NCBI GenBank assembly: GCA_964422385.1
Contig: CAYRBL010000001.1
Span: forward strand, 19,999 to 83,998
Reading direction: 5' to 3'
Source: an uncultured Bacteroides sp.
GTDB lineage: Bacteria > Bacteroidota > Bacteroidia > Bacteroidales > JACABE01
Length of the DNA: 64,000 nucleotides
Shown here: one piece after another, positions 1 to 64,000 of the stretch
Numbering within the stretch: the stretch's first letter is position 1
How the letters are laid out: each line of letters starts with the position of its first letter
Notes under the pieces: model-generated
Database searches by the model: none
What the model was told of the DNA's origin: nothing
The model's input: only the letters and a program-made list of their open reading frames with translations
Program-made: the position numbers and the translations under genes

Positions 1-306
1 TTCAAAGCTGCGACTACTTTGAATTTGCCGGAGTTACCAATTGTTGAAGCAGCAACATCCAACGTTAATTATGTATATGATTCTCTTAAAGGGATGATTT
101 TAAACATGGATGGAAATTGTTTAGATCAATGAGATTACCAAGAACTGATTAGAAATTATATGTTTCTATATGCTCATGAAGAAGCCATGAGATTAGAAAG
201 ATATGACGATGCTGAAATGTTTTATGATATAATTAAAAAAGAATTTGCTAATTGCTCTTCTGATAGCTCTTTATTAGTAAGAAAACTTAATCAATGCAAT
301 TGCTAA
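1..306 (+). CDS. hypothetical protein, C-terminal fragment (start lies upstream of window)
   Basis: Frame 1 is open from the window edge to TAA 304-306. One in-frame TGA at 130-132 (LDQ-W-DYQ). The next gene starts 1 nt after the stop (TAA T ATG). Confidence 0.6.
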
Positions 307-307
307 T

Positions 308-1384
308 ATGACTGATATATATAATTCAATTGTATCTTCCATAACTAAATATTTATACGATTTACAGTATTTAGCTAGAAACGATACTAAGACTGCAAAC
401 GATATAATGTTGCTGATTATAGGTAAAGAGATTTATGATTGAAGTGTTTGATATAATTCTTATTCAAGTGACTTAATAAATAATACAACAATTTATAAAT
501 CTATACCTATATCAGATATAGATACTATAAATAAGTTTAATAAGACTATTATTCGCAATAATCAAAAATTGGTGAATTTTGTGATTCCTACTAATAATAC
601 TTATAAAAATATAAATACACCACAAACCATTTATACATGGCAACGCGTATATGATGATTTCAATGTAAGAACAGTAGAACCAGATACATCTAACCCAACT
701 ATTATAATATCGCTAACTGCTTTAACAAATTTTACTTATAGAGTAGGTCAAGGCCCTTCTGTAACACAATCCTTTGTAGTAAGTGGTTCTGATTTACGAA
801 CAGACATTGTAATTACTGCGCCTTCTAGTTATGAAATATCATTATCTCAAAATTCAGGATTTACAAATAGTATTACATTACCTAGAGTAAATAAAATTGT
901 TACAGATACAACAATTTATGTAAGATTAAAATCTGGATTAAGTGCAGGTAATGTAACACAAAATGTAACTATAACTTCTTTAGGTGTAACTACAAAAAAT
1001 ATAAGTTGTAGTGGATTTGTACTCTATATGCCATTTTTCTATAATAATATTATTACTAACACTAAACCTATAGCTTCAGAGGAATTAATTAATGCAATGG
1101 ATACTACAATAAGAGATGAAGATTCTAATGGAAGTATAATAATACCATTTTTATCACCATTTGGTTCATTCTCTTGGTTTGCTATTCCAACAACATCTAT
1201 TCAAAAAAGAAGTTGGTATGAAAATGATTTCAATAAAGAAAACATTGGCGGTAATGGTAATTTATTTGGAGATATAACAACATATGATATTACAGTTGAT
1301 GGGGTATTAGTTAACTACTCATTCTACATTACAAACTATCAATCTGAAATTGATACAATAACAATAATAAATACTACAATATAA
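308..1384 (+). CDS. virion surface / tail-fibre-cluster protein (358 aa with TGA=Trp); central beta-sandwich-like segment
   Basis: ATG 308, same frame as track ORF 569-1384. No TAA/TAG in between, only TGA at 440 and 449 (YD-W-SV-W-YN). Lies in the tail-fibre cluster. Stop TAA overlaps the next ATG (TAATG). Confidence 0.65.
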
Positions 1385-3576
1385 TGGCTGTAACAATTTA
1401 TAACAAACTTGATTTAAAAAAGGCAGACGTACTAGATATTAGATATGGGCCTTGAAAAGATACAACTTCTGCAATTGCAGGAGTTGCATATAAAGCGGTA
1501 GGGCTAACTGTTGGTATAGTCATAGGTACTATTGATCCAAGTTATTTTGATTCGTCAGGTAGATTAACTGGGACTTTACCAATTAATTTACCATCTACTG
1601 CAAAAGTAGTAGAATATTGGTGAGAGACTGATACTTCAAGTTTAGTACTTAAATCACAAGATTTATCTACTTATTATAATAAAACTGAAACAGATAATTT
1701 ACTTAATGTAAAAGCTAATCAAACTATTTTAGTATCATTAATAAATCCTGATCCTATAACATTAAATATAGGAGATAAAGTTTATAATCCAGATGCTAAA
1801 TTAATATATAATGTTATATCAGGAAATCCAGATAATACTTATGATGCTGGAACAAGTCCACAGTTAGGAGTATTATATGAATGTAATAATTTACTTTATG
1901 AATGAAACGGCACTGATTTAATTTTATTAGGATCCTCTTCAGGCTTATTTGATGGAGATTATAATCATTTAACTAATAAACCTACATTAGGTACAGCTGC
2001 TGCTAAAAACATTCCTGCAACTGGAAATGCTTCTGCTACAGAAGTAGTATATGGTACAGATAGTAGATTAACAGATTCAAGAACTCCTAATTCACATGCT
2101 GCATCACATACAAATGGTACTGATGATATTGCAATAGCCACACCTAGTGTAAGTGGTAGTGAGGGAAGTAAAGGTTTATTATCTGCAATTGATAAAGAGA
2201 AATTAAATAGTATAGCAAGTGGCGCACAAGTAAATGTTGCAACTAATTTAGGACAAGGTACAATAACAACAACTACAGTTCCTTTAACATCTAGTACAGG
2301 TTCTGGAACTACTTTATCAGCAGCAACACAATCTGCTGCAGGTGTAATGTCGTCTACGGATAAAACCAAATTAGATGGTATAGCTAGTGGTGCTAATGTT
2401 GGTGTAGTTCCAAATGGTGCAATTACTGGAGCTACAAAAACTAAAATAACATATGATTCAAAAGGACTTGTAACTAGTGGTGCTGATGCTACGGCTGACG
2501 ATATATTAGACGGAACTAATAAACATTTATTAACAACTGCACAACAGACAGTGTTAAATAATACAAGTGGCACTAACTCTGGAGATAATGCAACCAACAG
2601 TCAATATAGTGGTTTGGCCACATCAAAACAAGATGTCTTAAGTGTAGATGCAAATGAGGGAATAACTATTACCGCAAATTCAATAGGAACTCTTTATAAT
2701 TCAACTATTTCAGATAGTGTTCAAAGTGTAGTAGTAGGTGGAGCTCCAGCACAAGCTGCATCTGTTTGAAAAGCAAAATCTTTAGTACAAGTTTTAGATA
2801 CTATTTTATTTCCAACTATTTTAGCATCAATAAAAACAAATAAATCAGTTGATTTAACTATAAGTGGTACAACAGGAACTTTAGAAAATGGCCAAACCAT
2901 TTCTCGAACTTTAACTGCAACATTTAATAGAGGGGAGATATATAATGGAGATGGTACAACAAATGCAAATCCACTTGTTGGGACTGCAACCCAATATACA
3001 TTTACAGGAACAAATATTTCAAGTACACCACAAGCTGGAAACACATTAGCAGTCTCAAACGTAGTTGTAGATGGTTCAAATAACTGAGCAGTTACAGTTA
3101 ATCATAATGCCGGCAGTGGAAATTATTTTGATAATAAAGGAAATATTGGAACCAATTTAGATGCAAATCGTGTTAGTGGGACATCAGTTGATTCTTCCTC
3201 AAGTCCAACTGTAACAGGTGTTTATCCTTGATTTTATTTAAAATCCTCTTCACCAATTACAGCGAATGCTATGGCTACTGCTATTCAAGCAGGTACAGCA
3301 ACAAAAGTAGTAGCATCAAGTACAGGAACAATATCTATACCTTATAACGTAAATGCACAGTATTTAGCAGTAGCTTATCCTGCAGCATCAACAACTAAGA
3401 TAGTATATTATGTAACTGCATTGGATAATGGAGCTATTACAGTAGTATTTGAGGCTGTAACAACACAGAGTGTAAACTCTCCTGATTCTTATTGGTCAGC
3501 ACAATCATATAAAATACATGTTAGTAAGTCTGCATTGACAAACTCTAACGCAACAATAGAATTAAGAAATTCATAA
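1384..3576 (+). CDS. tail fibre protein (730 aa with TGA=Trp)
   Basis: Merges track ORFs 2347-2769 and 3271-3576 with upstream open frame. Six in-frame TGA. Phage tail-fibre repeat motifs GLLSAIDKEKLNSI (about 2170-2215) and GVMSSTDKTKLDGI (about 2341-2385). N-terminus is paralogous to the next gene. Confidence 0.8.
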
Positions 3577-3577
3577 T

Positions 3578-6500
3578 ATGGCATTAACAGGAATACAATT
3601 ATCAGCTGGTATCGTAGTAGGATCTAACGTAAGTGTAGATGCTAAATATGGACCATATGCTGATGTACCAACAGCAAACAGTCAAATTGGTTCAACTTTA
3701 AGATATAAAGGATTAACTGTAGGAATATTATCAGGAGGATCAGTAATAGAATATTGATATAAAGATGATATATTAGATACTAGTTTAATAGTAAAATCTC
3801 CGGATTTATCTACTAAACAAGATACTTTAGTTTCAGGTACTAATATTAAAACTATTAATGGAACTTCAGTTTTAGGTAGTGGTAATATTAGTATTACTGG
3901 TGGCGGTGCCGGCGGAGATACTAGTGCTATACATACTACTATAGCAAATGAAATTAGTACACTTACTGAGAAAACAACTCCTGTAGGAACTGATTTGATT
4001 ATTATAGAAGATTCAGCTGCAAGTGGAGTTAAGAAAAAAGTTCAATTAACTAATACTCCTATATCTTCGGCAACACAAACAGCATTAAATGCTAAAGAGC
4101 CTACAATAACAAGCGGTACAACAAGTCAATATTATCGTGGTGATAAAACTTTTCAGACTTTAGATAAAACGGCAGTAGGTTTAAGTAATGTAGATAATAC
4201 TTCTGATACAAATAAACCAGTAAGTACAGCAACACAAACAGCACTTAACGGTAAAGAAAATAATATTACTGCAACAACTAGTGCAGATTATTATAGAGGA
4301 GATAAAACTTTCCAACCATTAAATAAAGCAGCAGTTGGGTTAGGTAATGTTGATAATACATCAGATGCAACAAAAAATTCTGCAATTGCAACACTTACTA
4401 ATAAAACAATAGATTATAATAATAATACTTTACAAAATATTCCTTTGGCTGCTGGTGGATTAACTCAACCAACAATTAGTGGAAATACTTCAAGTGGAGT
4501 ATTAACTATTGAAAGTATGTTAGCTAATTTATATTCTACATCAGATCAAACTGGAGATATAAAGAAATATACAATTGCAGCAACAAATAGTTTATCTGCT
4601 TTAAGTCCTAATACATATTATTATTTATATGTTGATTATACAGGAGGTAATCCAGCATATGCAATAACTACAGATAATACAATAATTACTCATTCTAATA
4701 AAATTGCAGTAGCTCAAATTTATTGAGAAAGTGTTGGAAGTATAAATGAATTTGATATTTTTTATGTAGGTACTTATGGTTATGGATTAGCTAATAAAGT
4801 AGCACATAGATTAATACATACTGAAAGATTTGGTTATGAGTCTGGATTAGGATTAGGTGAGGATGGCAGTCGACATATAACTATTGGGAGTGGTTCTATA
4901 TGATATGATGGTGAGAATGTAATGATAAACACAACATTAAATTCAGGAAGTACACCATATCATTTTTATTATCATACTGAGGTAGGTGATTGGAATTTAA
5001 CAACTGCAAATATTTATAACAATACTCAATACGATTCTACATTAACAGGTTTACAAACTTTATCTAATGGTAAATATGCTGTAAATTGGGTATATAGAAG
5101 TTTAGCTGGAACAAGTACAGAAATGTATGTAGTATTAGGAAATGGAAATTATACTTTAGCACAAGCTCAAGCTTCTACTCCTCCAACTGTTACAGCTAAT
5201 TTATCTAAAATGTCTATCTTAGTAGGTAGAATTATAGTACAAAAAGGAGCAACAACTGCTACACAAATTGATTCTGCATTTACAAAAACATTTGCAACAT
5301 CAGGTGTATTTAATCATAATGATTTAAGTAATATACAAGGTGGTTCTGCAGGAAATGAATATCATTTAGGTTTAACTAATGAATCGTTAACTAAGACTAC
5401 GCCAACAACATCAGATAACTTATTATTAAAAGATGCAGCAGATAGTACTTGAAAAAATGCAAGTCTAGCAAATATTCCAATCTCAACACCACAACAAACA
5501 GTGTTGGATCAAAAGAAATATTTTCATGGTATATTATCAAGAAGTACAGTATTACCTTTACCAACAACAAGTTTATCTACACCTATATTTACTTTAAGTA
5601 CAGGAACGACTAATTTAATTTATTATAATCAAGGTGTTAAATATACTGTTTCTGTAGATAAAGCCACAGCATTACAAGGAAATCCTTCTACAGCACAAAC
5701 TAGTGGTAATTTAGTTATTGGTCAATATTATATTATTAATACTTACGCAGGAGGTGATTTTACTAATGTAGGTGCAGCATCTAATGCACAGTACGTTGTA
5801 TTTCAAGCAACTGGTACAACACCTGCAAGTTGAGGTGGAGGTTCAACATTATATAACATGTCGGGATTATATTGAATATATTTTTCTGATGCTAATGGTA
5901 CATTAGTTAATAGTACTATATTTCCAGGAATGGATGATACAAATGTTATAGTTTCTGCTGTATATTGGAATGGAACAACAGGTATCGTATGAGATGAAAG
6001 ACACTCTTATAACAGAGATATTCAATGACATACATGAGCACATAGTACTATTGGTACAAGATATGGTAGTGGATTAAGTTTTTCATTTGCTGGAACAACT
6101 AATACTGATACAACATTTACAATAGGTGCTGGTAATATATATGATGAGGATATAGCCTTTACTATAGGTTCTACAACAAAAGCTAGAATATGATATCAAA
6201 ATAGTGTATCAACTTATACTTTTGTAAGTTCGTTGTCTAATAGACCTTATTATACAGCTAGTGAAAGTACACCTGCTGCAGGTATATATGCTGTAAATGG
6301 AAGTACATATGCACTAACAGCACCTTTAACATCATCAACAAGATATTTTAATTATTTTGTTTATGCTACTACTTCAATTGCTAATCCTATACATATATTT
6401 GTAGAAACAGTTGCAGTTGGAAATATAGGAGGTTATACTTCAGTAACAAATGCTAGAGCAGCATCTCTTCCAAATATTAATTCTGTAGGTTTAAGTCCAG

Positions 6501-6961
6501 AATATAAATTACTTTATAGGGTAATTGTAAATGGCGCTGGGTTAGTTCAAACTGTTACTACAGCAGATGATTATAGAGCACAAACTTCTTTAGCGGGAGG
6601 TGTAAGTGCAAGTACTACAGCATCAAGTGTTTCATTTGCTCCTTATAGTTCTGTTACAGCAAGTACTGTACAAACAGCAATACAACAATTAGCTAGAGTA
6701 CAATTAGGTGTATTTAAAAATGGATTAACATCAGTTGCACAACCACAAGCTTTTAGTTATCCTTATAATTTAACTTGTACAGCAGTAACTAAACAATTAA
6801 ATTGTAGTGATTATTCTGTAACAATTGGGGCGACTACTTATAATACAGCAAGTACTTTAGTGGGAGTTTCTATACCAGCTAATACTACAATAACTTTTAA
6901 TGATTTAACAATTTCAGGAGCAGGAGTAATAGCTAATGCTTTATTTACTTTTAATGAATAA
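3578..6961 (+). CDS. tail fibre protein (1127 aa with TGA=Trp)
   Basis: Merges track ORFs 3995-4726, 4922-5452, 5501-5833 and 6233-6961, all phase 2. Ten in-frame TGA, no TAA/TAG. Tandem fibre repeat YYRGDKTFQ.L.K.AVGL.NVDNTSD (4124-4400). N-terminal domain shared with CDS 1384-3576. Confidence 0.8.
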
Positions 6962-6967
6962 TAGAAT

Positions 6968-7222
6968 ATGATACAAATAACAGACACAGTACAATTTGAG
7001 AATGGTTTATTATCTGAACAAACAGATGAATTTAAACAATGGTATGGAGAAAATGTGGCTTCTCAAATTACAGATTTGCTTCCTATAGAAGCAAGAGATA
7101 AATATAATAGACCTTATTTATGAAAAGTTTCAGTAGCAGGATATACATTTGAAGTATATCCCCAATACATTTATGAAACAGCTTCTAATTGGGCAATGTC
7201 TAACATTTTAATTAAATTATAA
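6968..7222 (+). CDS. small hypothetical protein (84 aa) within tail-fibre cluster
   Basis: ATG 6968, one in-frame TGA (PYL-W-KVS), TAA 7220-7222 overlapping the next ATG. Not in the ORF track because it is split by TGA. Confidence 0.5.
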
Positions 7223-9951
7223 TGGCATCAAATTTATTTAAATTAAAAACTGTTCCAAATCCAGATGGAAGTGAATCATCTAATTTTGTAAATAATACAA
7301 GTTATGCATTTGTACATACTTATTTAGGAGATGATTCTACAGGAAATGGAACTAGAGAATATCCATTTAGAAGTGTAGCTAGGGCAGCATTAAAAAATAA
7401 TAAAATAGTATTTAGAGGAGTTATTAATGAAAGTCTAGTTAATATAGCTATTATTGGGGATGATATTAATCAACAAGTTACTACATCTAATTTTGGAATT
7501 ACATATGGACAAGGAACTAGTCTTGTTAATTTAACTACTGAATATCCAACTCCTATAGGATATGGACTACCTTTATCAAGAACAATATTCACTAAAAGTA
7601 ATTCTCCTTCTTTTGCTTCGACAAATGAAAATCAAGGATTTAGAAATTGTTTATGTTATGGTTTAATTTCTGGAACTAATTCATCAAGTATTGGAGTATT
7701 TATAAATAATACAGTTAATAGATTGAATTATAATGGAACTGGAGTACAATATGTAAAAAATTCAATTATAATAACTGATTTTACTCCTACTTCTTCATTA
7801 TCTTGATTTTATTATAATATATTATTAAGTAATACAATAATTAAAAGTAATGGAATAAATATAGTAATTCCAAATTTTACAAATGATAGTAAAGCAAATC
7901 TTCAAATTTTAAGAAATGCTTTACAATGTTCAGCTGGTTCTGAAGCTTTTGTTTATTCAAGTTATACATATGTAGCAGGAGTATCTGCAACTTTTACAGG
8001 AAGTATTAATGGTACTGGAACAACTGCTAAAATAGCACATGATTCTGGAGTTACTTGTTTTGGATTAAATAATTCTTATAATGGTACATTACAATCAGCA
8101 ATAACAGCAAATAGTACTCCAACTACAATTACATTATTGATATCAAATCCAACAGCATTTCCATCAACTGGAACAATTACTATTCCAAATACAGGAAGTA
8201 TTAGTGCATCAACAACATTAACAATGTTATCTAAAGATTCTTTTGGAAATGAAGTTAATTTAATTATTAAAGAAACTAGAAATGGAGGGAGTCATCCAAA
8301 TATTTTTAATAATTATAATACAAATATTACAACAACTTTAGGAACTACAATTCCAATAAATCCAGTAACTGCTTTAACTACTGTTGTTTTAACAAATGGT
8401 TCAGCTTTTCCTTCAACCGGAGATTTATTTATTACTAATGATGATGGAAGTGGGTATGAAGTATTTACTTATACTTCAAAATCAGGTAATAATTTTACAG
8501 GAAGTTATAAATTTCAAAAAGCACATACTAGTGGTGTTACAGTAATACAATATGGAAGTGTAATAGATTATACTTTAAATCCAGATGTAAATAATGAAGC
8601 ATTATGAGCAAGTGATATTGGAGCATATACAGGATGTTTTAAACCAACATCACCTGTAAATTCATCTGTAACAACATTTGGAACAGTAACAGATGTAAAT
8701 ACATCTGGAGTTGATACAGCCAATGTTTCAAATTTAATGTTAAAAAACTCCGATGATACAATATCTTTTCAAAGTAGTGGAACTGGACAAATATGAAATA
8801 GACTTAGGACTATTGGCGTTATTACAATTCCTATAGGTACTACATTTAAAGGTTTACAAACCATTTCTACAGATGGAAGTCCTTTTGGCTATTATTTTGG
8901 TAAATATCAAAATTTAGTTTCTGCAAGTTTTATTTATGCAACAAATGCAACAGGTAGTCCATCACCTACAACACTTAGTCCAAACTCTATTTATAAAGTA
9001 AGTAATATTGCACATGATATTACAAAAGCTATAATATATGGAAATACACAATATTTACCAGACTTTTTTATAAATACAATACCTATTGGTACTATTGCGG
9101 TAACAAACGGAAGTCCTAATGTTACAGGTACAAATACTACATTTACTAAATTTTATAAAGTAGGAGATACGATAGTAATAAATGGAATATCTAAAACTGT
9201 ATCTTCAGTTACTGATACAGCAATAATCGCTGATTCAAATTATACAGCAGCGTATAATGGAAGTTATACTCCTCCTTTAACATTTACTCTTACTAATCCT
9301 GGAAGTGGTACTGAAACAGTATTATATAAAATCTTAGGTGATCCAATAGAAAGTGTTGAAGTATATCCTTATGATGATTCTGCAGGAACAGTTCCAAGTG
9401 TAACGTTTCCTAAATTCTCAGCACCTTTAGCAGCACTAGTTTTATGTCTTTATTATAGTGCTACGGGAGCAAGTAGATATGAAAAAACAACTGGAGCTCC
9501 TGTTTTATTTTATGATTTAGTAAATATAGCACAGTTAATGGCTGATTTTCCTGGAACAAATCCAGTAACTACATTAGCAACAAGTTTAAGTGGGAATACA
9601 ACAACTGTAGTACTAACTTCATCATCAGGGTTTCCTCCATTTGGAACAGCAAGAGTTGGAGCAACACCTTTTGTTTATACTTCAATTACAAGTAATACTT
9701 TAAATGGATCGAATCAAACTATGGGAACAATTACTGCTGGAGAAAGAGTAGACTTATTATATAAATTAGATAATCCTAAAATATCATATTATTCTTCTGG
9801 AAGTGCAATTAATACAGGATGGCAAGTAAGTAATGCTGATGAAGAGTTTTTAACTCTATCACAGAGCGCTTATTTTACAACATCAACTCCATCATTTAAA
9901 TATTGTAAGTTAGAAATAAATGGTCATTTTGATTTAGCATTCGATTACTAA
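7222..9951 (+). CDS. large tail fibre/spike-like protein (909 aa with TGA=Trp)
   Basis: Merges track ORFs 7222-7806, 8137-8607 and 9538-9951, all phase 1. Three in-frame TGA. T/S/N-rich beta-type composition and position in the fibre cluster. Confidence 0.65.
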
Positions 9952-9952
9952 T

Positions 9953-10237
9953 ATGAGTTTATTATCAGAGCATTTAGCTATTCATAGTACAGATACAGCA
10001 AGAAATCAAATCGAAGCTGTATCTGTACCAAGGATATCAAGTATTGGTTTAGTTTTAGATTTTGGAATTGTTCCTTCAAATAATGCAAATAAATCTTTAA
10101 TTTCAAAAATCAGTAGAATTGGTGTAACTATAGATTATGGTGCTGTTCCTAATAAAAATTATTTTCCAACAAGAATTAATACTTTAGGAATTATAGTAGA
10201 TACTATACCTGCAAATTTAATGATACAAGTTTTATAA
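9953..10237 (+). CDS. small hypothetical protein (94 aa) with three internal I..xG...D.G.VP.N repeats
   Basis: Track ORF. Start is 1 nt after the upstream TAA. Repeats are ISSIGLVLDFGIVPSNN / ISRIGVTIDYGAVPNKN / INTLGIIVDTIPAN. Confidence 0.45.
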   Translation: MSLLSEHLAIHSTDTARNQIEAVSVPRISSIGLVLDFGIVPSNNANKSLISKISRIGVTIDYGAVPNKNYFPTRINTLGIIVDTIPANLMIQVL

Positions 10238-10238
10238 A

Positions 10239-10565
10239 ATGATTATATCAAATTTAATATTAATTATATTATTTGCAATTTATAATGGATTAATTATTAG
10301 GTGACAACAAAAAATAGATAGTGCGACATTATGACATATAGTATCGTTTATAATTAGAATTATATTAATTATCCAAATAGATAATATAGGACTAATGTTA
10401 ATATTATTTTTTATATCTTGATTTGGATATAATACAATTATAAATATACTTTTAAAACAAAAATGAAATTATTTTGGAAAATATGATTTTATTCAAGGTA
10501 CTTGATATTATCTTTTGAATATTATAATTTTATTAGTTGGTATTTATTTAACAATAAAAAATTAA
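10239..10565 (+). CDS. putative holin: 108-aa multi-pass membrane protein visible only with TGA=Trp
   Basis: ATG 10239 lies 1 nt after TAA. Five in-frame TGA (first at 10302-10304), no TGG, and TAA at 10563-10565. Translation is MIISNLILIILFAIYNGLIIRWQQKIDSATLWHIVSFIIRIILIIQIDNIGLMLILFFISWFGYNTIINILLKQKWNYFGKYDFIQGTWYYLLNIIILLVGIYLTIKN, with 3-4 hydrophobic helices. Sits immediately upstream of the endolysin. Confidence 0.6.
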
Positions 10566-10566
10566 C

Positions 10567-11067
10567 ATGAGTAATATATTAATAGAATTAGTAACACATT
10601 TTGAGGGTCTTCATGATGGAGATCTTCATCAAATAGGTCTTCAACCTAAAATGGATCCAGTGGGAATCTGGACAGAAGGTTGGGGAAGAGCAATGATAGG
10701 TAAAGATGGAAAATTTATTAAAGGTGCAGACAAAAAAACTTTAGCTTATGCATCACAAACAATACATACCAAAGAAGAGGCAGATGCAGCATTATTAGTA
10801 GATTTGAAACCTTTTCAATTACAAGTTCATAGAAAAGTTACTATACCTCTAACTGAAGCTCAAGAAGCAGCATTGGTATCATTTTTTTATAATACAGGAG
10901 GAAGTAGCACACTTTGTAAGTTGGTTAATGCCAAAGACCCAAGTCTAGTAGACTGGTGGTCTTCTCATTATACTTCTGCCCAAGGAGTTGAATTGAAAGG
11001 TTTGAAATTAAGAAGACAAACTGAGGCTCATCTATTTTCTACAGGTGACCTTAAGTTTTATAACTAA
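10567..11067 (+). CDS. endolysin, GH24 (T4/lambda-type phage lysozyme)
   Basis: Motifs THFEG...D..G..T.GWG near the N-terminus and ALVSFFYNTG ... GLKLRRQTEAHLF are typical of the Phage_lysozyme/GH24 family. All Trp are TGG. TAA stop. Confidence 0.85.
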   Translation: MSNILIELVTHFEGLHDGDLHQIGLQPKMDPVGIWTEGWGRAMIGKDGKFIKGADKKTLAYASQTIHTKEEADAALLVDLKPFQLQVHRKVTIPLTEAQEAALVSFFYNTGGSSTLCKLVNAKDPSLVDWWSSHYTSAQGVELKGLKLRRQTEAHLFSTGDLKFYN

Positions 11068-11087
11068 AAAATAAATTAAATGTTATT

Positions 11088-11144
11088 CTACCCTTATTAT
11101 TAACAAAGTTTAATGAATATATATTTTGTTAGTAATAAAGGTAG
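11088..11144 (+). promoter_or_regulatory. long imperfect hairpin at the lysis/head module boundary
   Basis: CTACCCTTATTATTAACAAA (11088-11107) pairs with TTTGTTAGTAATAAAGGTAG (11125-11144): 18 Watson-Crick pairs, 1 G-U and 1 mismatch, with a 17-nt loop. No T-tract follows it. Confidence 0.5.
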
Positions 11145-11152
11145 TAACTTTG
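11145..11152 (+). promoter_or_regulatory. possible Bacteroidota-type -7 promoter box (TAnnTTTG)
   Basis: TAACTTTG matches the TAnnTTTG consensus, 86 nt upstream of ATG 11238. A TTTG at 11125 is only 16 nt upstream, shorter than the canonical spacing. A second exact match, TAAGTTTG, lies at 31733-31740 upstream of CDS 31765. Confidence 0.25.
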
Positions 11153-11237
11153 CACTAAATAATGGAATACAACTATTTCATTGATAAAGATGAATAAACG
11201 AGATAGATTTTAAATATTAAACAATTGTAAATGTAAA

Positions 11238-12224
11238 ATGATTATGGCAGACTTAGACAGCATCTTTGATGACGATTTAGAACTAGATAAACCTTTAGAT
11301 GAAGGCGGTGAGTACATCGAACCATCTGTGGATCCCGATAATTTTTTTGATGATGAACCAATTCCAGCAGGAACAGGTGATTCTGTATTAGATGAATATC
11401 TTAAGAGTAGAGGAGTGACAAATTCCACTGTTACAATATTAGATGATAACGCTGAAGAAAAAGAAGTTAATTTTTATGATCTAAGTAAAGATGAACAGCT
11501 GGAGATATTAAATTCAATTTCACAGAATGAGTCAGACACTGACTTGGATGAAAATGAAATAGAGTTAATAAATCATTTAAGATCTAATAACTTATCATGG
11601 AATGATTATTTGGAAGGTTATAAAAAATCAATTATTGATGAACTTGGAGTTCAACCTACTCAAACTTATGATATAGACGCTTACGATGACCAAGAACTTT
11701 ATCTGTTAGATTTAAAACAAAAATATGATTTATCAGACGAAGAGCTTTCAAAGGAGCTTGAAAAAGAATTACAAGATGAAACACTTTTCAAAAAGAAAGT
11801 GGACGTTCTTAGAGCAGAATATAAACAGCTAGAAGATCAATATAACGAGAATCAACAAGCAGAATTCGAGAAACAAAGAGAAGAACAATACAATCAGTTT
11901 TCGGACACGATGGTTAATGTTGCTTTGCAAACTCCAGAGTTCTACGGAATTGAATTAGAAGATGATGAGAAAAATGAGGTTCTTTCATTCCTGTTAGATT
12001 TAGACGAGAATGGAACAAGTGATTTTTATAAAAGCCTAAACGATCCAAAGAAGCTCTATGAAGCTGCATGGTTCTTACGTTATGGGAAAGAGTCATTCGA
12101 CGCTTTAAAAAATGCATATGAATCTGAGATAGCGAAGTTAAAGAAGCCAGATAAACCCAGTGCTGTAAGAAGAACAACATCTCCTACAGACAAACAAACA
12201 AACAGTATTCACGACTTATTTTAA
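11238..12224 (+). CDS. acidic coiled-coil protein, scaffold-like (328 aa)
   Basis: Track ORF (alternative ATG at 11244). Very D/E-rich with heptad-like segments (KKKVDVLRAEYKQLEDQYNENQQAEFEKQREEQ). Lies directly upstream of the capsid protein candidate. No TGA. Confidence 0.5.
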   Translation: MIMADLDSIFDDDLELDKPLDEGGEYIEPSVDPDNFFDDEPIPAGTGDSVLDEYLKSRGVTNSTVTILDDNAEEKEVNFYDLSKDEQLEILNSISQNESDTDLDENEIELINHLRSNNLSWNDYLEGYKKSIIDELGVQPTQTYDIDAYDDQELYLLDLKQKYDLSDEELSKELEKELQDETLFKKKVDVLRAEYKQLEDQYNENQQAEFEKQREEQYNQFSDTMVNVALQTPEFYGIELEDDEKNEVLSFLLDLDENGTSDFYKSLNDPKKLYEAAWFLRYGKESFDALKNAYESEIAKLKKPDKPSAVRRTTSPTDKQTNSIHDLF

Positions 12225-12236
12225 AACTAGATTACT

Positions 12237-13667
12237 ATGGTAGTAGCAAGTTACGTAACCGTAAAGCCAGAATTGGCACACAGTAGAACTTATGAAGATT
12301 TCTACAAATTATTAGGAACACGTCCTAAAATGATGGGAGTTATGGCCCGCATGTATACACATAATACAGCGACTTTCTTAACAGAAGCCTTAATGAACAT
12401 TTATTATAATCAAAAAACAGCTAACAAATTCCAACCAATTAACTCGTTAATGATCGAGTGGGAAATTGATGTTGAGTTCGTTAAAAGAGTTGAGTTCGCA
12501 GCTGCTCCAACTGGAGACGGAACTAACGGTTCTGATATCTTAATGTATTTCAAAGAAAGATATTATGAAAAATATGATACATTCAAAGTAGACGGTTCTC
12601 GTCAACAACTGATTGTAAAAACAACTCCTGTTAGAAAAGCAGATAATTTCTGGGAATATACAGTTCAATTAATTGACTCTGATTTCTCATCAATCTTAGA
12701 CACATCGTATTGCCAAATTGGTGGTACTACAAGATTCTTATCTAACATCATGCCTGAATATCATGAAGAAGGATATACAAAATATCAATCTAATATTGAA
12801 AAACACCGTAACTGGATTACAGAACATAGAAATGACATTTCTTATTCCGCTCGTTACGCACAAGCTGAAGATCAATTTATTAAAATCGCACAAGGCGAAG
12901 GCGCTGGCGAATTAAAAGAAAAGATCTTTAAACTAAATAAAATAGAAAAAGACTTACTAGAAAACTTCCAAACTGTAAAAAATAACCACTTACTATGGGG
13001 AAAAACTACAATGGATAAAAATGGTAAATCTACAGTACAAACTGAAGATGGTCGTCCACTTATCGCAGGTGATGGTCTTATTCCACAAATCGAAAGATTC
13101 GCATCTAAATACAAATACGCTAAACTTAACGTAAATGTAATTAACACAGTGATTGACCAAATGAATCAAAAAGCTGCTAATGCAACTGGTAACAGTTATA
13201 CATTCGTAGTTAATGATAGACTATGGGGACAAATCAATACAACTTTAGGAGACTGGTTGAAACTTTGGGGATCTACTCCAACAATGATGTATTCTAAAGC
13301 TGCTCAATCAATGGTGAAAGCTGACAACCCTATCAAAGTAGGTGGAACATTTGTATCTTACGAGATTGCAGGTAACCACGTAACTTTCATGGTTGACCGT
13401 GCTCTTACAAAAGAGTATGATAGAAAAGGTTATGGTATCTGTTTAGACATGTCTCCAGACGTATCTACTAACCAACCTGCTATCGCAGCATTTACTTTAG
13501 AAGGTGCTGAATTCGTTACTTCTAAATACCCAGGTGTTGGTGGAGTAGATGGTATCACTAGTGGTATCGTATCTAGCCCAGTAGCAGGATCTAAATTGAT
13601 CGTAGCTGGTTATTCTGGTATCGCAGCATTTGCACCTTACAAATCATTCATTATTGAAGAAGTGTAA
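12237..13667 (+). CDS. major capsid protein candidate (476 aa)
   Basis: Size and position (after the scaffold-like gene, before a strong terminator) fit an MCP. The composition resembles crAss-like major capsid proteins as I remember them. All 7 Trp are TGG. TAA stop. Confidence 0.7.
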   Translation: MVVASYVTVKPELAHSRTYEDFYKLLGTRPKMMGVMARMYTHNTATFLTEALMNIYYNQKTANKFQPINSLMIEWEIDVEFVKRVEFAAAPTGDGTNGSDILMYFKERYYEKYDTFKVDGSRQQLIVKTTPVRKADNFWEYTVQLIDSDFSSILDTSYCQIGGTTRFLSNIMPEYHEEGYTKYQSNIEKHRNWITEHRNDISYSARYAQAEDQFIKIAQGEGAGELKEKIFKLNKIEKDLLENFQTVKNNHLLWGKTTMDKNGKSTVQTEDGRPLIAGDGLIPQIERFASKYKYAKLNVNVINTVIDQMNQKAANATGNSYTFVVNDRLWGQINTTLGDWLKLWGSTPTMMYSKAAQSMVKADNPIKVGGTFVSYEIAGNHVTFMVDRALTKEYDRKGYGICLDMSPDVSTNQPAIAAFTLEGAEFVTSKYPGVGGVDGITSGIVSSPVAGSKLIVAGYSGIAAFAPYKSFIIEEV

Positions 13668-13678
13668 GTAATTAATTA

Positions 13679-13712
13679 GGGAGAGGTCCGCCTCTCCCTT
13701 ATTTAGATTTTT
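13679..13712 (+). terminator. rho-independent terminator after the capsid gene
   Basis: Perfect 8-bp GC-rich stem GGGAGAGG (13679-86), loop TCCG, CCTCTCCC (13691-98), followed by TTATTTAGATTTTT. Confidence 0.8.
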
Positions 13713-13750
13713 ACTATTAAGATAGAAAATAACAAAAATATATAATATAA

Positions 13751-14647
13751 ATGAATATGAGTAATGAAATAATTCTTAGAAGTGCTTATGGAAAAGTGAA
13801 TCAAACCTACTTTATCCAACCATGCCCAAATCCAAAAACAGGTAAATTGCCAGCATGTGTAAAGACAGTTGATTCAAATGGTGACATGATTTTGTCAGAA
13901 GAAGATGTTAGAAAAATGAGTAAAGGTGAAGCCCACTTTATTGCGGCTAACCAAGTATTCGAAATCGTAGATGGTACAAGTTTTGACCTTGATGATGTAA
14001 TTGATAAAGCAAAGTGGGAGTCAATTGAACATTGTAATTGGATTGCTAAAGATAGATTCCAACGAGACCAAGATGGTAATTTAATCATTGATGGTAATGC
14101 TAGAAAATATGGTGTAGCTGATTTATATGTTGAACGCCCAGGCGAACTTACAAAAGCTAAGCTGGATAAAAAACAACTTATCTTTAGAGCATCACAATAT
14201 ATCTACGAAGACTCTGAAGTTGAGAGAATCAAAAAATGTAGAGTTTTAGGACGTAACCTTAACAACGCTATTCCAGCTGACATACTTGATTATTTAATTG
14301 AAACAGCAGAAAAGACTCCTAAAAAGATTATTGATCTTTATGAAGGAGAAGATTGGAAAATGCATTTATTCTTATTAGATGCAATTGATCGCGGAGTAAT
14401 CCGTAGAGCAGATGGTATCTATAAATATGATGATAAAATGTTAGGTGGTTCTATGGAAGCTACAATAACATTCCTAAGAGATATTAGATTTAAGAAAATG
14501 TTAGATTCCATCAAACGTGAGACTTACCCAGAATTACAACCTAAACAAGTAATTCAAGAGATGGAAGAAGATTTCACTAAAGATATTCCTTACTTTGAAG
14601 ACGAGCAAAAAGCAGAATCTACAAAGAAAGTACAAACAAAAAAATAA
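13751..14647 (+). CDS. head-module hypothetical protein (298 aa)
   Basis: Track ORF, no TGA, TAA stop. Syntenic with the conserved genes downstream of the MCP in podophage head modules. Confidence 0.7.
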   Translation: MNMSNEIILRSAYGKVNQTYFIQPCPNPKTGKLPACVKTVDSNGDMILSEEDVRKMSKGEAHFIAANQVFEIVDGTSFDLDDVIDKAKWESIEHCNWIAKDRFQRDQDGNLIIDGNARKYGVADLYVERPGELTKAKLDKKQLIFRASQYIYEDSEVERIKKCRVLGRNLNNAIPADILDYLIETAEKTPKKIIDLYEGEDWKMHLFLLDAIDRGVIRRADGIYKYDDKMLGGSMEATITFLRDIRFKKMLDSIKRETYPELQPKQVIQEMEEDFTKDIPYFEDEQKAESTKKVQTKK

Positions 14648-14657
14648 AATTAATTAA

Positions 14658-15800
14658 ATGACAGCAAAGCAAGTCTTTGAGTATGCTTTAGTTGAATTAA
14701 ATAAAAAAGATGCTCCAAGTTTATTGCTAGAGGATTATAATTATTTTATTAACAAAGCAGCAAATCAATACATCAATAAGATGTATAATGCATACGATGT
14801 CAATCAACAAAAGACTGATGATTTAAGAGTTTTAAAAAGCTCCGCAGTGTTAATACCATCACAATCATCTAATTGGTCTGCTTCTAATTTGTTAAACAAT
14901 ACTTACGAAGTTGATTTACCTGATGATTATTTACATATTTTAAATTGTGTTGTAGAATACACAGTGCTTAAAAACTATAAGTGTTATAATGCAGGTACTC
15001 CTTGGCAACAAGGGGCTAAAAGAATTACTGCAGATATGTGGTCTCAATTAATTCATAATTATTATTTACGCCCGTCATATAAGAATCCATACTTTTATAT
15101 AAATAATATAACTACAGATTCTATATTTCCAACTGCTGATAACCAAGTTAGCATTGCCACTAAAACAACTATTGTTTTAGATGAAATTGGCGACATTGTG
15201 CCAAATGACACAATCACGATTAATGGAGTTACATATACATTTAAAACTACACCAACATTACCGTTTGGGGTCAAATGTTCATATGGTGCGGTTACTGAAT
15301 ATTCAAGCTTAACATATTTAAAATTTAAATTGTTAGAATCAACAGACCCTGTTATTACTAGAAACACATACAGTGGATCTTTAATAATTTCTGGTTATGA
15401 ATTAACAGTAACTCATACTTGTGGTGGTGATGTAGATGTAGTTACTACATCTGGAAATGATTTAGTACAACGTAGTGAAGATATTAGATATGGGAATAAG
15501 TCTAAAATTAGAATGGAAATTCGTTATGGTAAGGATTCTTCTACATTTGGCCTGTCAAAAGTTTATATTGATTATTTAAAAACCCCACAATTCATCAGAT
15601 TGACACAAGACGAGATTGATGAAGTTGAAGATACATCACAGATATTAGAATTTCCTGATTATGTATGTCAAGAGATTGTAAATGAATTGGTTAAATTATT
15701 AATGGAAAATTCAAGTGATCCAAGATTACAAACAAATATCCCAATTAATCAATCAATTGCTTCTCCACAAGCACAACAAGAAGCTCCACGAAAACGATAG
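14658..15800 (+). CDS. head-module hypothetical protein (380 aa)
   Basis: Track ORF, no TGA, TAG stop. Confidence 0.7.
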   Translation: MTAKQVFEYALVELNKKDAPSLLLEDYNYFINKAANQYINKMYNAYDVNQQKTDDLRVLKSSAVLIPSQSSNWSASNLLNNTYEVDLPDDYLHILNCVVEYTVLKNYKCYNAGTPWQQGAKRITADMWSQLIHNYYLRPSYKNPYFYINNITTDSIFPTADNQVSIATKTTIVLDEIGDIVPNDTITINGVTYTFKTTPTLPFGVKCSYGAVTEYSSLTYLKFKLLESTDPVITRNTYSGSLIISGYELTVTHTCGGDVDVVTTSGNDLVQRSEDIRYGNKSKIRMEIRYGKDSSTFGLSKVYIDYLKTPQFIRLTQDEIDEVEDTSQILEFPDYVCQEIVNELVKLLMENSSDPRLQTNIPINQSIASPQAQQEAPRKR

Positions 15801-15836
15801 ATAACCCGTTTAAAACAAACATAAAATTTTAGAAAA

Positions 15837-16928
15837 ATGTTTAATTACACAACAACAACAATTTTAAACTCAAACTTAGATTCGAGTGGCTTAACTAAAG
15901 TTACAGGCTCTTCTGCAGGAGTTAACGTTCTTAGAGTAAACAACTTTAAGAAAGCAGGTATTGTAAGCGTTTATAAAAGACCTTACGCAGCAGGTGTAGC
16001 GGAAATTGCGAAAGTAACTATCCCTACAGTAACAGCTGGAAAAGTAATTAGATTAACAGTAGACATCAGACTGTCTCAACAAACAGATTCTGAATATGCT
16101 AACACATATTTATATTTCAAAAAACCAGTTGTTGTAGAAGTACTTGCTACAGGAACTGCTGCAACAGATGCAACTGCATTAGCTGCTGCATTTAATGGTT
16201 TAAAAACTGAATTTGGTTTTGGTTATTGCATTGCTGCAAAAATCAATACAGCTGATGTTCAAGTTACAGCTATTAACAACAACCAAAGATTTTGGGCAAT
16301 GACTGTTGAATCAGATAAAGCCAGCACTAACTCATTAATTCAACCAGAATATGATGATATTACAGCTAGCACTTTCTCTGTAACAAGACCAGGTTCTGTA
16401 GGATTTGGAGATGATGAATATATGGTTAAATCTATTATGTACCCAACTTACGAAAATACTCGTTACTTTGGTACAAACAAAGAAGAAAGACCAATCCTTG
16501 GTGGTAACTATACACAATACACATTAAGATATTCAATCGACAAAAATGTAGATTATAATATTGGTATCGCTGGTATGGGACAAAAATCTATTACTAATCA
16601 CGTATTCTATGTTAAATCAGATGTAGTTGCTGCTTTTGAAGCTGCTTTACAAACTGCAGCTGTTGATGTAGTAACAATTGGTGGTGACCAAGATTTAATC
16701 ATCGTTGGGGATCAAACAGTAGCAGCTAGCGCTGGTGCAACTCAATACACTGTATTGAATGCTTTAGCAGGAGAAACTGTTAACTGGACTAACTCAACAT
16801 TAACTGGAACTACTTCAGCTAATACTACAGGTATCTTAACAGTAGGTTCTACAACTGGAACAACTACATTGACTGCAACTGGAGCAACTTCAGGAAGAGT
16901 AGCCACAATGGTTATTACAGTAGTTTAA
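15837..16928 (+). CDS. capsid-associated protein with C-terminal bacterial Ig-like (Big_2) domain (363 aa)
   Basis: C-terminal approx 90 aa (nt approx 16659-16925): VNWTNSTL..SANTTGILTVGSTTGTTTLTATGATSGRVATMVITV matches the Big_2 pattern. Followed by a strong terminator. Confidence 0.65.
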   Translation: MFNYTTTTILNSNLDSSGLTKVTGSSAGVNVLRVNNFKKAGIVSVYKRPYAAGVAEIAKVTIPTVTAGKVIRLTVDIRLSQQTDSEYANTYLYFKKPVVVEVLATGTAATDATALAAAFNGLKTEFGFGYCIAAKINTADVQVTAINNNQRFWAMTVESDKASTNSLIQPEYDDITASTFSVTRPGSVGFGDDEYMVKSIMYPTYENTRYFGTNKEERPILGGNYTQYTLRYSIDKNVDYNIGIAGMGQKSITNHVFYVKSDVVAAFEAALQTAAVDVVTIGGDQDLIIVGDQTVAASAGATQYTVLNALAGETVNWTNSTLTGTTSANTTGILTVGSTTGTTTLTATGATSGRVATMVITVV

Positions 16929-16952
16929 TCTTAATTGATAACTTTCTTAAAA

Positions 16953-16984
16953 GGAGCGAGCAGCACTTGCTCGTTCCTTTTTTT
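16953..16984 (+). terminator. rho-independent terminator
   Basis: GGAGCGAGCA (16953-62), loop GCACT, TGCTCGTTCC (16968-77). This gives a 10-bp stem with one G-U pair, followed by TTTTTTT. Confidence 0.8.
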
Positions 16985-16996
16985 ATTTAAACTAAT

Positions 16997-17665
16997 ATGA
17001 TAAATAAACTAGCATCAGCAATATACAATGATATAGTTTCTGGTCTTGCCGGGATTACATCAACACCATCAATATCACTTGACCAATTAGAAGATGATAT
17101 TGTTGACGAAAGACTTCAGATAATAAAGGAATATGCTGCAAAGAATTTAGTTCCTAGAAACGATTTATTGATGTCAATAAATTGCATTCAGTTAGATTGT
17201 CTATCATTAGACAAATGTCCATGCGGAGATAAAACATATTCCAAACCACAATTGCATTTTGAATTACCACAAATCGTAAATGATATGGGTGCAGATGCAG
17301 TCGAATTTATTGGTGCAGTAGACAGAGAAGTATTCTTTAAAGTTTACACAAACACCTCATATCAATTTCACAAATATTTAAAACGTGGGGCACAACGTCC
17401 TTTCGTTTATATTGAACCCACTCCTAATACAAATAACATGTATGATGCATGGGTATTCGGAGCACCATTATTAAAAACTCTTACAGTAATTGCAATCTTT
17501 AAAGATCCAAGACAATTAATGCAATATGATTGCTGCGCAGGAGATGATATCGAAAATTATTCTTTTATCTCTGCTGAAATTAAAAAACGCCTTACTGAAA
17601 AGAAAATAAGATATTACCGTAGTTTAGCGGTACAACCAACGCCAAATAATCAAGCCCCAAAATAA
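16997..17665 (+). CDS. head/neck-module hypothetical protein (222 aa)
   Basis: Track ORF, no TGA. TAA overlaps the ATG of the next gene. Confidence 0.65.
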   Translation: MINKLASAIYNDIVSGLAGITSTPSISLDQLEDDIVDERLQIIKEYAAKNLVPRNDLLMSINCIQLDCLSLDKCPCGDKTYSKPQLHFELPQIVNDMGADAVEFIGAVDREVFFKVYTNTSYQFHKYLKRGAQRPFVYIEPTPNTNNMYDAWVFGAPLLKTLTVIAIFKDPRQLMQYDCCAGDDIENYSFISAEIKKRLTEKKIRYYRSLAVQPTPNNQAPK

Positions 17666-18384
17666 TGTATAGTGGGATAATATATAAATATACTTCGCCA
17701 TCAGGCAAAATATATATAGGACAGACATGTAATGAATATAGAAGAAGAAAACAATTCCTTAATATTAAGGGTACATATAGCTCTCCTAAAATAGACAACG
17801 CTAGGAAAAAATATAAACCTGAAAATTTTTTATATGAAGTTTTATATCAACACAAATCAAATAATAAAAAAGAACTGATTGATATATTAAATGAAAAAGA
17901 AATATTCTATATTAATGAATATGACTCAATAAAAATTGGATATAATTGTCAGCCTGGAGGATTATGTCTTATAAAGACAGAGGATTCCATAAAAAAGGCT
18001 ACAAAGAAAATATCTAAAATTGTACTACAGTATTCTTTAAATGGTGATTTTATAAAAGAATGGTCATCAACAATGGAAATAGAAAGAGTTTTAAATATTG
18101 ACCATACGCAAATTAGTGGTAATTGTTTAGGTAAAACCGATTATTGTCACGGATATATTTTTAAGTATAAAACTAATAAAATTATATTTAAGATTAATAA
18201 AGTAATTCCACAAAAAAGTAAAAAGAAATGCGGTATATGTCAAATAGACTTAAATGGAAATGAATTAAACAGATGGGATACTGTTACAAAAGCAGCAAAA
18301 GAACTACATATATGTAGAAATCATTTAAAAGAAATTGCGCTAGGTAGAACAGAATATAAAGGACATATTTATAAATTAATTTAA
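17665..18384 (+). CDS. GIY-YIG homing endonuclease, free-standing (239 aa)
   Basis: N-terminal GIIYKYTSPSGKIYIGQT ... R ... H ... YNCQPGG (GIY-YIG core). Two C-terminal NUMOD/IENR-like HTH repeats (EWSSTMEIERVLNIDHTQISGNCLGKT; RWDTVTKAAKELHICRNHLKEIALGRT). Confidence 0.8.
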   Translation: MYSGIIYKYTSPSGKIYIGQTCNEYRRRKQFLNIKGTYSSPKIDNARKKYKPENFLYEVLYQHKSNNKKELIDILNEKEIFYINEYDSIKIGYNCQPGGLCLIKTEDSIKKATKKISKIVLQYSLNGDFIKEWSSTMEIERVLNIDHTQISGNCLGKTDYCHGYIFKYKTNKIIFKINKVIPQKSKKKCGICQIDLNGNELNRWDTVTKAAKELHICRNHLKEIALGRTEYKGHIYKLI

Positions 18385-18390
18385 TAAACA

Positions 18391-19095
18391 ATGAGAGATT
18401 ATTCTTTTAATACAGCGTACACACAAGCAAGAGAATTATATGGATTAGAATTAGATCCAGATGTATTTGAATCAATAGGATTGATTGCTTGGGACAGAAT
18501 TGGAAATAAAGACTATAGACTATATAAATACAGTACTCAACCTATTGAAGATGCTTTAGGTTATTGGTACATAGATCTTCCTTGTAATTGTGATATTATT
18601 GAAGCAGTTACAACTAACTACGAAGATTATCAAAAAACTACACCTACTACATTAGCGGGTAATAATCAGAATGGGTGGATTGAAGGATATGTTGAATCAA
18701 GAAAATACAATACCGGTAATTTATATTCATCTGGTAAATATATTAAATATAGAGAAGAGGGAAATCGTATTATTATGAATGACCACTTTGAAGTAATTAA
18801 TATTTTCTATAAAGGCGTTGTTGTAGATGATACAGGACTACCTATGCTTAACGATAAAGAAATGGATGCAATAGCAGCTTTCTGTATTTTTGCAGATACA
18901 AGAAAGAAAGCTATCACAACTAAAGACCAAACAAGTTGGCAAATGGTTCCTTATTTAGAACAACAATGACTAATGAAATGTACTCAAGCTAGAGTACCTG
19001 ATTATATTAATCAAAATGAAATGGATGAAATCCTAAACGTAATCGCATCATGGGATAGAAAACGTTATGGTAAATCATTTAAACCAATAAGATAG
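18391..19095 (+). CDS. neck/tail-module hypothetical protein (234 aa with TGA=Trp)
   Basis: Track ORF 18391-18969 continues in frame through TGA 18967-18969 to TAG 19093-19095 (LEQQ-W-LMKCTQARVPDYINQNEMDEILNVIASWDRKRYGKSFKPIR). Confidence 0.7.
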
Positions 19096-20126
19096 TGAGA
19101 ATATTATTTAATCATGGATTAACCCCTGGAGAGATTTACACAAATACTCCTAAATCAATTATTGATAAAAAATGAAGATGAATGATCAGTCGCTATGGTA
19201 GCACTGATTCTTATGAAGATGCTATTGCTGATCCATTTAAATATTGCTTTGGTTTAATACTCCACAAAATAATTGAGGATAAAGTACGATTTAGAGTTCC
19301 AGCGAAGACTGAAGCATATATTGATTTTGAGATAGTCTCAGGCGAAAAATTCATTTCGCAGCGACAAAATGGAAGGTTCTCAGAGATTGATTTTATAGAG
19401 TCAGACTTCACTGGATACTTTCTAATGTATTATTTTAAGGCTAAGGCATACCAGAAGGCAATGCCAATTTATATTGGCGGAGAATTAAAAAGAAAATTTC
19501 TTGACAAAATTAACTCTGGTGTAAAGTTCTATACAACCAAAGATGTTACAATTGAAGATTTTATTGACCCAGTCCATGAAAGATTTCCTGATTTTACAAG
19601 AGCTGAAATCAAGAGACTACTACTTTATGGATTCAGAAGAATGCACTCAGCAATTAAGTTTGGCTGTGCAATCTCTATTAATACAAGAAAATATATTAAT
19701 TGTTTAGCTTATATAGGTAAATTAACACTAACTCCAGAAAAAAATATTAAAGAGTATAGTATAAGACGAGATAGGAAATTAAGAAAAATCGAAGGATGGA
19801 AGAAAGCTGAATTCGATGGATATTATTATATAGGTCTAAATCCTACAGGATTTGACCGCTGACTTGAAGATAATAAAACAAGTAAATCAATTGCTAAGTT
19901 CAATAATGTAATTCCTCGAAAAATACAAGAAGAAATATATTATAAAGCAAAGCATCTTCATGTGTTTAGATTTAAAAGAAAAACTTTTAAAGGGTGGGCA
20001 TATTGAGCTGATGAATTAAAGATCCGCGATTTAGAATATTTGGGAGAAGCTTATGAGCATAAATTTCATCCATCTTATAAAACATGAATAGAATTAAAAA
20101 AAGAATATGAGAAAAGAAGCAGTTAA
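19095..20126 (+). CDS. hypothetical protein (up to 343 aa with TGA=Trp); start uncertain
   Basis: Phase-0 frame opens after TAA 19080. Candidate starts are GTG 19095 (overlapping TAG as TAGTG) or ATG 19182. Five in-frame TGA (19173, 19179, 19860, approx 20005, approx 20086). TAA 20124-20126 lies 20 nt inside the next gene. Confidence 0.6.
20106..20123 (+). repeat. direct repeat, left copy (TATGAGAAAAGAAGCAGT)
   Basis: Exact 18/18 identity with 20943-20960. Confidence 0.9.
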
Positions 20127-20940
20127 TGAATATGTAGGATATGTATATAAAGTTATTAATAAAATTAATGGTAAAATTTATATTGGTGAAACTTTAAATA
20201 CATTAGAAAAACGATTTTATCAACATTGTAATGATGCTTATAATAAAACTTATTGGAATTATTACTTTTATAGAGCTGTCAGAAAATATGGAAAAGAAAA
20301 TTTTGAAATATTTGAAATACAAAAAGTTATAGATAGTGATAGAAAAATCTTGAAAAGTAAATTATTAGAATTAGAAGAAGTATATATTAAAGAATATGAT
20401 TCGTTTAATTTTGGGTATAATAGTAATAGTGGAGGTAGACATCCTCTGTATGTTAGTGCGGAAACACGAATATTACAAAGTAAAAGAAAGCTTGAAGATC
20501 CTCGAACTAAAGATAATTTAAAATACGCTAGAAGTTTTCATCATAATGAAAAAGAAGTAGTTGCTTATAATTACGAAACTGGAGAACAAATTAAAAAATT
20601 TAATTCTATTAAAGAAGCTTCTGAGTATTATAATATTGATAGAAGCGGTATTGTAAAAGTATGTAAGAAAATTACTAATTATTTAGGTAACATTGATGAT
20701 ATCAAACTTACTTGAAGATACCCTGATGATATATATGAGATAAACTATACAATTAAAGTATATGATGAATTGGGAAATCTTTTGAATAGATTTATCAGTT
20801 TTGCCGATGCTGCTAGATTTTACAATATTAAACACCAAGAAACAATTGCTAGATGTTGTCAGGGCAAAACTAAATGTACTGGTAGAAAGAAAGGTGAAAA
20901 ATTAATATGGAGATTTATAAATGATGATTTTAAATTATAA
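20107..20940 (+). CDS. GIY-YIG homing endonuclease, free-standing (277 aa with TGA=Trp)
   Basis: YVGYVYKVINKINGKIYIGET...R...H...YNSNSGG core. HTH repeats FNSIKEASEYYNIDRSGIVKVCKK and FISFADAARFYNIKHQETIARCCQGK, the second lying beyond in-frame TGA 20713-20715. TAA 20938-20940. Confidence 0.8.
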
Positions 20941-20942
20941 AT

Positions 20943-20960
20943 TATGAGAAAAGAAGCAGT
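20943..20960 (+). repeat. direct repeat, right copy (TATGAGAAAAGAAGCAGT)
   Basis: Exact 18/18 identity with 20106-20123. Confidence 0.9.
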
Positions 20961-22092
20961 GAACACTTTCTCTGGCGGGCTTAACTACGATCTTAACCCA
21001 ATCACAACTCCAAATAGCGTGCTTACTGAATGTATAAACGGGACTTTTATTACATTCAATGGAGATGAACTAGCACTGCAAAATGATGCTGGTAATACAA
21101 AAATACTAGTTCCGGGAACAGAACTTGATCCAAAATATGTGGAATTATCAGAAGGATTTTATCCCATTGGAGTAAAAGAATATGGTGGTGTATTATATAT
21201 TGTTTCTGGAAAACAAGGAACTAATCCAGATGGGAGTGATGACCTAATAGAATTTGGAAGTTATCCAAGTCCTGAAATATTAGATGAAGAAAACCAGGGT
21301 TCTGGTAATTCATATTCTTTTTCAAATCCTTCAACTACAACAATGTATACACCAAACGTAATAAGTTCGTATGATTTTAAGCCCGGAAATTCTATAGTTT
21401 TTAGTAAACCAATTTTATCCCCAGACAATACGGATACATCAAATATAACATATTATAGAAAAGGTACTTATACTGATTATCAGAAAAAGATATATGTTGT
21501 GAAGTTATATTTACAATTATCGAATGGATATATTGACTTAACTGATGATGTTTGGAAAAGATATGCTGATTATTATACAATTAATGTAGGAGATTTAAAT
21601 CAATCCTCTGGAATGAATTTTTGATTTAATGATTCTAATTTTAAATATTATTGTAATACAAACTATAAAGGAAAACTACTAATCTCAGTAGAGTTAGAAG
21701 ATTTAAATACTTTTGAGTTAAGTAGTTATACGGTAGGATTTAATCCTGCTGGAGATAGTTTTAGATTTATATTTAAGATAAAATTTATAAATGGAACTAC
21801 TTGAACAATTAATAAAATTAAAACAATTTATACTATAGGAAGTGATACTCCAATAAATACTGAACAAACTATAAATGGAGAAATAATAAATATTACTTAC
21901 GATATTCCTTTAAATATGGCAGGTGAGCCTTTTACATTTAACTTTATTCCAAAGTTTGTATATTCTTCTGATGATGTTACTAATTTATTACCAGCGAATT
22001 ATTTAGTTAAGTATACTATTTCTGGAATTCAAGAGTTACGGAATAGTTCAGAGTATTCTTATTCTGACTATATAATGCAAGATTATAATTAA
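20944..22092 (+). CDS. tail-module structural protein (382 aa with TGA=Trp)
   Basis: Track ORF 20944-21624 continues in phase through TGA 21622 and one more TGA to TAA 22090-22092. Confidence 0.65.
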
Positions 22093-22112
22093 TAATTTAA
22101 TAAATAACAAAT

Positions 22113-22757
22113 ATGTCAACAGCAATAGACACAATAAAATCAGCAATATCTACCATTATTACAAATGGTGGTAATTTAATAACAAAAAGTACACATACTG
22201 AGGCAAATAGTGCAATGATAGATGCATTATATTATCAAGATTGAGGAATTCCAAAACCGTGGTTTGGGGCAACTGCTCCAGCGAATCATAAATTATGTGA
22301 TGGAACAGCAGTATTAATTGAAGATTGTAACCCTGCATTTGTAACAGCAATGCATGATGCAGGATTTGATACAGGTGGTATAAGTATAACATTGCCATAT
22401 ATATATCCTGGAGATTCATTAATACAAGCAGGTGGGGCATATGTATTAAATGTTAGAGGTGGGGAATCAACTCATACTTTATCTGTAGCTGAAATGGCTG
22501 CGCATAAACATTATATATTTGCCAATCATAATGGAACAACATTAACCTCTGTAATAAATTGATCAGAAAAATCAGTAGCCGTAGAAAGTACATCACCTAA
22601 TTCATCAGATTATCCTAAGTATAATATGCAATCTGGTTATGACGGATCAATTAGTCCAGATGCTACTATGGGAGTAACATCGTCTATTGGTTCTGGAACA
22701 CCTCATAATAATATGCCTCCATACTATCCTATTAATTATATTATAAGATACGCATAA
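22113..22757 (+). CDS. phage tail-collar-domain protein (214 aa with TGA=Trp)
   Basis: ATG 22113, same phase as track ORF 22350-22562, two in-frame TGA. Collar-domain signature GGESTHTLSVAEMAAHKH ... GSGTPHNNMPPYYPINYII. Confidence 0.75.
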
Positions 22758-25700
22758 TGCCATTACCAACTATAAATATATCAGTAGAAAATTCAATGTC
22801 TGGACTTGCTGATTCTGGAACTTTGTTATTTAAGTATAATCCATTTCATAATTTAATAAATACAGAATCAGGAGTTTCATCATTGACAGATCTACAACTA
22901 AGTACCACAAATGCTGAACTTAGTATAAATAAGCCTATAGAAATTAATACAGAGGTATCATTTGATAATTCAGTAAACTTAATTGTTTCTGATGGAGCTC
23001 ATCCACCAAAAATAATTAATTCTAGGTTCTATTTAAAAGATTCTACAACATATGCTGTATCAGATAGGCGTGGTAATTTAGATACAAATATTTATTCTAA
23101 AGAAAATTTTAAATCAGAAGCATCATTAATAAAATCTGTTAAAAATGTAATCACACTTGATTTTTTAGGAATCAAAGATGGAGGGACATTGAAAGTAGGA
23201 AACTACACATTTTATTTTAAGTTGGCAGATTATGATGGAAATGAATCAGACTTTATTTCAGAGTCTGGAAAAGTAGTTTGCCATATAGGTTCTATAAATG
23301 TTCCATCCTCAATTAGAGGTGGGCAATTAGACGAAGATAGTGGTAAACTTATAAAATTTAGATTAAATAATTTAGACTTAGCATTTAATTATATAAATAT
23401 TTATTACACAAGATCTAGTGGAGATGGTAATTCTGAGATTGTAAAAAGTTATCAAATTACAGATAAATTTAAAATTACAAATAATAGTACAGAAATATCT
23501 ATTACAGGATATGAAAATATTCAAGAAATATCTTTAGATGATATTAATGTTAAATACACTAATTTTAATTCTGTAGAAACATTATCAAATTGTCAAAATA
23601 TAACTTTTGCTGGAAATATAACTAACAATTATGAAGTATTTAAAACTTTAGAAAAATATAGTTTATTAGTTTATCCAACTGCAATATTAGATAAAGATGG
23701 TATTGGATTACTAGATGAAAGTTATATTGAGACATACCCTTCACAACAAAATGGATATGAGTATTATAATGTAAATAATATTTACTATAAATTAGGATAT
23801 TGAGATGAAGAAATATATAGATTAGGTATAGTTTACATTCTAAATGATTACACTTTGTCTCCAGTATTTAATATTCGAGGAAAACAAATAATTGGAGTAA
23901 ATACCCCATTCGGTGAACCTATTGACGATTTATCTAAAGATATCAACTATGAAGATAATTATACAATCGAACATAATTTAACACCTATTCCAGAAAATGC
24001 TAAAGGTGTATTTAAACTTGATTTAGAAGCAAACTTAGATTCTAAAACTTTTGATGGGGCAAATCCAATTAAGCCTATTGGTATAAAAATCAATTTTGCA
24101 AATTATGGAGATGTTGACGTTATTAATGGTTACGCTGCAAATCTAGGTTTAAAAGATTTAACTAAAGGCTTTTTCATTGTTAGGCAAAAAAGAATACCTA
24201 CTATTTTAGCACAAGGGGTTGGGATTGCTACATCAAAAAAATGTGGAATACCAACATTAAACACTGTAGACAGAATATCATTGTTATCTGGTTATTATGG
24301 CCAATCCTTTTTAAAACTTGTCGATTTAAAACCAAAATTAGGTACAAGTGGATTTACATTTACAGAGGTATATAATAATGCTTTATTATGCCCAGAGGCT
24401 TCAGTTAAAAGAACTTTATATAATTCTTTTTTCAATTCATCTGAATTTGTTTTAAAAGAAACTAAATTTGTACCTTTAGATACTGTATTTATAAATAAAT
24501 ATGCTAATTACCAAAACTTTGCATTAGATAGACTTACTCAGAACATTCCATTAGCAGCAACTACTACTACTAATTTGACATTGATTGAGCCAGGTATTGA
24601 GTTAATCAAAAATGGAAATTATTCGTTTAGTTCTCAAGCAGGAAGTCAAATTGAAGTTTATAAATATCTTGATCCTAAATGAGGACAATACGAAAATTTA
24701 ACTGAAGGAATATCTGAGGATAATATAAATAACACCACAACTAAAGTTAGAGGATATTTTAATACTTATATTGCTACAGAATCAAATGCAATTAAAAGTG
24801 CATATTATTATAATATTTTTCAAAAAGGATATTCATTTGATACATTATGGCAAGATTATTTTAAATTAAGATATAATGACTCTTCTCCATATTATCCTAT
24901 CAGTGATAGAATAGAATGGGGAAATGTATCTAATAGTTCTGTAAGTAATATTTTTAGAGGAGATTGTTATATTAATACAGTGTCTCAAAGAATGAATTGG
25001 AATTTCATAGATTCTGATTTACCAACAAATAAAACTATAGTAGACCCTTGGACTTGGTATAAAAATTTTAGAGTTAAAGATAAGGCTTCTACAGTTGTTA
25101 ACAATGATGGCACAACAACTACAACTTTAACATATAATAAATTATTAGATTTATTTACTTATAAAGACGTAATGGTTCCTGATTTTTCAGGACAAGGTAC
25201 TGAAGGAGAGCCTTCTGTACATACTGTTTTAGAATCTGATAATAATAAATTTAAAAAATATTCTGAAATTAATGGTTTGTTTGGCGCTCAGAAGATAAAT
25301 AAACCTGACGTAAATGCAGTGCCACTTGGTTATTGAGTAACAGTTAAAATTTGTAGTAATACTAATTTAGCTATGAGAGATGTTGATTTCTCTAATCCAA
25401 TGGAGGAAGCAGTTCATAAAAAGAAAAGAGGATTTTATCCTTACCAATCTATAGATATGACAAACCCCTTACCAGAATCTGATGTAATTAATAATGGTAT
25501 TAGTAAGTCTTTAGGTAATAAATATTACTTTGAAGTTCCAGAAGTTCCATTTATTAAGACTAATTTTAGCAATAGAATTTATTATTCAAACATTTTACAA
25601 CCATCATCATTTGCAAATGGTAATAGGATTTTTGAAAGCCAAAATTATCAAGATTATACAATGGAGCATGGTGCTTTAGTTAAATTAGTAGAATGGTATG

Positions 25701-26935
25701 GAACATTGATAGCTATTATGGAACATGGTATTTTAATGATACCTGTAAATGAAAGGGCTATGATGGCTAACGCACAAGGGGAGAATGTTTATATAAACAC
25801 TTCAAATGTGCTCCCAAAAAATCCAAAAATATTATCAAATACTTATGGTTCACTATGGGCAGATTCTATTACAAAAACTCCGAAATACATTTATGGAATT
25901 GACACTGTTGCTAAAAAAATCTGAAGAACTAACGGCCAACAAGTTGAAGTTATATCTGATATGAAAATTCAAAAATTTTTAAACGATAATATTCATCTAA
26001 AAGAATCTGACAAAGATAATTCAGTAGGAATTAATTTTATCAAATCACATTATAATGCATTTAAGCAAGATGTTATATTTGTTTTAAAATATGGAACTAA
26101 AAAATGAAGTTTGTGTTGAAATGAACTTTTAAATAAATGGGTAACCAGTTATACATGATTTCCGGAATTTTCAGAAAATATTAATAATATTTTTTATACC
26201 TTTGCAAATAGAATTGAACACGAAAATAAAGGAAATATACTTTATAAGCATGGTTTCGCTGGATACGATGAAGAGCTTGGAGATATTAAACCTACTACAT
26301 GGTACGATACACAATATCCATTTGAATATGAATTTGTTGTGGCTGATGTGCCAGGAGTACAAAAAATATTTAATAATTTAAAAATCATATCTAATTTGGC
26401 TGAGCCAGATTCATTCTTCTATGAAATAGTTGGAGAAGGGTTTGATTGAAATATTTATAAAAATCTTATAATTACTTTAGGTTCTGCAGCAACAGAGGAT
26501 TTAGCTAAAGCTAATTACAAGGCTTATTTATTAGCAAATCCAAGTATTAAAAAACTTCCATTTATCTGAGTTCGAGATACAACAGATCCATTAAGTACTA
26601 TGTGACCTAATCCTGCAACTCCTATAAAAGATTTAACCTTAAGACAACATAATAAAACTAAAGAGAATTTAGTTGACTTATATCAAAAAGGATTAGATAT
26701 TAGAACAAATGGTAGAATAAAAGGTAATATGCAGTATGTAGAAGATGCATGGGATGTGCAGATTCAGCCTATAGGTTTTAAATACGCCTATATAAAGAAT
26801 CATGATCTTGCGTTTGGAGCTACAACTGAAATGAAAGTTAGGGACAAATATATTAAAATTAGAGTTAAATATGATGGTACACAATACGCAATCATAAATG
26901 CTCTTAGAACATTTTTTACAATAAGCTATGCATAA
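22757..26935 (+). CDS. large tail (hub/nozzle-type) structural protein (1392 aa with TGA=Trp)
   Basis: Merges track ORFs 22757-23803, 23855-24682, 24980-25336, 25373-25924 and 26729-26935, all phase 2. Ten in-frame TGA, no TAA/TAG. Confidence 0.7.
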
Positions 26936-28259
26936 ACTAATTAAAAAATACCAAATGCCTGATGGGCAACTAAGTTTTGCCGACTCAGTCAATTATGATT
27001 TTAGTAAAAGATTGGGCTATGGTATTACACAGGGTATAAAAGATAGTCAGAAAAGAATGGATGCTATGGTTAAACAAAGTCAACAATCATTACTTGGTAT
27101 GGGCATAGTTCCTAAATCTTTTTCTAAAGTTGATTACGACCCAAAATCATTTAACCCACTTAAAAGTCAGGGTTCCGGTTCTACCGGAATCGCTGGCCAA
27201 GCGGGTGGTGCAGGGGCAGCATTTGGAGCTGTTGGCTTAGATTTATTAGGTCAAGCACCACAGTTATTAGATACTGGAATTCAAGCCTTTGGGGGCAAGA
27301 AGGCCGATAACATATCAGGAGAAGAAGGTGCTGTTATGGGTTTAATGGATACGGCATCTGGTGCATTATTAAAATCAGGAAATCCTTGAGCAATGGGAGC
27401 AGGTGCTTTATTGACGGGATTAACTGCTTTAAATAAATATGCTGGGACTACAGCTAAAGAACAAGGGACTAAAGGATTAGATACTGGTGGTTATGCATTT
27501 CAATTAAATGCTAATGCTGGTAAGAAACAAACTTTATTAGGTACTTGGGGTGGTAAAACAAAAGCCGCTGATAATTTAACTGTACAACAAGATAGACAGA
27601 ATTTATTAGCCGGTAATACAAGTTACCAAAATAAACAAAATTTATTATCTGCCCAAAATACATTTGGAGATATTGCTACACGTAATAGACAGAAAGTATT
27701 AGGTGGAGTTGACACAAATATCTTAGCCGCATCTCAAGGTGCAGTTCTTGATAAAGACCATATTAAATTAATTAAAGCTAAGGCTAAAAAGCCTATTAAA
27801 GATTTGGAAATTAAACCAACAAAAGTAGAATCTCCTAAAGAAGAAACTTTAAAACCAGAAATTAAATCTAGAGACTTAAGTAAATTCTCTATTTTAAATG
27901 ATAATAAAGTCAGTAAATTCCAAGAAGGTGGACAGTTAAATGTTATTCCTGATGGGGCCTTACATGCAAGAAAACATACTCTTCCAGAAGATATTTCGGA
28001 ACAAGTTACTGATAAAGGAATTCCTGTAGTAACATATGATGAAGGTGGCGAGATAACTCAGCATGCAGAAATCGAAAAGAATGAAATTATCTTTAATAAA
28101 GAAACTACAACAACACTAGAAGAATTATTTAAACAATATAATGAAACTGAATCTGAAGAAGAGAAAGCTTTATTAGCCATCGAAGCAGGTAAATTTTTAA
28201 CCTCCGAAATATTGGAGAATACAGATGATAGAACAGGACTATTAAACGAAGTAGAATAA
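26928..28259 (+). CDS. Gly/Ala-rich putative internal/ejection protein (443 aa with TGA=Trp)
   Basis: Merges 26928-27389 and 27393-28259 (phase 0) through TGA 27387. The TGA lies inside a continuous Gly/Ala hydrophobic segment (SGALLKSGNP-W-AMGAGALLTGLTAL). Confidence 0.65.
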
Positions 28260-28525
28260 TGGCAACACTAATACCGAAATTAAAAGAAGGAGTTGAGTCT
28301 AATAAAAAAGGTGGTAAATCTAAAAAACATTGGATTCAAAAAGCAGTAAACCCAAAACATAAAGGATATTGTACACCAATGACTAAAGCAACATGTACTC
28401 CTAAAAGAAAAGCTTTAGCTAAAACATTTAAGAAACATCATGGTTTCCATAAGAAACATGAACAAGGCGGCTCAATAGATTTTTTAATGCCATTAATTAC
28501 TGAATATAAATCAAATAACAAATAA
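28259..28525 (+). CDS. small very basic K/H-rich protein (88 aa)
   Basis: Track ORF with TAATG overlaps at both ends. Confidence 0.55.
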   Translation: MATLIPKLKEGVESNKKGGKSKKHWIQKAVNPKHKGYCTPMTKATCTPKRKALAKTFKKHHGFHKKHEQGGSIDFLMPLITEYKSNNK

Positions 28526-28929
28526 TGATTAAGACGATAATTAAGTCGGTACATAAAGAAGCACAGCGTTATGAAACTTTAGGTGATTATTATTTTGAAG
28601 ATGGAGTAAGAGTTTTTTCAATAACCAAAACTGGTAATGCTTTATATGACGATTTACTTTTTATCCATGAGTTTATTGAAGAGGTTCTTACTCGTAATCA
28701 AGGAATTACTGAAGAAGAAATTTTAAAGTATGATTTAGAATTTGAAGAAAAAATAAAACGAGGTGAGGTTGATGCTAATGCTGAACCAGGTGAGCAAGAA
28801 GATTCTCCATACAAAGTACAACACAGCGTTGCTGAAAGTATTGAGAGAATAATGTTAAATCACTTAGGCCAAGATTTCAGAATATATAATGAAACAATAA
28901 TGAAAATATTTAACGATGCCAACAATTAA
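28525..28929 (+). CDS. small acidic hypothetical protein (134 aa)
   Basis: Track ORF, TAA stop. Overlaps the next gene by 14 nt. Confidence 0.55.
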   Translation: MIKTIIKSVHKEAQRYETLGDYYFEDGVRVFSITKTGNALYDDLLFIHEFIEEVLTRNQGITEEEILKYDLEFEEKIKRGEVDANAEPGEQEDSPYKVQHSVAESIERIMLNHLGQDFRIYNETIMKIFNDANN

Positions 28930-30208
28930 AGATATACCACAAGAGTTGATAGCCAACTTAAAAGACAAAGTAGCCATAGTATATGATAATGGGCTCTTTA
29001 TTGAATTTGCTAAAACAATTAGTAAGTCATTTAAGAAAGTTTATTATTATATGCCTTGGAAAAATGGATTCCCAAAATCAAACCAGTATATTGTTGGTGA
29101 AGGTATTGAAGGAATAGAAAGAATACATGATTTCTTTAATTATATAGATAAAGCAGATATATTTATCTTTCCTGATGTATATGATGGAGATTTACAATTA
29201 TACTTAGAGCGGCAAGGTAAACTTGTTTGAGGAAGTCGTAGAGGAGAAGAATTGGAACTACAAAGAGTTGCGATGAATGAGCATATGAAAAAGCTTGGTT
29301 TATATGTAACTCCATATAAAGTAATTGTAGGTATAGAATCTCTTAGGGAATATTTAAAAGCACATGATAATGTGTATGTTAAATGTTCAATCTTAAGAGG
29401 GGACTTTGAAACATTCCACGCTTTAAACTATAGATTCGCTGAACCTAAGCTTGATGAAATTGAGTATAAATTAGGAGCAATGAAACATATAAAAGAGTTT
29501 ATTGTAGAAGAAGCTTATGATGAAGCAGTTGAAACGGGATGTGACTTATACACAGTAGATGGTAAATATCCAACCGCAACACTTGCAGGGATCGAAGTTA
29601 AGGATTTAGGTTATATTGGTAAGATTAACAAATATGAAAATCTTTCTCCTAAAGTAACAGACTTTAATACTAAGATGGCAGAAACCTTAGAGGGTTATGG
29701 ATATAGAGGTTTCTTCAGTACAGAGGTTAGAGTAAGTAAAACTAAACCACCATATATGTTAGACTTTTGTGCAAGATTAGGCTCTCCACCTAATGAGTTA
29801 TACCAAATGATGTATAAGAATCTTGCAGAAATTATATGGTATGGAAGTCAGGGATATTTAATTGACCCAGTTTATGAGCACAAGTATGGAGTAGAAGTTT
29901 TTATTCACTCTAGTTGGGCTGACCAAAATTGGCAAGAAATTGAGTTCCCTAAAAAATATAGAGATAATATCAAACTAAGAAATGCCTGTAAAATTAATGA
30001 TAAATATTATGCTGTTCCACAAACAGTAGGTTTACCAGAAGTTGGAGCAATTGTAGCTGAGGGAGATAATATCAAAGAAGTAATAGAAAAAGTTAAAGAG
30101 ATTGCTGATACAATACAAGGATATTACTTAGAAATTAAATTAGATGCCATTGATACAGCTATGGAGCAATTTAAAAAACTAGAAGAATTTGGAGTAAAAA
30201 TATTATAA
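28916..30208 (+). CDS. ATP-grasp fold enzyme, PurD (glycinamide ribonucleotide synthetase)-like (430 aa with TGA=Trp)
   Basis: Merges 28916-29230 and 29252-30208 (phase 2) through TGA 29228. GKLV-W-GSRRGEELELQRVAMNEHMKKLGL parallels the PurD G.pvFGPs..aa.lE.SK.faK.fm...gI segment. GFFSTEVRV...PYMLDFCARLGSPPNE parallels vIEfNcRfGDPEtq. Confidence 0.6.
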
Positions 30209-30209
30209 T

Positions 30210-30788
30210 ATGAAAGAAGCGAATATCAGTATAGGCTCTAAAAAATATACAGTGACCCTTGCGGAAACTGATGAAGAAAGAGAACAAGGTTTACAAGGAA
30301 TGACAGAACTTCCGGAAGATGAAGGGATGTTATTTATTCTTGAGGAGCCTGTAGAAATCTCTTTCTGAATGAAAGATACTTTAATTCCTTTAGATATCAT
30401 TTTTATAGATGAAGAGATGACTGTTATTGCAGTCCATCAAGGAGTTCCGGATTCAGAGGAATATATTACAGAAGATAATACAGCTTTTGTATTAGAGGTA
30501 AACGAAGGTTCTGGGATTGAGCCTGGGGATGAACTAGAGTTCGAGCCAGAAGAAGAGATAAATAAAAGTAAAATGCATGTGTTAGATGCTGATGGAAATC
30601 CGCAGATGGAGTTAGAGGGTGGTGAGAGAATCTTTAGTAGAGCTCACACTAAGACTTTAATTAAGTTTGCAAAGAAAGCAGCAGCCACACAGAATGATAA
30701 TGATTATAAAGCATTAGGAAAACGAGTGTTTAAATTTCTACAGGTTCAATCAGAAACAGAAGCTGAATACGTAAAAAGTAAAAAATAA
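30210..30788 (+). CDS. DUF192 (COG1430) family protein (192 aa with TGA=Trp)
   Basis: ATG 30210, same phase as track ORF 30369-30788. Motif ERE.GL.G...LPEDEGMLF......ISF-W-MKDTLIPLDIIFID, with the family-conserved Trp encoded by TGA 30366-30368. Confidence 0.7.
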
Positions 30789-30789
30789 G

Positions 30790-31398
30790 ATGGATGGGAT
30801 TATTTATAAGTACACTAGCCCAAGTGGTAAATGTTATATCGGGCAAACAGTTCAAGGGGATTTAAGAAAACAACAACATAGATATAATGCTTTTAATGAA
30901 AACTATATAGGTTATAAATTGCCTTTTTATTGTGCAATAAGAAAATATGGATTTGATTCTTTTCAGTATGAAGTATTAAATACAATAATAGAAGCTACTG
31001 AGGAACTATTAGCTAATAGACTGAATGAGTTAGAAATATATTATATAGGTGTCTATGATTCATTTAATAATGGTTATAATGCTTCAGTTGGAGGTTTAGG
31101 TTTATCTAGTAAAAATCATCCTTCAAATAAAAAGGTAGCACAATATACACTAGAAGGAGAATTTTTAAGGACTTTTGATAGTGCCGCTTCTGCTGCTAGA
31201 AATATTGGTTTAAAAAGTCCTTCTGTAATACAGAAATGTTGTAATTATAAATATAAATCTTCTGGAGGATTTCAATGAAGATTTGCATATACAGATTTTC
31301 CAGAAGAATTACCTCCTATAAAACGTACAGGAAACAATACCTTTAAAAATGTAATGACAGATGAAAATGAATTTCAAAATGTAAAATCTAAAAATTAA
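30790..31398 (+). CDS. GIY-YIG homing endonuclease, free-standing (202 aa with TGA=Trp)
   Basis: GIIYKYTSPSGKCYIGQT...R..H...YNASVGG core and HTH repeat TFDSAASAARNIGLKSPSVIQKCC. Continues through TGA 31276 to TAA 31396-31398. N-terminus is paralogous to the HEG at 17665. Confidence 0.8.
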
Positions 31399-31406
31399 TT
31401 AACAAA

Positions 31407-31691
31407 ATGAAAGTATTAAAATTTCAACAAGGTGGACCAGCACATGAAGCTGGTGGCGCACCTGCAGGTGCAGAACAACCACAAGGTGGAGCACAAGGTG
31501 GAGGTGGAGCAGAGCAACAAATCCAACAAATGGCACAACAGATTATTCAACAACTAGGACCAGAAGCGTCTGCAATGTTGGCACAGATGATTATGCAAAT
31601 GTTACAAGGTGCTCAACAACAAGGACAACCACAAGGACAACCAGTAATGCAACGTCAAGGTGGTAAACTAGTAATGGTGGGCAGACGATAG
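31407..31691 (+). CDS. small Gln/Gly/Ala-rich low-complexity protein (94 aa)
   Basis: Track ORF, TAG stop. N-terminal KFQQGG motif. Followed by a terminator. Confidence 0.55.
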   Translation: MKVLKFQQGGPAHEAGGAPAGAEQPQGGAQGGGGAEQQIQQMAQQIIQQLGPEASAMLAQMIMQMLQGAQQQGQPQGQPVMQRQGGKLVMVGRR

Positions 31692-31703
31692 CCAACCTCT
31701 AAA

Positions 31704-31733
31704 GGGAAGCAGAAACGACTGTCTTCCCTTTTT
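31704..31733 (+). terminator. rho-independent terminator
   Basis: GGGAAGCAG ... CTGTCTTCCC stem (9 bp with one bulged nt), then TTTTT at 31729-31733. Confidence 0.65.
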
Positions 31734-31764
31734 AAGTTTGATAATACACAATTAAATATATAAT

Positions 31765-34700
31765 ATGGCATTAGTAAAAAAATTACAAGTCGGCGGACAA
31801 GTTGATGAAAACACTCTAAATAATGAATTGAATACTCAATTAGAATCTTTTAACTTAAAGGGAAAAGATGAGAGAAAGGTAAGAGATGCATTAGTTAAAT
31901 TTAGAGATTATTTCAAAGACTCTAAAGGGAAGTCATTCTCAGTAGATCCACTATCACAGAAATATACTGTAAGTGGTCCTGGAAGTGAGTCCTTTACTGG
32001 AAGTCCAGACGAGATACATCGTGGTTGGTTTACTGGTAACCTAAAAATTCAAAATGAGCAGGACGCTATGTCTATTGCTGCAGCTATCTACAATAAAGCA
32101 TTGAGCGGAGTGTCAGGTAAAACTGGCGGAGTTTCAGGTGTTGGTAGTGGAGCAACAGGTACAAGAGAAGCTATTAATATAGGTGACCTTGGTGAATTTG
32201 TTATTAGTGACATTTACGGAACCAAAGATAATTTCAAGACTGGGTTCGGTACAATAAAAAAAGATGAAGATAGAAAGGCAAAAGTATTCGATTTTGCACA
32301 ACAAAAAATAAATGACTATTTAAAGAAAACCGAATTAGGTAAGGATAAATATGATTACGCTGATGTGCAAAAAGTAAAAGACATACAAGATGCTATTAAT
32401 AAAAAAGACTGGGATGCCTTCCAAAATGCTGCATATAAAGTTAAATGGGAACCACAAAAGTTCTTACTAACTGAAGAGCAAAGAAAACAATTAGAGACTG
32501 ATACTAAAACTGCAGCTGCAACTAAAGCAAAAGAATCTTTTGATAAATTAGGATTAGCACCAGAATTACAACAAAAATTATATACAGCAGGTTTTACGGA
32601 ATCTGCTCCAGAAGATTGGACTCCAGATGCAAATACTGGATGGTTCAAAGACGTACTTCATCAACATGGAGCACGTGTTCTATATAATCCAACAACAAAA
32701 AGACATATTGCAGTTACTAAAAATAACTACTTTAATTATGGTATGTCAGATCAATTCCATCCCGGATATGGTTACTCTTGGAGTAATGATGAAACTGGAT
32801 TTAATTGGTACAATCCACAACAACATTCAGCTAATGCTGGAGTATGGGGAGCTGATAAATATGCAGGGCAAAATATTGGTAGAGAATTAATTACAAATAT
32901 GCCTGGTAAAGTTTATGGTTGGTCTGATGAACGTGATGGTCAATATGCTAAAGACTTCTTAGGTAGAAGAGATTTTACTAAACAATTAGTTATTGTTCAA
33001 GACGGAGTTAAGAAATATTTGACTAGAGGAGATGACCATGTTTATAGAGATAAACAAGGACGTCCTGTAGATGTACATATTAAAGGATTTGGTGATACTC
33101 ATACTGTTGCACAAACTTATGATATTCCAGAAGAGTTTAAATCTTTAGGCAATTACTCTCATTATAATGAACAAAGTGTTTATCCATTAGCTACTCAATA
33201 TATGGAACAGTTAGAAAAGAAAGCTGCTGGACAAAATATTGAAGTTAATCAAGATGATTTTAAAAATGTAATTACATCTTTAAATGCTATTTCTCAGAAC
33301 TCGGCAAGTGAGTCTGAAAAATTAAAAGCTTTAAAAACTCTTAACGCTATTAAGAACTTAATAGTTAAATCTAAATATGATGTCCCATTTAAAAAATCAG
33401 GCGGCGTGTTAAAAGCAGCATCTGGGACTAAATTAGACAGTTATTTAAATAAATACGGAACTCCGTCTGCCCCAACACAAGCATCAGCACAAGCTCCAAA
33501 AGGCCCAGGTCAAGCACGTAATATTGCAGGTACTTGGAAAGGTCAAAGTGGTGCGGAAGATTTCTGGACAGGCGTATCTCTAGCAGGTACAGCAGGTTCA
33601 TTCATTCCAGGTTATGGAGCAATTGGTGCAGGAGTATCAACTGTTGCAGATATTGCTAAAGACATAGCTAAAGATGGATTCCAATGAAATGACGTATTCA
33701 ATTGGAATACTGCTGCAAATCTTGGATTTACTGCATTATCCCTTGTTGGCTTAGGCGGATTAAAAGCATTGAAAGTAGGAGCTGAAGCTGTTAAAATTGG
33801 GGAAGCTGCTAAAGTAGCTAAATCTCTTAAATTTGAAAAAGTTGCATCTAAAGCACTTCAACTTGAAAAAAGTTTTGGCGAAGGTAATGCCCTTGTAAAG
33901 CAAGTTAAGAATTTAACAGGCACAGTTGAGGAACTTGGAAAATTAGGGAAAGATGGCAAAGTAGTTTTAAAAGACTTGGCTGAAGTAAAACATGTATCTG
34001 AATTGAAAAACTTAACAAAAGCTGAAGAAGATATCCTGAAAGCTAAAGGTTATGTAGACCAAGAAGGTAAAGTTTTAGATGCATTTCATAATGATTTAGT
34101 GGCTGCTAAAGGAGTACAATTTGCACCAAAAACAGTAGCTGGACAAATTGCTAAAGGGATTGTTCCATCTGCAGAAAAAGCAATTCAAGCTGTTGGTAAA
34201 GTATTGGGAAGTAAGTTTGTTAAGAATACAGCAACTGCTGCTATGCTTGGGACTGGAGCTACTAGTTTATATGGTATAGGAAAAGATATGGCTGAAGCTC
34301 CAGAAGGTTCAGGATTATTTGGATCCCTTGCCTATACAAAACCGTCTGACTTTAAAGGAGCCTTAATGGCAGGATCTTTAGCACATGGTCTTGCACAAAA
34401 TGCATTAACAGCTAAAGCTTTAGAAAGACAAGCTACGAAAACAATGACTGAAGATATATCAACATTTAAAATTGGCGATGAAGAAGTTAATGTTAAAGGC
34501 TTATTCTCTAAACCTAAAGAAATTCCTAAGGTTGGTAAAATCGGAGCTAAACATATGGATGCTCGTAATGAAAGTAAAGCTAATGAGTTTAAACAACAAA
34601 TAGCTAAAGCTTATGAGCAAACACATGGTAAAGCATTAAGTGAAGAACAAATTAAAAATATTAATATTGATGATATAAAAATTGCTAAAGGTGAAACTAA

Positions 34701-36672
34701 AGGTGGTTATATATTAGGTCAAAATGTTTCTGCTGAATCAGGAAATCCTTATAGAGATATAAGAGATTATAAAAGAGCAGAAAGAGCATTGGAAACTAAT
34801 AAAGCAAGACCATTTTCTGGCTTACCAACTAGAAGTAAATTTGCAGTAGAAAAAGGAGTTGCCCCAGAATCTGGACAAGTATTTAAACCTTTAACAGAGC
34901 ATGCAACAGCATCACCTTCTATTAGTAAAGAGGCTTTAGCAAAAGCTACTAGATTAAGTAAAGAGGAATTACAAGCACTTCAAGAAGTACAAGGGATTAA
35001 ACAGTCCTTTAGAAGTGAACGTAAAGCTTTACTTGAAAGTCAACAAGGCATATCTAAGAGAACTAAAATATATAAAAACGCACAAAAGAAAATTGATGAG
35101 TTAAATAGAAAACTTAAAACTTCTAATTGGAGCGAGAAATATAAACAAGCTTTAAATGAGATTAATAATCCTTCTGAGTTTGCTGAAGGCGGTATTTTAA
35201 AATACCAAACTCCTGCGCAAACTTTACAGTTAGGTGCATTAGATCCAACTTCTTTGAAGATTAAAGCAAAAAACAAAGAACATTTAAATTGGAATCCTTT
35301 AAGTGGAACTGCAGGCATATTTGATGCTAAAGGACAATATACACAAGATTTCTTAAATAGAAGAAAGTTAATTACTCCGGAATGGTTTAAAGCTAATCAA
35401 GCTGAATTACAAAAACGAATTGCAGCTTCTGGCTCTACATTCCAATTGAATAATATTGATCAACTTTTAAAAGGAACAAGTGATTATAAACCTGGTATCT
35501 TACATGATATTGTGATGGGAACAATTCAACCAATGAAAGCTGAATTTACTAATCCACAAGAAAATCCTGTAGTTGAACAACCAAAACCTGAGGTTAAGCC
35601 AGAAATAAAACCTGAGCCAGCGCCATCAGCACCTACTTTACCAACAACTTCAACTAGCGGTGATATAGTAGCTAAAGGAAATCCAAAACCTTGGAATTGG
35701 TCTGGAGTGGCTAAGTACTTACCAGATGCAACTGATATTTCAAACGCACTTATGTATGCAAGTACAGTAAATACCAACAGTCAAGTTGGTGATGCACAAA
35801 GAAGAGCTGTTGCTGATAGTATGTATACTGTTCCTTATATGCCTAATCAATACATGAGGATTGATAGCCCTTATACTTTACAGGGAGAAAAGCAAGCCGC
35901 TGCTCTTGAAAGTAAAGCTGCGGGAGTTGCAGGAGATGTATCTGATATTGATAAATCAATGGCTGCTCGATTAACTGGTGCTGCACAAGCATCTGCAATT
36001 AGAGATAAAGCTCATATGGCGGACCAACAAAGAACGGATCAGATGAAAGCACAGCAACAACAATTAAATGCAAAAGTAGCAGAAGCTAATACTAAAATCT
36101 TAGGACAAAATAGAGCTTTAGCATCACAAGCATTTAGTAAAACACATCTAATTAATGCTAATGAAGACTTAGCTCAAAACGCCGCATTTACTAATTTTGT
36201 CACTGCTGCTGCAAGAAATCTTCCAGCTAAACAGTATAAACAAAATCAAACAGCTTTATATAAAGCTTATACTAATCCAGAATATACTGGAGCATCTGAA
36301 GCATATGCTAAATTAAACACAGATGAGGGACAAGCTAAATATAAAACACAGTATAATGCTGATGTTAAAAATCTTGGTTATGCAAAACCTTGGGAAGAAT
36401 CTACACATTATAAACAATGGCAAGATGATGTAACTAAGACTAAATCTAGAGTGGAAACTTTATATAAACCAATTCAAAATCTTATGATTGCTCAACAATT
36501 TCAACAACAACTTCTAAAGAGTGGTGGTTCATTAAGTAAGCAAGATAAGATTGATATTCAAAGGGATAAAGCTGAATCGGTTAGAGAGCTTAAAGAGTTG
36601 GAAATGTCTTTCAAAGCTATCATGCACAATAATGAAATGTTACAGAAATCTCTAATAAGAGTATTTAAATAA
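31765..36672 (+). CDS. very large internal/ejection (tape-measure-like) protein (1635 aa with TGA=Trp)
   Basis: Merges 31765-33687 and 33769-36672 (phase 1) through TGA 33685. The TGA sits inside a Gly-rich hydrophobic stretch (IAKDGFQ-W-NDVFNWNTAANLGFTALSLVGLGGL). Also has a P/E/K linker and long Q-rich coiled-coil segments. Confidence 0.7.
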
Positions 36673-36673
36673 T

Positions 36674-38584
36674 ATGAAAGTAAGAATAGAAAAATTACAA
36701 CAAGGGGGTGGATTTGCAACGTTCACCCCCATTATCAACGCGAGTCCTGGAGCTACTACTTCTAAAACAGCAGGAACTACAGAACAAACGAAAACTGCAA
36801 CATCTTCTATCCTAGACGATGATACATTTAAAGAACTTTTAACTAAAGGTGGTTTAACGAATGATGTTAATAGTCTTGTGGCAGAACTAGTAAAACTAGA
36901 ATCTACATCAGCTACACCATTTGCACAAAACACTAATAGGTCAATGGCTTTAAGAATGATTTCTAAAGTAAATGAATTACGACAGAATCATGATATGTGG
37001 AAAGACGCAATTAGTCATGCTAAAGAAGCCGGAGGTTTAGGAGAAGTAGCAGTTGATAATAATCAGATGTTTACTAAAGATGCTCAAGGTCGTATTAAAA
37101 CGATTAGTATCGCGGAGTATGCAGAGAATCCAGATAAAGTTAAAGTATTAAGTGTTGGAGAGTTAATGCAAGAAAGGCAGTATAACCCACAACTTGCTAA
37201 TCAAAATGGTTTATTTAGTGTAGCTAATAATGCAATTGGCTTAAGTAAAATAACTGACCATATTAAAGGTTTGGTACATGCTCTTGGAAAAGAAGAAACT
37301 TCAGAGTCTAAATTCTATTCTAAAGACCAAGCATCTCAGTTTTTAGCTTCCTTAGGAGCTAAAAGACCTTCAGAAGAAGAAGCTTATGCTTTACACACTT
37401 TACAACAAGTAATGTCTTCACCTAGTGATTATTCACAAGTTGAAAACAAATCAGTTTCTCAAAGAAATCAAAAACAAGTTAATACTGCATTAGGTTATAT
37501 ATGAAGAACTTTAGGAACAAATGCACAACAAAAGTTAGCTGCAACCGCAGCACTTAATGGTGTATCAGACCCAAGACAATTTATTTTAGATATGTTGCAA
37601 ACTGAAACATATGACATGAAAGAATCAAAAGTAACTCCTCACGGATTACCAGGAGCTTCAGGATCTGGAGCTGGTGGTAAAGGTAAAACTGTTGACTTGA
37701 CTCCATCTGAAATGTTCCATATGGATAAGCTATATGCACCTAATACAAAATACACAATAAATAATCCAGCCGCTGGAGTATCAATAGATATGGTAGCTTC
37801 TGGCATTGGTCCATTATATGGTTTAAACAAAGATGGTAATGTAATTGAGCCTGCCATTGTAACTAACATTTTTACAAAAGGAAATTATCAAGCATTACTT
37901 GACCAACATAAAGCATATATTGGAGATTCAAAAATAGATCCTTCACAACTTGGTGAAGTAGTATACTCAGGGGATGATGTAGCGAAAGTTTACATGCCTG
38001 TTAAGGGAGATGGTTCTCCTGATTTAGCTGGCTTAACAAGATTCAATGAAGTATATAAAGTTTATCAAGCTAATAAAAATAAATGGACTGTACAACAAGC
38101 TGAAGCATTCTTCGCAAGAAATGATTTTAGGGGAGTACGTATCCAAGAAATTAAGGGATTAGATGGCTCAATTAATAAAGAAATTATTGAAAACAATTCG
38201 GTACGTCCATTCTTGGCATTACCAGTTCTTACTAATTCAGCTTCTACTCTATCAGACAATCCGTGGATGGTTAAACTATCTGGAAATGAAAAAACAAGTG
38301 CAGAAAATATAATGAGTACTGCTTTCACTGTTTATGGTGGAACTACTAGTAAACCTACAAAGAAAAATATGGCTCCAAGTGGATTATTCTCTTTAGAGAG
38401 ACCATTTAAAGGGACATTATTTGTAGCATATAGACCTGAGTCATCAGCTATATTATCTTCAATGCACGCACATTTATCAGGTACAGCTCCTACGGAATTA
38501 GATGTTCATAGAAACTTATGGGAATCTACCAATACAGGTGAAGCTGCTGGCATTAACGCTGGAGCATCTGTATTATCAAATTAA
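36674..38584 (+). CDS. virion-module hypothetical protein (636 aa with TGA=Trp)
   Basis: Merges 36674-37504 and 37592-38584 (phase 2) through TGA 37502. N-terminal KLQQGG motif. Confidence 0.7.
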
Positions 38585-38601
38585 ACACATTATAATATAA
38601 T

Positions 38602-41600
38602 ATGGAAATAAACAAACCAAATGATATTTTAGTAGCAACATTAAACAGTCCTAATGCAACCGCTTATGATTTAATGTCGAATAATATACTTGGAAATAAT
38701 ACTTCTTTCTATTCGAAAGACGAATACAAGAAGTCAAAGTATGTACAAGACGCATTTAAAAAAGAAGATGGTAAATTTGATGATGTAGCTTTTGAAGGTG
38801 CTTATAAAGTGGCACAAGACAAATATACTCAATTGACAAATGATCAATATTTGAAAGGGTTGGACAAAATGGTGTACAGCCCTTTCGATATTACCCGTCC
38901 AAAGGATGCAAAGACATTTAATGTAGGTACTATATATAGCAGAGACATCAATCCGTTTAAAGAATTAAAAGGTTGAACTGGGGTTAATAGTGTAAATGAA
39001 AGTCCACTTACACTGAGAGAGTTAGCACAACAGAGCAAAGTTTTCGATCCAGAAACAAATACTTGGTCAGACAAGTCTTTAAACGATTTAAGTATCATAG
39101 ATAAAGTTTTTGGACAAACTCTTGTGTATGCCCAATGGGATACTGATGGGACTCATATAGATTTAGCTTCTGGGCAAACAGTAAAGCATAAAAAAGGAGA
39201 TTGGAAAATAAATGAAGAAGGTAATTTATATACTGAGAAATTAGGTAAGAGAGAAATTTATGGAAAACAAGTTGTAAATCCAACTGATATTCTTACTACT
39301 GATGGCTCTTTATTTAATAAGTTCGACTTCTTTGATTCTGATGATAGACAAAAATCTATTGCAGGCACAACCTTTAAATTAGCTTCACAAATAGCTCCTT
39401 ATTTAATTCCTGGATTTAATACTTATTATGGTGGAGTAACTGCTGCTATAGGTTTAGCGTCCGTATTACCAACTTTTTATAAAGCATTTGAAGGGATGTT
39501 AATTGGAGACAATAAAACATCTTTAACTGATGCTGCAACTTCCGCTGAAAGTTATTTAGCAAAATATAATCAGATGTCTATATCTGATGAATCACAAGGA
39601 TCTATGTTCAATTATGAGCAAATAGGCCAAATGGTTACACAAGTGTTCTCACAAATCTATCAACAAAGAGCCGCTGCTAGTTTATCTAACATTTTTTATA
39701 ATCCAAAAAATGCAGTAATTGATAAAAAGATTGCCGAATTAACAGAAGGAGTTAATAATGAATTTATTAAAAATTCCTTTAAAACAGCTGGTAAATTAAG
39801 TGATGAAAGTCTTACTAGTATTCATGCCAATATTATGGAGAAAATTCCTGGCTTAAAGGAATTATACGAAGACCAATCTAAAATGGCTAAAGCTTTAAAC
39901 TTAGGTTATATGGCATTGGTAACAACTAATGATATTTATGGCGAAGCTCTACAATCAGGATACGATAGAAGAACTGCAGGTTTTGCTGCTCTTGGTGCTG
40001 CTGCAGGACAATATGGTATTATGATGAATAACAGAATGGGTGACTGGTTCTTAGACAAAACTACTGGATATACTTTAGAATCAAATAGAGCCATGACTAA
40101 ATTGGCTGTTAAAGATTACTTAGATCCTATTAAAGAAGCATTCTCTAAAAAATCATCTACGGAAACTAAACAAGCATTAGGTGGTATCTTTGGTAAAATG
40201 AAAGAATCGTTTGTTGATATTTTTACAAGTCCAACAGTCTTAGGAGAAAACTTATTTAAACATTCTATTATTGAGGGTGTTGAAGAGGTAACTGAACAAG
40301 CAGTTTTGGATACAACTAAAGGCATGATTGATGTTATGGGTTATTTAGGTCTTACAAAAGGTAAAGGATCTTTTGGTGGATTTAGTAATGTGTTTAGTCA
40401 AAGTGGTTTAGAAAATTATATCTCTAACTTAGTTGGTGGTATGATTGGCGGTCCAATGTTTGAATTAAATACAACCAAATTAGAACCATTTATTAATCAT
40501 AGAATTCTTGGGAAAGAAGCTGTTACCCCAGAAGTAAGAAAATCAATGTACCAATTAATTGCTAATGGTCAAGGCCAAGATGTAATTGATGAATTAAATA
40601 AACAACGCAAATATCTCGGTAATGAATTTATAACTGTTCCAGACTCTAACGATGATACTGCAGATGCTGAAACAAGTAAATCTCGTTCACAAGCTGATGT
40701 GATTACTGATAATGCAATACAAATGGTAAGAAATATTGAAAGTATTTTACATACAGAAAATCTTGCCTATACAAATGAAGAAATTATTAAAAAAGCTTTT
40801 GTTGACCAATTGTTAATTGACAGTTTAAATAAAGCTAAAGGAGATTCTAAGGTAGGGATTGAAGGATTAGTATTAAGTGACTATACTGAAAACTTGGATA
40901 AACTAATGTTACTTCAATCTGAAATTCAATCATTATCAAAAGATGATGAATCTGCAGCAGCAAACAAAGCTGAGATTACACGATTAAAAGATGAAGCTAA
41001 AATCTATAAGGATAAATTACAAAATATTTTAGATGGTAAAGAAGCTGAGAATTACTTTAGTCAAGCCATGTTTTATTTATCTAAACCAATTAGCGAAAAG
41101 TACTTAGCTATTGATAGGGAAACTTATGCTAAAACAAAATATAATAAAAGTTATTACGACTTACCAGAAGATGGTGTTGGACTAACTAAAAAACGTCTTA
41201 ACGAAGAGTGGACAAAATACCAAGAAAACAAAGATATTAGAAAAGATCTTGAGGTTGCAACTAAGGTATATTTAGAAACTGAAAAATTATCAAACCCATA
41301 TATTGCAAAATATATAGAGTCTGGTTATAGTGAAGAAAGACGTAAGACAATTAAAAACCTTTTAAATTTATCTGGGACATTAAGTATATTTGATACGCAA
41401 GGGACAAATAAAAATATTGCAGTAAATAACTTTATTGCCGTAGCTAAAGAACTTGAACAACGTACAGGTAAAAAAATTATTCCTTGGGATGTAGTTAAAA
41501 CACAGTTCTATGACCACTTATTAAGCAATGGGTATATTATTGATGGTAGTACTGGTAAACCTATAGAAGACTCTTATCTTGAACAAGAAGTGGATGTTAA

Positions 41601-44600
41601 TGGACAAAAAATATCAAGAAAAGATTTACTTGGTGATTTTATTAACCAGACATTACAATTACTTCCTGCTGATAATATTGATATTAACTTATTATCAAGA
41701 CTTGTTTCACAACGTGTTGAAGAAGTAAATAAAGGGATAAATACTAATATTGAAGAACTTACTAAGCAAAAAGAGGATTTATTAGCAACTATGACTCCTG
41801 ATAACTCTGCTGATTTACAAGCTGAAATTAGTAAAATTGATGATAAGATTAATGAAGCTAAAGCTAAAACTTTAGACATTAGAGTTATTGGAAGTTATGC
41901 TGAAACTCAAGGACAACAAGCTAAATTAAAAATTGCGGCTGATGATTATATTACTAAAGTTGAAAATGAGAAATTAGAAGCTCAAAAAGAATTTTCTGAT
42001 AACTTATTAATAAACGGACAGACGTATGACCCTACCAGAATTCGTTCTGATATTCAAGAATTAATTGATAAGAAAGATGTTGGAACAACTGGTAAACCTA
42101 AAGCTCGTAAAGACACTGATAAACTTAAAGACATCGCTGAATATATTAGACAAACTCCTATTTATAATTATGAGTTACTTGAAAATATAATTAAAGGTGC
42201 TGGTACAGCTAAGAATAAAATTCAACAAATTACTAAGTTATTAGACGAAAGTAAAAAAGATTGGATCAAATTCTTATCTCTTAAAAATAAATATGAAGCA
42301 GCTAAGAATACTATTCTTGGAGAGAAATCTTCTGTTGAAGGAACAAATCACTTATGGGATGCAGTAATTCAAGAAGTTAAAAATGGTAACTTAGATGGTG
42401 AACTATTAGATTTCTTTAAAACTGCCTATAATGAAGGTATGGTTGAATTACAAAAGAATGATCCAAATCAAATCTTTTCAAGAGATGAACTTGCAGAAAT
42501 GCTGACATTGGATAAGAAAAGTCAAAGGGCATTTGAAGAATTTATGACTATGTTTGACCAACACATCAACCCAACATTATTACCTGATGGAAGTATAGAC
42601 CCTGCTTATGAAGTAACTAGGGATGAAGTTTTAAAACAAGTACAAGCTATTGGTAATGAAATCTTAAGAGATAAAGTTGGAGATATTCTTAAAAATGTAA
42701 CAGATCTTGAAGTTGCTGAAAAACCGTTGATGGCATTGGAGAGAGCGGTTGATAAGATTTCTAGATTTGTAAAAGCTAATCCACAATTAGTTACTCAAAT
42801 GTTAAAATCAAAAGAGCTACTTGATGATTCTGAAAAACATATTTCTAACTCAATATACGATTTATTAAAAGAATTTGATGTATATTTGTCGGATAATTTA
42901 AAACTCAGACAAAAGAAACTATTTGACATTTTAAAAGCCGAAGAATTCTCTTTAACTAAAGTTGCAGACATAACTAATTATTTATCTGATGGAGTTAACG
43001 TTGGAGATTTAAAACAAGCTATGGACACAATTAGTATGATTCAAGCTGCGGTTTATGCTATGAGTACAACTCAAGTTGGCTATGAAGATCCTCATGGATT
43101 TATTGCTACAAGACAACAGTTTGCTCAATCTAACAAAATCGCATCAGATGTACTTAATTTAAAGACTATTTCGTCTGATGAGGCCACATTAATGTTACAA
43201 GACTTAGAAAGAATTAGTAATAAACTAGGCTTCTTAAGAAATGTACTATTAAGTAATGCTGGACAGTTATTCACTGAACAAGAAAATATTAGAACAAAAA
43301 CAAATAAACTATTCGTAAACGCCTGGCAAGACCTTATGAATAGAAATATAACAGCAGCAGGAAATCCTATTATTAAGGATATTGCTGACGCTATTAAAAA
43401 TGAAAATATTACTGATGAGGAAAAACTCTTAGCAATAGAAAAACAATTCTATGATTTAAACAAATCATTATCACAGGAAGATAAGAAATCCTTATTAAGA
43501 GATTTAAAAGCTGCTTATCCATCTACTAATGAGGCTACAAGTATTTATCAATCTGACGGATCTGATGAAATTACTAAAAACATTACAGAGTTGAGCAACA
43601 ATGACTTCTTGTTATATCTAGCTGCTAATTTAACAGTAAATCCAAAAGACTTTAGTATTAGAATGCATGATATTTTGAAAACTCCAGAGTTTGATAAATC
43701 TCCGTTCTTTACCCAAGAATTAGGAATTAGAATTGCTTATGCATCTATTGTTAATTCAGATTTATTTTCAGTAATTGCAGAAACAAATGATCCTCTTACT
43801 ATTAAAACCCAGCATATTACTTACCTTTTAGGAGATGGTGGCACTGGTAAAACAACAGTAGGATTTAAAGTTTTAACTCTGTTATTACAAAATAATAATC
43901 CTAACTTAAAGATTTGGTTTGCCGCACCACACCAAGACCAAGCAGTAAAACTTCATGATGAAGTTCTTTCTAATGTGGATGATTCCAAATTTAATAAACA
44001 AGTTTACAACAAGAAAGCTTTATTTGATGCTTTAGGTTTAGGAGAAATGTATGAAAAGATTACTAACTTAGACAATAAAGCAATCTTTTTTGATAAAGAC
44101 CAAGGTGGTAGATTAGTTGTTGATAAAGAACAATTTAAAGATATTCCACTAATTGAGAACTTACCTGATGTTGTATTCATTGATGAGGTAACTCACTTTG
44201 GTGCACATGAAGTATTCTTATTAAATGAATTAGTTGCTAAAGCTAAAGACGCTGGTAAGACAATTAAAATTTTAGGAGCAGGTGATACATCACAAAAAGG
44301 ATTTGAGATTGAAGGTATATCTTCAAATGTAGACCAAGTCTCAGGTATCTTTACGCCACGTCTATCTTTAACAGTAAGAGCACTTAATAGTCAAAAAAGA
44401 AAAAATAATGAATCTATTGCCGAGATAACTAAACGAACAAGACAAGTTTGGTCATCAGGTAAAGATGATAAAAAAGTATTAGATTTAATTGGTTCTGGTT
44501 TACGTTTAGCCTATAATCATGATGCTAATACATTAAATGGAGATTTCTTAACTTCAGATGCTGCAATTCCAGAGACAATCTTTGAAACATTAGCAAATAG

Positions 44601-47463
44601 AATTAAAGAAGATCCAAATACAAAAATTGCTATATTAAGCACAACCTCTGAATTGCCAGCAGCTTGGACTGCAGATTTCACTAAGTATGGAATTACTGAA
44701 GCCAATTATAAAGTGTATACACCTAATAATATACAGGGTGCTGAAGGGGATTACTTTATGTTTAATCTATCTGCAATCAATGAAAATTCAACAATAGCTT
44801 CTAAATTACGCTCATTATATACTTATGTAACAAGAGCAAAATATGGAACTGTTATTGTTAATGATGCTCCAAATGTTTTACCTTTCTCTTTATTAAGAGA
44901 GCGGGAAGAATATACTCAATGGATTACTCCACTAAGACCTGAAGTTGTAATGGAGAATAAAGCTCATAGAGTAGAAGTCTTAAAAGGTTTAATAGGTGAT
45001 TCAAAAATTGAAGATGATTACTTCAAATTTGAAACTCCAGGAGTAGTTGAGGATCCAGAGAATATTATACAAGATAACTTATTAACAGGTGATGCAGAAC
45101 CAGAGCCAGATATTAAGAATGCTAAAATCATAACTCAATTAGAAAATGGTAACAAACCTGATAATGGTAAATTTATGATTCATTCTTTCTATAATGACTT
45201 AAATGCACAAGTTGTTAAAAAAGGTAATGTATATGATATAGTTAAAAATCCAGGAAGTTTCTATGGTCTTGAAGCCTCAGGACTTTCAGAAAGTGAAAGA
45301 GATGCTTTAATTGATGAACATATAGCTCTAAAATACCATATCCTAAATAACAAAGGTCATTTAGAGGAATTTGCTGTTAACAATGAAACTGTAGCTAAAA
45401 ATGCGAAAGGTGAATTTGTAGTTAGAAAAAGTTCATTCAATGAAGATTATAACCAACCATATTTAAAATTATATGGTGATACAAGCAAAACTTTAAAGAA
45501 CGGTCAAGTATTTACTAATCTATTCTATAAAGTAAAAGCTAAATCTGGCAATGATGTATATGTACATTTAGCAACTTTCCCTACATTAGATACAGTAGAA
45601 AAAAGTATTGTAGGTGGAAAAACATCAAAAATGTATAAAGATTTCCAAAACTTTACATCTGGAACTAAAGAAGAATTTGTAATTGATAAAAATAAGTTTC
45701 AAGTACATACTTCAACTAGATTAGTTCCTTGGGAAAAAGCAGGAGCTGCAAGAAAGCAATTTACTTTGGAAGAGCTTTCTACATTACCAGGTATAAGATT
45801 TCTAGATATCACAAATGGTTCATTTAGTAAAGAACCTGTTTATCATTTATTTCCAAATGATGCAACTAATAAAGAAGCATTTAAAGAATATTATCGCAGA
45901 ACAACATTTGGCGAGCCTATTACTGAAGAAGATTTAGAGAAATTATTTGATAAATATAAAGGTAAGGTATTCGTTGCTTTATCGTTTATGGAGCAGGGCT
46001 TTAATAAAGGTACTAATAAAAATAGCCAAGTTCAATTAGTTGCACTGAAAAGTGGAACTCGGACATTAGATGAAGTTAGACAAATTATTACAGGTGGGAC
46101 TAAAGAACAGCCTAAGAGTATTCGTACAATGATTCTTGACAAAGGAAACATTGACGAAAAGAACTGGGCAGAAGCGAAGAAAAACTCCTTGTTTAATGCT
46201 AACCAAGTTTTAGATATGTTAATTGAGCTAGCAGTTAAAAATCCTGAGCTTTACAACTCATTAATAGTTGAGAATGAAAAGAAACTAAATACTTTAAGCG
46301 CAGATAAGACATTATCGTCTGATACTCAATTTAAAGAATTCTTACAAGAATATGATACTGTTGTCAAATCAGCAGTTAGTAAAATTGCAGGAAATAGTAT
46401 TATTGATAGAATTGCTTATGGTAATGAAGCTTTAAAATCTGTTTATAGATTAATAGGTAATAAAGTTGCAGAAGCCCAAAAAACTAAAAAACCACTAGAT
46501 AAAGCGCAATTAAGACAAGCTTTGATTAGTGATATTAAAGGTAATAGAGAAGGTAAATGATTCCATAATTTCTGGAATATATTTGAGTTACATACACAAT
46601 TAACCAGACTTTCAGAAAATCCAAAAACATTAGCTCCTATTAAAGAATTTGCAGATAATACTTTAGACACATTAAATGCTATCTTTAAATTATGAGATAC
46701 TGCTTTACAAAGTTCAGGTGGAGTTTATTATAACTTACCTATTCGTGGGCAAAAAGGTGTTAAAGGAGTATTCACAATTGACCAAGCTGCCAACGAAGAT
46801 AATCTTAAAAATTTATATATTGATATGGCTCCAGAGGGTCCTTATTTCTTATTTGAAACAGACTTCTCAGAACCAGCATCAGTAAGCTCTAAACCAGCAC
46901 CCACACCTCCAGCACCTAGCCCAGCGCCAGCGACAACGCCCGCTGCACCTACTGCTCCAGTTGTAACACAGACTGCAGGCGATCTTAAAGCAATGAATGC
47001 TGCACATCCAAATTATTCTCCTATTATGGATATTTCTACTTCAAATTTAAATAAACAAAAAGTAATAGCAGAAACATTAAGTGCCATTCAAAACCATTTA
47101 AATGACGCCACATCAGATGACGATTTCACATTAGTTACTAATTTAAAAAATGCATTTGAAAAGACTAAAACTCTTATTGATGAAAAAACAAACAAAGATG
47201 CTCACATGGTCTTAAATAAATTAATTGATCTGTTTAGTGCAGAACCAGCTGATTTAAGCCAAGAACATGTAGCTTTATTTAGAGAATTAACTCCAAATAA
47301 TGTGTATCAAATGTTGTTTAAAGATTCATTACAAGCCGGAGCTTTTGATTTGAATAATGCAAAAGATTTATTAGATAGCTATATTATGGATAACTTTATA
47401 ACAAATCCGAGTCTTTTAGGTACTCTTATGGGATTACCTGAAACATTCACAACTAAGTGCTAA
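38602..47463 (+). CDS. giant protein 1 (2953 aa with TGA=Trp) with hydrophobic N-terminal region, coiled coils and an embedded SF1 helicase-like ATPase core
   Basis: Merges 38602-38976, 39124-46560 and 46825-47463 (phase 1) through TGA 38974, 46558 and 46693, verified codon by codon. SF1 motifs in order: GDGGTGKTT (43831-43857), VVFIDEVTHF, GAGDTSQKG, IQGAEGDYFMF, YTYVTRAKYGTVIV (to approx 44862). Confidence 0.75.
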
Positions 47464-47468
47464 CACAT

Positions 47469-50400
47469 ATGATAACATGTACGATTGACATGCAAGGAAA
47501 GCTTTTAGATTTTCTAAAAAAGCTTAACTACAAAAAACCAGAAGATATTGTTGCTTTCTCAAAGTCTTTCTTAAAGATTGGCGAGATTGATTCAATAGAA
47601 ACTTTAATCAACACATTCACCACTAAAAAAGGTGAGTTAAAAAATTATTTATCAAATGCTGGCATAGTATTAGAAGCAGAAAAAGCAGGAGTCCCGAAAG
47701 AGACTCTTGCTGTTTCTAACATACATTCTAATTTTACTACGCCGGCTATTTCTACGTTATTTAATACCCTTCACGTTGCAGAGCAATATTTTGAACAGTC
47801 TTCAAATAATTTGATTATGTCAGCTGTGTATTTAGGAAATCCCGAAAGCGAGAGATACCCTTCCTCAAGTACAGAATTAAATAATAATATTAATACTTTA
47901 AAAAATAATTTATTTAAAACTATTGTTGATTATCTTATTGATAAAAATAAACTTAAAAGATCAGATTACTACGATACTAAGAAATGAGGAGAAGATACAA
48001 CAGAAGTATTCTCACAGAACTTATTTACAAGTAAAGGATTTAATAGACAAGTTTATGAAAGCCAATATAGAAAAGTAATAGATTTATTAGAAAAAGAGTT
48101 ATTAGGAAGAAGCGATGAAAATGCTATTATCCTACAAGCCACAGGACAAAAGATTCCTAACTTAAAAGGTAATATCTTAAATCCAACTGAAAGAAAGAAA
48201 TTTGATGCTTATAATGCAGCAATTATGTTGCTTAACTTTGACTCAATTATTTCAAGATCTTTTGGCGGAGTATTAGGAGTACATCAAGCAACATTTAATA
48301 GTTTTGAAAGCCCAGTTGATGGAGCTAAATACTTTAAAAAAGTTAAAGGTCTTGTTACAGAATTTTGGGCAAATGATAAATTAATGTCTGATGGCACTAA
48401 CCAAATTGAGGATAAGTTGACACATAAGCTTATCTCAATGATTCCTTATTATAATAAAAAAGGAATTTCTACTGGGCAGTTTTTGGAAATGCGTGATATA
48501 TATGGACTTGGATCATTATTACATACGTTTCAAACTCGAAATATTATTGCATTAAGTAAGATTCCAGGATGGGTAAGTTTAGAAGAAGACCCAGTTAAAT
48601 CCTTACAATGGTTTCTTAATAGTATTTCTGGAGCACATAAGGAAGACTTTAAAGGCCAATTGGCTAAAGAAGACAATCTTCCATCAATAAAATATGCCCC
48701 TTTTAAATATAAAATTGGGGTAATTAATTCACTAAGTAATTTTTTAAACACTATAGCTACTAAAGAAGCTAATTCTCCTGTATTCTCTATGGCGAGAATT
48801 ATTACTCAAGGTTTAGTAAATTCTATGGGTGCTACATATGCTACATATAATGCTGGCAAACAATCTATGAGTATGAAAGAAATGCATACTCATAATTCTG
48901 AACGTGTTCAGTTGCAAGAAGGTATTTATGCTCATATGAAAAATAACACAACAAATATTCAGAAGTTTAATTTAACTGATGAGCAAATTACTGAAAAGGT
49001 TCAAGAACCTAACGGTAATGGTACAAGAAAATTAATTCACACTTTATTAGGTATTAGTATTACTAATGAAGCTGCTCGTGAACTTGAACAAGATTGGACT
49101 AAGGATGCAAAAACGGATGAACAAAGAATTAAAAGTTTAACAACTGTTTTCAAATCAATTGTAGACCAAATGTTTCCAGCAAATCGTGGGAAAGAAAAAG
49201 CTTATGAAAGTAGTTTATTTAAGAAAGTTGTTGATAATGAAGCTAATGTAGATGCTTTGAATTTTGATGAAGTTACATCAAACAATGAAATCATTTCAGA
49301 TTTATCAAGTCTTTCAGCTGTACAGGATATTTTAGATGTTAAGTTAGATACGATGATTGTAAGAATCCTTACAACTATTTCTAAACAAGGTGGTGAGAAA
49401 ATTCCAACTTCTTTAATTCCAAGTTTAGGTCAAAATGACGTAGCCATCTTAACGGATAGAATGAAAATTGAGAATGATCCAAATTATACTGGAGAATATA
49501 AAAACTATTTCTTAAATGAAAAACATTTAGCAGGAACAGAATTTGGTAATCATTTATTAGGCACATCAATTAAACTTGAAGTATTAAATGGACAAGACCA
49601 AAAAGATGCGGCTAAATTAAATGTTATTGAAAACTTTGCAAGTCACTTTGAGTATGATTTCTTAGAATCATTTAAAACTGATACTGAAAGTGCTAATTTC
49701 ATGATTGGTAACTACTCTGATAAAGGCCGTATTATTGATAAGAGAATTAATAAATATGCTAAGTACAATGGAGACTTTATTATGGGTAAGAAATCTTCAG
49801 ATAAAGGTAAAATCCTTAATGCTGGAGAAGTTTGGAATTTAGCATATGAACAATCAGGTAAATACTATAATGATTTAACTACTAAAATAATTAATGATTA
49901 TAAAGTGGTTGCAGAGGGAGAACCTACGCTTAAAGCTTTAATGGGTAAAGGAACAAAAGTAGAAGTTCTTAATGGTATCGACCAATGGTTAGGTTCTATG
50001 GAATATAACCAATTCTTAAATACTATTAATAAGTATCAAGGAGCTCACTTTACTGAAGAGTTACATTATGCTAAGTACAATGTAAAAGTGGATGGAAAAA
50101 ATGTAATTAGACCATCTATTAATCAAACTTTAATGGATTATTACCAAATTCACAATAATCCTGATTTACATAAAGCATTTGTTGAAAATCAAAAAGAATC
50201 TTTTATTCATAAATATTTAGCACAGAATGGTAATCAAAATATCTTATTAACTTCTGATAAAGTAGATAACTTTAATAAAGTTAAAAAAGAAATAAATCCA
50301 AGTATATTTAAAAATGTAGTTGAATCTTTAGGATATAATTATAAGGGATATGCTGAAGATTTTGTTGACAAAGAAGGAAATCATTTACTTTATTCAGTTA

Positions 50401-53400
50401 AAGATGGTAATACAGTATTAAATCCTTTAGTGGATAAATGGTTAGCAAGTAATGAGTTTTTCAGAAATGAATACTTATATCTTACAGTTAAGCCAGAATA
50501 CATGCACCCTGCTAAGAAAATGTATCGTGCGGAGAAAGTTGACCCAAGCAATCATCCAGCTTTCTTAGAAGCATTTAATTCGGAATCTGGAATAAGACTT
50601 TCTGGTATGGCTAAACGTAACGTATCATTTACTGGTACAACTGAGTTACCTACTCGTAATGGACAATATAGTGTTCCTACACATGTAAATGTTGCTGTAA
50701 TTAATGACTATACTGATGAAGTATATAATATTGCTGGCGATAGAAAAGGCCAAGATATCCATGATGGTTCTTCTTGGTTAAATTATGTGTATGCTAAAAT
50801 GATTGAACATTCATATCAAGGTAAAGGATATTCTGGAACTAAGAAACAATTAGGTACATTCATTACTGAATTCGGTAGTGCCTTAAAGAAAGATGCTGAA
50901 CATATTATCACTAATGCAAAGATTAGAGATTCTAAAGATTCAGAAATTAAGTTCTTAAATAAACAAAAACAAATATTTAATCTTCCAATTGAAATCGACC
51001 AATTTGATTCTGGAACATTAACCTTAAATAATAAATTCTTTGCAGATGGTAAATATAATGCTATTACAAGTTATACTATTAAAGATAACTTAATGACATT
51101 AAATTTATCTCAATATAATAAAGCATCTGATTCATGGATTAAAGCTGAGTCTAAAACAGTTAAGTTAAATACTTTATTTGATGCTTGAAATGCTTTTGGA
51201 GCACAGTATTCTGTTGATGATGACTTCGGATTAAATGAAGGTTCTAATGAACAAGTATTTAATTTAGTTGTTAATTATAAACAAAATGAAACTTTCCCTC
51301 TAAAAGACAAAATGATACATATCGTATCAAATCAAAGTGCTTTTAAATCTGGAGCCACTAACGTACATCCTAAATCTTATTGGACTTCAGCAGATGATTT
51401 AAAATTTGCTACTCTAAAGAACAGACATATGGGGATTCAGTTAGATGCTGGACACGATATTACTAACTCTAAAATGAAAGAGGTAACTCAGTTAATTTCA
51501 GCGTTAGCACAAAATCCTGATACAGCTGATAAAGCAAATGAAATGTATGAAGCATTAAGTTCTATTATTAAGAAAGCTGCTGAAGATTCTTATGAGATTA
51601 GAGATATTGACCAAGCTCAATTAGAGAAAATTTATAAAGAATTATCTAATGATTTAGTTTCTCACTTATCTACTTCTACTCAAAATAAAGGTTTAGCTAG
51701 TACTATTGCAGAAACATTTGAATATGGAAAATCTTTACCATTCAGTAATCAAAACTTCTTTGGTGATTTCATCAAGAACTTAGTTACTAAAATGAACCAA
51801 GATTTTATCACAAGATATTATCCTGGTACAGGTGCTATTCTTGCTCCATCACACAAAATTGTTCAGCTAATTGAAAATGAAGCAGGACAATCATTTACTC
51901 AATCAGATCTTGCGGATTTAGCTATTCGTGATTACAATCAAGATAGTAGTAAATACTTTATTGCTGAGCCTAATGGTACGCTTAGATTTAACTTAACTCC
52001 TGATGAAATTGTTAGTGTTTATATCGCTGATAATTTTAAAGACAAAGAAGGTGTTTGGGCTGACCAATTACAAATAGGTGATTCTTATAGAGATGCTGAT
52101 GGAAAAGTAGTAACATTAAATACTTTAGACCAATATTATAACTTTAAGAAAGCTTTTGCTGATAAACAAGTTACTAAAGTATATAGCGCTCCAAGAGATT
52201 TAAAACCAATTGAAATTACATTTGAAGTTCCTATTGCACAAGCAGGTGAATGGACTCCAGAACAGAAAAAAGGTTTTAAAGATACTGCAATAGCAGATGG
52301 TAAGTTAATTACTACTTTAGCTAAAGAAACTGGAGCTAATACAATTGACGATGCTTTAGTAACTATAAGCTCTGCATTAAGTGATATACATACAACAAAA
52401 GCTAAATATAAAACTTTAGCTAAGTTACAAAATGATACTATTGCATTATCTCAGAAATTAGGTATAACTGATCATAATATTGATTTTGGGCAAGTACAAG
52501 AATTAATTGCCGAACAAGAGTTATCTCAATATGAAACTGCACCAGAAGCCAGTCGGAATGTTAGGATGAACTTATTTGATTTGGATTCAGTAAAATTAAA
52601 ATTCTTTGTTCCTGAAGTATTTAAAGGAACTCCTAAGGTACAAGATTGGCATAACATGGGAGACCGTGAATTGTTACAACAATTTGGAGAAGCGTTTGAA
52701 GCAACTGACGAGGCTGCAATTTCTAAACGACTTGGTGTTTGAACTCAACGTAATTTACAATTATTAAAAAGAGGAAGAATACTAAAACCAATTTCTGAAT
52801 TTGTTGATAAAGCTACAGGAGTAGTAGACTTTAAAACATACTTTGGTAATGATAAATTAACTAGCGTTATCTTTGACGATTATGCAAATCACTATATGAG
52901 TGATGCAGTATCTGTTCCGATAACTAATTATAATAAAAAAGCCGCAGAGTTAATCTTAGGCAATATTTACAAAGACACATTTAAAACAGGTAAAGATTCT
53001 TTAAGTCAAATTAGACTTGGAGGTACACAATACTTTAGAGATAAATTAAAAGATATTTATACTTTTGAAGAAGGTATTAAAGCTGATTTTAAAATTGCTA
53101 CTGGAGAAGGTGAACCTGATGTTTATGTGAAATTTGTAGAGAAGGGTAAATTACCTCCTGAAAATGTAAGAGATTTAAGAAATATAACTAATAAAACCTA
53201 TGACAGAAAAGGTGCTTTAATCAGAAATAGATTAAATACTAACGGTGATAAGTTATATGAGATACCAGCAAATGCAGTTATCGAAGCAACTAATAAAGGT
53301 TACGATATTATATATATTGAAGGTGGTAGATCTCTAACACTTAAGAAAGGTGGAGAAAAATCATATATCTTTGAAAAGGATAAAAACGTTAATAATGTAA

Positions 53401-56400
53401 TTAATAATTTACTAAGGTCATTTGATTCTGATATTAAAGGCATTGTTCCAGTAATGAATAATGTCTGAGAAGCAGAAAATACTAAACCAATAGATTTTAA
53501 TTACGAAACTTTGCGTAACTTTAAAAAATATTCAGGATTTATAGACGATAGAATGACGGCTTATGACCAAAACTTCCTAGAAAATAAGTTAGACCAAATC
53601 TTAGACCAAGTATCTAATCGAACTTATATATCATGGGAAAAATCACATGAGTTTGTTGTTGCTCGTATTCCTGCTCAATCTATGCAATCTTTCATGGAAA
53701 TGAAAAATGTAGGATATTTTGACACTGACTCAAATGAAGCATATGTATCTGTATGGCAAATCTTTATTCAAGGTTCCGACTTTGATATTGATAAGGCTTA
53801 TATTATGGGACATGGTTTTAATAAAGCTGGTCATTATGAAACTGCTAATGATATTTTCGATTTCCATAGTAAAGAAGCGTTAGATATTATTGAGCAAATG
53901 CCTATACCTAGTGATATAGAAATTAAAGAAGTTGAACCTGGCAAGAATATTACAGACATTTCAAATGAATTTACTCAATTTGTTAAAACAAATGGTTTAG
54001 ATAATTTCGAAGATACATCTAAATTCACACCAGAAACATTGCAATTAATTAGTAATGTATTAAATAAAATTCTAAAGAAAACTAACGTATCAATAAATTA
54101 TAAAGCAACTGAAGGAGAAACAATAACTCCAGAAATGCAAGTTGAATTTGATACTTATAAACAAGCTTTCTTAAATTTATTAAATAAATACAATACTTCT
54201 AAGAGATATGCTGATAAGAAATTCTCTATTCCAAACTCGGTTGTAGCTGGAATTAAACAGATTATTTCTTCACCAACAAATCAAATATTTGCAAATAAAC
54301 CAGTGGATATTGGTCCGTTACATGCTGGAGCTGATGCAGCTTTTAGATTGAAACAAGATAGAATTAAAACTTTAAGTGATGCATTGCTAGCTGAAGCTGT
54401 TGATAAAGAATTAACTGAAGAATACAAAAATACCATTGAAGCTATTTATAAACTTAACTTAGTTAATACTTCTAAAATTAAAACTGTAAAAGAAGGTGTT
54501 GCTGAAGCAAAACGTATTGATAAACTAAGAAATACTTTATCTGCACATGACGTTTTAAGTTTCTTCAAACAACAACAAGATGCTTCGGTTGGTAAGACTG
54601 ACGTAGGTATTGGAGCAAATGGTTTGAAAGTAATGTTCGCTTTAGCTAATTATTACAACGACTATTATAAATCTTTATATCATGAAGAAGCTACTGATAA
54701 CACAGGAGTTACTTTAGATATCTTAAAAGATAAAACAGGTAAACAAGTGGACTTTAATACTGATCCAAAATGGTTTAAGAAAACCTTTAATATGGGGGAA
54801 CCATTAGGAACTGTAATTAAAACTACAATTGCCGACGTAAATATAACACAAGACTTAATTGACCAAATTGTTTCAAACTACGGTTTGCATGATTTAGAAA
54901 GTCAATTACAAATTATCTTAGATGGAGAAGCCGCATTACATGCATCTGGTATGGTATCTGGTGCTACAGATAATGCGAAAGAGTTAATTATGGCTAAGAT
55001 TAATGCTATTGAAGATTTAACATCAATGCACTTGTATATGATGACTTTAGGGTTTACATCACAAGAAGTAGCGATGTATATGAACTCCGATTTAGCAACT
55101 CATTTAGTAGACAAAATTAATTCTACAAATATATTTGGAGGAAAAACTGATGTATTTATTGCATCAGAAATTCAAAAATATGCAAAAGAAAATCCATCTC
55201 AACAATCAGTTGCAGAGACATTTTTAGATATTTATGAGGGTAGTAAAGAAATGGCTAACCTAGCAGGTATTTTAAAAATTAATCAAAGAACTAGTGCAGA
55301 TATTGAAAGTTTATTCCTATACTTAAGTAAAATTAATAAAGCTATGTACTTAAGAGAAGATGATGTTCTTGGAAAAAGTTTAATAGGATTACAAAATGGA
55401 AAAGATATAAATAAACTAGTAAAAGAAATTCAAAAAGCTCATCCAAATACTTTATCAGAAGAATACATTAAAGATGTTTTACAAAGAGCTTCTGACATCG
55501 AAGTAGAATTTATTAACAGTAAAGGCTTAACTGAGAAGAAAAGAGTATCAATGATAGGAGGACAATTTGATGTTCGCTATTATGTTTATCCTGGAAAAAT
55601 AAACGATACTTATAGAAAATTAGCTACAGAATATTATAACTTATTTAAAAATACTATTAACGTATTTGACGTAATTGATAACTCTGTTCATTTTAAAGCA
55701 ATGATTGAAGGATTGAGTGCAACTCATAATAAATCGTTGATTACTTCTAAAAAGTATAATTTCATATTTAACACAGCAATAGATGTTATTCGTGAAAAAT
55801 CAGCAGCCTTATTCTTAAATAATAATAAAGAAAAAGGTGGAAATATTAAGACATTCTTAGGAAATCCTGCATTATTTATTGATACTTCTGAAAGGGAAGT
55901 TAATAGATTATTAAGAGGTTACGATGGCTTCTTAATTGGCCACTGGTTAAAACAAGAAGATACTAATCACTTTAAGTTTAATGTTAAAGCTTTATTAAAT
56001 CAAGCAGGAGAAAAGTCAATTGAAATGTTTACTGATAACTCAGCAAAAACAATTGCTTATGGAAAAACAAATCCTCATACTGTTAAGATAACTACAGACT
56101 CTGATGATTTCGTAGTAGATTTAACAACTGACTATGGTATTGCAAACTTTAAAAGAATAATGGAGAATTTAATTCTTCCTATTTTACAAAGTTCAAAAAA
56201 GTCAGGACTTGGAGAAATGTTTAGATTAAAATCTGTAAAAAATCCATTTGGTATTTATACTTCTCAAATTGTTTCAGTATTTGGATTAAGTTCCTTAGAC
56301 TCCGAAGTAAATCTTGCTAAGTATCAAGAAATCTTAAATCATTTCAATGAAGTAGACTACAAAGTTGAACATGAAAAACGGATTACCAATAACGATAATA

Positions 56401-56876
56401 AAATCATTCCTTATCAAGATTTATTATATATGTACAATTTAATTGTAAATAATGAAGCTTATGGGGATAATAGATTAACAGCCTTGCTACAAGACTATAT
56501 GAAAGATCCTACTTCAATTGCCTATAAATATTTGAACTATTCACGGGAAGTTGACTTAAGACATAAAGATATATTTGAAATAAATGTAGACCCAACTATT
56601 AAAAATGGTAATGAAAAAGTAACAGTATTAGACAAACTGCAAGACAGTCAAAAGAATGATATTGTATTCTTAGCATTACAGAATAAAGGGTTCTTAAATA
56701 TGAAACGTCTTAATGACCATAAAGTAAGAGGAATTAGCTTAGAGAATTCCGATTTCATTATTAATACATTTATGGATGTTACTGAAAATAAAGATATCAA
56801 AAAATACGAACAGTTCATGTCTCTACTATCATTAGTGAGAGACTCTAACTTACTAATACACTTTAAATGCGATTAA
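47469..56876 (+). CDS. giant protein 2 (approx 3135 aa with TGA=Trp): putative virion RNA polymerase with beta-prime-like DPBB catalytic motif
   Basis: Merges 47457-47987, 48225-51188, 51312-52742, 52896-53468 and 53511-56876 (phase 0) through TGA 47985, 51186, 52740 and 53466. VVARIPAQSMQSF...GSDFDIDKAYIMGH (DFDID at 53778-53792) resembles RNAP beta-prime NRaPtLHrlsiqaF...NADFDGDqMavH. Start taken as the first ATG (47469) after the upstream TAA; the track start at 47457 is GTG. Confidence 0.7.
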
Positions 56877-56877
56877 T

Positions 56878-59800
56878 ATGGCATGTTATTATCATTTAAG
56901 ATTACCAGCTGGTGGGGAGATAAGAATCCCCGCCAGTTTCAGTAATTTATCACTTACCGATTCTGAGAACTTAAGAGGGCTTATAGACAACTATAAGAAT
57001 AATAAAGAGGATTCAAAAACCGAATTAATATCTTATATTAAAAATAACACACCTTTAAAAAACCAAGCAATTACGTCTCTTGTAGAGTCAATACCTATTG
57101 ACAATGCACAGATAACAGATGAACATTTAACTAATTTTATAGCAGCTAATAATGAGCAAATTGAAGCTCAAGGAGAGTTTGCAGGTATTGCAGATACTCT
57201 GAGAACAGCTATTTATAAAGATAATAAGATTGAAGCTGTTGATGAAAATGGCGTATGGAAAGAGATGAAGATTGACCAAGTATTAAAAGAATTACAAAAA
57301 CCTATATTTACTAATTACTTTCAAAATATTGATGCTGCCAAAGTATTAAATGGAAAAAGTTATAATAAAACAATTGATGATATTAAGTTTAGGCAGGCTC
57401 AATTAGATTCATTAGGTATTAATTCTGATATATTTAGTGATTTTCAAACAGTACTTTCATATGCATTTCCTAACCAAAAAGGTATTCGAACAGCTAATAA
57501 TTTCTTTAAAACTAAATTTAATTCTAAATCTGGCGTAGGGCAAGATGACTCTGTTTTAATTTATGACAAAGGATTGGAAAATCCATTGATTTTTTATAAT
57601 GAGAATAGTGACTTGTCATTACATTTCGCAGTTTTTAAAATTTTAGGAATTAAAGCCTTAGAAGGCAAAAATGAAAAACTAAAAGAACTTATCGAAGGCT
57701 TCAATAAAGATGCCGGAGAACAAAACCAAATTGATACCAACTTAACTCCAATCGAATTTTTCAATGGTCAGTTGAATGCTGAAAAAGAAAGATTAGATCC
57801 TGAGTTCTATAAGATGCTCAAGTTTAAATATGGAGAAAGGTGGGCTAAAAAAATAATTGACCTAATGGTTGAGGATTTACCAGAAACAGATAAATTAAGA
57901 CTAGGTCGATCACTTACTTCCATTCTAAATTTTATGGATCCTAGTAATATGAGTAAGTTTGATGAAGCAATTCTAAAAACTAAAAATAATACAAAAGAGT
58001 TATATAACGTTAGAATACAAGGAGAACAATTACAAATTCAATCTATCTATCAATTATCATCAAGACAAAATAGACCTTTGCATTATAATTTTGCAGAAGA
58101 AAGTCAATTACTTGCTACTCCTAATGATATTAATAACTTTTTAAATTCTAAAATTAGAAGAAACTTAGACATCATTAAGATTGAAATTGAAGATCCATTA
58201 GATCCTACTAAAAAATATAGCCCTCGTTATATTGTACCTACTTATTGGAGTGTACGAGATAATTCAGTATTTATTAGAGGATGGTATGATAATAATGGAA
58301 CTCTTACAAGATATGAAGGAATGATAAAACCAAACCGTAAGATTACATATTCTACATTTGCATCAGCTGCTAAACCATATGTTTATACAACTGATATTAA
58401 AGCAAAAATTGAAAAGCCATTAATTGTTAAAATTGATACTGAAAATCCATTACCTAATACAGTACTACTTAAGTTAATACAAAGAGGAACATATATAAAG
58501 TATTTGGATAATAAAGGAGTTGAACGTAATGGTAATGTAAAAAATGTATTCCCAGGCGGTGTTAAAATGAATACAGAATATAATAAAACTGGAGCATTTG
58601 AACCAGACGTTAAGCTTTATAATATAAGAGAAATACATACTGATGCTTCATCATTAGAAGCTATTGTACCAGATGCATTACTAAAAAGCGATGCAGATGT
58701 ACAAACATTCTTAATGGGTAAAGCACAAGAAATAATTAAAGGATTAGAAAAATGGGATAGAAATGCACCGGTATCAGAAGATGATTGGGTAGCCATAGAA
58801 TCAAATGGGCAATTAAGATATAATATGGTTATTGGCCAAACTAATAAAAAAGTTTATATCTTTATTCAAACAAGTAAAGGTTCTAGAATTGAAACCATTA
58901 ATAAATCTGAGATTAAAAATGTATATAAACCAAAAGAAAAATTTGACACAAAAATGTTTGCTCAAATTGGATCTTTCTATAACACAGTATTAAATGAACA
59001 CTCAATCCGTGATTATGGTTATTCGGTGTTTACTGATTATGAGAGGGCTATGGATGGGGACTATGTGTGGTCAAAGGAAAACAAAGTTTTATATAAAATA
59101 AGCAATAAAGAAAATAAACAATTAATTAAATTTGCAATAAAAAATGGAGCAGAATCTATTGATTATGTAAGTGAGTTTCCTGTAGATGCAGTGTTTATTA
59201 CTGATAGAAATATTGCTTCAAACAATTTTGCATCAACAATTGAATTTAATAACTTTCATTTATCTACCTTCAGTTTAGATCCTGATAGTAAAGAAAAAAG
59301 AGGATATTTTGTTCCTAAAGATGCAGTACTCAGTTCTGAAATGTTATTACCATCAGGTAACTTAACAGTAGGATTTGTGCATTTTGCTGATTTCAAATAT
59401 GACCCGAATGTTTATAGAGATGCTACTGCGGAAGTAGTTAAGCTTATCAATGAACGTGATGGTAAAAAAGGTAAAGCAGCTAATCCTGACTTAGCAATTT
59501 TCCAAGAGAAAGGTTATATCAAAAGATATGATGCTAATTTATATGGAACACAGTACGATAAAAGTAAAAATAAATTTTTACAACAGGGAGTTTATGTTAC
59601 TTTAGCTAAAGAAGATGGCTCCGCAAGTCATAAGTATAGAGTTGAATCTAGAGATGGTGATAAACTATTATTAGAATACAATACCTATAATAGAAACGGT
59701 AAAGTGTTAACAGTAAATAAATACTTAGATTTATCGAAAGATGAAGGAAGTATTAAAAATTTATATATAATGTTTGGAAATAGCCGTTTAAAAGAATTAC

Positions 59801-60474
59801 AAGCATTAGATACTAAAAATGATGCAGTTAATGAAAAAATGACTAAAACAGAGTTAATGAACAATATAACTGATTCATTTTATCAAATATATAATATTGA
59901 CGTTGCTACAGTTCATTCCGAAGAAAAAGGATTGAAAAAGAGAAAAGCATGGATTGATGCTAGTTCTGGTGGCAATAAAATTGTTATTAATACTAATGTT
60001 CCAGGTTCGGAACAAGAGTTAGTCCATGAGTATTTACACTTATTCTTAATGGGTGCTAAATATAATAATGGAGATGTTTATGAAACATTAATGACTAATT
60101 ATCTTAAATCTAAAGGGGAGTCTACAGAAAATATTAATTTAGAACAAGTCGAAGAAAGATTTGTAAATGAAGTAAATGAATTGATGTGGAAAGATCCTGA
60201 GAAATTAATATCTATTGACGTAAAATCTTTCACTGCTATGTTTGATAGAATAATGAAAGATTTAAAAGTTATTGAAGAGGATGATGAAACTTTCTCTCCT
60301 GAACGTGGTTCTTTTGAATCGGTATTTAACATTTTAAATTATAAAATGGAAGATATTTTTAAGGGAGAAACTTCTAGAAAATCTAAAACTAACTTACTCT
60401 ACTATGATGCTAACTTCAAAAATTGGCTAAATGATCAGATTGATAATAATAACTTACTAATAAATTGCAGATAA
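56878..60474 (+). CDS. giant protein 3 (1198 aa) with C-terminal HExxH (zincin-like) motif
   Basis: Track ORF with no TGA. SEQELVHEYLHLFLMG, with HEYLH at 60025-60039. Start is 1 nt after the upstream TAA. Confidence 0.7.
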   Translation: MACYYHLRLPAGGEIRIPASFSNLSLTDSENLRGLIDNYKNNKEDSKTELISYIKNNTPLKNQAITSLVESIPIDNAQITDEHLTNFIAANNEQIEAQGEFAGIADTLRTAIYKDNKIEAVDENGVWKEMKIDQVLKELQKPIFTNYFQNIDAAKVLNGKSYNKTIDDIKFRQAQLDSLGINSDIFSDFQTVLSYAFPNQKGIRTANNFFKTKFNSKSGVGQDDSVLIYDKGLENPLIFYNENSDLSLHFAVFKILGIKALEGKNEKLKELIEGFNKDAGEQNQIDTNLTPIEFFNGQLNAEKERLDPEFYKMLKFKYGERWAKKIIDLMVEDLPETDKLRLGRSLTSILNFMDPSNMSKFDEAILKTKNNTKELYNVRIQGEQLQIQSIYQLSSRQNRPLHYNFAEESQLLATPNDINNFLNSKIRRNLDIIKIEIEDPLDPTKKYSPRYIVPTYWSVRDNSVFIRGWYDNNGTLTRYEGMIKPNRKITYSTFASAAKPYVYTTDIKAKIEKPLIVKIDTENPLPNTVLLKLIQRGTYIKYLDNKGVERNGNVKNVFPGGVKMNTEYNKTGAFEPDVKLYNIREIHTDASSLEAIVPDALLKSDADVQTFLMGKAQEIIKGLEKWDRNAPVSEDDWVAIESNGQLRYNMVIGQTNKKVYIFIQTSKGSRIETINKSEIKNVYKPKEKFDTKMFAQIGSFYNTVLNEHSIRDYGYSVFTDYERAMDGDYVWSKENKVLYKISNKENKQLIKFAIKNGAESIDYVSEFPVDAVFITDRNIASNNFASTIEFNNFHLSTFSLDPDSKEKRGYFVPKDAVLSSEMLLPSGNLTVGFVHFADFKYDPNVYRDATAEVVKLINERDGKKGKAANPDLAIFQEKGYIKRYDANLYGTQYDKSKNKFLQQGVYVTLAKEDGSASHKYRVESRDGDKLLLEYNTYNRNGKVLTVNKYLDLSKDEGSIKNLYIMFGNSRLKELQALDTKNDAVNEKMTKTELMNNITDSFYQIYNIDVATVHSEEKGLKKRKAWIDASSGGNKIVINTNVPGSEQELVHEYLHLFLMGAKYNNGDVYETLMTNYLKSKGESTENINLEQVEERFVNEVNELMWKDPEKLISIDVKSFTAMFDRIMKDLKVIEEDDETFSPERGSFESVFNILNYKMEDIFKGETSRKSKTNLLYYDANFKNWLNDQIDNNNLLINCR

Positions 60475-60475
60475 T

Positions 60476-63400
60476 ATGAGCTGTACATATGAATTAAAAG
60501 ATGGCGACAAAACAGTCGTAAAAGATTCTATTTTAGAATTATCACAACACTATTATCGAGCAGGAGTTAAATTAGCTAATCAAAAGATTTTTAGTACTGA
60601 AGAAATAGTTGATAGTGTGAGAAAACCGTTGCTTGAAATAGCATCGAGAAAAGATAGTATAAGAAGTAACGCAGCAACAACTGGTGTTGTTACATTTATA
60701 TCACAAGTTAATACTAGTATTTTTAAAAGTAAAGGTATTAACAAAGACCGATTAGTTCCTGAGTATAATGAGGACAATCGTATATTAAATTTTATCTTAG
60801 ATAAAATGCCTGCAACATTAAGGAACTCAGTAACTAAGTTAGAAAATTTACAAGATATTGTAAATAAAGATAGTACACTTACTGATACATATACTGAGAG
60901 ATTGAAGGAAATTAAAGATATTATTGAATCTGAAAAATTAACTAATCAATTAGGTATTGATATCCATAATGGGTTAGACTTATTATTAAGAAGCCAAAGT
61001 GGTACTAAAGGAGAAGATATATCTCAAATTGTAGACAGAATTGTAGACAAGAATGCAGATATTCTTGATAATCCAGACCAATGGAAAATTCGTTTAAAAG
61101 ATGTCCTTGGAAAAGTTTTCAGTGAAATTAGTACTATTATTAAAGATGGTGGTACAATATTATCTGAGTTAGATATTGATACAATGGAAGACTTAGAGGG
61201 AACTCATGCTAAAGATGCAGCAGTTAAGTTAAAAGGACGTATTGACCTTGTAGCTATTGACCGAGAAGGAAATGTTCATATTTATGATGTTAAGGTTTCT
61301 AAGAACCCTTATGATGAATGGGATCAAGTAAAAAGTTATAGTACTGATTGGCAGTTAGCTTTTTATCGTGGTTTACTTGGACAGTATATTGATGTTAAAG
61401 GTGCGACCCTTAATGTTATACCAATTAGCACTGGCTCTGTAGTTACTGACGAAAATGGACGTAAACAAGTATTACACAATAACTTAAAATATGATAAACA
61501 AGTCAATCTACTTCAAAATCCAAATAAAGGGTTAAGAGAAAATGGTGCTTTATGGAATGTAGTAGCTGCCCTTATTCCACAGAAAACAATTATTGATTAT
61601 GACCCAGAAAGACAAAAAGAGTTTGAGCAAGAATTAAAGCAGTTACTTCCAAACTATGAAATCAAAACGAGTAACTTAGAATATAATCCTCAAAAAATTG
61701 TAGAAGCTGCTAGAAGAAGTGGAACATTTGACTTATTCAATAGTTTTGATGACACATTAACTGGAGAATTAGTAACTCAACTTTCATCCTTAGGATTTAC
61801 TCAAGATTCTAATTCAAGAATTTTTAAATATAAATGGGAACCAGGAACTTCAAGTGCTGAAAAAGAAGCTAAGTTTGCGGAAGCAGTACAAGTATATACT
61901 GACTTTGCTAAAGCTAATAAGAACAATAACTTAGTGAGTTTGAAGAACTCTGTTATTTCAGCAGTAAATAGTGGAGCTTTAACAGTAAGCTGGCATAATA
62001 ATAAAATTGAGGATACTTTAAATAGTTTATTAAAACAATTTTTATTAGGAAATCATCGTGTTATAACTCGAATACCAGAACTTGATAAATTAGGCTTTAT
62101 TTTATTTCAAAATAAAGAAAATAATAAATATTCATTATTAAGTGTTAGTGCATTTACCGCTAACGCATCATATGAAAATAACCTATTATATGGTGAACTA
62201 GAATATTTAAAAGCGTATGCCTTTTTAAATAAATTTCATAAAGAATTAGATTTAAAGAGAAATAAAGTTGAAGCTGTGAGTGTATTTAATTTACAAGAAG
62301 GTGTTCCATTTTATAGACCACTTGATGCCATGTTTGAGAAATTCAAAAATCGAATGGAAGGGATGGGAATGCAAATGAATATTCAAGCACATGAAGTCTT
62401 ACCAAAAGATGAAGAAGTTGCTAGAGATATTTTTAGAAATTCATTAAGAACATATTCTAAAGAAGATAAAGATGCAGTGTTAGAAACATTAGCCCCTATA
62501 CTTAATCAGTTCACTGATGTATCTGGAGAACAATTAATTGATATTCAAAGAAAACTAAGAGAGAAATGGCACTTAGAAGAGAGAACACTTGACAAGTTAT
62601 CTTATGATAATGAACGTGAGTATTTATATGCTTTAATAAGTTCTATGATTGTATTAAAAAGTGCTTTAGTTCCATATGGAGACTTTATGGATATGAAGAA
62701 TTTTGGTATTGCATTTTCGGATTTTAAATCTATTGTTAATAGTTTATGGACAGACAAAGTTGAAGCTTATGATAGAACTGGAAAAGCAATTCAAGGTATT
62801 ATTGGTGGGTTAAAAACAATTACTCCTGATAAAGTAAACTCTATTGACTTACGTAATATCAATATGTTACTTAATAGTGCGAACTCATTTGTTCGTCAAG
62901 ATTTCTATAAACAATCTACTATTATTGGTTCTCTAACAAGAGAATACTTTAAAAAGATTCATTATAGTCCTACTGAACAAAATTGGATTGGTAATTATAG
63001 AGGTAAATATGAGAATATGTGGGTTAGAGAAAATGGCTCAATTTCTAATATTTGGTCAGTTAAAAATCCATATGCATTTGATGCATCTAATGGTTTAACA
63101 GCCCCTGAAAGAGAACATCTAAGAAAGATGTTATTTGAAATCAAGAAATACGAACTTGGTATTACTGAGAAAGAAAATGTAAATATTGATACTTTAGAAA
63201 CTTTATCTAAATCAAAAAGTGGTTTAAAAATCTTAGCCGCTATTGAAAACGGAAACTATTTCAAAATGCCATTGGTTAAGAATCAACAAATTACAAGAGC
63301 TGGAACTCTATGGAAAGATGGATTTAAAGGATTTGCTGATGCTGCAAAAGAAGTAGGACAAGAGGTTCAAGATTTCTTTGACTCTCGTGAACTTAGAGAA

Positions 63401-64000
63401 GAAGAAAGGATTAACTTAAAGAAAACACAACTTGGTTATTATGAAATGTACGATATATATGGTTTACAATCCGATTCATTCAAAAAGGATATGGTTGATA
63501 AGCATGGAGATATTGAATTTGAATTAAGTTTAGATATCATTGCACATAAATCCGCATTTAATAAAATTCGACAAGACCACATGAATAGAGTATTACCTAT
63601 TGTAAACTCATATATGTGGTGGATGAAATTAAGAGCTGGTGTATCTAACAAAGATATTTCTAAGGAATTAGACTATGTAGTTAATAGAATTAACTTAGCT
63701 GCTTACGATGCTCCTATTGTGAATGAAGAAGCAGAAGATGTTATTAAAGCTGTTTCAGTTGCAAAACGTATTACTACGATGGGTATGTTAGCATTTAGAC
63801 CTGTGCTTTTATTTAAAGAATTAACAATTGGTTTATATAAAGGTATCGCTTTAGCATCAACTAAAATTTATGGTAAACAACAATTTAGTTTAAAATCATA
63901 TACTAAAGCGGTTAAATCTTTAATTACTGTAGATAATAAATTCGGCCCAGAGTGGAACTTACTTGACGCAGTTAATAATTTTTATGGGTTTGCTAACCGT
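60476..64000 (+). CDS. giant protein 4, N-terminal 1175 codons (continues past window end), with PD-(D/E)xK nuclease-like motifs
   Basis: ATG 60476 lies 1 nt after TAA. I read phase 2 codon by codon to 64000 and found no TAA, TAG or TGA. It is absent from the ORF track because it has no stop inside the window. GRIDLVAIDREGNVHIYDVKVSK ... QLAFY at 61235-61366. Confidence 0.8.
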   Translation, partial: MSCTYELKDGDKTVVKDSILELSQHYYRAGVKLANQKIFSTEEIVDSVRKPLLEIASRKDSIRSNAATTGVVTFISQVNTSIFKSKGINKDRLVPEYNEDNRILNFILDKMPATLRNSVTKLENLQDIVNKDSTLTDTYTERLKEIKDIIESEKLTNQLGIDIHNGLDLLLRSQSGTKGEDISQIVDRIVDKNADILDNPDQWKIRLKDVLGKVFSEISTIIKDGGTILSELDIDTMEDLEGTHAKDAAVKLKGRIDLVAIDREGNVHIYDVKVSKNPYDEWDQVKSYSTDWQLAFYRGLLGQYIDVKGATLNVIPISTGSVVTDENGRKQVLHNNLKYDKQVNLLQNPNKGLRENGALWNVVAALIPQKTIIDYDPERQKEFEQELKQLLPNYEIKTSNLEYNPQKIVEAARRSGTFDLFNSFDDTLTGELVTQLSSLGFTQDSNSRIFKYKWEPGTSSAEKEAKFAEAVQVYTDFAKANKNNNLVSLKNSVISAVNSGALTVSWHNNKIEDTLNSLLKQFLLGNHRVITRIPELDKLGFILFQNKENNKYSLLSVSAFTANASYENNLLYGELEYLKAYAFLNKFHKELDLKRNKVEAVSVFNLQEGVPFYRPLDAMFEKFKNRMEGMGMQMNIQAHEVLPKDEEVARDIFRNSLRTYSKEDKDAVLETLAPILNQFTDVSGEQLIDIQRKLREKWHLEERTLDKLSYDNEREYLYALISSMIVLKSALVPYGDFMDMKNFGIAFSDFKSIVNSLWTDKVEAYDRTGKAIQGIIGGLKTITPDKVNSIDLRNINMLLNSANSFVRQDFYKQSTIIGSLTREYFKKIHYSPTEQNWIGNYRGKYENMWVRENGSISNIWSVKNPYAFDASNGLTAPEREHLRKMLFEIKKYELGITEKENVNIDTLETLSKSKSGLKILAAIENGNYFKMPLVKNQQITRAGTLWKDGFKGFADAAKEVGQEVQDFFDSRELREEERINLKKTQLGYYEMYDIYGLQSDSFKKDMVDKHGDIEFELSLDIIAHKSAFNKIRQDHMNRVLPIVNSYMWWMKLRAGVSNKDISKELDYVVNRINLAAYDAPIVNEEAEDVIKAVSVAKRITTMGMLAFRPVLLFKELTIGLYKGIALASTKIYGKQQFSLKSYTKAVKSLITVDNKFGPEWNLLDAVNNFYGFANR

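Follow-up and report, generated by a model that had tools for sequence, protein, structure and literature searches.

The window, the whole 64,000-nucleotide stretch of DNA that was analysed, is the late-gene (virion, lysis, and giant virion-protein) region of a ~163-kb crAss-like phage, read on the plus strand (1 to 64000). The source contig is ENA ERZ4223863 NODE_25 (163,047 bp), in which the window corresponds to record positions 68199 to 132198, and 88 kb of this contig was read. The features of the window are as follows.

1 to 64000, plus strand: late-gene super-operon of 35 co-directional CDSs with TAA/TAG stops only and 60 to 62 in-frame TGAs
1 to 10565, plus strand: TGA-rich block g01 to g08 (28 TGA versus 11 TGG; TGA is 72% of the Trp codons)
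1384 to 3576 and 3578 to 6961, plus strand: tail-fibre paralogues g03 and g04, within the TGA-rich block
10239 to 10565, plus strand: g08, a hydrophobic 108-aa membrane protein encoded immediately before the endolysin gene
10567 to 18384, plus strand: TGA-free block g09 to g16 (0 TGA, 24 TGG), which contains the major capsid protein gene
10567 to 11067, plus strand: g09 endolysin (PHROG phrog_7, E = 7.5e-22; precomputed Pfam Phage_lysozyme)
12237 to 13667, plus strand: g11, crAss-type major capsid protein (precomputed Pfam PF23898 Crass_capsid; PHROG major head protein)
17665 to 18384, plus strand: g16, putative homing endonuclease with an N-terminal GIY-YIG motif
18391 to 19095, plus strand: g17, crAss tail ring protein 1, TAG-terminated, with in-frame TGA 18967
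20107 to 20940: g19, second GIY-YIG-type homing endonuclease copy (Pfam GIY-YIG and NUMOD1)
22757 to 26935, plus strand: g22, structural protein of 1392 aa whose gene has 10 TGAs in frame
28916 to 30208, plus strand: g26, with in-frame TGA 29228 and a weak PurD/ATP-grasp-like similarity limited to the C-terminal part
30210 to 30788, plus strand: g27, DUF192 protein, in which TGA 30366 supplies the Trp conserved in the FWMxxT motif
30790 to 31398: g28, third homing endonuclease copy (Pfam NUMOD1)
31765 to 56876, plus strand: giant proteins g30 to g33 (1635, 636, 2953, and 3135 aa)
56878 to 64000, plus strand: code-neutral block g34 and g35 (0 TGA, 25 TGG); g35 carries a PD-(D/E)XK nuclease domain and continues past the window end

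The 35 CDSs lie back to back with TAA and TAG as sole stops, the first and last being cut by the window ends. The 34 in-window stops (31 TAA; 3 TAG, at 15800, 19095, and 31691; no TGA) reproduced the counts of the original prediction. Its 62 in-frame TGAs came to 60 from the chosen ATG starts, or to 62 should the start of g18 lie upstream of 19173, and all 16 TGA positions that it listed (130, 440/449, 1621, 3755, 10302, 18967, 19860, 27387, 29228, 30366, 33685, 37502, 38974, 46558, 46693, and 47985) were in frame inside TAA/TAG-delimited frames. The first CDS does not begin at 94; on the source contig its start lies ~300 nt upstream of the window. Across the ~21,100 sense codons of the window there was not a single in-frame TAA or TAG, compared to 42 to 77 TAA and 17 to 33 TAG per 1,000 codons in the two off-frames; the open frames are therefore far beyond chance. 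When genes were re-called, plus-strand ORFs of at least 300 aa rose from 38.6 kb to 55.5 kb once TGA was taken as sense, and taking TAG as sense changed nothing.

Under the standard code, the TGA-split fragments would be separate genes, pseudogenes, or pieces joined by occasional read-through, and the code-11 public calls on the source contig do present them as separate genes. In these calls, the giant proteins g30 to g33 are split, g33 into pieces of 987, 476, 190, and 1121 aa, and TerL, which lies upstream of the window and contains in-frame TGAs, into pieces of 156, 212, and 267 aa, the misannotation anticipated for standard-code calling. However, the frame stays open past every TGA, many of the fragments lack a start codon close to where they begin, and the essential TerL, the ring protein, and the giant virion proteins would all be broken. 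Alignments to relatives also cross the TGA positions unbroken. The possibility that homologous genomes carry such segments as separate genes had been raised; for g22, the homologue in the standard-code phage MT835470 gives one unbroken alignment (residues 21 to 1149) that is continuous over seven of the 10 TGAs. Contradicted by both the open frames and these alignments, split genes under the standard code have practically no chance of being the explanation.

The reading of TGA as Trp in the window is strongly supported by codon and residue comparisons. In a codon-level tblastn against 24 related IMG/VR loci, the codons opposite window TGAs (n = 115) included 77 TGA, 21 TGG, 2 TCT, and 0 GGN, and window TGG stood opposite TGA 142 times. 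In a neutral realignment, with X placed at each TGA, to MT835470 and to MT835492 (TAG-recoded, with TGA as a stop), the masked positions faced W 13 times, Y 5 times, L 3 times, and F twice, with no G and no S, and the residue profile opposite TGG was the same. This TGA/TGG interchange and the W/Y/F profile bear out the assignment originally made. Glycine (code 25) is the reading of TGA in known phages of Absconditabacteria and Gracilibacteria (bioRxiv 10.1101/2021.08.26.457843), and one homologue of a neighbouring protein comes from a contig assigned by binning to Saccharimonadaceae, a lineage of the CPR. It is contradicted, to the point of being hardly conceivable, by the absence of GGN among the 115 codons, the presence of Gly at 0 of 32 positions in the comparison relatives, and the presence of TGA at invariant Trp positions.

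Individual genes illustrate these positions. First, TGA 30366 of g27 coincides, as had been noticed, with the W in the DUF192 FWM(K/R)NT motif in PDB 3pjy and 3m7a, and the Pfam DUF192 match (residues 14 to 111) runs across it. Second, the Pfam CrAss_Ring_1 match of g17 (31.1 bits, cut-off 27; residues 81 to 217) likewise crosses its TGA at residue 193, so that profile matches do not end at TGA in either protein; this TGA (18967) is opposite W in MT835470 and TGG or TGA in relatives. Third, five of the 10 TGAs of g22 are opposite W in both MT835470 and MT835492. Fourth, the tail-fibre paralogues have VVEYW (TGG 1618, then TGA 1621) in one copy and VIEYw (TGA 3755) in the other, exactly the (V/I)EYW pair described before. 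Two other lines of evidence fared less well. The PurD-like motif proposed around TGA 29228 in g26 has a marginal similarity to PDB 1vkz (E = 2e-4, residues 255 to 332), but the TGA is outside the match and g26 has no match in Pfam. The location of the g08 TGAs at helix ends is plausible as a sign of Trp.

TGA usage varied along the window. In addition to the TGA-rich block, the segment g29 to g33 contained 9 TGA versus 56 TGG. When TGA is counted as Trp, the Trp content of the five blocks is 1.12, 0.97, 1.16, 0.77, and 1.05%, that is, even over the window at ~1%. Since 10567 to 18384 and 56878 to 64000 have no TGA, they fit either code; the claim of an alternative code over the whole window thus holds for the TGA-bearing parts, these two blocks being code neutral. 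Some Trp positions of the block at 10567 to 18384 are TGA in relatives.

Only the late, rightward block of genes is recoded. The early, replication-type genes are consistent with the standard code, and the recoding is therefore not genome-wide. Almost no in-frame TGA occurs in the early genes that lie just beyond the window or in those of a close relative, the TGA:TGG ratio being 6:101 in the early block of the relative versus 58:125 in the window. Some early genes also appear to end in TGA. The early-block stops of the relative are TAA (37), TAG (8), and TGA (5), and three of its stops and starts overlap as ATGA. The early gene ThyX is preceded by a TGA-TGA double stop.

Code 4, in which TGA is Trp, is used by Mycoplasmatales and by recently described Eggerthellaceae lineages. 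If the host itself used code 4, the phage would simply share it, with no phage-driven switch. TGA is clearly read as Trp, and code-4 bacteria occur in guts (PMC13462651). However, in an AT-rich genome under code 4, all genes would be expected to write Trp mainly as TGA, contrary to the early and late TGA:TGG ratios, and the apparent TGA ends of early genes, with their overlaps and double stop, also argue against such a host. The phage has its own tRNA(UCA), and its relatives are standard code (MT835470) or TAG recoded (MT835492). In addition, no Shine-Dalgarno sequences were found before the CDS starts in the window, which fits Bacteroidota hosts. A code-4 host is accordingly improbable, and the TGA-free early genes, apparent early TGA stops, lack of Shine-Dalgarno sequences, and crAss-like affiliation point to a standard-code host.

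The decoder is probably a tRNA with the anticodon UCA, found on the same contig ~14.5 kb upstream of the window, as the search for a suppressor tRNA had envisaged. It lies where the rightward block begins (3465 to 3557 of its contig piece, L289; 49.8 bits with the Rfam tRNA model), with a promoter-like site before it and a terminator-like hairpin after it. It has the body of a tRNA-Trp and carries two anticodon arms one after the other, the first with the loop CUUCAAA (anticodon UCA) and the second with GUCCAAA (the Trp anticodon CCA). A relative whose capsid is 92% identical has a homologous tRNA, and the tandem-arm design recurs in 40 other distinct tRNA sequences (93 to 100 nt in total) from large phage contigs; the second arm is complete, with a 5-bp stem and a 7-nt loop, N-U-CCA-A-A, 3 to 6 nt after the first. 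This type of tRNA is associated with longer ORFs under code 4: among 35 such loci, 20 gained at least 15% long-ORF coverage under code 4, compared to two under code 15. No published description of the design was found.

Its Trp-like body, together with the alignments of codons, suggests that this tRNA would be charged with Trp. As in tRNA-Trp(UCA) of Mycoplasma, mitochondria, E. coli trpT suppressors, and the phages of Seki et al., it has an A1-U72 Trp-type acceptor stem, G73, 7/5 acceptor/T geometry, and a loop that differs from the Trp loop CUCCAAA by U in place of C34. In E. coli extract, 13 of 13 tested phage tRNA(UCA) inserted Trp (Seki et al. 2025, PMC12636597). Unlike the canonical form, it has the second anticodon arm, and gene finders call it tRNA-SeC. 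This ARAGORN label, together with the long extra arm and G73, which also resemble class II (Ser-type) tRNA, would suit a reading of TGA as serine or selenocysteine: long variable arms together with G73 are recognised by SerRS (PMC7609411), and the tRNA of the relative reaches 38 bits with the Rfam tRNA-Sec model. That score is, however, below the gathering threshold of 47 bits, and for the source tRNA the general tRNA model gave the best fit. Class II tRNAs, tRNA-Sec, and allo-tRNAs share a hairpin between the anticodon and T arms, but here its loop is a conserved U-CCA-A, and the extra arm is homologous to the tRNA-Trp anticodon arm, of which it is a copy, and is not a Ser-type variable arm; a normal 3- to 5-nt variable loop follows it, and the geometry is not 8/5 (that of bacterial tRNA-Sec), 8/4, or 9/3. 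The U-CCA-A motif occurred in 0 of 17 high-GC bacterial tRNA-Sec-like matches to the same search pattern. With no Ser opposite TGA in MT835470 or MT835492, TCT at only two of 115 codons in the IMG/VR relatives, and 60 TGAs scattered over structural genes, implausible as SECIS-dependent sites, serine or selenocysteine is very unlikely.

The TGA-to-Trp recoding of late genes in crAss-like phages is already published (Yutin et al. 2021, PMC7886860; Borges et al. 2022; Babkin et al. 2025, PMC12386605), in agreement with the original prediction, and the present phage is a further case. It resembles the phages of Yutin et al. and the zeta-group phage "Lera" (Babkin et al.) in its crAss-type capsid and ring proteins, large AT-rich genome, TGAs inside TerL, structural, and lysis genes opposite Trp in homologues, late-only recoding with close relatives that differ in code (standard, TAG, and TGA), and tRNA with anticodon UCA. 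It differs in that its capsid protein g11 is, by tblastn, ~25% identical to classified Crassvirales (Suoliviridae crAss-like phages), the nearest records being unannotated gut contigs at 52% (MT835470 and MT835492), and in that its capsid module has no TGA. Also, the 88 kb read of the 163-kb contig yielded no other tRNA, whereas most zeta genomes have 18 to 26 (Table 1, PMC12386605).

Taken with the tRNA, the codon evidence makes it very probable that this is a crAss-like phage with TGA as Trp in its late genes, TAA/TAG as sole terminators, and its own tRNA(UCA) decoder. Early in infection, with the standard code of the host in force, late mRNAs would be truncated at UGA. As the phage tRNA accumulates and is charged by TrpRS, UGA would be read through, and virion and lysis proteins made; the second, CCA-bearing arm may keep the tRNA recognisable to TrpRS despite the changed decoding anticodon. 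This timing is taken from the literature, in which a code switch times late and lysis genes in Agate, Jade, and other clades and lysis cassettes include a strongly recoded transmembrane protein (Borges et al., bioRxiv 10.1101/2021.08.26.457843). The likeness to that model extends to standard-code-compatible early genes with recoded structural and lysis genes, in-frame TGA in homing endonucleases, and a suppressor tRNA encoded outside the recoded genes; unlike in the model, a TrpRS or RF1 "code-change module" was not seen in the 88 kb read, and the endolysin is not recoded. The heavily recoded small membrane protein of the lysis cassette is matched here by g08, probably holin-like from its hydrophobicity and position, all five of whose Trp codons are TGA. 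Its position beside the endolysin g09, with 4 TGG and 0 TGA, would fit the published idea of recoding timing lysis.

On the plus strand, the window (30.9% G+C) holds 35 tightly packed, co-directional coding sequences (g01 to g35) with TAATG overlaps at many junctions, and the first of them starts ~300 nt upstream of the window. The original prediction was that TGA is a sense codon, best read as Trp, across the whole window and that only TAA and TAG terminate. Every TGA on which it relied lies in frame, inside a TAA/TAG-delimited reading frame, and the 34 stops of these frames within the window are TAA (31) or TAG (3), none being TGA. The number of in-frame TGA codons was 60 with the ATG starts chosen here and reaches the predicted 62 if g18 starts earlier. 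No in-frame TAA or TAG was found in ~21,100 sense codons, compared to 42 to 77 TAA and 17 to 33 TAG per 1000 codons in the off-frames. Since the off-frames are this rich in TAA and TAG, the open frames beyond each TGA are not due to chance. When TGA was read as sense, the plus-strand ORFs of at least 300 aa increased from 38.6 to 55.5 kb, and reading TAG as sense made no change. In-frame TGA codons with the frame continuing past them were found within conserved essential genes, including those for ring protein 1 (g17), a DUF192 protein (g27), g22, the giant proteins (g30 to g33), and, upstream of the window, TerL. Separate genes in place of continuous ones were rejected because of this frame continuity and because alignments run across the TGAs. 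The observation is therefore confirmed and its interpretation supported, with one restriction: two stretches, 10567-18384 and 56878-64000, have no TGA and are thus compatible with either code, so that the claim for the whole window holds only for the recoded rest.

The share of TGA among Trp codons was very uneven across the blocks of the window (chi-square p = 5.5e-14).

Share of TGA among Trp codons, by block of the window (plus strand)
1-10565: 72%
10567-18384, capsid block: 0%
18391-31398: 46%
31407-56876, giant proteins: 14%
56878-64000, g34 and g35: 0%

Once TGA is counted as Trp, the Trp content is 0.8 to 1.2% in all five blocks; otherwise it would be ~0.3% in the first. A good example of the unevenness is found at 10239-11067, where g08, a small holin-like membrane protein, has TGA at five of five Trp codons and the adjacent downstream gene, the endolysin g09, has TGG at four of four. 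In the capsid gene of relatives, TGA is used at some positions where the window genome has TGG. Expression level, timing, and gene turnover are candidate explanations.

The amino acid at TGA was examined in several ways. First, codons were mapped using tblastn alignments to 24 IMG/VR loci around capsid-gene homologues. A window TGA was opposite a TGA of the relatives 77 times and opposite TGG 21 times, a window TGG was opposite TGA 142 times, and GGN was never opposite a window TGA. Second, as a control for bias, the window proteins were realigned with X at each TGA to those of the nearest GenBank relatives, MT835470 and MT835492. The residues opposite TGA were W (13), Y (5), L (3), F (2), I (2), and H (2), with no G or S, and this profile is the same as that opposite the window TGG codons. 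Third, some TGAs fall at telling positions, as had been predicted for two of them: TGA 30366 coincides with the W in the FWM(K/R)NT motif seen in two DUF192 proteins of solved structure, with the Pfam DUF192 match spanning it, and the tail-fibre paralogues read VVEYW (TGG 1618) and VIEYw (TGA 3755). TGA 18967 in g17 is inside the span of the Pfam CrAss_Ring_1 match, and the g22 homologue in MT835470 gives one continuous alignment (residues 21-1149) that spans seven of g22's ten TGAs. The argument from a PurD-like motif at TGA 29228 proved weak and could not be confirmed, the PDB match (E = 2e-4) not covering the TGA and Pfam giving no match. Code 25 (TGA = Gly) was rejected because Gly or GGN is never opposite TGA in the relatives, and a Ser reading was rejected because both the alignments and the tRNA geometry contradict it.

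The window corresponds to positions 68199-132198 of the NODE_25 record, a contig of 163,047 bp (ENA ERZ4223863), with TerL and portal genes just upstream. The phage is crAss-like, as judged by its capsid protein and its tail ring and muzzle module. The capsid gene (g11) has a precomputed match to Pfam PF23898 Crass_capsid; the nearest classified capsids found by tblastn are from Suoliviridae (Crassvirales; 25% identity), and overall the closest records come from two human-gut phage contigs without annotation (52% identity). g17 scored above the cut-off for CrAss_Ring_1, making it crAss ring protein 1, and g15 scored under the cut-off for CrAss_Ring_2 (16 vs 27 bits). Elsewhere matches were sparse: megablast of window positions 10000-34000 against GenBank phages gave none, a related-loci search found no relatives of g02, 8 of the 10 proteins compared with PHROGs had no match, and Pfam had no match for g08, g10, g12, g13, g14, g18, g21, g23, or g26, for all of g34, or for either half of g30. 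As anticipated, standard-code gene calling breaks about half of the region, and in the public standard-code calls on NODE_25, TerL, the tail fibres, and the giant proteins are in fragments. A homologue of a 179-aa protein encoded upstream of TerL was found on a 166-kb NCBI contig whose bin is a MAG of Candidatus Saccharimonadaceae. The contig is probably from a phage and wrongly binned, but it could be a host hint.

Late-gene TGA-to-Trp recoding in crAss-like phages has been published, as have its patchiness among close relatives and suppressor tRNAs that often go undetected (PMC7886860, PMC12386605, bioRxiv 10.1101/2021.08.26.457843). The finding is therefore correct but of a known kind, and the prediction had itself treated such recoding as established for these phages, with which the literature agrees (PMC7886860, PMC12386605). 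A suppressor tRNA was detectable in only ~35% of code-4 phages (Borges et al., bioRxiv 10.1101/2021.08.26.457843), and Trp was the residue inserted by phage tRNA(UCA) in all 13 tested cases (PMC12636597). The present phage adds one more lineage to this documented pattern, a lineage with standard-code, TAG-recoded, and TGA-recoded members. MT835470 (36% GC; capsid ~52% identical) fits the standard code and has no tRNA at all. In MT835492 (29% GC; capsid ~52% identical), TAG is sense and TGA is a stop, and a sense reading of TAG increases the length covered by ORFs of at least 150 aa from 45 to 100 kb. MT835492 has five tRNAs of ordinary type, and no suppressor with the anticodon CUA was detected; a "tRNA-Pyl(cta)" called there at a relaxed threshold was taken as a false positive because it is AT-rich and has no tRNA-like fold.

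Recoding affects the late genes only, and the standard code fits the early and replication genes, as seen in the minus-strand block past the right end of the window (L029) and in a close relative, IMG/VR 3300030019_000570 (capsid 92% identical), over the 31.5 kb of its early block. Past g35 the gene strand turns to minus, with genes for a glucosaminidase, a dGTP diphosphohydrolase-like protein, and ThyX, and the clear minus-strand genes just past g35 have no in-frame TGA. In the early block of the relative, the standard code gives unbroken genes for helicase, primase, PolB, ligase, and dUTPase, and the TGA:TGG ratio is 6:101 compared to 58:125 in the window. Of 50 stops in the relative (41 kb read), 37 are TAA, 8 TAG, and 5 TGA, with three ATGA stop/start overlaps among the TGA stops. 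A phage that merely shares the code of a code-4 host is unlikely, because the early genes are free of TGA codons and have apparent TGA stops and because the phage has its own tRNA(UCA). There are also indirect hints that the host uses the standard code: no Shine-Dalgarno sequence was found before any start codon of the window CDSs, the proteins are crAss-like, and the early genes are TGA-free. We infer a temporal model of recoding, with late timing. For annotation, code 4 is needed in the late genes and the standard code in the early ones, and all downstream function calls depend on both.

One early gene, coding for 147 aa and located upstream of ThyX, ends in TGA-TGA (L029 22197-22230, minus strand). 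ThyX is in frame with it, and neither TAA nor TAG separates the two; under late TGA suppression, read-through would fuse the 147-aa protein with ThyX. GIY-YIG/NUMOD homing endonuclease genes are many, with three in the window (17665-18384, 20107-20940, and 30790-31398), one upstream of it (L170 394-999), and one in the early block of the relative (L084 2716-3156 plus ~149 codons). The last is split by an in-frame TGA under the standard code; recoded intron endonucleases in early genes were noted by Borges et al. (bioRxiv 10.1101/2021.08.26.457843).

Neither in the window nor in L029 did ARAGORN or Rfam find any RNA gene, tRNA genes included. A suppressor tRNA, proposed as a check on the recoding, was found by ARAGORN on the source contig, in a stretch ~14.5 kb upstream of the window (L289 3465-3557, plus strand; NODE_25 record 53629-53721). 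This tRNA, ACGAGTTTCGGCAAGTGGTATGCCACCAGTCTTCAAAACTGACAGTTGATGTGTCCAAAGCGTCTTCGTGGGTTCGAATCCTACAACTCGTGC (+ CCA), has the anticodon UCA and is the sole tRNA found in the 88 kb read of that contig. The gene is located where the leftward genes give way to the rightward block. A promoter-like site precedes it by 9 nt, and a terminator-like hairpin of 11 bp, with a T-run, follows it by ~80 nt. A homologous tRNA occupies the syntenic place in IMG/VR 3300030019_000570, upstream of TerL and on the opposite side from the early genes; the early side of this relative has, besides the early genes, one tRNA-Asp only, at the edge of L207. This tRNA-Asp(GUC) was seen in close relatives at the far end of the early block (L207/L208 55-129), where a tRNA cluster may begin. 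ARAGORN labeled the source tRNA(UCA) tRNA-SeC. That identity was rejected, as the tRNA of the relative scored 38 bits on the Rfam tRNA-Sec model against a gathering score of 47, and the source tRNA fits the Rfam general tRNA model best (49.8 bits). In this fit the anticodon arm is formed by the UCA hairpin, and 23 nt are inserted in the variable region. Selenocysteine at TGA was also rejected, since the alignments are against it and the acceptor/T fold is 7/5 instead of 8/5.

The source tRNA has two arms in tandem, CCAGU-CUUCAAA-ACUGA followed by GAUGU-GUCCAAA-GCGUC. A family search pattern in which nothing but the UCA loop and the T arm was fixed matched 48 IMG/VR contigs, many of them 100-230 kb long, which gave 39 distinct tRNAs of 93-100 nt; the source-contig tRNA and one from a further locus (L212) bring the family to 41. 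In 41 of 41, the extra sequence folds into a hairpin whose stem is 5 bp long and whose loop has the form N-U-CCA-A-A; the U is present in 40 and the A that follows in 39. Among the loops, GUCCAAA and CUCCAAA are the most frequent, the latter being the native anticodon loop of tRNA-Trp. The stem of the extra arm covaries, with 146 of 164 cells paired compared to 85 ± 5 in shuffled sets and several pair types per position. Most members have a Trp-type acceptor stem (AGGGG.../...CCCCU) and the discriminator G73, both of which are shared by the canonical tRNA-Trp(CCA) genes of the same phages. The source tRNA has A1-U72 and G73, and in the family G73 is present in 38 of 41 and A1 in 31 of 41.

The origin of both arms is shown by three results. 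First, in BLAST against GenBank phages, annotated tRNA-Trp genes were matched in their 3′ halves by nt 50-96 and in their 5′ halves by nt 6-40. Second, deletion of arm 1 and the linker left a canonical tRNA-Trp(CCA) in 33 of 41, and deletion of arm 2 left a canonical tRNA(UCA) in 40 of 41, the source tRNA (71 nt in either case) being included in both counts. Third, when the same pattern was run on bacterial genomes as a control, the U-CCA-A loop was present in none of 17 high-GC tRNA-Sec-like matches compared to seven of eight low-GC phage-like contigs. Judged by its sequence, then, the molecule is a tRNA-Trp in which the anticodon arm is duplicated in tandem, the UCA copy preceding the CCA copy. 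It is like a canonical class I tRNA-Trp(UCA) suppressor in its Trp-type acceptor stem, G73, and UCA anticodon loop, but the canonical molecule has a single anticodon arm, a 4-5 nt variable loop, and a length of ~75 nt, whereas the molecules here have a second, CCA arm and are 93-100 nt long. Among loci with a tandem-arm tRNA, long ORFs were gained under code 4 in 20 of 35 and under code 15 in 2 of 35.

The host TrpRS normally reads the CCA anticodon. We tentatively suggest, as a possibility rather than a probability, that the tandem-arm tRNA-Trp is an undescribed kind of suppressor. Copy 1, with the anticodon UCA, would read UGA on the ribosome, and copy 2, with its U-CCA-A loop, might act as a decoy identity element through which the host TrpRS would still charge the tRNA with Trp. 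In this way the CCA arm may preserve TrpRS recognition, and the source tRNA(UCA) is presumably charged with Trp. Alternatively, the two arms may swap into the anticodon position. No description of a CCA-bearing second arm was found in the literature, in a search that was incomplete and gives absence of evidence only. The design of the decoder, a tandem-arm tRNA-Trp(UCA) with 41 distinct sequences from large phage contigs, is apparently undescribed and could matter more than the recoding. If the CCA arm preserves TrpRS recognition, UGA reassignment would be explained with host enzymes alone. This would also offer a natural design principle for engineered suppressor tRNAs and recover suppressors now mislabeled tRNA-SeC. 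Because gene finders apply that label, the tandem-arm design could account for part of the "missing suppressor" problem.

A tandem-arm tRNA(UCA) was also seen in the isolate Bacteroides neonati MS4, on a 1.48-Mb scaffold (NZ_HG726020.1; L341 2962-3013), and it is identical to that of an IMG/VR locus (L332). This may be the mark of a prophage or resident phage and a clue to the host of the L332 phage, not of the phage of the window.

Some further features of the window were apparent. A K(F/L)Q(Q/E/V)GG motif occurs within the first 12 residues of three consecutive proteins, g29 (31419), g30 (31780), and g31 (36692), and internally in g23 (27915) and g24 (28454); it could be a processing or packaging signal. 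The g29 product (31407-31691) is Q/G/A-rich and of low complexity. Over g29, an 88-codon open frame (31403-31666, frame +2) has seven TGG codons and no ATG and is probably a by-product of base composition.

Follow-up and report, generated by a model that had tools for sequence, protein, structure and literature searches.

Canonical holins include those of class I, represented by lambda S105, which have three transmembrane (TM) helices with the N-terminus out and the C-terminus in and end in a short basic C-terminal tail, and also families with four TM helices. Recoded lysis genes, among them a TGA-bearing holin of a crAss-like phage, are already published. In phages that recode TGA or TAG, recoding is preferentially seen in lysins and in the TM proteins of lysis cassettes; for example, Borges et al. 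described a strongly TGA-recoded lysis-cassette transmembrane-domain protein in Agate phage, and a TAG-recoded lysin and spanin in crAss-like phage (bioRxiv 10.1101/2021.08.26.457843). In the zeta crAss-like phage Lera (PV725988), some genes, most of them structural, read TGA as Trp; TGA occurs in the holin gene and in three of four lysin genes, and the genome carries tRNA-Sup(TCA) and tRNA-Sup(CTA) (PMC12386605). Multi-code block structure of crAss-like genomes has been described with Mgcod (bioRxiv 10.1101/2022.06.29.495998).

The locus presented here is a new instance of such recoding and involves an unannotated protein family. It opens no new question, the phenomenon being in the literature together with a TGA-bearing crAss-like holin. 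It belongs to a 163-kb crAss-like phage genome, in which it lies in a plus-strand late block, and was studied in a window, by which the whole stretch of 64,000 nt analysed here is meant. The GC content of the window is 30.9%. Hallmarks of crAss-like phages in it are Crass_capsid (PF23898, E=4.4e-14) and CrAss_Ring_1 (PF24228, E=2e-7), and giant ORFs of 1635-3139 aa are present. For the capsid protein, GenBank phages yielded just two matches, both in unannotated records and about 52% identical. IMG/VR contained no match to the window itself. The features of the locus are the following.

7222..9951, plus strand: tail-fibre-like gene with 3 TGA and 1 TGG, part of the same closely spaced gene string
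9953..10237, plus strand: gene of 94 aa after the tail fibre gene, function unassigned, no Trp codon
10239..10565, plus strand: gene of 108 codons read with TGA=Trp, product with four helices and of an unannotated family, a putative holin or membrane protein of the lysis cassette
10567..11067, plus strand: GH24 (T4-lysozyme-type) endolysin of 166 aa, with 4 TGG and 0 TGA
10567..18384, plus strand: TGA-free sub-block with the endolysin, a scaffold-like gene, the crAss-type major capsid protein and head genes, 0 TGA and 24 TGG
11082..11148, plus strand: long AT-rich hairpin in the 170-nt gap 3' of the endolysin, RNA fold z=-3.05

The locus resembles the phages of Borges et al. in having a small lysis-cassette TM protein beside tail genes with in-frame reassigned stops, in the low GC and standard-coded early genes of the genome, and in the proposed outcome, which is that no lysis protein would be made before the code switch. 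Unlike those phages, the window represents another phage lineage and another protein family, which has no Pfam or PHROG match, and the TGA preference of the gene over neighbouring late genes has p=0.13 in the window, the comparison covering the two recoded genomes that carry the family (the window and L016). With Lera the phage shares a large crAss-like genome and the assignment of TGA to Trp through conserved Trp of relatives; it differs in that no suppressor tRNA was found in the window and in its TGA-free endolysin. As in the Mgcod blocks, TGA is a sense codon in the block of one strand and a terminator or neutral on the opposite strand, and some stretches can be read in either code; in the window, unlike in those blocks, the TGA-free dual-readable sub-blocks (10567-18384 and 56878-64000) lie within the same-strand late region.

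The stretch 10239-10565 is a real gene that encodes a protein and escapes notice because TGA is recoded to Trp. Its ATG at 10239 opens 108 sense codons closed by a TAA at 10563-10565, and a single C at 10566 separates it from the endolysin ATG at 10567. The upstream gene 9953-10237 ends with a TAA at 10235-10237, again leaving 1 nt. The TAA/TAG-free frame of 108 aa and the 1-nt spacing on both sides, TAA-C-ATG into the endolysin included, are as an earlier sequence-only reading of this DNA had described them. At the GC content of the stretch (15.9%, versus 32-35% in the closest homologues), a TAA/TAG-free frame of 108 codons appeared in a fraction of 1.5e-5 of 200,000 shuffles, and the remaining five reading frames contain 5-17 TAA/TAG each. 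The 9953-10237 gene has syntenic counterparts in L014 (3462-3911) and, in a shorter form, in L001, the closest relative, and the tail-fibre-like gene 7222-9951 has 45-47% identity to the fibres of L001 and L014. Standard gene callers and family databases miss the 108-codon gene entirely.

The gene has five in-frame TGA codons and no TGG, so that all five of its Trp codons are TGA (nt 10302, 10332, 10419, 10464 and 10503), in agreement with the sequence-only reading.

10302..10304, plus strand: TGA codon 22, conserved Trp (at least 90% of family members), TGG in L011, L012, L013 and L014
10332..10334, plus strand: TGA codon 32, the one invariant Trp of the family (WH motif)
10419..10421, plus strand: TGA codon 61, Trp invariant among close homologues
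10464..10466, plus strand: TGA codon 76, Trp of the conserved KW(N/Y)Y motif
10503..10505, plus strand: TGA codon 89, Trp in P0001 and L013, Leu or Val in P0002 and L014

A comparison of TGA and TGG at these positions in related phages had been proposed along with the earlier reading. In the homologues L011-L014, four to five of the five positions are Trp encoded by TGG, and in the contigs that hold L011, L012 and L013 TGA serves as a terminator. Because standard-code homologues have TGG at the TGA sites of the window, TGA is, as judged from the aligned sequences, read as Trp in the 108-codon gene. The reverse check agrees, the three TGAs of the L001 endolysin being aligned to TGG-encoded Trp of the window endolysin, and tail fibre comparisons with L001 and L014 likewise place TGA on Trp. 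Since all Trp codons are TGA and the first is codon 22, translation in a standard-code cell would stop after 21 residues; the claim that the product is not made beyond residue 21 without opal suppression is a direct consequence of the sequence.

The product is, from hydropathy and from the model of a homologue, a four-helix inner-membrane protein. Kyte-Doolittle hydropathy (19-residue window) gives hydrophobic segments at about 2-20, 29-47, 50-68 and 88-106. The structure was modelled on the homologue P0002 rather than on the window protein itself, and this AF2 model (pLDDT 94.2, pTM 0.79) has helices at 2-20, 27-42, 47-68 and 85-104, so the three or four hydrophobic helices proposed earlier are four by either approach. 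No other small protein encoded by the 35 genes of the window has several TM segments. P0001 and P0002 are about 61-62% identical to it, and 37 homologue clusters (clustered at 50% identity) match at E<=1e-3.

Curated families gave no match to this protein. Holin families of Pfam and PHROGs had none for the window protein, PHROGs had none for all 37 family members, and the Pfam matches of family members were sub-threshold, confined to single members and to unrelated families. When the P0002 AF2 model was compared by Foldseek with BFVD and PDB, no entry reached E<=0.001, and the best matches were uncharacterised phage proteins. A GtrA-like flippase, of similar size and also with four TM helices, was considered; Pfam gave no supporting match. 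With tblastn, the window protein and P0039 had no match among 50,697 GenBank phages. A search of viral contigs with the recoded protein, in which the search patterns contained Trp, found no relative; degenerate DNA patterns with TGR at Trp gave one match in viral contigs, already known, and none in metagenome contigs. A scan of genome contigs found one family member, on a short Paludibacter MAG contig.

The 108-aa protein is probably a holin, or a part of the holin system, serving the GH24 endolysin, and its synthesis would be tied to a code switch that covers the whole block. The endolysin at 10567-11067 is assigned by Pfam (PF00959 Phage_lysozyme, E=2.8e-20, 73.3 bits against a cut-off of 22.3) and by PHROGs (endolysin phrog_7, E=7.5e-22), and no hydrophobic, signal, SAR or TM segment was found in it. 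Lacking an N-terminal hydrophobic segment, it would need a holin for export, and the 108-aa protein, alone or within a holin system, would let it reach the cell wall. Like canonical holins, the protein is small (108 aa), has several TM helices (four hydrophobic segments) and is encoded directly before a cytoplasmic, signal-less endolysin of muramidase type, at a distance of 1 nt. Many family members share with class I holins three helices and a short basic C-terminal tail, e.g., IRKLLPFIKFDK or IKKLFKIK. Unlike lambda S105, the window copy has a fourth helix and scarcely any hydrophilic C-terminal tail, ending with ...LTIKN right after helix 4, and the dual-start motif is absent from its gene. 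The family also stands apart from canonical holins in that neither sequence nor fold matches any curated holin family (Pfam Phage_holin_*, PHROG lysis/holin), and in its unusually high conservation.

In crAss-like phages, members of the family are found zero to two genes upstream of three unrelated kinds of cell-wall hydrolases, GH24, GH108 and the phrog_33083 type. The window member lies directly 5' of GH24 and is the sole TM protein near the sole endolysin. In L012, the member is followed by a 156-aa TM protein, GH24, a 78-aa weakly holin-like protein and a 199-aa protein. In L011 and L013, it is followed by two TM proteins, a 193-aa protein matching endolysin phrog_33083 (E=3.8e-11) and a protein with an N-terminal TM segment. 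In L019, the order is the member, a 113-aa protein with an N-terminal TM segment, GH108 with PG_binding_3, and a lipoprotein-like protein with a C-terminal TM segment, and CrAss_Ring_1 is in the vicinity. L014 has the same order as the window, i.e., tail fibre, small gene and member, and members always lie 3' of tail-fibre-like genes. No lysin was recognisable beside the member in L015, L016/L017, L018 and L020/L021. The 181- and 186-aa proteins that follow members in L018 and L020 were considered as papain-like cell-wall peptidases and were not confirmed by Pfam, PHROGs or PDB sequence search. The association of the family with endolysins, which recurs beside three unrelated hydrolase kinds, makes a holin or lysis-membrane role likely. 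The locus thus offers a concrete candidate holin, backed by orthologues, for a crAss-like lineage, and the family, having no Pfam or PHROG entry, could join the lysis-gene annotation of Crassvirales.

Another reading, possible yet unlikely, is that the product is a lysis-cassette or tail-adjacent membrane protein other than a pore-forming holin, and that its gene is weakly expressed and has gained the TGAs by neutral AT drift. Candidate roles are those of an antiholin or regulator of lysis timing, of a superinfection exclusion protein, and of a small membrane enzyme or flippase. The family is well conserved and has polar or charged residues within its helices (N16, H33, R40, Y64 and N65), which together could point to another membrane function. 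Moreover, further TM proteins are found nearer to the lysin in L012, L013 and L019, and any of these small proteins between member and lysin might be the true holin; in L012 the 156-aa neighbour is weakly similar to Phage_holin_4_1 (E=0.093) and the 78-aa neighbour to holin phrog_18836 (E=0.0059). The invariable position after tail-fibre-like genes and the strong AT shift of the gene relative to its closest homologues also suit this reading. Against it stand the place of the protein as the only TM protein of the window by its only endolysin, which has neither signal nor SAR segment, the association with three unrelated lysin types, and the class I layout of many members. A holin or holin-system function for the 108-aa protein remains the preferred assignment.

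TGA use in the window is block-wise. In-frame TGA occurs in 21 of the 35 genes, and none of the 34 complete genes ends in TGA, all of them being closed by TAA or TAG. The window-wide TGA share of Trp codons is 0.285 (about 30%), and the tail genes of the same operon, immediately upstream of the 108-codon gene, have 22 TGA and 11 TGG (67% TGA). One boundary of TGA use, inside a single gene string, coincides with the junction of the putative holin gene and the endolysin gene. The endolysin had been described as using TGG for all its Trp, which its four TGG and absence of TGA bear out, and the contrast of 5/5 with 0/4 has p=0.008 in Fisher's test. Compared with the window-wide share, 5/5 has p=0.002; compared with the upstream tail genes, it has p=0.13 and is not significant. 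The other A/G-ending two-fold codons of the 108-codon gene are 92% A-ending, so 5/5 TGA is the neutral expectation, with a probability of about 0.66. The departure from neutral codon choice is instead the absence of TGA in the endolysin and head-gene block: comparable codons in 10567-18384 are about 0.85 A-ending, so that the probability of 0/24 is about 1e-20, and the second TGA-free sub-block, 56878-64000, has 0/25. The description of the locus as an unusually clean single-gene example does not hold, given the 21 of 35 genes with in-frame TGA, the 67% of the tail genes and the neutral 5/5.

In the late block TGA is read as tryptophan and never as a terminator, and under the favoured explanation translation of the putative holin in a standard-code cell would halt after 21 residues until opal suppression became available. 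Its synthesis would be linked to the code switch of the phage, as would the expression of the tail genes and of most late genes besides, and TGA dependence would be a property of the whole late block and not a gate within one gene. The all-TGA state would reflect AT-biased synonymous drift in a gene that tolerates TGA, while abundant head proteins, and in the lineage of the window the endolysin, avoid it. The comparison calls for caution, since AT-biased drift yields much of the apparent design in any gene that tolerates TGA; the stronger signal is that head genes avoid this codon. As to the published hypothesis that recoding gates lysis, into which the locus had been fitted, a recoded gene in lysis context is indeed present, and the single-gene gate is not supported, TGA being block-wide and 5/5 being the neutral expectation.

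A more far-reaching proposal, which we regard as speculative and rather improbable, is that the family is a new crAss-specific holin family, and that in recoded lineages one or more essential lysis genes are held TGA-saturated by selection (the holin here, the endolysin in L001) and are driven to extreme AT richness, the two recoded family copies having 15.9% and 22.7% GC, versus about 30% or more elsewhere; lysis would then be timed by the build-up of opal suppression and not by holin triggering alone.

Still less probable is that the single gene is a purpose-built translational lysis gate, in which selection turned all Trp codons of the holin into TGA and kept the coupled endolysin free of it, so that suppression would switch on the holin directly and the endolysin through termination-reinitiation. 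The idea itself is published (bioRxiv 10.1101/2021.08.26.457843), and the compact arrangement of a 5/5 TGA gene abutting a 0-TGA endolysin, with the opposite state in the endolysin of L001, makes the locus a test case for it. The contrast of 5/5 with 0/4 and the low probability of 5/5 under the window-wide share favour such a gate, the gene is the only all-TGA gene among those with at least four Trp codons, the TAA-C-ATG junction is as noted above, and the L016 member, the second recoded one in the family, is also TGA-rich (four of six Trp). These points are met by the upstream operon neighbours (22:11) and the 0.92 A-ending share, under both of which 5/5 is unexceptional, and by the L016 member, whose 4:2 is indistinguishable from the 13 TGA and 13 TGG of its neighbours. 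Comparison with L001 weakens the gate further. Its endolysin is 85% identical to that of the window and has TGA at three of the same four Trp positions and TGG at the other, and no copy of the 108-aa gene was found at the corresponding L001 locus; a TGA-free endolysin does not, from these sequences, appear to be a conserved design. TGA and TGG are also exchanged in both directions between the tail fibres of the window and L001. Junctions of -1 to +1 nt are usual in the window, and an SD-like motif precedes only 1 of 34 genes. Without Shine-Dalgarno motifs, initiation needs no coupling, and independent initiation of the endolysin on an A-rich leader is as plausible as termination-reinitiation.

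It is very improbable that the host itself uses code 4 (TGA=Trp), which would make the gene ordinary in the host code with nothing gated. In favour of a code-4 host, ARAGORN and Rfam found no tRNA, and so no suppressor tRNA, over the 64 kb of the window and the following 6.5 kb, no window gene ends in TGA, and the GC content is low (30.9%). The two sub-blocks nevertheless avoid TGA (0/24 and 0/25) though comparable codons are about 85% A-ending. The minus-strand genes past the window end (L022, 6.5 kb of the same contig) contain no in-frame TGA, and TGA closes two of them, once within an ATGA overlap and once as a tandem TGATGA. The region has the make-up of a code-4 late block, with TGA on Trp columns, no TGA terminators, crAss hallmarks, and standard-code genes on the opposite strand. 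Capsid and ring proteins of crAss type, together with the lack of SD motifs, indicate Bacteroidota, a phylum with the standard code, and one family member is on the Paludibacter MAG contig. TGA makes up 30% of all Trp codons, versus 80-90% in genuine code-4 genomes (bioRxiv 10.1101/2022.06.29.495998), and alternative-code crAss-like phages infect standard-code hosts according to a review (PMC10136315). We infer that the host uses the standard code and that a suppressor tRNA encoded outside the window provides temporal control.

That the stretch is non-coding or a decayed pseudogene with an accidentally open frame, as its very low GC, the lack of a standard-code ORF and the absence of the gene at the same position in the closest relative might suggest, is effectively refuted by the shuffle result (p=1.5e-5), by full-length homologues of 53-62% identity with conserved motifs, by the position of the TGAs on Trp columns conserved in the family and by the precise fit of the gene between its two neighbours.

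Around the locus, no canonical intrinsic terminator and no excess of canonical sigma-70 promoters were found. The AT-rich hairpin at 11082-11148 may mark the end of the tail/lysis transcription unit.

The gene order at the putative lysis locus, and two hallmark genes further downstream, are as follows.

9953-10237, + strand: 94-codon gene, TAA stop at 10235-10237
10239-10565, + strand: 108-codon gene (TGA = Trp), ATG at 10239, TAA at 10563-10565; 5 TGA, 0 TGG
10567-11067, + strand: GH24 lysozyme/endolysin, 166 codons, ATG separated from the preceding TAA by a single C; 4 TGG, 0 TGA
11082-11148: AT-rich hairpin, 67 nt, ~25 paired positions, fold z = -3.05
12237-13667, + strand: Crass_capsid (Pfam PF23898)
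18391-19095, + strand: CrAss_Ring_1

Renewed reading of the sequence, with Pfam and PHROG searches, bears out the description in the sequence-only reading, including both stops, the TAA-C-ATG junction, the opposite Trp codon usage of the two genes and the GH24 assignment. The ORF at 10567-11067 matches PF00959 above the gathering score (E=2.8e-20) and the PHROG endolysin family phrog_7 (E=7.5e-22). In-frame TGA occupy codons 22, 32, 61, 76, and 89 of the 108-codon gene. The open frame is not accidental, since 108 codons free of TAA and TAG were obtained in a fraction of 1.5e-5 of 200,000 shuffles (the stretch has 15.9% GC), and each of the other five frames has 5-17 of these stops.

Searching databases with the code-4 translation identified two full-length homologues, P0001 and P0002 (~61% identical, E ~1e-30), encoded in contigs L011 and L012. 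In these contigs and in L013, TGA is a terminator and all Trp are TGG; window codons 22, 32, 61, and 76 align with invariant TGG-encoded Trp in their homologues, and codon 89 is opposite Trp in part of the homologues and opposite Leu or Val in the rest. Searching 1.84 billion representatives with a profile defined a family of 37 clusters at E<=1e-3, with proteins of ~80-140 aa save one of 890 aa and one of 300 aa, both excluded from the family alignment of 37 sequences. W32 is among just two invariant residues in this alignment, and W22 is conserved in 90% or more of the sequences. Conversely, three positions that are TGG-Trp in the window's endolysin are TGA in that of L001, the nearest relative. 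From these alignments, TGA is judged to specify Trp in the window and the 108-codon gene to be real, so that the hidden gene proposed earlier is upheld, with TGG at four to five of its five TGA positions in standard-code relatives.

The 3-4 hydrophobic helices expected for the product agree with its hydropathy and with an AlphaFold2 model of P0002 built from the family alignment (62% identity to the window protein; pLDDT 94.2, pTM 0.79), which has four helices at 2-20, 27-42, 47-68, and 85-104 coinciding with the hydrophobic segments of the window protein. Helix 4 is absent in many members of the 37-sequence alignment, which finish with a short basic tail, and three helices with such a tail recall the layout of class I holins. 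By hydropathy, the 108-aa protein is the sole small multi-TM protein in the window. The endolysin has no hydrophobic N-terminus and would therefore need a holin. Neither the window protein nor any of the 37 members matched a holin family in Pfam or PHROG, and the P0002 model had no significant Foldseek match in BFVD and PDB.

The function of the family is judged mainly from its genomic context. Gene orders at the loci with a recognizable hydrolase are listed below.

Gene order at loci carrying family members
Window: member, GH24 endolysin
L012: member, 156-aa TM protein, GH24 (52% identical to the window GH24), 78-aa weak holin-like protein, 199-aa protein with N-terminal hydrophobic stretch
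L011/L013: member, 121-aa and 77-aa TM proteins, 193-aa protein (endolysin phrog_33083, E=3.8e-11), 214-aa N-terminal-TM protein
L019: member, 113-aa N-terminal-TM protein, GH108 with PG_binding_3, lipoprotein-like protein with C-terminal TM; CrAss_Ring_1 nearby

From these orders, the family occurs alongside cell-wall hydrolases of three unrelated kinds. In a further locus, L014, the order tail fibre, small gene, member is that of the window, and all six Trp are TGG. The 108-aa protein is thus somewhat favoured as a putative holin or part of a holin system. A membrane role other than that of a holin is rather improbable, and would be in keeping with the other TM proteins that lie nearer the lysin than the member in three cassettes, with conserved polar residues inside the helices of the family, and with the lack of a recognizable lysin adjoining the member in L015, L016/L017, L018, and L020/L021. 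These same observations keep the preference for the holin reading modest. What stands of the earlier holin claim is that the gene exists, is recoded, and encodes a membrane protein that is probably connected with lysis. Directly before the member in L020, an integrase-like ORF (1-921) was called by eye from a C-terminal HxxRRS...GH motif, which suggests that some members may reside in temperate elements.

The hairpin lies in a 170-nt gap between the endolysin and a scaffold-like gene, the sole sizeable gap nearby, and suggests that the tail transcription unit ends with the two lysis genes; no T-run follows it. The TAA-C-ATG junction is present as described, but most neighbouring genes in the window are likewise spaced by -1 to +1 nt, a Shine-Dalgarno-like motif precedes 1 of 34 window genes, and the endolysin leader is A-rich. 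That translation of the endolysin depends on termination upstream is therefore at most a possibility, and the coupling argument is not supported. The near-absence of such motifs presumably fits a Bacteroidota host.

With TGA as sense, the window holds 35 genes, tightly packed and without exception on the + strand; TGA is the stop codon of none of the 34 complete ones. Trp codons are distributed as follows.

Trp codons along the window
308-10237, tail genes: 22 TGA, 11 TGG
10239-10565, 108-codon gene: 5 TGA, 0 TGG
10567-18384, endolysin and head genes: 0 TGA, 24 TGG
18391-31398: 25 TGA, 27 TGG
31765-56876, giant genes: 9 TGA, 56 TGG
56878-64000: 0 TGA, 25 TGG

Five TGA out of five are unusual beside the whole window (p=0.002) but not beside the neighbouring genes of the operon (p=0.13). 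Among the gene's other two-fold codons with A or G at the third position, 92% end in A, so that 5/5 TGA is the expected outcome if TGA is an unconstrained synonym (0.92^5 ~0.66). The window copy has 15.9% GC vs 30.9% for the genome and 32-35% for its closest homologues, and its amino-acid composition is shifted to Ile, Asn, Lys, and Phe. The same AT shift is seen in a second TGA-recoded phage (L016 copy at 3912-4259, 22.7% vs 29.1%), where the member has 4 TGA and 2 TGG vs 13 and 13 in neighbouring genes, which is not distinguishable; at most loci, the GC of standard-code copies equals or is above that of the locus. L001 has no copy of the 108-aa gene at this place, where only ~45 nt separate the endolysin from the small tail-associated gene, and its endolysin (85% identical) has TGA at 3 of 4 conserved Trp positions. 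Tail fibre TGA/TGG differences between the two phages run both directions, and TGG is kept in both capsids. This comparison is decisive on the claim of "design", and the "unusually clean single-gene gate" is not supported, given in-frame TGA in 21 of 35 genes, the neighbour test and the L001 endolysin.

The non-neutral signal is that TGA is avoided in the capsid/head block and also, within this lineage, in the endolysin. Two TGA-free sub-blocks lie inside the same-strand late region, and their comparable codons are ~85% A-ending; for 10567-18384 (endolysin, scaffold-like gene, crAss capsid, head genes) the probability of 0/24 TGA is ~1e-20 at a share of 0.85, and the boundary falls exactly at 10566, between putative holin and endolysin. 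Possible causes are that abundant proteins avoid TGA, that these genes are expressed earlier, or that they were recently exchanged with standard-code phages.

In gut phages recoded at TGA or TAG, crAss-like ones included, the recoded stops were reported to cluster in genes for structure and lysis; one of the small number of families with a significant TGA bias was a TM protein of the lysis cassette, and this recoding was proposed to block premature lysis (Borges et al., bioRxiv 10.1101/2021.08.26.457843). The holin gene of Lera, a zeta crAss-like phage with recoded TGA, likewise contains TGA (PMC12386605), and the window locus is a further instance of this pattern. Novelty is limited to the unannotated family, the TGA-free sub-block starting exactly at the holin/endolysin boundary, and a lineage that is poorly represented, as its capsid matched just two unannotated GenBank phage records (~52% identity).

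The phage is classed as crAss-like from its hallmark proteins, Crass_capsid, CrAss_Ring_1, and giant ORFs (1635-3139 aa). The window is part of a metagenomic contig of 163,047 bp (ENA ERZ4223863 NODE_25), at about 68.2-132.2 kb. Directly past the window end, on the same contig (L022, 17124-23597), the coding strand flips to minus in an early-like module with ThyX-like, dGTP diphosphohydrolase, SEC-C motif and nucleotide-metabolism genes and no in-frame TGA. Two of these genes end in TGA, at an ATGA overlap (22885-22888) and a tandem TGATGA near 22219, which is followed by a third in-frame TGA and, if read in code 4, would make one frame of a 147-aa ORF and the ThyX-like gene. The arrangement is the published multi-code block structure of crAss-like genomes (bioRxiv 10.1101/2022.06.29.495998; PMC10136315). 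No tRNA or other Rfam family was found in the window or 6.5 kb past its end. A second cell-wall hydrolase gene, TGA-free and convergent to the late block (L022 18369-19157, - strand; Glucosaminidase PF01832, 262 aa), has no adjoining TM protein and may encode a virion-associated lysin or second endolysin.

Three homing-endonuclease-like genes lie among the window's structural genes, at 20107-20940 (GIY-YIG and NUMOD1), 17665-18384 and 30790-31398 (NUMOD1 in each); two carry one TGA each. A 94-aa Gln/Gly/Ala-rich low-complexity protein with a TAG stop is encoded at 31407-31691, where GC is the window's highest (46%). In L001 the major capsid gene is split (8463-10748; N-terminal part 8463-9044, C-terminal part from 10350) by a probably intron- or intein-type insertion, whose 369-aa ORF resembles the window gene at 30790-31398; the window capsid gene has no counterpart of it. 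Directly 3' of the L001 endolysin, a 113-aa ORF with 2 TGA (6521-6862), also without window counterpart, ends in a motif, INGGYNGLTDR, that looked like a chitinase- or lysozyme-type fragment.

Follow-up and report, generated by a model that had tools for sequence, protein, structure and literature searches.

Patchy use of TGA as a tryptophan codon in a crAss-like phage, and its probable roots in AT pressure, translational selection and module history

Why would a phage that reads TGA as tryptophan use this codon freely in one run of genes and not at all in the next? The question is raised by a 64-kb stretch of DNA from an uncultured Bacteroides sp. (the window, meaning the whole 64,000 nucleotides that were analysed), in which the original prediction saw a TGA-free head block between TGA-rich blocks and took this pattern as a sign of phage-controlled recoding. 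Re-calling the genes under table 4 gave 35 contiguous plus-strand genes. The window is part of a crAss-like phage of 30.9% GC, and probably represents its late (virion and lysis) strand. Its major capsid protein (MCP, 12237-13667) has PF23898 Crass_capsid on record, also matches phrog_11589 (major head protein), and is 25% identical to the MCPs of the uncultured phages cr125_1, cr114_1 and cr4_1. Downstream of the MCP the crAss order of ring proteins and muzzle protein follows in the Pfam profiles, with CrAss_Ring_1 in g17 (31.1 bits, above the Pfam cut-off of 27), crAss_MUZ in g22 (89.6 bits) and a weak CrAss_Ring_2 match in g15 (16.1 bits against a cut-off of 27). Open reading frames of 1,636, 2,954 and 3,136 aa stand where giant virion-packaged RNA polymerase genes are expected, and their Pfam matches are only helicase-like AAA and PD-(D/E)XK. 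The features that the argument needs are as follows.

1-10565, plus strand: block A, with the end of a post-portal gene (g1), a putative tail-fibre/receptor-binding module (g2-g6; role proposed from size, composition and position), g7 and g8
10239-10565, plus strand: g8, 108 aa with several hydrophobic stretches, putatively holin-like, directly 5' of the endolysin gene
10554-10555, no strand: homology breakpoint 12 nt before the g9 start, from nucleotide comparison with relatives
10567-11067, plus strand: g9, endolysin (Phage_lysozyme); block B runs from here to 18384
11238-12224, plus strand: g10, acidic and probably scaffold-like from its composition and position upstream of the MCP
12237-13667, plus strand: g11, MCP, Crass_capsid PF23898
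13678-13699, plus strand: terminator-like GC hairpin of 9 bp, directly 3' of the MCP gene
13751-16928, plus strand: g12, g13 and g14, head-module proteins with no assigned function
16949-16981, plus strand: terminator-like hairpin, 15 bp with a T run after it, immediately 3' of g14
16997-17665, plus strand: g15, weak CrAss_Ring_2 match
17665-18384, plus strand: g16, GIY-YIG/NUMOD homing endonuclease
18391-19095, plus strand: g17, CrAss_Ring_1 tail ring protein; block C runs from here to 31398
19095-20126, plus strand: g18, conserved tail-module protein, start corrected to GTG 19095
22757-26935, plus strand: g22, crAss muzzle protein
31407-56876, plus strand: block D, giant virion or cargo-type genes g29-g33
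56878-64000, plus strand: block E, g34 and g35, with a PD-(D/E)XK domain in g35

No family match was obtained for the fibre genes of block A, and no PHROG match for g8. The predicted label of block B as a head block fits the scaffold-like g10 and the MCP but not the endolysin g9, g12-g14 of no assigned function, the CrAss_Ring_2-like g15 or the GIY-YIG gene g16; considering its weak profile match, g15 would belong to the tail rings and not to the head, and g16 is a mobile insertion seen only in the window genome and in L001/L002.

A recount agrees with the predicted heterogeneity between blocks (chi-square over the five blocks, p=5.5e-14), including the 10 TGA against 3 TGG in CDS 3578-6961 and the complete lack of TGA in block B. 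Block A has 28 TGA and 11 TGG in 3,488 codons, block B 0 and 24 in 2,480 codons, block D 9 and 56, and block E 0 and 25 (0 and 32 with full-length g35). For block C we count 23 TGA and 27 TGG if g18 starts at ATG 19182, and the predicted 25 TGA against the same 27 once it starts at GTG 19095, as homology to the N-termini of relatives demands; the 35 window genes hold 62 in-frame TGA in total. Block B differs from A and C combined at p=5e-8 (Fisher exact test). Since Trp density is alike across the blocks (7.7-11.6 per 1000 codons), this contrast is one of codon choice and not of Trp content. Among the remaining two-fold codons that end in A or G (K, E, Q, L, R), A takes 83-91% in each block, which puts the neutral TGA share at about 85%; block A (72% TGA) is close to this value and block B far below it.

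Judged from alignments, TGA is read as Trp in the late genes. In conserved W columns TGA and TGG swap among 5-11 lineages, and the standard-code relative MT835470 has W at 7 of the 17 alignable window TGA sites and other aromatic or hydrophobic residues, never G or S, at the remainder; five TGA sites of the muzzle gene g22 (10 TGA, 10 TGG) face a W in that relative. Moreover, a tRNA with anticodon UCA, a 93-nt form with a long variable arm, is encoded on the window's own contig (L265 6929-7021; ARAGORN; Rfam RF00005, 49.8 bits), some 14.6 kb before the window starts and at the 5' end of the late plus strand, where the genes beside it on the recoded strand are also TGA-free. A tRNA(UCA) is likewise found in relatives (L162/L169, L165, L168, L171, L209-L211, L223 and L226), in eight of them about 6-9.6 kb upstream of TerL. 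The strand switch past g35 parts TGA-sense genes from TGA-free genes: the opposite-strand genes beyond it have 0 sense TGA against 21 TGG, and TGA serves as stop in 2 of the 12 called there and in 2 of 7 minus-strand genes in L265. Among the early genes, none has a sense TGA, and the stop is TGA in 3-4 of about 19-25, in one case as tandem TGAs. The phage's own tRNA, the early genes free of sense TGA and their occasional TGA stops together bear out phage-controlled recoding as originally predicted. The genes called in the window, L029 and L265, about 107 kb of this genome, include none that Pfam labels as release factor 1 or TrpRS; such accessory genes are optional in published recoding cases.

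A host natively using code 4, in which TGA is Trp and the unevenness would be incidental, is thus extremely improbable. It would suit the AT-rich genome and the clear Trp reading of TGA in late genes, but the early genes lack sense TGA and in several cases stop at it, and the tRNA(UCA) is encoded by the phage itself. No Shine-Dalgarno motifs were found upstream of the window's gene starts, and genes without them fit a Bacteroidota host. Furthermore the TGA share is about 30% overall and 0% over 32 kb of early and head genes, whereas in code-4 genomes 80-90% of Trp codons are TGA (10.1101/2022.06.29.495998).

When each gene is followed across lineages, the TGA-free head block does not hold up as a conserved unit: relatives have TGA in the endolysin, g13 and g15, and avoidance across lineages is limited to the MCP, g10, g14 and, in part, g12. 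The MCP, with 0/7 TGA in the window, has 5/64 over nine lineages (1-2 of 7 in those relatives having any) while its K/E/Q codons are 86% A-ending and A and G both occur in 65% of the K/E/Q columns that are fully conserved in it (Fisher p=2e-39, from lineages that are not independent). Depletion across lineages is also evident in g10 (0/2 in the window, 1/13 over 11 lineages; p=4e-8), g12 (0/3 and 6/29; p=2.5e-13) and g14 (0/2 and 0/12; p=2.7e-12). Three other genes of block B are TGA-free in the window but not across lineages, with 0 TGA and 4 TGG in the endolysin (9/18 TGA pooled over lineages, 2-3 of 4 in relatives), 0/3 in g13 (5/10 across lineages) and 0/1 in g15 (8/12, indistinguishable from neutral); g16 has 0/2 in the window. 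Further along, g17 has 1/5 in the window and 29/49 across lineages, and g18 has 5 TGA and 2 TGG in the window and 49/56 across lineages (its window row counted from ATG 19182), approximately the neutral expectation. All five Trp codons of g8 (NNC share 0.025) are TGA, which at n=5 is not distinguishable from a neutral 85-90%. In relatives TerL is the most TGA-rich gene (7-13 TGA), some fibre genes are TGA-free (0/15, 0/11 and 0/5), and giant genes that are TGA-free in the window are TGA-rich, the homologues of g34 and g35 (0 TGA in the window) having 13-22 TGA against 4-11 TGG.

This gene-specific pattern follows general codon bias, scored here as NNC share. TGA share drops steadily as NNC share rises, both within the window (Spearman rho -0.72, p=1e-4; logistic likelihood-ratio p=1.4e-14) and in 196 late genes of 14 relatives, where it falls through rising NNC bins from 0.85 to 0.77, 0.61, 0.51, 0.33 and 0.06 (p=5e-31). 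The MCP has the highest NNC share of the window at 0.50, followed by g14 and then g12, and fibres have 0.04-0.09. In the standard-code outgroup the same genes are on top (MCP 0.60, g14 0.41, g12 0.39), so that the bias predates recoding and is independent of it. The low-bias members of block B (g9, g13, g15 and g16) have 0 TGA in 10 Trp codons, which is marginally unexpected at P of about 0.05, a rough estimate from the window's own regression. Block and NNC share are confounded: the block effect persists after the NNC fit (p=3.7e-6), NNC adds marginally after the block fit (p=0.059), and NNC share could partly record module history instead of expression. Blocks D and E together, at an NNC share of about 0.2, have TGA at 9/97 when relatives of such NNC share have 0.33-0.51, and for these two blocks codon bias alone is therefore insufficient. 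As for signs of competition with RF2, we found none in the base 3' of TGA, which is the same as after TGG, or in any effect of position or length.

The original prediction had offered fast evolution under AT pressure, different recombinational origins and temporal control as explanations. In the case of fast evolution the rate part is not supported and the AT part stands, since TGA share tracks synonymous AT-richness and codon bias gene by gene. The g18 protein is 54-75% identical among lineages (38% in the most distant) yet 88% TGA, g13 and g14 are only about 45-65% identical with g14 still at 0/12, and W occurs in the standard-code relative as often at TGA sites (41%) as at TGG sites (33%). 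Differing origins find partial support, better on the left than on the right: similarity to L001, L002, L004 and L008 begins abruptly at 10554-10555, exactly at the left TGA boundary, with no nucleotide homology to these closest relatives to the left of 10554, but at 18390 homology is continuous. One could then suppose that module history is the main driver, with TGA content mostly reflecting residence time in a TGA-decoding, AT-rich lineage, the fibres coming from a heavily recoded phage, and g30-g35 and perhaps the head module arriving recently from lineages with little or no TGA. Such a reading would account for the GC3 of block A (0.077, the lowest in the window, against 0.16-0.21 elsewhere), for the block effect that survives the NNC fit, and for g35, which shares 26-41% identity with homologues from phages whose MCPs share 66-92%, homologues that are TGA-rich except in the L037 lineage, where they are TGA-free. 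We nevertheless consider it doubtful as the main driver. The head module shares 73-80% DNA identity with relatives against 92-94% for the MCP protein, and with synonymous sites so heavily turned over and W still TGG, time alone cannot account for block B; nor was a donor lineage for g34 or g35 found.

Temporal control, plausible for the early strand, is not supported as an explanation of the head block. The MCP, endolysin, g12, g13 and g15 of relatives carry TGA, and block B does not coincide with transcription units: the MCP and g14 are each followed by a hairpin inside it, and it is bounded by gene junctions of 1-7 nt. A subtler version would extend the model of Borges et al. within the late operon, the number or density of TGA setting when and how much late protein is made as suppressor tRNA accumulates, in the order head genes, tail genes, then fibres together with the holin-like g8; the pattern would on this view be an adaptive programme of regulation. 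In its favour g8, Trp-rich with 5/5 TGA, lies beside the endolysin gene in line with the published transmembrane bias of lysis cassettes, the tRNA gene heads the late strand, in the 5' position that Pfennig et al. describe for suppressor tRNAs, the early genes are strictly without TGA, and the MCP and scaffold-like genes are poor in TGA in every lineage. However, TGA is tolerated by relatives in the block B genes just named, the shares in g15 and g18 equal the neutral A/G expectation and do not exceed it, some relatives have TGA-free fibre genes, the highest TGA content in relatives belongs to TerL, a protein needed alongside heads, TGA density follows no trend from one end of the operon to the other, and TGA share follows general codon bias whatever the function. 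Such a graded timer is thus unlikely, and slightly less likely still is the stronger form in which TGA density is a tuned rheostat within one late strand, TGA-free capsid genes letting heads be made once late mRNA appears, and fibres, TerL and most of all g8 being delayed. If true, it would be the genetic code that sets the order of virion assembly and lysis, the delay ending as the unusual long-variable-arm tRNA(UCA) accumulates.

Our preferred reading, to which we give a probability of roughly 0.55, is that AT pressure, translational selection in abundant head proteins and module history together shape the TGA pattern. UGA would be decoded as Trp by the phage's own tRNA(UCA) in a standard-code host, and once readable, TGA and TGG would form a synonymous pair that AT mutation pressure drives from TGG toward about 85% TGA, like other A/G-ending codons. 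Selection for efficient and complete translation would oppose TGA in proportion to the amount of protein needed, the presumed cost being that a suppressor-read UGA competes with host RF2 while TGG is read by host tRNA-Trp without competition. The MCP, scaffold-like g10, g14 and g12 would thereby retain TGG because their general codon bias is the strongest (high expression of g10, g12 and g14 is suggested by this bias together with position and hairpins), and low-copy fibres, TerL, ring proteins and the holin-like g8 would drift to TGA. Module history would be added on top: the fibres to the left of 10554, and probably g30-g35, would have an origin other than that of the head module and a TGA content that records where they have resided, blocks D and E appearing to be recent acquisitions, and the sharp 0/24 of block B would be the sum of selection, history and some chance.

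With this patchy use of TGA the phage clearly illustrates a phenomenon already known, not a new coding mechanism. Partial TGA recoding of late genes in crAss-like phages has been published (Yutin 2021, PMC7886860; Babkin 2025, PMC12386605), as has the general phenomenon (Borges 2021, 10.1101/2021.08.26.457843; Pfennig 2022, 10.1101/2022.06.29.495998). Similar to the recoded crAss-like phages (PMC7886860, PMC12386605), ours has Crass_capsid, ring, muzzle and giant proteins, in-frame TGA restricted to some of its genes, most of them late, an encoded opal suppressor tRNA, and a large genome (163 kb) with many homing endonucleases. In Lera of the Zeta group the TGA-bearing genes named are the muzzle, two of three ring proteins, lysins, holin, TerL, RNAP and helicase, with the MCP absent from them (PMC12386605); no match of Lera to the window was found in the phage collection. 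The window phage differs in belonging to another lineage (MCP about 25% identical to those of named crAss phages), in its nearly TGA-free giant genes, and in the 93-nt, long-variable-arm form of its suppressor tRNA.

As far as the searched text of Borges et al. [quoted passage not shown] That text proposes AT-richness as a precursor of recoding and tests enrichment in lysis genes and avoidance in integrases; avoidance in capsid genes and a link to general codon bias are not reported in it. In the Mgcod multi-code phages (10.1101/2022.06.29.495998; Ivanova et al. 2014) the code switch is likewise a strand switch, with a standard or dual-coded early strand, a recoded late strand and the suppressor tRNA at the 5' end of the latter. 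Here, however, long parts of the recoded strand could be read with the standard code as well, namely 7.8 kb of head genes and over 7 kb at g34-g35, so that the two-block picture is too coarse and the variation gradual, gene by gene. Translational selection is known from highly expressed phage genes such as that of the major capsid protein, as in T7 capsid deoptimisation (PMC5592923). [quoted passage not shown] What sets the case apart from ordinary synonymous selection is that the disfavoured codon is a stop in the host, with a cost that is presumably premature termination and not just slow decoding.

All long ORFs of the window lie on the + strand, its GC content is 30.9%, and it holds 35 contiguous genes (g1-g35) once TGA is read as sense. 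Together with the following gene annotations, this identifies it as late-strand DNA from a divergent crAss-like phage.

10567-11067, + strand: g9, endolysin (Phage_lysozyme)
12237-13667, + strand: g11, major capsid protein, MCP (Crass_capsid)
+ strand: g15, weak match to CrAss_Ring_2
+ strand: g17, CrAss_Ring_1
+ strand: g22, crAss muzzle protein
+ strand: g16, g19 and g28, three GIY-YIG homing endonucleases
+ strand: giant proteins (1,636-3,136 aa) in which helicase-like and PD-(D/E)XK domains occur

A longer contig (ENA ERZ4223863 NODE_25, 163,047 bp) contains the window at about 68,199-132,198. In the annotated phage collection MT835470 and MT835492 come nearest, with an MCP only 52% identical to that of the window; MCP identity to named crAss phages is ~25%. 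Relatives in IMG/VR share 66-94% MCP identity yet only 67-80% DNA identity, a useful degree of divergence at which synonymous sites have already turned over. The head-module proteins g12-g14 found no match in Pfam or PHROGs and nothing meaningful in a PDB sequence search, and the single-sequence AlphaFold model of g14 (pLDDT 31) was not used. Within the window the Bacteroides-type promoter motif TTTG...TANNTTTG was not enriched (7 found vs 5.9 expected), and sigma-70-like sites were no commoner than in shuffles. The GIY-YIG/NUMOD genes are scattered in the virion module (17665-18384, 20107-20940 and 30790-31398), with TGA at 0/2, 1/3 and 1/1 of their Trp codons, roughly like their neighbours. 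The most likely start of g18 is GTG 19095, which overlaps the TAG stop of g17 by one base (19093-19097), and not the first ATG at 19182; the 29 residues upstream of that ATG are conserved in relatives and include two TGA-encoded Trp.

The original prediction was that TGA use is sharply uneven along the window, and gene re-calling with a recount, taking the corrected g18 start for block C, returned the same TGA counts per block; the unevenness is thus confirmed, and its interpretation is partly supported.

In-frame TGA and TGG codons in the five blocks (TGA/TGG)
1-10565, + strand: block A, 28/11
10567-18384, + strand: block B, 0/24
18391-31398, + strand: block C, 25/27
31407-56876, + strand: block D, 9/56
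56878-64000, + strand: block E, 0/25

Heterogeneity across the five blocks is strong (p=5.5e-14), as is the difference between block B and blocks A and C together (p=5e-8), and Trp density is alike in all blocks. Other two-fold codons ending in A or G are 83-91% A-ending in every block, so the neutral TGA share should be ~85%, a value that only block A comes near.

That TGA is read as Trp is supported by comparison with MT835470, which uses the standard code, since none of its homologues contains an in-frame stop. Window TGA sites align with W in 7/17 cases and in the rest with Y, F, L or the like, a profile that TGG sites share, and conserved W columns alternate between TGA and TGG among 5-11 recoded lineages. 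Reassignment to Gly (code 25) or Ser was ruled out, with G or S aligned at no TGA site. The coding strand flips past g35, where genes have 0 sense TGA vs 21 TGG and 2 of 12 stop at TGA; among the minus-strand genes upstream of the late block TGA is the stop in 2/7. One of the two past g35 (L029 22197-22240, early strand of the same contig) stops at TGA-TGA; four codons on comes another in-frame TGA, ahead of the ThyX start in the same frame, an arrangement that may guard against read-through fusion once the suppressor is active.

Relatives carry a tRNA gene of anticodon UCA on the late strand, ~6-9.6 kb upstream of TerL. An exact-sequence look-up of code-11 fragments from the left flank (near window 300-1384) gave no match, and the window's own upstream region, locus L265, was recovered by a PhoH homologue search. 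It carries at 6929-7021 a 93-nt tRNA(UCA) (ARAGORN; 49.8 bits with the Rfam tRNA family) that opens the + strand block, ~14.6 kb upstream of window position 1. This tRNA has a variable arm of ~25 nt together with A1-U72 and G73, which are probably Trp identity elements. None of the 37 related loci scanned has a suppressor tRNA near ThyX; the gene sits at the opposite end of the late strand. Phage control of the recoding, as originally proposed, is therefore borne out by the phage's own tRNA(UCA), by early genes that lack sense TGA and use TGA stops, and by the alignment of TGA with W. It agrees with published descriptions (10.1101/2021.08.26.457843, PMC12386605, PMC7886860, 10.1101/2022.06.29.495998).

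The tRNA region varies among relatives. Locus L223 (1002-1094) also has the 93-nt long-arm form, whereas in most relatives the tRNA at this position is tRNA-Trp-like and 72-75 nt long, and the more distant L140 and L154 have 90-nt amber suppressors (CTA) with a similar extra arm. At about 3050-3740 of L163 (same contig as L015), and also in L167, the tRNA(UCA) is split between anticodon nucleotides 34 and 35 by ~640 nt carrying a 175-aa ORF; in L163 the anticodon stem is preserved through compensatory changes and ARAGORN misses the gene. The insertion looks like a group I intron at a classic tRNA position, and it matched no intron family in Rfam. In L265 the gene next to the suppressor tRNA, where the late strand begins (7151-9412), encodes a 753-aa protein (TGA/TGG 0/15) that by eye looks like a class II ribonucleotide reductase, followed by PhoH and a PD-(D/E)XK protein; the layout of L223 is identical, and in L013 and L210 PhoH lies directly 3' of the tRNA.

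The TGA-free head block (10567-18384) singled out by the original prediction is not a conserved unit, as g9, g13 and g15 of relatives contain TGA.

TGA as a fraction of all Trp codons per gene, pooled across distinct lineages
g9, endolysin: 9/18
g10, scaffold-like: 1/13
g11, MCP: 5/64
g12: 6/29
g13: 5/10
g14: 0/12
g15: 8/12
g17: 29/49
g18: 49/56

What is conserved is that particular genes avoid TGA, namely g10, g11 and g14, and partly g12. In the MCP 86% of K/E/Q codons end in A, and of the K/E/Q columns fully conserved across nine lineages 65% vary between A and G; despite this turnover W stays TGG (Fisher p=2e-39, for lineages that are not independent). The TGA shares of g15 and g18 cannot be told apart from what neutrality predicts. 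Block E lacks TGA only in this genome (relatives' g35 homologues have 13-22 TGA vs 4-11 TGG), and TerL has 4/17 here vs 7-13 TGA against 1-6 TGG in relatives. Judged by the genes open to comparison, this genome ranks with the least TGA-converted of its clade. In relatives L019 (7108-10876), L020 (988-3759), L021 (10001-12772) and L024 (10001-12286) the MCP gene is split by an insertion with a GIY-YIG-like ORF, pointing to an intron or a homing-endonuclease insertion; the window MCP gene is uninterrupted.

TGA use follows general codon bias, taken here as NNC, the proportion of codons ending in C within the two-fold NNY sets (N, Y, F, D, H, C, I); high NNC is a classical signature of translational selection. 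In the window NNC is 0.50 for the MCP, 0.40 for g14, 0.32 for g12 and 0.31 for both g15 and g10, and falls to 0.04-0.09 in the fibre genes and 0.025 in the holin-like g8; TGA share declines with it (Spearman rho -0.72, p=1e-4; logistic fit p=1.4e-14). Across 196 late-strand genes from 14 relatives, rising NNC bins give TGA shares of 0.85, 0.77, 0.61, 0.51, 0.33 and 0.06 (p=5e-31). Weaker MCP bias tends to go with more MCP TGA across lineages (L014, NNC 0.19, 2/7), with L015 an exception (NNC 0.26, 0/8). The standard-code outgroup has the same top three genes (MCP 0.60, g14 0.41, g12 0.39), so the bias belongs to those genes themselves and does not stem from recoding. Moreover, strong terminator-like hairpins lie immediately 3' of the MCP (13678-13699) and g14 (16949-16981), the two most codon-biased genes of the window, which fits genes of high output and shows block B to be more than a single transcription unit. 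Signs of competition with RF2 were absent from the base following TGA as compared with TGG (chi-square p=0.80), from relative position within the gene (p=0.60) and from gene length added to the regression (p=0.46). Evolutionary rate, originally offered as a cause of TGA use, is rejected on the comparison of g18 with g13 and g14.

Codon bias does not absorb everything, as a block term is still significant once NNC is fitted (p=3.7e-6), and module history may enter here. Of the two places, near 10566 and 18390, at which a test for recombination breakpoints was originally called for, the left one shows a break in homology: nucleotide homology to the closest relatives starts at 10554-10555, 12 nt before g9, and to its left nothing aligns apart from short patches in L006 and L024, so this TGA boundary coincides with a module junction (GC3 0.077 in block A vs 0.205). 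The right one does not, as homology to L001 runs unbroken across 18390 and the sole local novelty is the mobile homing endonuclease g16. Fibre genes of some relatives are without TGA (0/15, 0/11, 0/5), so fibre function as such does not demand it. Blocks D and E (NNC ~0.2, TGA 9/97) fall well below the relatives' curve of TGA against NNC. The proteins they encode share only 26-41% identity with homologues from phages that match the window at 66-92% in the MCP, and since IMG/VR scans with g34 and g35 found no close relatives, conservation of these blocks is judged only from those 26-41% identical homologues next to ThyX. The simplest reading is a recent import from a lineage using little TGA, the alternative being that these blocks are expressed earlier. 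A ThyX-linked relative (L037 13205-21067, minus strand) has giant late-strand ORFs with 0 TGA (0/14, 0/5) at the position of g34/g35 homologues in other loci, one of the two weakly matching window g33; it probably belongs to the wider group and uses the standard code, and is at best a model for the donor of TGA-free modules.

Taken together, we propose that once a suppressor tRNA is present the reassigned codon would spread one gene after another, mutation bias setting the pace and translational selection working against it, with the major capsid gene the last to convert. The window is a clean, quantified example of stop-to-sense reassignment part-way through, and neither a single code per genome nor two code blocks fits such phages in annotation: calling with code 11 gets the TGA-free capsid genes right and shreds the fibre, TerL and tail genes beside them. 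Where uneven recoding has been read in print as an adaptive 'lysis-timer', a neutral baseline is needed before acceptance, namely A/G-ending synonymous codons together with general codon bias.

Partial TGA-to-Trp recoding of late genes with suppressor tRNAs is known from crAss-like phages (Yutin 2021, PMC7886860), and a Zeta-group phage has TGA in 41/231 ORFs, among them those for muzzle, rings, lysins, holin and TerL (Babkin 2025, PMC12386605). Pfennig 2022 (10.1101/2022.06.29.495998) treated multi-code genomes as blocks and reported the suppressor tRNA at the 5' end of the strand that is recoded, and Borges 2021/2022 (10.1101/2021.08.26.457843) describes a gene-family bias, with lysis transmembrane proteins the most recoded, and an AT-driven evolutionary route. 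Our literature search found no paper linking capsid-gene avoidance to general codon bias. The window phage is a further case of known recoding that reveals no new mechanism, and the link between capsid avoidance and codon bias is a modest refinement of it, not a new kind of system.

Follow-up and report, generated by a model that had tools for sequence, protein, structure and literature searches.

A homing endonuclease gene of a crAss-like phage probably lies within a duplicated overlap of two tail-module genes and uses the start codon of the downstream one

Introduction

Endonuclease elements bearing a duplicated gene end have been described (PMC3630166; PMC7487136) and, by analogy, the closest precedent for the locus reported here is provided by the fungal mitochondrial endonuclease “mORF” gene hybrids, which are known from atp6 of Allomyces macrogynus and from atp6, atp9, cox2 and nad3 of Glomus (PMC3630166), together with free-standing GIY genes that are duplicated with the N-terminus of atp9 (PMC7487136). 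In both settings the endonuclease gene carries a copy of the host-gene part that its insertion would destroy, two diverging copies flank the endonuclease ORF, and in-frame fusions with host coding sequence occur. The two settings differ in that in the fungi a foreign C-terminus is substituted for the native one, whose remnant is not expressed and decays, whereas at the phage locus both copies appear to be functional, one as the tail of an upstream gene (up) and the other as the head of a downstream gene (down). In addition, the duplicated unit here is only 21-22 nt long, is the overlap of two different genes, and resides in a phage.

Among phages, free-standing GIY-YIG genes such as the T4 seg genes (e.g., SegB), which combine an I-TevI-type domain with NUMOD/HTH modules, have the same architecture and catalytic residues as the endonuclease gene studied here (HEG1), and they likewise lie between genes without an intron, occur patchily at a fixed site and are packed tightly in a late operon. 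HEG1 differs from these genes in that it has no start codon of its own, is fused to seven codons of a structural gene, and sits inside a duplicated dual-coding overlap. A further comparison is offered by mobE in nrdA of phage Aeh1 (“genes in pieces”), where the endonuclease gene reportedly splits a phage gene and nothing is duplicated. At both loci a free-standing endonuclease gene is found within essential-gene coding sequence and both flanking products stay functional; the difference is that at nrdA one gene gives rise to two polypeptides, whereas at HEG1 two genes that share sequence would have been parted by duplication of the shared part.

Results

The window, by which we mean the whole 64 kb stretch of DNA that was analysed, is assigned from its sequence to a TGA-recoded crAss-like phage; it encodes the crAss-like markers ring proteins 1 and 2 and the Crassvirus major capsid protein, and a conserved Trp position reads TGG in some relatives and TGA in others. 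The gene readings at the junction (up, HEG1 and down) all depend on TGA being read as a sense codon. The features of the junction are as follows.

19095..20126, + strand: upstream tail-module gene up, 343 aa, GTG start, TAA stop at 20124-20126, code-4 translation
20106..20127, + strand: left copy of the junction motif, TATGAGAAAAGAAGCAGTTAAT, dual-coding, read as the up C-terminus EYEKRSS* and as the HEG1 ATG with the 7-codon leader MRKEAVN
20107..20940, + strand: HEG1, putative free-standing GIY-YIG/NUMOD1 homing endonuclease gene, 277 aa, one in-frame TGA at 20713
20943..20964, + strand: right copy of the junction motif, TATGAGAAAAGAAGCAGTGAAC, start codon and first 7 codons of down
20944..22092, + strand: downstream tail-module gene down, 382 aa

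The GTG start of up overlaps the stop of ring protein 1, the gene contains five in-frame TGA sense codons, and its orthologues (44-90% identity) occupy the same position in all relatives. It runs 20 nt into the left copy (its last 7 codons plus TAA) and ends EYEKRSS*, just as the first-pass annotation had read it. The down gene has a conserved N-terminal segment of ~50-90 aa followed by a variable remainder; its start lies 3 nt past the HEG1 stop (TAA ATT ATG), and RNA contigs are continuous from the 3′ end of HEG1 into down (20701-21463). Pfam and PHROG searches returned no function for up, for down or for a small ORF carried by the relative L022, and a blastn comparison of the locus with an annotated phage collection gave no match. 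Promoter-like sites were as frequent as in shuffled sequence, none of the four terminator-like matches found lay at the repeat junctions, and RNA folding at the left, right and empty initiation regions was no stronger than in shuffles, giving no hint of hairpin-controlled translation.

A scan of the window showed that the 18-mer TATGAGAAAAGAAGCAGT occurs exactly twice, at 20106-20123 and 20943-20960, and that HEG1 is the only gene bracketed by the two copies. A third site was absent from the window even with three mismatches allowed, and shuffled sequence gave a mean of 0.17 matches, two matches being reached in 1 of 100 shuffles. Among direct repeats spaced ≤2 kb in the window, this pair (family D12) has the longest exact run. 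Thus, the exact 18-nt repeat that had been noticed around the GIY-YIG gene was confirmed in both copies and is unique in the window, and the view that it is no generic initiation motif agrees with the lack of further matches. The repeat can be extended to 22 nt as TATGAGAAAAGAAGCAGT[T/G]AA[T/C], with two mismatches that are both synonymous in the MRKEAVN frame: counted from the ATG, positions 18 and 21 of the right copy differ from those of the left (T to G and T to C, respectively), which removes the former stop of the upstream gene, whereas the left copy retains the ancestral GT-TAA-T stop.

The predicted HEG1 product consists of a leader derived from down (residues 1-7), a GIY-YIG domain (residues ~11-105), a helical linker and two NUMOD1/HTH-like DNA-binding modules. 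Pfam matched PF01541 (42 bits; cutoff 22.6) and, in two stretches, PF07453 (NUMOD1; 43 bits; cutoff 22.8), with weak HTH-type matches besides, and the PHROG matches were to homing endonuclease families. Residues 13-106 align with residues 5-91 of the I-TevI catalytic domain, and among 15 homologues G11, Y14, Y25, R36, E90 and N105 are invariant and H40 is nearly so. The structure was modelled on the orthologue P0002 in place of the TGA-recoded HEG1 protein, and in this AF2 model (pLDDT 82) the leader is disordered and outside the fold, and a helical linker and two small strand-helix modules are seen. No other in-frame start stands ahead of the GIY motif, and the leader is an insertion relative to distant paralogues, whose starts read MK-Y.GYVYK. 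As read from these frames, HEG1 lacks a start of its own and is fused in frame to the original ATG plus 7 codons of down, which upholds the first-pass suggestion that the endonuclease had captured the start of its neighbour; it would use that ATG within its stop/start overlap context. We speculate that an out-of-frame ATG in the TAATG of the left joint was the ancestral start of the endonuclease gene, shifted by a 1-nt deletion, and the way in which the paralogues start is compatible with this idea. An endonuclease encoded in a group I intron was considered and rejected: apart from an unrelated weak match upstream, no intron-like RNA was found around HEG1 in Rfam at E ≤ 1, that is, there was no ribozyme match, and the flanks are two different genes. 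HEG1 is instead free-standing, since every relative that lacks it has up and down as two distinct genes that overlap.

In these HEG-less relatives, a single copy of the motif was present at every distinct junction (17/17). In most of them up and down overlap by 20 nt, with the TAA of up inside GT-TAA-T; the ATG of down is located 17 nt upstream of this TAA, which falls within codons 6-7 of down (GTT AAT). The closest HEG-less relative, L020, has an up protein that is 90% identical and the junction AAAGAATATGAAAAAAGAAGCAGTTAATACTTTT (in its context, ...GAATATGAAAAAAGAAGCAGTTAATACTTTTGCG...); here, up ends EYEKRSS* and its stop is the TAA inside GTT-AAT, the same as in the left copy. From this single-copy junction the left copy differs by 1 base and the right copy by 3 bases. 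With one motif copy at exactly this junction in every HEG-less relative, the repeat is evidently not a product of chance, and the proposal that it marks the insertion boundary was supported by the single copy in these relatives. Among contigs of the freshwater source sample, one spans the form with HEG1 and a deletion joint was not seen; a HEG-less variant was not found among the assembled contigs, which cannot show absence.

The identity between left and right copies is 19/21 in the window, the highest among the HEG-containing genomes examined, and 8-18/21 elsewhere. The right copies are distinguished from empty junctions only at positions 18-21 (p ≤ 0.0007 each); the right-copy variant ATA-TCA at codons 6-7 (ACA-TCA in L016) was found in 6 of 9 in-register HEG-containing genomes and in 0 of 15 empty ones; some HEG-less genomes already have GTAAAT or ATAAAT at the former-stop positions. 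The changes at positions 18-21, which cover the former TAA plus one base, could reflect loss of the stop-codon constraint or self-immunity, and with such variants already present in HEG-less genomes the two are inseparable. The left flank and left copy of the window are nearest to L020 (86-91% nucleotide identity and 1 difference, respectively), whereas the flank of the right copy resembles L020 no more than it does others. This drop gives no specific support for co-conversion with the endonuclease gene, because a left-to-right drop in flank similarity is also seen between HEG-less pairs (L005/L006: 99% to 79%).

HEG1 orthologues start MKKE[AS]VNEY, and all those with readable context are located at this junction, with up overlapping their start. 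Orthologues with 55-79% identity and near-saturated synonymous sites share the 7-codon leader fusion, which is also present in 10 further junction-resident endonuclease lineages sampled. With dN/dS values of 0.09-0.21 and dS of 0.8-2.3, the HEG1 family is under purifying selection. On the up tree, 11 HEG-containing lineages and the 17 distinct empty junctions interleave, and L060 and L028 have up tails that are 96% identical but endonucleases that are only 42% identical. Together, the shared fusion, the near-saturated dS, the purifying selection and the scatter among HEG-less relatives indicate that the arrangement is old and inherited and is no datable target-site duplication. The junction is a hotspot: endonuclease genes of two or more divergent lineages have occupied it, as has a small insert unrelated to them, and down is exchanged there.

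Discussion

We consider it likely that HEG1 is a functional homing endonuclease gene that lies in a duplicated 20-nt overlap of up and down and has hijacked the start of down. The overlap of the host genes in the empty state accounts for the duplication: both up and down need that stretch, and for this reason it is present twice in a viable insertion. This empty-state overlap had escaped the first-pass annotation. The left copy would supply the last codons and stop of up and, in the other frame, the ancestral start plus 7 codons for HEG1, and the right copy, 3 nt past the HEG1 stop, would restore the start and first 7 codons of down. Translation may proceed as a chain from up through the endonuclease gene to down via close stop/start coupling, which would tie endonuclease synthesis to late structural gene expression. 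With regard to the origin of the arrangement, a break near junction position 21/22 could have been repaired on the right side by homology with the downstream gene of the donor and closed on the left side by illegitimate in-frame joining to the endonuclease. On this view the native copy would be the left one, the right one having come with the element, in the manner of the fungal mitochondrial mORF elements. One-sided homologous repair with illegitimate joining would be only one of several possible routes to the same product. Staggered cutting was rejected as the source of the duplication, since GIY-YIG endonucleases leave 2-nt overhangs (PMC2330249; PMC2761285).

The two copies may in addition be kept alike by ongoing exchange, either through gene conversion or through homing that replaces one copy with the recipient junction, a reading that we hold to be possible but short of probable. 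It would add to the duplicated-overlap account and is no alternative to it, and the high identity in the window would then mean a recent exchange or a recent arrival of HEG1. In its favor, left copies resemble their own right copies (12.9 of 18) more than those of other genomes (11.5 of 18; permutation p = 0.0024), and some variants are shared in a lineage-specific manner (MSKG/MSKG in L017; AGA/AGA in the window versus AAA in L020). The effect is small, however, and comes from lineages that lack independence; in L058 and L016 the left and right copies show no similarity, and similar coding constraints (K-E-Y-E-K in the up tail and M-K-K-E at the down start) inflate the resemblance. A single ancient duplication followed by independent drift does not predict likeness between a genome's own copies; some homogenisation, or recurrent refreshing from empty junctions, is needed.

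The changes at positions 18-21 of the right copy would have followed once the stop constraint was lost, and possibly they shield the HEG-containing allele from its own enzyme. A more far-reaching reading joins several steps, such that the endonuclease targets the dual-coding overlap, positions 18-21 are the immunity determinant, homing drags the donor's down allele along, and enzyme synthesis is slaved to the hijacked start; we think it rather unlikely that all of these hold together. If they did, a selfish gene would drive crAss-like phages to trade a probable host-range module, and through the hijacked start codon the synthesis of its product would depend on translation of a late structural gene. 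An overlap that is constrained in two frames is one that a phage could not easily mutate to escape.

It is improbable, in our judgement, that HEG1 has been domesticated, that is, inherited vertically over a long period through a benefit to the phage and no longer a selfish homing element. Such a benefit might lie in excluding or degrading co-infecting relatives or in promoting exchange of the downstream tail gene. The strong purifying selection and the rough tracking of up identity by endonuclease identity would fit domestication, as would the fact that the junction is a general recombination boundary for down, nuclease genes being known to mark exchange boundaries in other phages (PMC10448857); but this boundary is present without the endonuclease gene too, and both the patchiness of the gene among sister genomes and the fact that a 42%-identical endonuclease has replaced it in a 96%-identical background fit mobility and turnover.

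A recent insertion, in which micro-homology or target-site duplication made the 18-nt footprint in this phage and truncated up from an ancestral ...EYEKRSSEHFLWRA*, is very unlikely. Homing by itself does not create duplications, and the copy identity in the window is the highest found; both points would favor a recent event. Against it, L020 and the 16 other empty junctions stop up at the very TAA that is kept in the left copy, so the ancestral tail that the first-pass annotation had reconstructed is wrong. The leader fusion is common to an orthologue family with saturated synonymous divergence and the copies have diverged in most other HEG-containing genomes, and the idea of a fresh, “precisely datable” footprint had to be abandoned. 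The left and right copies stand 1 and 3 bases, respectively, from the L020 junction, and high identity between them needs no recent duplication. A short direct repeat around an inserted gene does recall the target-site duplication of a transposon, but the locus has no transposase and no inverted repeats pairing the cassette ends, its repeat copies have diverged and are passed on together with the element, and different inserts at the junction have repeats of different length (15 nt in L022, 21-22 nt for HEG1). A transposon was therefore rejected, there being only a GIY-YIG gene between the repeats and no fixed-length identical duplication per insertion. Finally, we give practically no credence to the idea that the repeat is a match by chance or serves the phage as a generic signal for translation initiation, for although the genome is AT-rich (31% GC) and A-rich initiation regions are common, only two matches exist in 64 kb even at three mismatches and in every relative the single junction is homologous to the motif.

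The locus suggests a general rule, namely that when a mobile gene enters between genes that share sequence the shared part must be duplicated, and that a mobile gene in such a spot can inherit the translation start of its neighbour. Annotators who encounter short direct repeats around phage endonuclease genes should first check whether the flanking genes overlap when the endonuclease gene is absent, and only then consider transposition. The parallel between the phage locus and the mitochondrial mORF elements suggests that compact genomes of two kinds came to this solution independently of each other. The empty junction is also a candidate target for this endonuclease family of crAss-like phages, and a natural set of variants at four bases exists.

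Two other endonuclease gene insertions, at junctions with no overlap or a 1-nt overlap, lack a long duplication and reproduce just the TAATG / TAGTG stop-start joint. An independent non-HEG insert at the same junction as HEG1 (L022 versus L025) is likewise flanked by a direct repeat, of 15 nt. A background sample was drawn from an IMG/VR scan with the HEG1 alignment and comprised 68 distant phage GIY-YIG loci, 0/68 of which had a comparable start-region duplication. The sole outlier in this sample, L065, carries a repeated upstream element before two tandem endonuclease paralogues.

Genetic context of the endonuclease gene

By its sequence, the window (GC content 31%) was assigned to a crAss-like phage. 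The gene bracketed by the direct repeat, HEG1, encodes a GIY-YIG/NUMOD1 endonuclease and lies between two tail-module genes, called here the upstream and the downstream gene, in the local order ring2, HEG2, ring1, upstream gene, HEG1, downstream gene:

12237-13667, Crassvirus major capsid protein
16997-17665, tail ring protein 2 (ring2), a weak match under the Pfam cutoff
17665-18384, HEG2, a second GIY-YIG/NUMOD1 gene, 239 aa, between ring2 and ring1
18391-19095, tail ring protein 1 (ring1)
19095-20126, + strand, upstream gene, 343 aa
20107-20940, + strand, HEG1, 277 aa
20944-22092, + strand, downstream gene, 382 aa, conserved at the N-terminus and variable beyond it

Standard-code ORFs were interrupted at TGA (in-frame examples at 18967, 19173, 19179, 19860, 20004, 20085, 20713, 21622 and 21802), and reading TGA as sense gave a densely packed plus strand across the whole window; TGA is a sense codon here, most likely for Trp. 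At a conserved Trp of tail ring protein 1, the window and the related phage contig L001 have TGG, and L003, L008 and L010 have TGA. Under TGA recoding, two giant plus-strand ORFs (38596-47463 and 47457-56876; 2955 and 3139 aa) precede ORFs of 1205 and 1179 aa. In a low-depth DNA contig from the source sample (depth 2 vs 35), 87 nt are replaced by 87 other letters (window 19123-19211), a minor population variant of that segment in the 5′ part of the upstream gene.

The repeat marks the boundary of an insertion

The 18-mer TATGAGAAAAGAAGCAGT occurs at the start of HEG1 (left copy, 20106-20123) and at the start of the downstream gene (right copy, 20943-20960). The direct repeat described in the first-pass annotation was thus confirmed at exactly two sites; no further site was found in the 64-kb window even at three mismatches, shuffled sequences gave a mean of 0.17 matches, and this repeat (family D12) has the longest exact run among window direct repeats spaced by up to 2 kb. 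The in-register similarity of the two copies extends to 22 nt, TATGAGAAAAGAAGCAGT[T/G]AA[T/C], and its two mismatches are both synonymous in the MRKEAVN frame.

Junctions in relatives were collected by scans with the upstream protein, the downstream protein and the upstream-gene alignment. Seventeen distinct junctions had no gene between the upstream and downstream genes, and each of the 17 had the motif once. Most show a 20-nt overlap of the two genes: the sequence usually reads ATG A.A AA. GA. ... GTT AAT ACT TTT, and the TAA within GT-TAA-T serves as the upstream stop. The nearest relative, L020, lacks the endonuclease gene (upstream protein 90% identical) and has the junction AAAGAATATGAAAAAAGAAGCAGTTAATACTTTTGCG; its upstream protein ends EYEKRSS*, the same as in the window, and its downstream gene begins MKKEAVNTFAGGLNYDLNPITTPNSVLTE. 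The single-copy empty junctions, together with this upstream end, therefore identify the repeat as the insertion boundary, as had been proposed, and show that the left copy keeps the ancestral upstream stop. The longer ancestral upstream tail (...EHFLWRA*) suggested at the same time is unsupported, since L020 ends like the window.

HEG1 begins on a start codon captured from the downstream gene

HEG1 combines a GIY-YIG domain with NUMOD1 modules after it (PF01541, 42 bits; PF07453, 43 bits; each above cutoff), matches PHROG homing endonuclease families, and aligns over residues 13-106 with the I-TevI catalytic domain (residues 5-91). From 20107 to the GIY motif it has no other in-frame ATG, GTG or TTG, and ten residues precede the conserved Gly, vs three in I-TevI. 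In the homologue alignment K-E-A-V-N-E is an insertion present only in orthologues resident at the upstream/downstream junction, and distant paralogues start MK-Y.GYVYK. P0002, a 77% identical orthologue at the same junction, was modelled with AlphaFold (mean pLDDT 82); the model is of low confidence over residues 1-5 and has its first strand from residue 9. Given the lack of a start of its own, the orthologue-only insertion and the low-confidence N-terminus of the model, the HEG1 leader is identified as codons 1-7 of the downstream gene, and the proposed capture of that start codon was borne out.

The leader keeps its original context, 17 nt upstream of the upstream stop, and the downstream start now lies 3 nt past the HEG1 stop (TAA ATT ATG); in orthologues this spacer ranges from -8 to +3 nt. 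From this stop/start geometry we infer translational coupling, which would run from the upstream gene through HEG1 to the downstream gene. Metatranscriptome contigs from the source sample are unbroken from 20701 to 21463, over the right copy, and the initiation regions showed no RNA structure beyond that of shuffles.

Other insertions at tail-module junctions

Because the upstream and downstream genes share 20 nt, both can be intact after insertion only if this stretch is present twice. Neighbouring insertions fit this account: HEG2 (ring2/ring1) and a third endonuclease gene in L006 (ring1/upstream gene) occupy junctions where the adjoining genes share one base or none, and neither is bracketed by a long repeat; all that is reproduced is the TAATG or TAGTG stop/start joint. 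The HEG2 ATG overlaps the ring2 stop (TAATG); HEG2 orthologues (58% identity) occur in L005 and L006, and most relatives have none. A 76-nt remnant between ring2 and ring1 in L010 (L010:4205-4280), still reading MIGIIYNTNASGKWY..., has the appearance of a deletion scar left by a decayed HEG2. The third gene (L006:4234-4985) encodes a GIY-YIG endonuclease 30% identical to HEG1, and its TAG stop overlaps the upstream GTG start, recreating the TAGTG joint of empty genomes. With endonuclease genes at such further junctions, this phage clade therefore has several tail-module junctions that serve as endonuclease homes.

An unrelated, non-endonuclease insert of ~190 nt is found at the upstream/downstream junction in L022 (L022:3176-3375; also L023 and L045). 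Against the empty L025 (3513), its left flank matches at all of the 82 aligned nt (100%) and the downstream allele differs. A 15-nt direct repeat, AAGAATATGAAAAAG, borders the insert on both sides, and the insert's 72-aa ORF, which has no family match, begins on the left ATG and ends in a duplicated copy of the upstream tail (EEYEKGIRN*); the insertion fits the same duplication account as HEG1. The ends of the HEG1 cassette showed no inverted repeats, and no intron-like RNA was detectable.

Occupied and empty junctions differ at positions 18-21

In a comparison of nine in-register right copies and 15 empty junctions, counting from the ATG, occupancy was linked to positions 18-21 and no others (p <= 0.0007 each). 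Empty junctions read T-AAT there, positions 18-20 being the upstream stop; among right copies, six genomes have A-TCA, two have A-AAT and the window has G-AAC. GTTAAT was retained in 0 of 11 right copies, and GTAAAT or ATAAAT is already present in some empty genomes. The right-copy changes may reflect release from the stop-codon constraint; they may also shield the occupied allele from its own enzyme, if that enzyme recognises or cuts the overlap. These explanations are compatible and both could be true. The changed positions coincide with the joint of the left copy to the endonuclease body, and the main question posed by the locus is whether the overlap itself is the endonuclease target.

Age, spread and recombination

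Protein searches recovered HEG1 orthologues at 55-79% identity, nearly all starting MKKE[AS]VNEY; all those with readable context lie at the upstream/downstream junction, with the upstream gene overlapping their start and a related downstream leader. Because six 277-aa orthologues gave dN/dS of 0.09-0.21 and dS of 0.8-2.3, HEG1 appears to be a functional gene, and its copies parted long ago. The first-pass interpretation holds for the insertion boundary and the captured start, and fails for the ancestral tail and for a recent insertion footprint, the leader fusion being common to orthologues at such dS; the duplication mechanism that it implied was also judged wrong.

In the upstream-gene tree, genomes with and without the endonuclease gene are mixed in almost every clade. 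The upstream tails of L028 and L060 are 96% identical, vs 42% for their same-junction endonucleases (L028:3507-4451, 314 aa, also in L039-L044 and L046; L060:1046-1882, 277 aa), and the L028 leader is the L060 leader minus 6 nt, a comparison suggesting that the resident endonuclease has been replaced or has swapped domains. This patchy, turning-over pattern is what a mobile endonuclease gene that keeps one fixed site would be expected to show.

Left and right copies within a genome are more alike than copies between genomes (12.9 vs 11.5 of 18; permutation p = 0.0024), a small effect in a test with non-independent lineages. The window is the extreme case. Codon 2 is AGA in both of its copies vs AAA in L020. 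The likeness is not what one ancient duplication and subsequent independent drift would give; gene conversion, or a recipient junction replacing one copy per homing event, could be its source. The left flank of the window is nearest to L020 (86-91% nt) and the right flank is not. Nucleotide identity drops steeply between the last 300 nt of the upstream gene and the first 130 nt of the downstream gene in the pairs L005/L006, L001/L002 and window/L020, and in L005/L006, both empty at this junction, it goes from 99% to 79%. Since the drop also occurs between such pairs, the junction serves in general as a recombination boundary for the variable downstream gene; the drop lends no specific support to co-conversion driven by the endonuclease.

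Comparison with known systems

In architecture, placement and distribution HEG1, a putative homing endonuclease gene, is typical of the free-standing GIY-YIG class. Its arrangement is unusual: a comparable start-region duplication was found at 0 of 68 other phage GIY-YIG loci, the one outlier being a different phenomenon, and no phage example was found in the literature searched. In an unrelated phage contig, L065, the same upstream element (...ATACCGAGCTAAC...GTAGTGTAGAGAGTAG) precedes each of two tandem GIY-YIG genes (1471-1486 and 2834-2849) and may be a repeated regulatory cassette. The closest precedent comes from fungal mitochondria, where mobile endonuclease ORFs bring along a copy of the host gene's C-terminus and the native C-terminus persists downstream as a duplicate, as in Allomyces atp6 and Glomus atp6, atp9, cox2 and nad3 (PMC3630166), and where free-standing GIY genes have been duplicated together with the atp9 N-terminus (PMC7487136). 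In contrast to these ORFs, both copies stay in use at the HEG1 locus, and the duplicated unit is only 21-22 nt and equals the overlap of two different genes.

Follow-up and report, generated by a model that had tools for sequence, protein, structure and literature searches.

Four giant genes with in-frame TGA codons resemble the virion RNA polymerase block of crAss-like phages

The final 25 kb of the window, that is, of the whole stretch of 64,000 nucleotides that was analysed, contains four co-directional and tightly abutted giant genes, G1 to G4 (Table 1). Under the standard genetic code, the open reading frames of this region lie at 38602-38976, 39124-46560, 46825-47463, 47457-47987, 48225-51188, 51312-52742, 52896-53468, 53511-56876 and 56878-60474. 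When only TAA and TAG are taken as stops, the frames are 38596-47463 (three TGA), 47457-56876 (four TGA), 56857-60474 (no TGA) and 60464 to the window end (no TGA). The start of G2 is most likely the ATG at 47469, which opens the N-terminus (MITC...) common to its homologues and gives a protein of 3135 aa. On the source contig, G4 extends to 1575 aa and would stop at the window equivalent of position 65203. The sizes given in a preliminary description of this DNA (2953, approximately 3135, 1198 and more than 1175 aa) are thus recovered, as is the TAA-N-ATG spacing of one nucleotide ahead of G3 and G4, which reads TAA-T-ATG at both junctions; the G1/G2 junction reads TAA-CACAT-ATG. Inside the block, promoter-like and terminator-like sites are not in excess.

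The four-gene block recurs in six relatives (L001, L002, L005, L006, L015 and L016), and the recoded stop in relatives is either TGA or TAG; no relative using the standard code was found in this lineage. The comparison of gene boundaries that had been proposed was made with recoded relatives, in which the giants stay single genes, except for G1 of L006, split into two still-giant genes (1566 and 1602 aa). The block is the last of a late/structural operon and converges on opposite-strand nucleotide-metabolism genes, the opposite-strand genes that follow being those for glucosaminidase, dGTP diphosphohydrolase and Thy1, a layout also found at the block in phi14:2, p-crAssphage and cr50_1. The major capsid protein shares 52% identity with those of two uncharacterised gut phages and 23-25% identity (E~1e-6) with Crassvirales major capsid proteins. 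A phmmer search detected no sequence-level similarity between the Crassvirales block proteins and G1-G4, and for G1, G3 and G4 the matches to crAss proteins are weak and confined to the enzymatic cores.

The enzymatic signatures first read from the letters alone (SF1 helicase, two-barrel RNA polymerase DFDID, HExxH and PD-(D/E)xK) all stood up to the comparison with relatives. In G1, the best-conserved part is the N-terminal module of about 620 aa, which is also the most widely kept part of the whole block: G1 is matched at E<=1e-3 by 684 clusters of proteins, many of them over its first ~31-37% only. This module has no match among Crassvirales proteins by hhalign. The helicase core matches Pfam AAA_30 (7.4e-5) and AAA_12 (1.9e-3), both under the curated cutoff, and G1 homologues carry precomputed AAA_30/AAA_19 matches (PF13604/PF13245); the core also weakly matches the helicase part of cr118_1 gp14 (hhalign, Prob 62).

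G2 is homologous to the crAss-like single-chain two-barrel virion DNA-dependent RNA polymerase, phi14:2 gp66 (gp65, gp66 and gp67 of this phage are gp076, gp077 and gp078 in GenBank; polymerase structure PDB 6VR4, Drobysheva et al.), and by analogy would itself be an active polymerase. A Foldseek search of 350,542 PDB chains with an AF2 model of G2 aa 2001-3135 (pLDDT 74.6) returned 6vr4_A, the phi14:2 virion polymerase, as the sole match at E<=1e-3 (E 7.8e-5, prob 1.00), followed by bacterial beta' chains (E 0.2-4); TM-scores to the 6vr4 chain are low (0.23/0.13), and the DFDID barrel is a poor part of the model (pLDDT <50). An hhalign comparison of 21 G2-family sequences with seven Crassvirales virion polymerase cores gave Prob 99.0 and E 6.5e-18 over 919 columns. 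In the second barrel, all 21 sequences have R, I, P, Q and the three Asp without exception, and these align at maximal confidence with gp077 RIPNQ...GSDFDIDK, DFDID being the motif of gp66 residues 1361-1365 (bioRxiv 10.1101/2020.03.07.982082). The candidate first barrel aligns with gp077 residues ~1049-1260 in a second hhalign alignment (Prob 82) that has high-confidence stretches. The gp077 segments GGKSGVGITANML and NAFVDNAKDPYINDGN, to which G2 aligns further downstream, fall respectively in the bridge helix (1529-1559) and the trigger loop (1598-1636) of gp66 (bioRxiv 10.1101/2020.03.07.982082). The polymerase core is the best-conserved catalytic core of G2, with DFDID and the bridge-helix and trigger-loop counterparts invariant or nearly so, and the insertion between the barrels is poorly conserved. 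PHROGs and PDB profile searches were empty. By tblastn, the G2 C-terminus found only two unannotated gut phages, which are not among the 147 crAss records found with gp077.

G3 carries a zincin-like site near its C-terminus. Its HExxH, Y1068 and downstream EE are invariant columns in 35 relatives, and in an AF2 model of the C-terminal module (pLDDT 84) three strands are followed by the HExxH helix, a second helix and the EE helix. The best BFVD match of this model is a fragment of cr273_1 gp35 that holds HEAWH; neither Pfam nor the PDB gave confirmation of the module. In G4, the PD-(D/E)xK motif is kept in relatives, and PF12705 also matches the G4 homologues of L001, L002, L013 and L015.

Furthermore, only seven cysteines occur among the 8,861 residues of the four giants, and six of them lie at most four residues from a terminus at a gene junction. 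The single cysteine of G1 is its final residue, and the others are found at aa 4 and 3134 of G2, aa 3 and 1197 of G3, and aa 3 and 1202 of the full-length G4. This pattern is kept across hundreds of relatives and is also present in phi14:2, crAss001, p-crAssphage, Suoliviridae and Fpv2. No published report of it was found, so that this near-exclusive placement at junction ends is an odd and apparently unreported trait. The residue positions suggest that the giants may be linked end to end.

Table 1. Coordinates of the four giant genes and of their features in the window.
Feature	Position	Strand	Remarks
G1	38602..47463	+	2953 aa, first giant; three in-frame TGA (Trp)
G1 N-terminal conserved module, aa 1-620	38602..40461	+	KPNDI (aa 5-9), GYDRRTAGFAAL, GQYGIMMNN, DWFLDKTTGY, glycine-rich stretches
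In-frame TGA, G1 aa 125	38974..38976	+	TGA/W in L001; Arg or Tyr in others
SF1 (RecD/AAA_30-type) helicase core, G1 aa ~1730-2090	43789..44871	+	motifs I, II, III, V and VI conserved
G1 Walker A GDGGTGKT	43831-43854	+	helicase motif
G1 motif II VVFIDEV	44170-44190	+	helicase motif
G1 motif III GAGDTSQ	44275-44295	+	helicase motif
G1 motif V IQGAEGD	44731-44751	+	helicase motif
G1 motif VI YVTRAK	44824-44841	+	helicase motif
In-frame TGA, G1 aa 2653	46558..46560	+	aligned TGG (Trp) in L002; TGA in L001
In-frame TGA, G1 aa 2698	46693..46695	+	aligned W (TGA) in L001 and L002
G1/G2 junction	47458..47480	+	G1 last codon Cys 47458-47460, TAA, 5 nt, ATG, G2 Cys4 47478-47480
G2	47469..56876	+	3135 aa; four in-frame TGA; crAss-like two-barrel virion RNA polymerase homologue
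In-frame TGA, G2 aa 173	47985..47987	+	W in P0001, closest homologue
In-frame TGA, G2 aa 1240	51186..51188	+	W invariant in six homologues; TGG in L005
Candidate first double-psi beta-barrel (beta-like), G2 aa ~1266-1345	51264..51503	+	KSGATNV, GIQLDAGH, TQLISAL
G2 PFSN...RYYPGTGAILAPS	51813-51851	+	downstream of candidate first barrel
G2 inter-barrel insertion, ~530-580 aa relative to phi14:2 gp66	51906..53618	+	conservation profile, hhalign coordinates
In-frame TGA, G2 aa 1758	52740..52742	+	W invariant in six homologues
In-frame TGA, G2 aa 2000	53466..53468	+	variable position
Second double-psi beta-barrel (beta'-like) of G2	53634..53843	+	ARIPAQSMQSFM at 53661-53696, and DFDID
Catalytic motif DFDID, G2 aa 2104-2108	53778-53792	+	second barrel
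Bridge-helix and trigger-loop counterparts, G2	54546..55058	+	hhalign to gp077
G2 bridge-helix counterpart VGKTDVGIGANGLKV	54588-54632	+	aligned with gp077 GGKSGVGITANML
G2 trigger-loop region counterpart SGATDNAKELIMAKINA	54957-55007	+	aligned with gp077 NAFVDNAKDPYINDGN
G2/G3 junction	56868..56886	+	G2 Cys3134 56868-56870, Asp, TAA, T, ATG, G3 Cys3 56884-56886
G3	56878..60474	+	1198 aa; no TGA
G3 C-terminal module, zincin-like site	59278..60471	+	HEYLH, Y1068, EE
G3 HEYLH, aa 1050-1054	60025-60039	+	HExxH
G3 EE, aa 1092-1093, within VEERFV	60148-60165 (VEERFV)	+	downstream of HExxH
G3/G4 junction	60466..60484	+	G3 Cys1197 60466-60468, Arg, TAA, T, ATG, G4 Cys3 60482-60484
G4	60476..64000	+	cut by window end at aa 1174; no TGA
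PD-(D/E)xK nuclease domain, G4 aa 139-324	60890..61447	+	PF12705, E 3.1e-13, 50.7 bits against cutoff 22
G4 IDLVAID	61241-61261	+	PD-(D/E)xK domain
G4 YDVKVSK	61283-61303	+	PD-(D/E)xK domain

The preliminary description had fused the standard-code fragments into two proteins of about 3,000 aa by reading through seven TGA codons, and its reading frames were reproduced exactly. It is extremely improbable that these codons are real stops and that the region encodes at least eight smaller proteins or pseudogene fragments, even though the source contig's public ENA record annotates the fragments one by one (212, 172, 987, 476, 190 and 1121 aa), TGA is rare in G1 and G2 (seven, against 33 TGG) and absent from G3 and G4, and the 64-kb window yielded no tRNA at all and therefore no suppressor. 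Indeed, (i) sequence conservation is not interrupted at any TGA and extends through the 49 codons that separate 38974 from the following start at 39124, (ii) TGA codons of the window correspond to TGG in L002 and L005, and L001 has TGA opposite a TGG of the window at 39 of 58 aligned positions, (iii) the homologues are single proteins (2,960-3,800 aa) from single genes of ~3,000 aa, whose TGA or TAG codons stand elsewhere, and (iv) the upstream gene at 36674-38584 behaves likewise at an invariant Trp. Since the homologues are single proteins, conservation runs across each TGA and TGA interchanges with TGG at aligned Trp, the alignments indicate that the fusion of G1 and of G2 is real and is no chance reading. 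A host with genetic code 4 (Mycoplasmatota-like), without any phage-driven recoding of stop codons in late genes, is an unlikely source of these codons. The closest relatives do favour TGA over TGG (66 against seven in the L001 block), the G+C content is low (~30%), and a suppressor tRNA was found neither in the window nor in the loci of four relatives; however, the tRNA search covered only ~40% of the 163-kb contig, and TGA is patchy within the window, with 21 in the open reading frames at 1.3-10 kb and none at 10.5-18.4 kb, in G3 or in G4. Moreover, the block is shared by the related phages L006, L015 and L016, in which TAG is recoded and TGA is a stop, and such a mixture of TAG and TGA recoding in a single group matches what Yutin et al. 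2021 (PMC7886860) describe for crAss-like phages whose hosts use the standard code.

As regards function, the helicase, zincin and PD-(D/E)xK make-up is typical of polyvalent proteins, long stretches are without recognisable domain, and the inter-barrel insertion of P0001, the closest relative of G2, has a sub-threshold match to ART-PolyVal (PF18760, E 2.1e-5, 25.7 bits against cutoff 31.2, aa 1623-1742). However, it is quite improbable that the giants are mainly polyvalent injected effectors for anti-defence or host takeover (Iyer et al. 2017), with early transcription not their main job, given the conservation of the polymerase core within G2 and the homology of G2 with an enzyme, phi14:2 gp66, shown to transcribe early genes (bioRxiv 10.1101/2020.03.07.982082); these two readings overlap and are not mutually exclusive. 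That G2 is a giant virion RNA polymerase of the N4 type (T7-like, single-subunit) is effectively refuted. Size alone favours this reading (~3,100 aa, against ~3,500 aa for the N4 enzyme; PMC13434306), but no N4 or T7-like chain is among the best 50 Foldseek PDB matches listed, where gp66 comes top and multisubunit beta' chains follow, no T7-like match appears in Pfam or PHROGs, and the DFDID motif and RIPxQ barrel belong to two-barrel polymerases.

The four genes very likely form the transcription gene block (virion cargo block) of a crAss-like phage that is deeply divergent and in which TGA encodes tryptophan. The resemblance to the giant polymerase block of crAss-like phages noticed at the outset is supported by the homology of G2 and by the same genome position at the end of the structural operon. 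By analogy with phi14:2 and crAss001, G1-G4 would be made late, packed into the capsid and extruded via the tail, partly unfolded, before or with the DNA; G2 would next transcribe the early genes, and the helicase, nuclease and peptidase modules could act on template or host DNA, in activation or in passage through the envelope.

The phi14:2 block similarly comprises a giant single-chain two-barrel polymerase with DFDID among giant partners, one with HExxH, has cysteines confined to junction termini, and ends the structural operon; its gp076-078 are annotated as MS-verified structural proteins. Unlike in that system, to which BLAST/HMMER similarity is absent, four proteins (~8,860 aa) are encoded here instead of three (5,398 aa), and G2 is ~950 aa longer than gp66. 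The phi14:2 trio lacks Walker A and SF1 motifs as well as a separate PD-(D/E)xK giant, its HExxH is near the N-terminus of gp076 (aa 245) and not near a C-terminus as in G3, and its genetic code is standard. In crAss001, gp47, gp49 and gp50 (262, 154 and 277 kDa) were detected in virions and a partly unfolded ejection was proposed (Bayfield et al. 2023, PMC10172136). These proteins share no sequence similarity with G1-G4, no helicase motif was seen in gp49 and gp50, and gp47 is encoded away from gp50 and gp49 and on the opposite strand; their terminal cysteines are nevertheless alike (gp47 ends ...RCNS, gp49 starts MAKKC, and gp50 starts MSKRC and has a Cys eight residues before its end).

More distantly, two-barrel polymerases (QDE-1, multisubunit beta/beta') share with G2 the DxDxD metal site in a double-psi beta-barrel, the bridge helix and the trigger loop; similarity to beta' chains is marginal, and the fourth motif position is Ile in G2 and gp66 instead of the Gly of two-barrel polymerases generally. 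Polyvalent proteins (Iyer et al. 2017, PMC5512222) are likewise very large, injected and built of helicase, zincin, nuclease and ART modules strung together, whereas here four collinear genes share the modules, which are centred on a virion polymerase, and the sub-threshold ART-PolyVal match is confined to a relative.

The closest parallels in composition are the fused giants of Suoliviridae and relatives, including cr50_1 gp059 (4774 aa), cr118_1 gp14 (4946 aa), cr55_1 (4551 and 2007 aa), cr273_1 gp35 (5794 aa) and Fpv2 gp33 (4401 aa). These blocks have HExxH and DFDxD, together with a Walker-A helicase in cr50_1 and cr118_1, whose records label giants 'DNA helicase' and 'exonuclease V', and a Cys pair stands at the remaining gene junction, as here. 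The last protein of cr55_1 has a PD-(D/E)xK-like stretch after its HExxH (hhalign Prob 59), and PDDEXK domains occur in large transcription-block proteins (Yutin et al. 2021, PMC7886860). Under the standard code, cr273_1 gp35 and gp36 contain 36 and 12 in-frame stops, so this genome too appears recoded. The Suoliviridae giants are alignable with G1-G4 at catalytic cores only, and HExxH, DFDID and the helicase lie within one chain in the order zincin, polymerase, helicase, compared with helicase, polymerase, zincin and nuclease in four chains here. The preliminary description had singled out the combination of signatures for comparison with the known block: each is present in Crassvirales, and the combination is not new, since all four already occur in Crassvirales transcription blocks, some of them fused in proteins of 4,700-5,800 aa. 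As a very divergent version of the crAss-like virion-packaged RNA polymerase block, the region thus represents a known kind of system.

When only TAA and TAG are read as stops, four plus-strand open frames (G1 to G4) occupy the region from 38.6 kb to the end of the window (see table), and standard-code ORF calling reproduces exactly the fragments that the preliminary description had fused across seven TGA codons into two proteins of about 3,000 aa. The 1-nt spacing noted there is found as TAA-T-ATG at the G2/G3 and G3/G4 junctions; the G1/G2 junction reads TAA-CACAT-ATG, and the start of G2 is most likely ATG 47469 (MITC...), as in its homologues, which would give a protein of 3135 aa. G4, described as longer than 1175 aa, does run past the window end, and the source contig (ENA ERZ4223863 NODE_25, 163,047 bp, of which the window covers about 68.2-132.2 kb) encodes it at its full length of 1575 aa.

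Features of the giant block and of its surroundings in the window, with the lengths of the block proteins at the loci of four relatives (L001, L002, L005, L006)
Feature	Position (nt)	Strand	Protein length (aa)	Remark
Three large Ser/Thr-rich (tail-fibre-like) ORFs	1315-9951			21 in-frame TGA
Eight ORFs, endolysin through capsid gene	10558-18384			0 in-frame TGA
Cys-free ORF	11238-12224			
Homing endonuclease	17665-18384			GIY-YIG/HNH type (PHROG 7168, E 3e-12), among head genes
Cys-free ORF	26928-28259			
Cys-free ORF	30210-30788			
Cys-free ORF	31765-36672		1635	long Gly/Ala-rich hydrophobic stretches
Gene directly upstream of the block	36674-38584		636	two standard-code ORFs (276 aa, 330 aa); TGA at 37502-37504 (aa 277)
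Open frame G1	38596-47463	+	2953	3 in-frame TGA (starting at nt 38974, 46558, 46693)
Junction Cys site G1/G2	47458-47480			
Open frame G2	47457-56876	+	3135 (most likely start)	4 in-frame TGA (starting at nt 47985, 51186, 52740, 53466)
Junction Cys site G2/G3	56868-56886			
Open frame G3	56857-60474	+	1198	TAA/TAG-only stops; 0 in-frame TGA
Junction Cys site G3/G4	60466-60484			
Open frame G4	60464-end	+		TAA/TAG-only stops; 0 in-frame TGA
L001 block			2938, 3198, 1206, 1556	
L002 block			2925, 2962, 1257, 1568	
L005 block			2791, 3014, 1075, 1547	
L006 block			1566 + 1602, 3543, 795, 1581	G1 in two genes

Codon-level comparison shows that TGA is read as tryptophan in the window. Indeed, (i) a window TGA pairs with TGG in L002 at G1 aa 2653 and in L005 at G2 aa 1240, (ii) window TGG corresponds to TGA in L001 at 39 of 58 positions, (iii) tryptophan is invariant across six homologues at two of the four TGA codons in G2 and is found at a third in the closest homologue, and (iv) alignment with relatives gives the same picture for the three G1 sites. 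The possibility that these TGA codons are real stops was rejected on the basis of this interchange at aligned tryptophan positions. Moreover, when the fused G2 was used to query 5.8 billion proteins, 23 relatives were returned, 20 of which are single proteins (2,962-3,787 aa), the best one sharing 56% identity over 100% of the query, and the proposed read-through is upheld by these homologues as well as by the codon interchange. No tRNA of any type, and hence no phage suppressor, was detected in the 64-kb window or in the L001, L002, L005 and L006 loci. The gene directly upstream of the block follows the same rule, its TGA aligning with an invariant tryptophan (YIW) in three relatives; its product contains no cysteine, and each relative's locus has a homologue of it (about 600-640 aa) ahead of G1. 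TGA use across the window is very uneven, as the counts in the table illustrate, and standard-code annotation breaks the largest genes of this lineage into fragments, as on the source contig.

The four-giant block is retained in relatives. The recoded relatives, which are those covered by the gene-splitting check, keep single-gene giants rather than many small genes, except in L006, where G1 is divided into two genes; no standard-code relative of the window's lineage was found. By their codon usage, the phages sharing this block differ in which stop is recoded: TGA greatly outnumbers TGG in L001, L002 and L005, where it is read as tryptophan, whereas three other relatives (L006, L015 and L016) contain dozens of in-frame TAG (up to 114 in one gene) and use TGA as a stop. 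Downstream of the block, L015 encodes (26946-30175 of that locus) a sigma-70-family protein (Sigma70_r2/r3/r4) and a family-A DNA polymerase in two called pieces. The block lies on contigs of 96-100 kb in the closest relatives, L001 and L002, and on one of 163 kb in the window's case, which may represent a larger genome, a concatemer or an assembly join.

G2 is a homologue of gp66, the virion RNA polymerase of Cellulophaga phage phi14:2 (GenBank gp077, PDB 6VR4). The two-barrel motif DFDID recognised in the second giant in the preliminary description lies at aa 2104-2108, its three aspartates are invariant in 21 sequences, and the same motif occupies residues 1361-1365 of gp66. An hhalign comparison of the G2 family with seven Crassvirales/Fpv2 polymerase genes gave a probability of 99.0 (E 6.5e-18, 919 columns); the columns of maximal confidence pair ARIPAQ...GSDFDIDK of G2 with RIPNQ...GSDFDIDK and also include GK..VGI.ANG and DNAK, which correspond to the bridge-helix and trigger-loop segments of gp66. 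A second alignment (probability 82) places a candidate first, beta-like barrel at about aa 1266-1345 and 1405-1472. The C-terminal 1135 aa were modelled with AlphaFold (21-sequence alignment, pLDDT 74.6), and a Foldseek comparison of the model with 350,542 PDB chains retrieved only 6vr4_A at E<=1e-3 (E 7.8e-5, prob 1.00), with low TM-scores (0.23/0.13) and a poorly modelled barrel; the next matches were bacterial beta' subunits (E 0.2-4). These two lines of evidence, structural and profile-based, support a crAss-type polymerase, and an N4/T7-like identity for G2 was considered and rejected. Pfam, PHROGs and PDB sequence searches with G2 were all empty, and a PDB profile search with 12 G2 homologues returned no polymerase. 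The gp66-type virion polymerases extend far past the reach of BLAST or HMMER from Crassvirales. Between the barrels, G2 contains a stretch of about 530-580 residues that is absent from gp66 and is its least conserved part. The insertion of P0001, the closest G2 homologue (L001, 10001-19597), has a sub-threshold match to ART-PolyVal (ADP-ribosyltransferase) at aa 1623-1742, and the window G2 has unrelated sequence at that position. The insertion differs from one relative to another and may carry different domains.

The other three enzymatic signatures reported in the preliminary description were also borne out. In G1, the SF1 helicase motifs occur in order (I, GDGGTGKT; II, VVFIDEV; III, GAGDTSQ; V, IQGAEGD; VI, YVTRAK) and are conserved in L001 and L002. 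The Pfam matches to AAA_30 (23.0 bits, cutoff 27) and AAA_12 are below threshold, and many G1 homologues have precomputed matches to PF13604/PF13245. No other part of the block is as well conserved as the N-terminal 620 aa of G1; hhalign of this module against crAss proteins found nothing. The window's lineage is not small, as the G1 search returned 684 protein clusters, many matching these 620 aa only, and the G3 search 81 representatives among 1.84 billion proteins; no source names any protein among the G1 and G3 matches listed. In G3, the residues H1050, E1051 and H1054 of the HExxH motif, Y1068, and the downstream pair E1092 and E1093 are invariant in 35 representatives, and the model (pLDDT 84) consists there of three strands followed by three helices, of which the first bears HExxH and the third EE. 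Pfam detected no zincin in four G3-family C-termini, and a PDB profile search with the 35-sequence alignment gave nothing. Foldseek of the G3 model against the PDB gave no match at E<=1e-3, the best being small beta-barrels (E about 5e-3) and the metalloprotease MATCAP (E 0.17), and hhalign to crAss zincin regions reached a probability of only 4-5, in register on HExxH and EEF. The only viral match at <=1e-3 in BFVD (E 8.6e-4) was fragment 2 of gp35 of cr273_1, a 5794-aa Crassvirales giant, and this fragment holds a HEAWH motif. In G4, the PD-(D/E)xK domain (PF12705) scores 50.7 bits for a cutoff of 22, with conserved IDLVAID and YDVK. PHROGs gave only two marginal matches for the four giants, both on G4. 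The C-terminal part of G4 that lies beyond the window (locus L013, 13599-18326) contains a hydrophobic stretch, LADSALMMLVFGMVAAMIQGF, possibly a membrane segment.

Other products of the window include an endolysin, a homing endonuclease and a protein that weakly matches the major head protein. At 52% identity, the capsid protein is closest to proteins of the unannotated gut phages MT835470 and MT835492; beyond these it matches only nine Crassvirales MCPs (23-25% identity, E 2e-6 to 2e-4), which cover about 45% of it and are the sole annotated records matched, all as 'major head protein', and this suggests a weak relation to the crAss MCP. The giant block lies at the end of the structural module and converges on an opposite-strand module that encodes, 3' of G4, a glucosaminidase, a dGTP diphosphohydrolase and Thy1; the block of phi14:2, p-crAssphage and cr50_1 likewise converges on opposite-strand genes. 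No excess of promoter-like or terminator-like sites was detected inside the block, and no match was obtained when the block was compared by megablast with 50,697 phage records. Four further ORFs are free of cysteine (see table), and these may encode additional ejected (cargo) proteins. In the largest of them, the C-terminal 967 aa had no PHROGs match, and the same search with four upstream ORFs gave only one weak 'virion structural protein' match.

Cysteines are rare in the giants and are placed at their ends. Indeed, G1 has a single cysteine, its last residue, and the others have only two each, at aa 4 and 3134 in G2, aa 3 and 1197 in G3 and aa 3 and 1202 in G4. This makes 7 cysteines in 8,861 residues (0.079%, versus 0.58% across the window's 24 remaining ORFs; binomial P ~1e-14), of which six fall inside the six junction-terminal windows (P ~3e-14), 1-4 residues from the termini. 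The first protein of the block has no N-terminal cysteine and the last no C-terminal one. The census is the same in L001, L002 and L005, and the pattern recurs across hundreds of relatives, the examined loci including these three, L006, L004 and L007-L012. A C-terminal cysteine is present in 109 of 114 G1-family proteins (N-terminal, 0 of 114), in all 20 of the G2 family and in 30 of 31 of the G3 family; N-terminal cysteines occur in 29 of 31 G3-family proteins and in 18 of 20 of the G2 family, where the two exceptions are mis-called starts (MEC... and GTG-initiated SKC...). The split of G1 in L006 is accompanied by a new cysteine pair at the new junction, and no such pair is seen where Crassvirales giants are fused. 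The terminal pattern of phi14:2, p-crAssphage, Suoliviridae and Fpv2 is as in the window giants. It holds in crAss001 as well, where gp47, one of the RNAP-associated cargo proteins, ends in ...RCNS although its gene is not adjacent to that of another of them, gp50.

The location of these residues at gene junctions could have a nucleotide-level cause, namely translational coupling. This explanation was rejected, since the distance between cysteine and terminus varies and since the crAss001 pattern holds for gp47 without an adjacent partner gene, which argues for a cause at the protein level. A thiol-based link between consecutive giants would be the simplest reading of the pattern. It is possible, and we propose it only tentatively from the distribution of cysteines, that the giants are joined end to end in the virion via these residues, by disulfide or by a shared metal. 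Disulfides between structural proteins are present in crAss001 virions (PMC10172136); neither this atlas nor the phi14:2 RNAP preprint (bioRxiv 10.1101/2020.03.07.982082) mentions terminal cysteines. By analogy with phi14:2 and crAss001, the giants would be made late, kept in the capsid and extruded partly unfolded, after which G2 would transcribe the early genes. With thiol links, the C-terminus of G1 would be connected to the N-terminus of G2, that of G2 to G3 and that of G3 to G4, and the linked giants would form a single thread, approximately 8,900 residues long, that is extruded in a set order; it could dissociate in the reducing environment of the cytoplasm, or the putative peptidase of G3 could process it. 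The thiol link would then stand in for the peptide bond of the fused polyproteins of other crAss-like phages. If the pattern does reflect covalent chaining, it would answer the question raised for crAss001 of what sets the exit order of the cargo proteins.

The likeness to the giant RNAP-related proteins of crAss-like phages drawn in the preliminary description holds. However, the combination of helicase, peptidase, nuclease and polymerase signatures is not new, because its parts have already been described. In brief, Suoliviridae entries in GenBank, annotated as 'DNA helicase' or 'exonuclease V', combine HEAFH and DFDID with a Walker A motif on one chain (4,774-4,946 aa); giant transcription-block proteins with extreme divergence, TAG/TGA recoding and internal PDDEXK domains were reported by Yutin et al. 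2021 (PMC7886860); and Drobysheva et al. (bioRxiv 10.1101/2020.03.07.982082) reported a zincin in orthologues of gp65, a neighbour of gp66, and the fusion of the three proteins as a polyprotein in some phages. The cr273_1 genome (NC_055904) has giants of 5794 and 2043 aa with 36 and 12 in-frame standard-code stops, and therefore appears to be recoded as well. BLAST and HMMER revealed no similarity of the window giants to known crAss-type members, phmmer of G1-G4 against the block proteins of phi14:2 and Suoliviridae gave nothing, and family profiles compared by hhalign with individual crAss proteins matched only weakly, at the catalytic cores. What is particular to the window block is its domain order and partition into four genes, its size (about 8,860 aa), the inter-barrel insertion and the complete lack of sequence-level similarity to Crassvirales. 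In summary, the interpretation given in the preliminary description is supported: the system is of a known kind, the lineage that carries it is deeply divergent, and the terminal-cysteine pattern adds to its interest.
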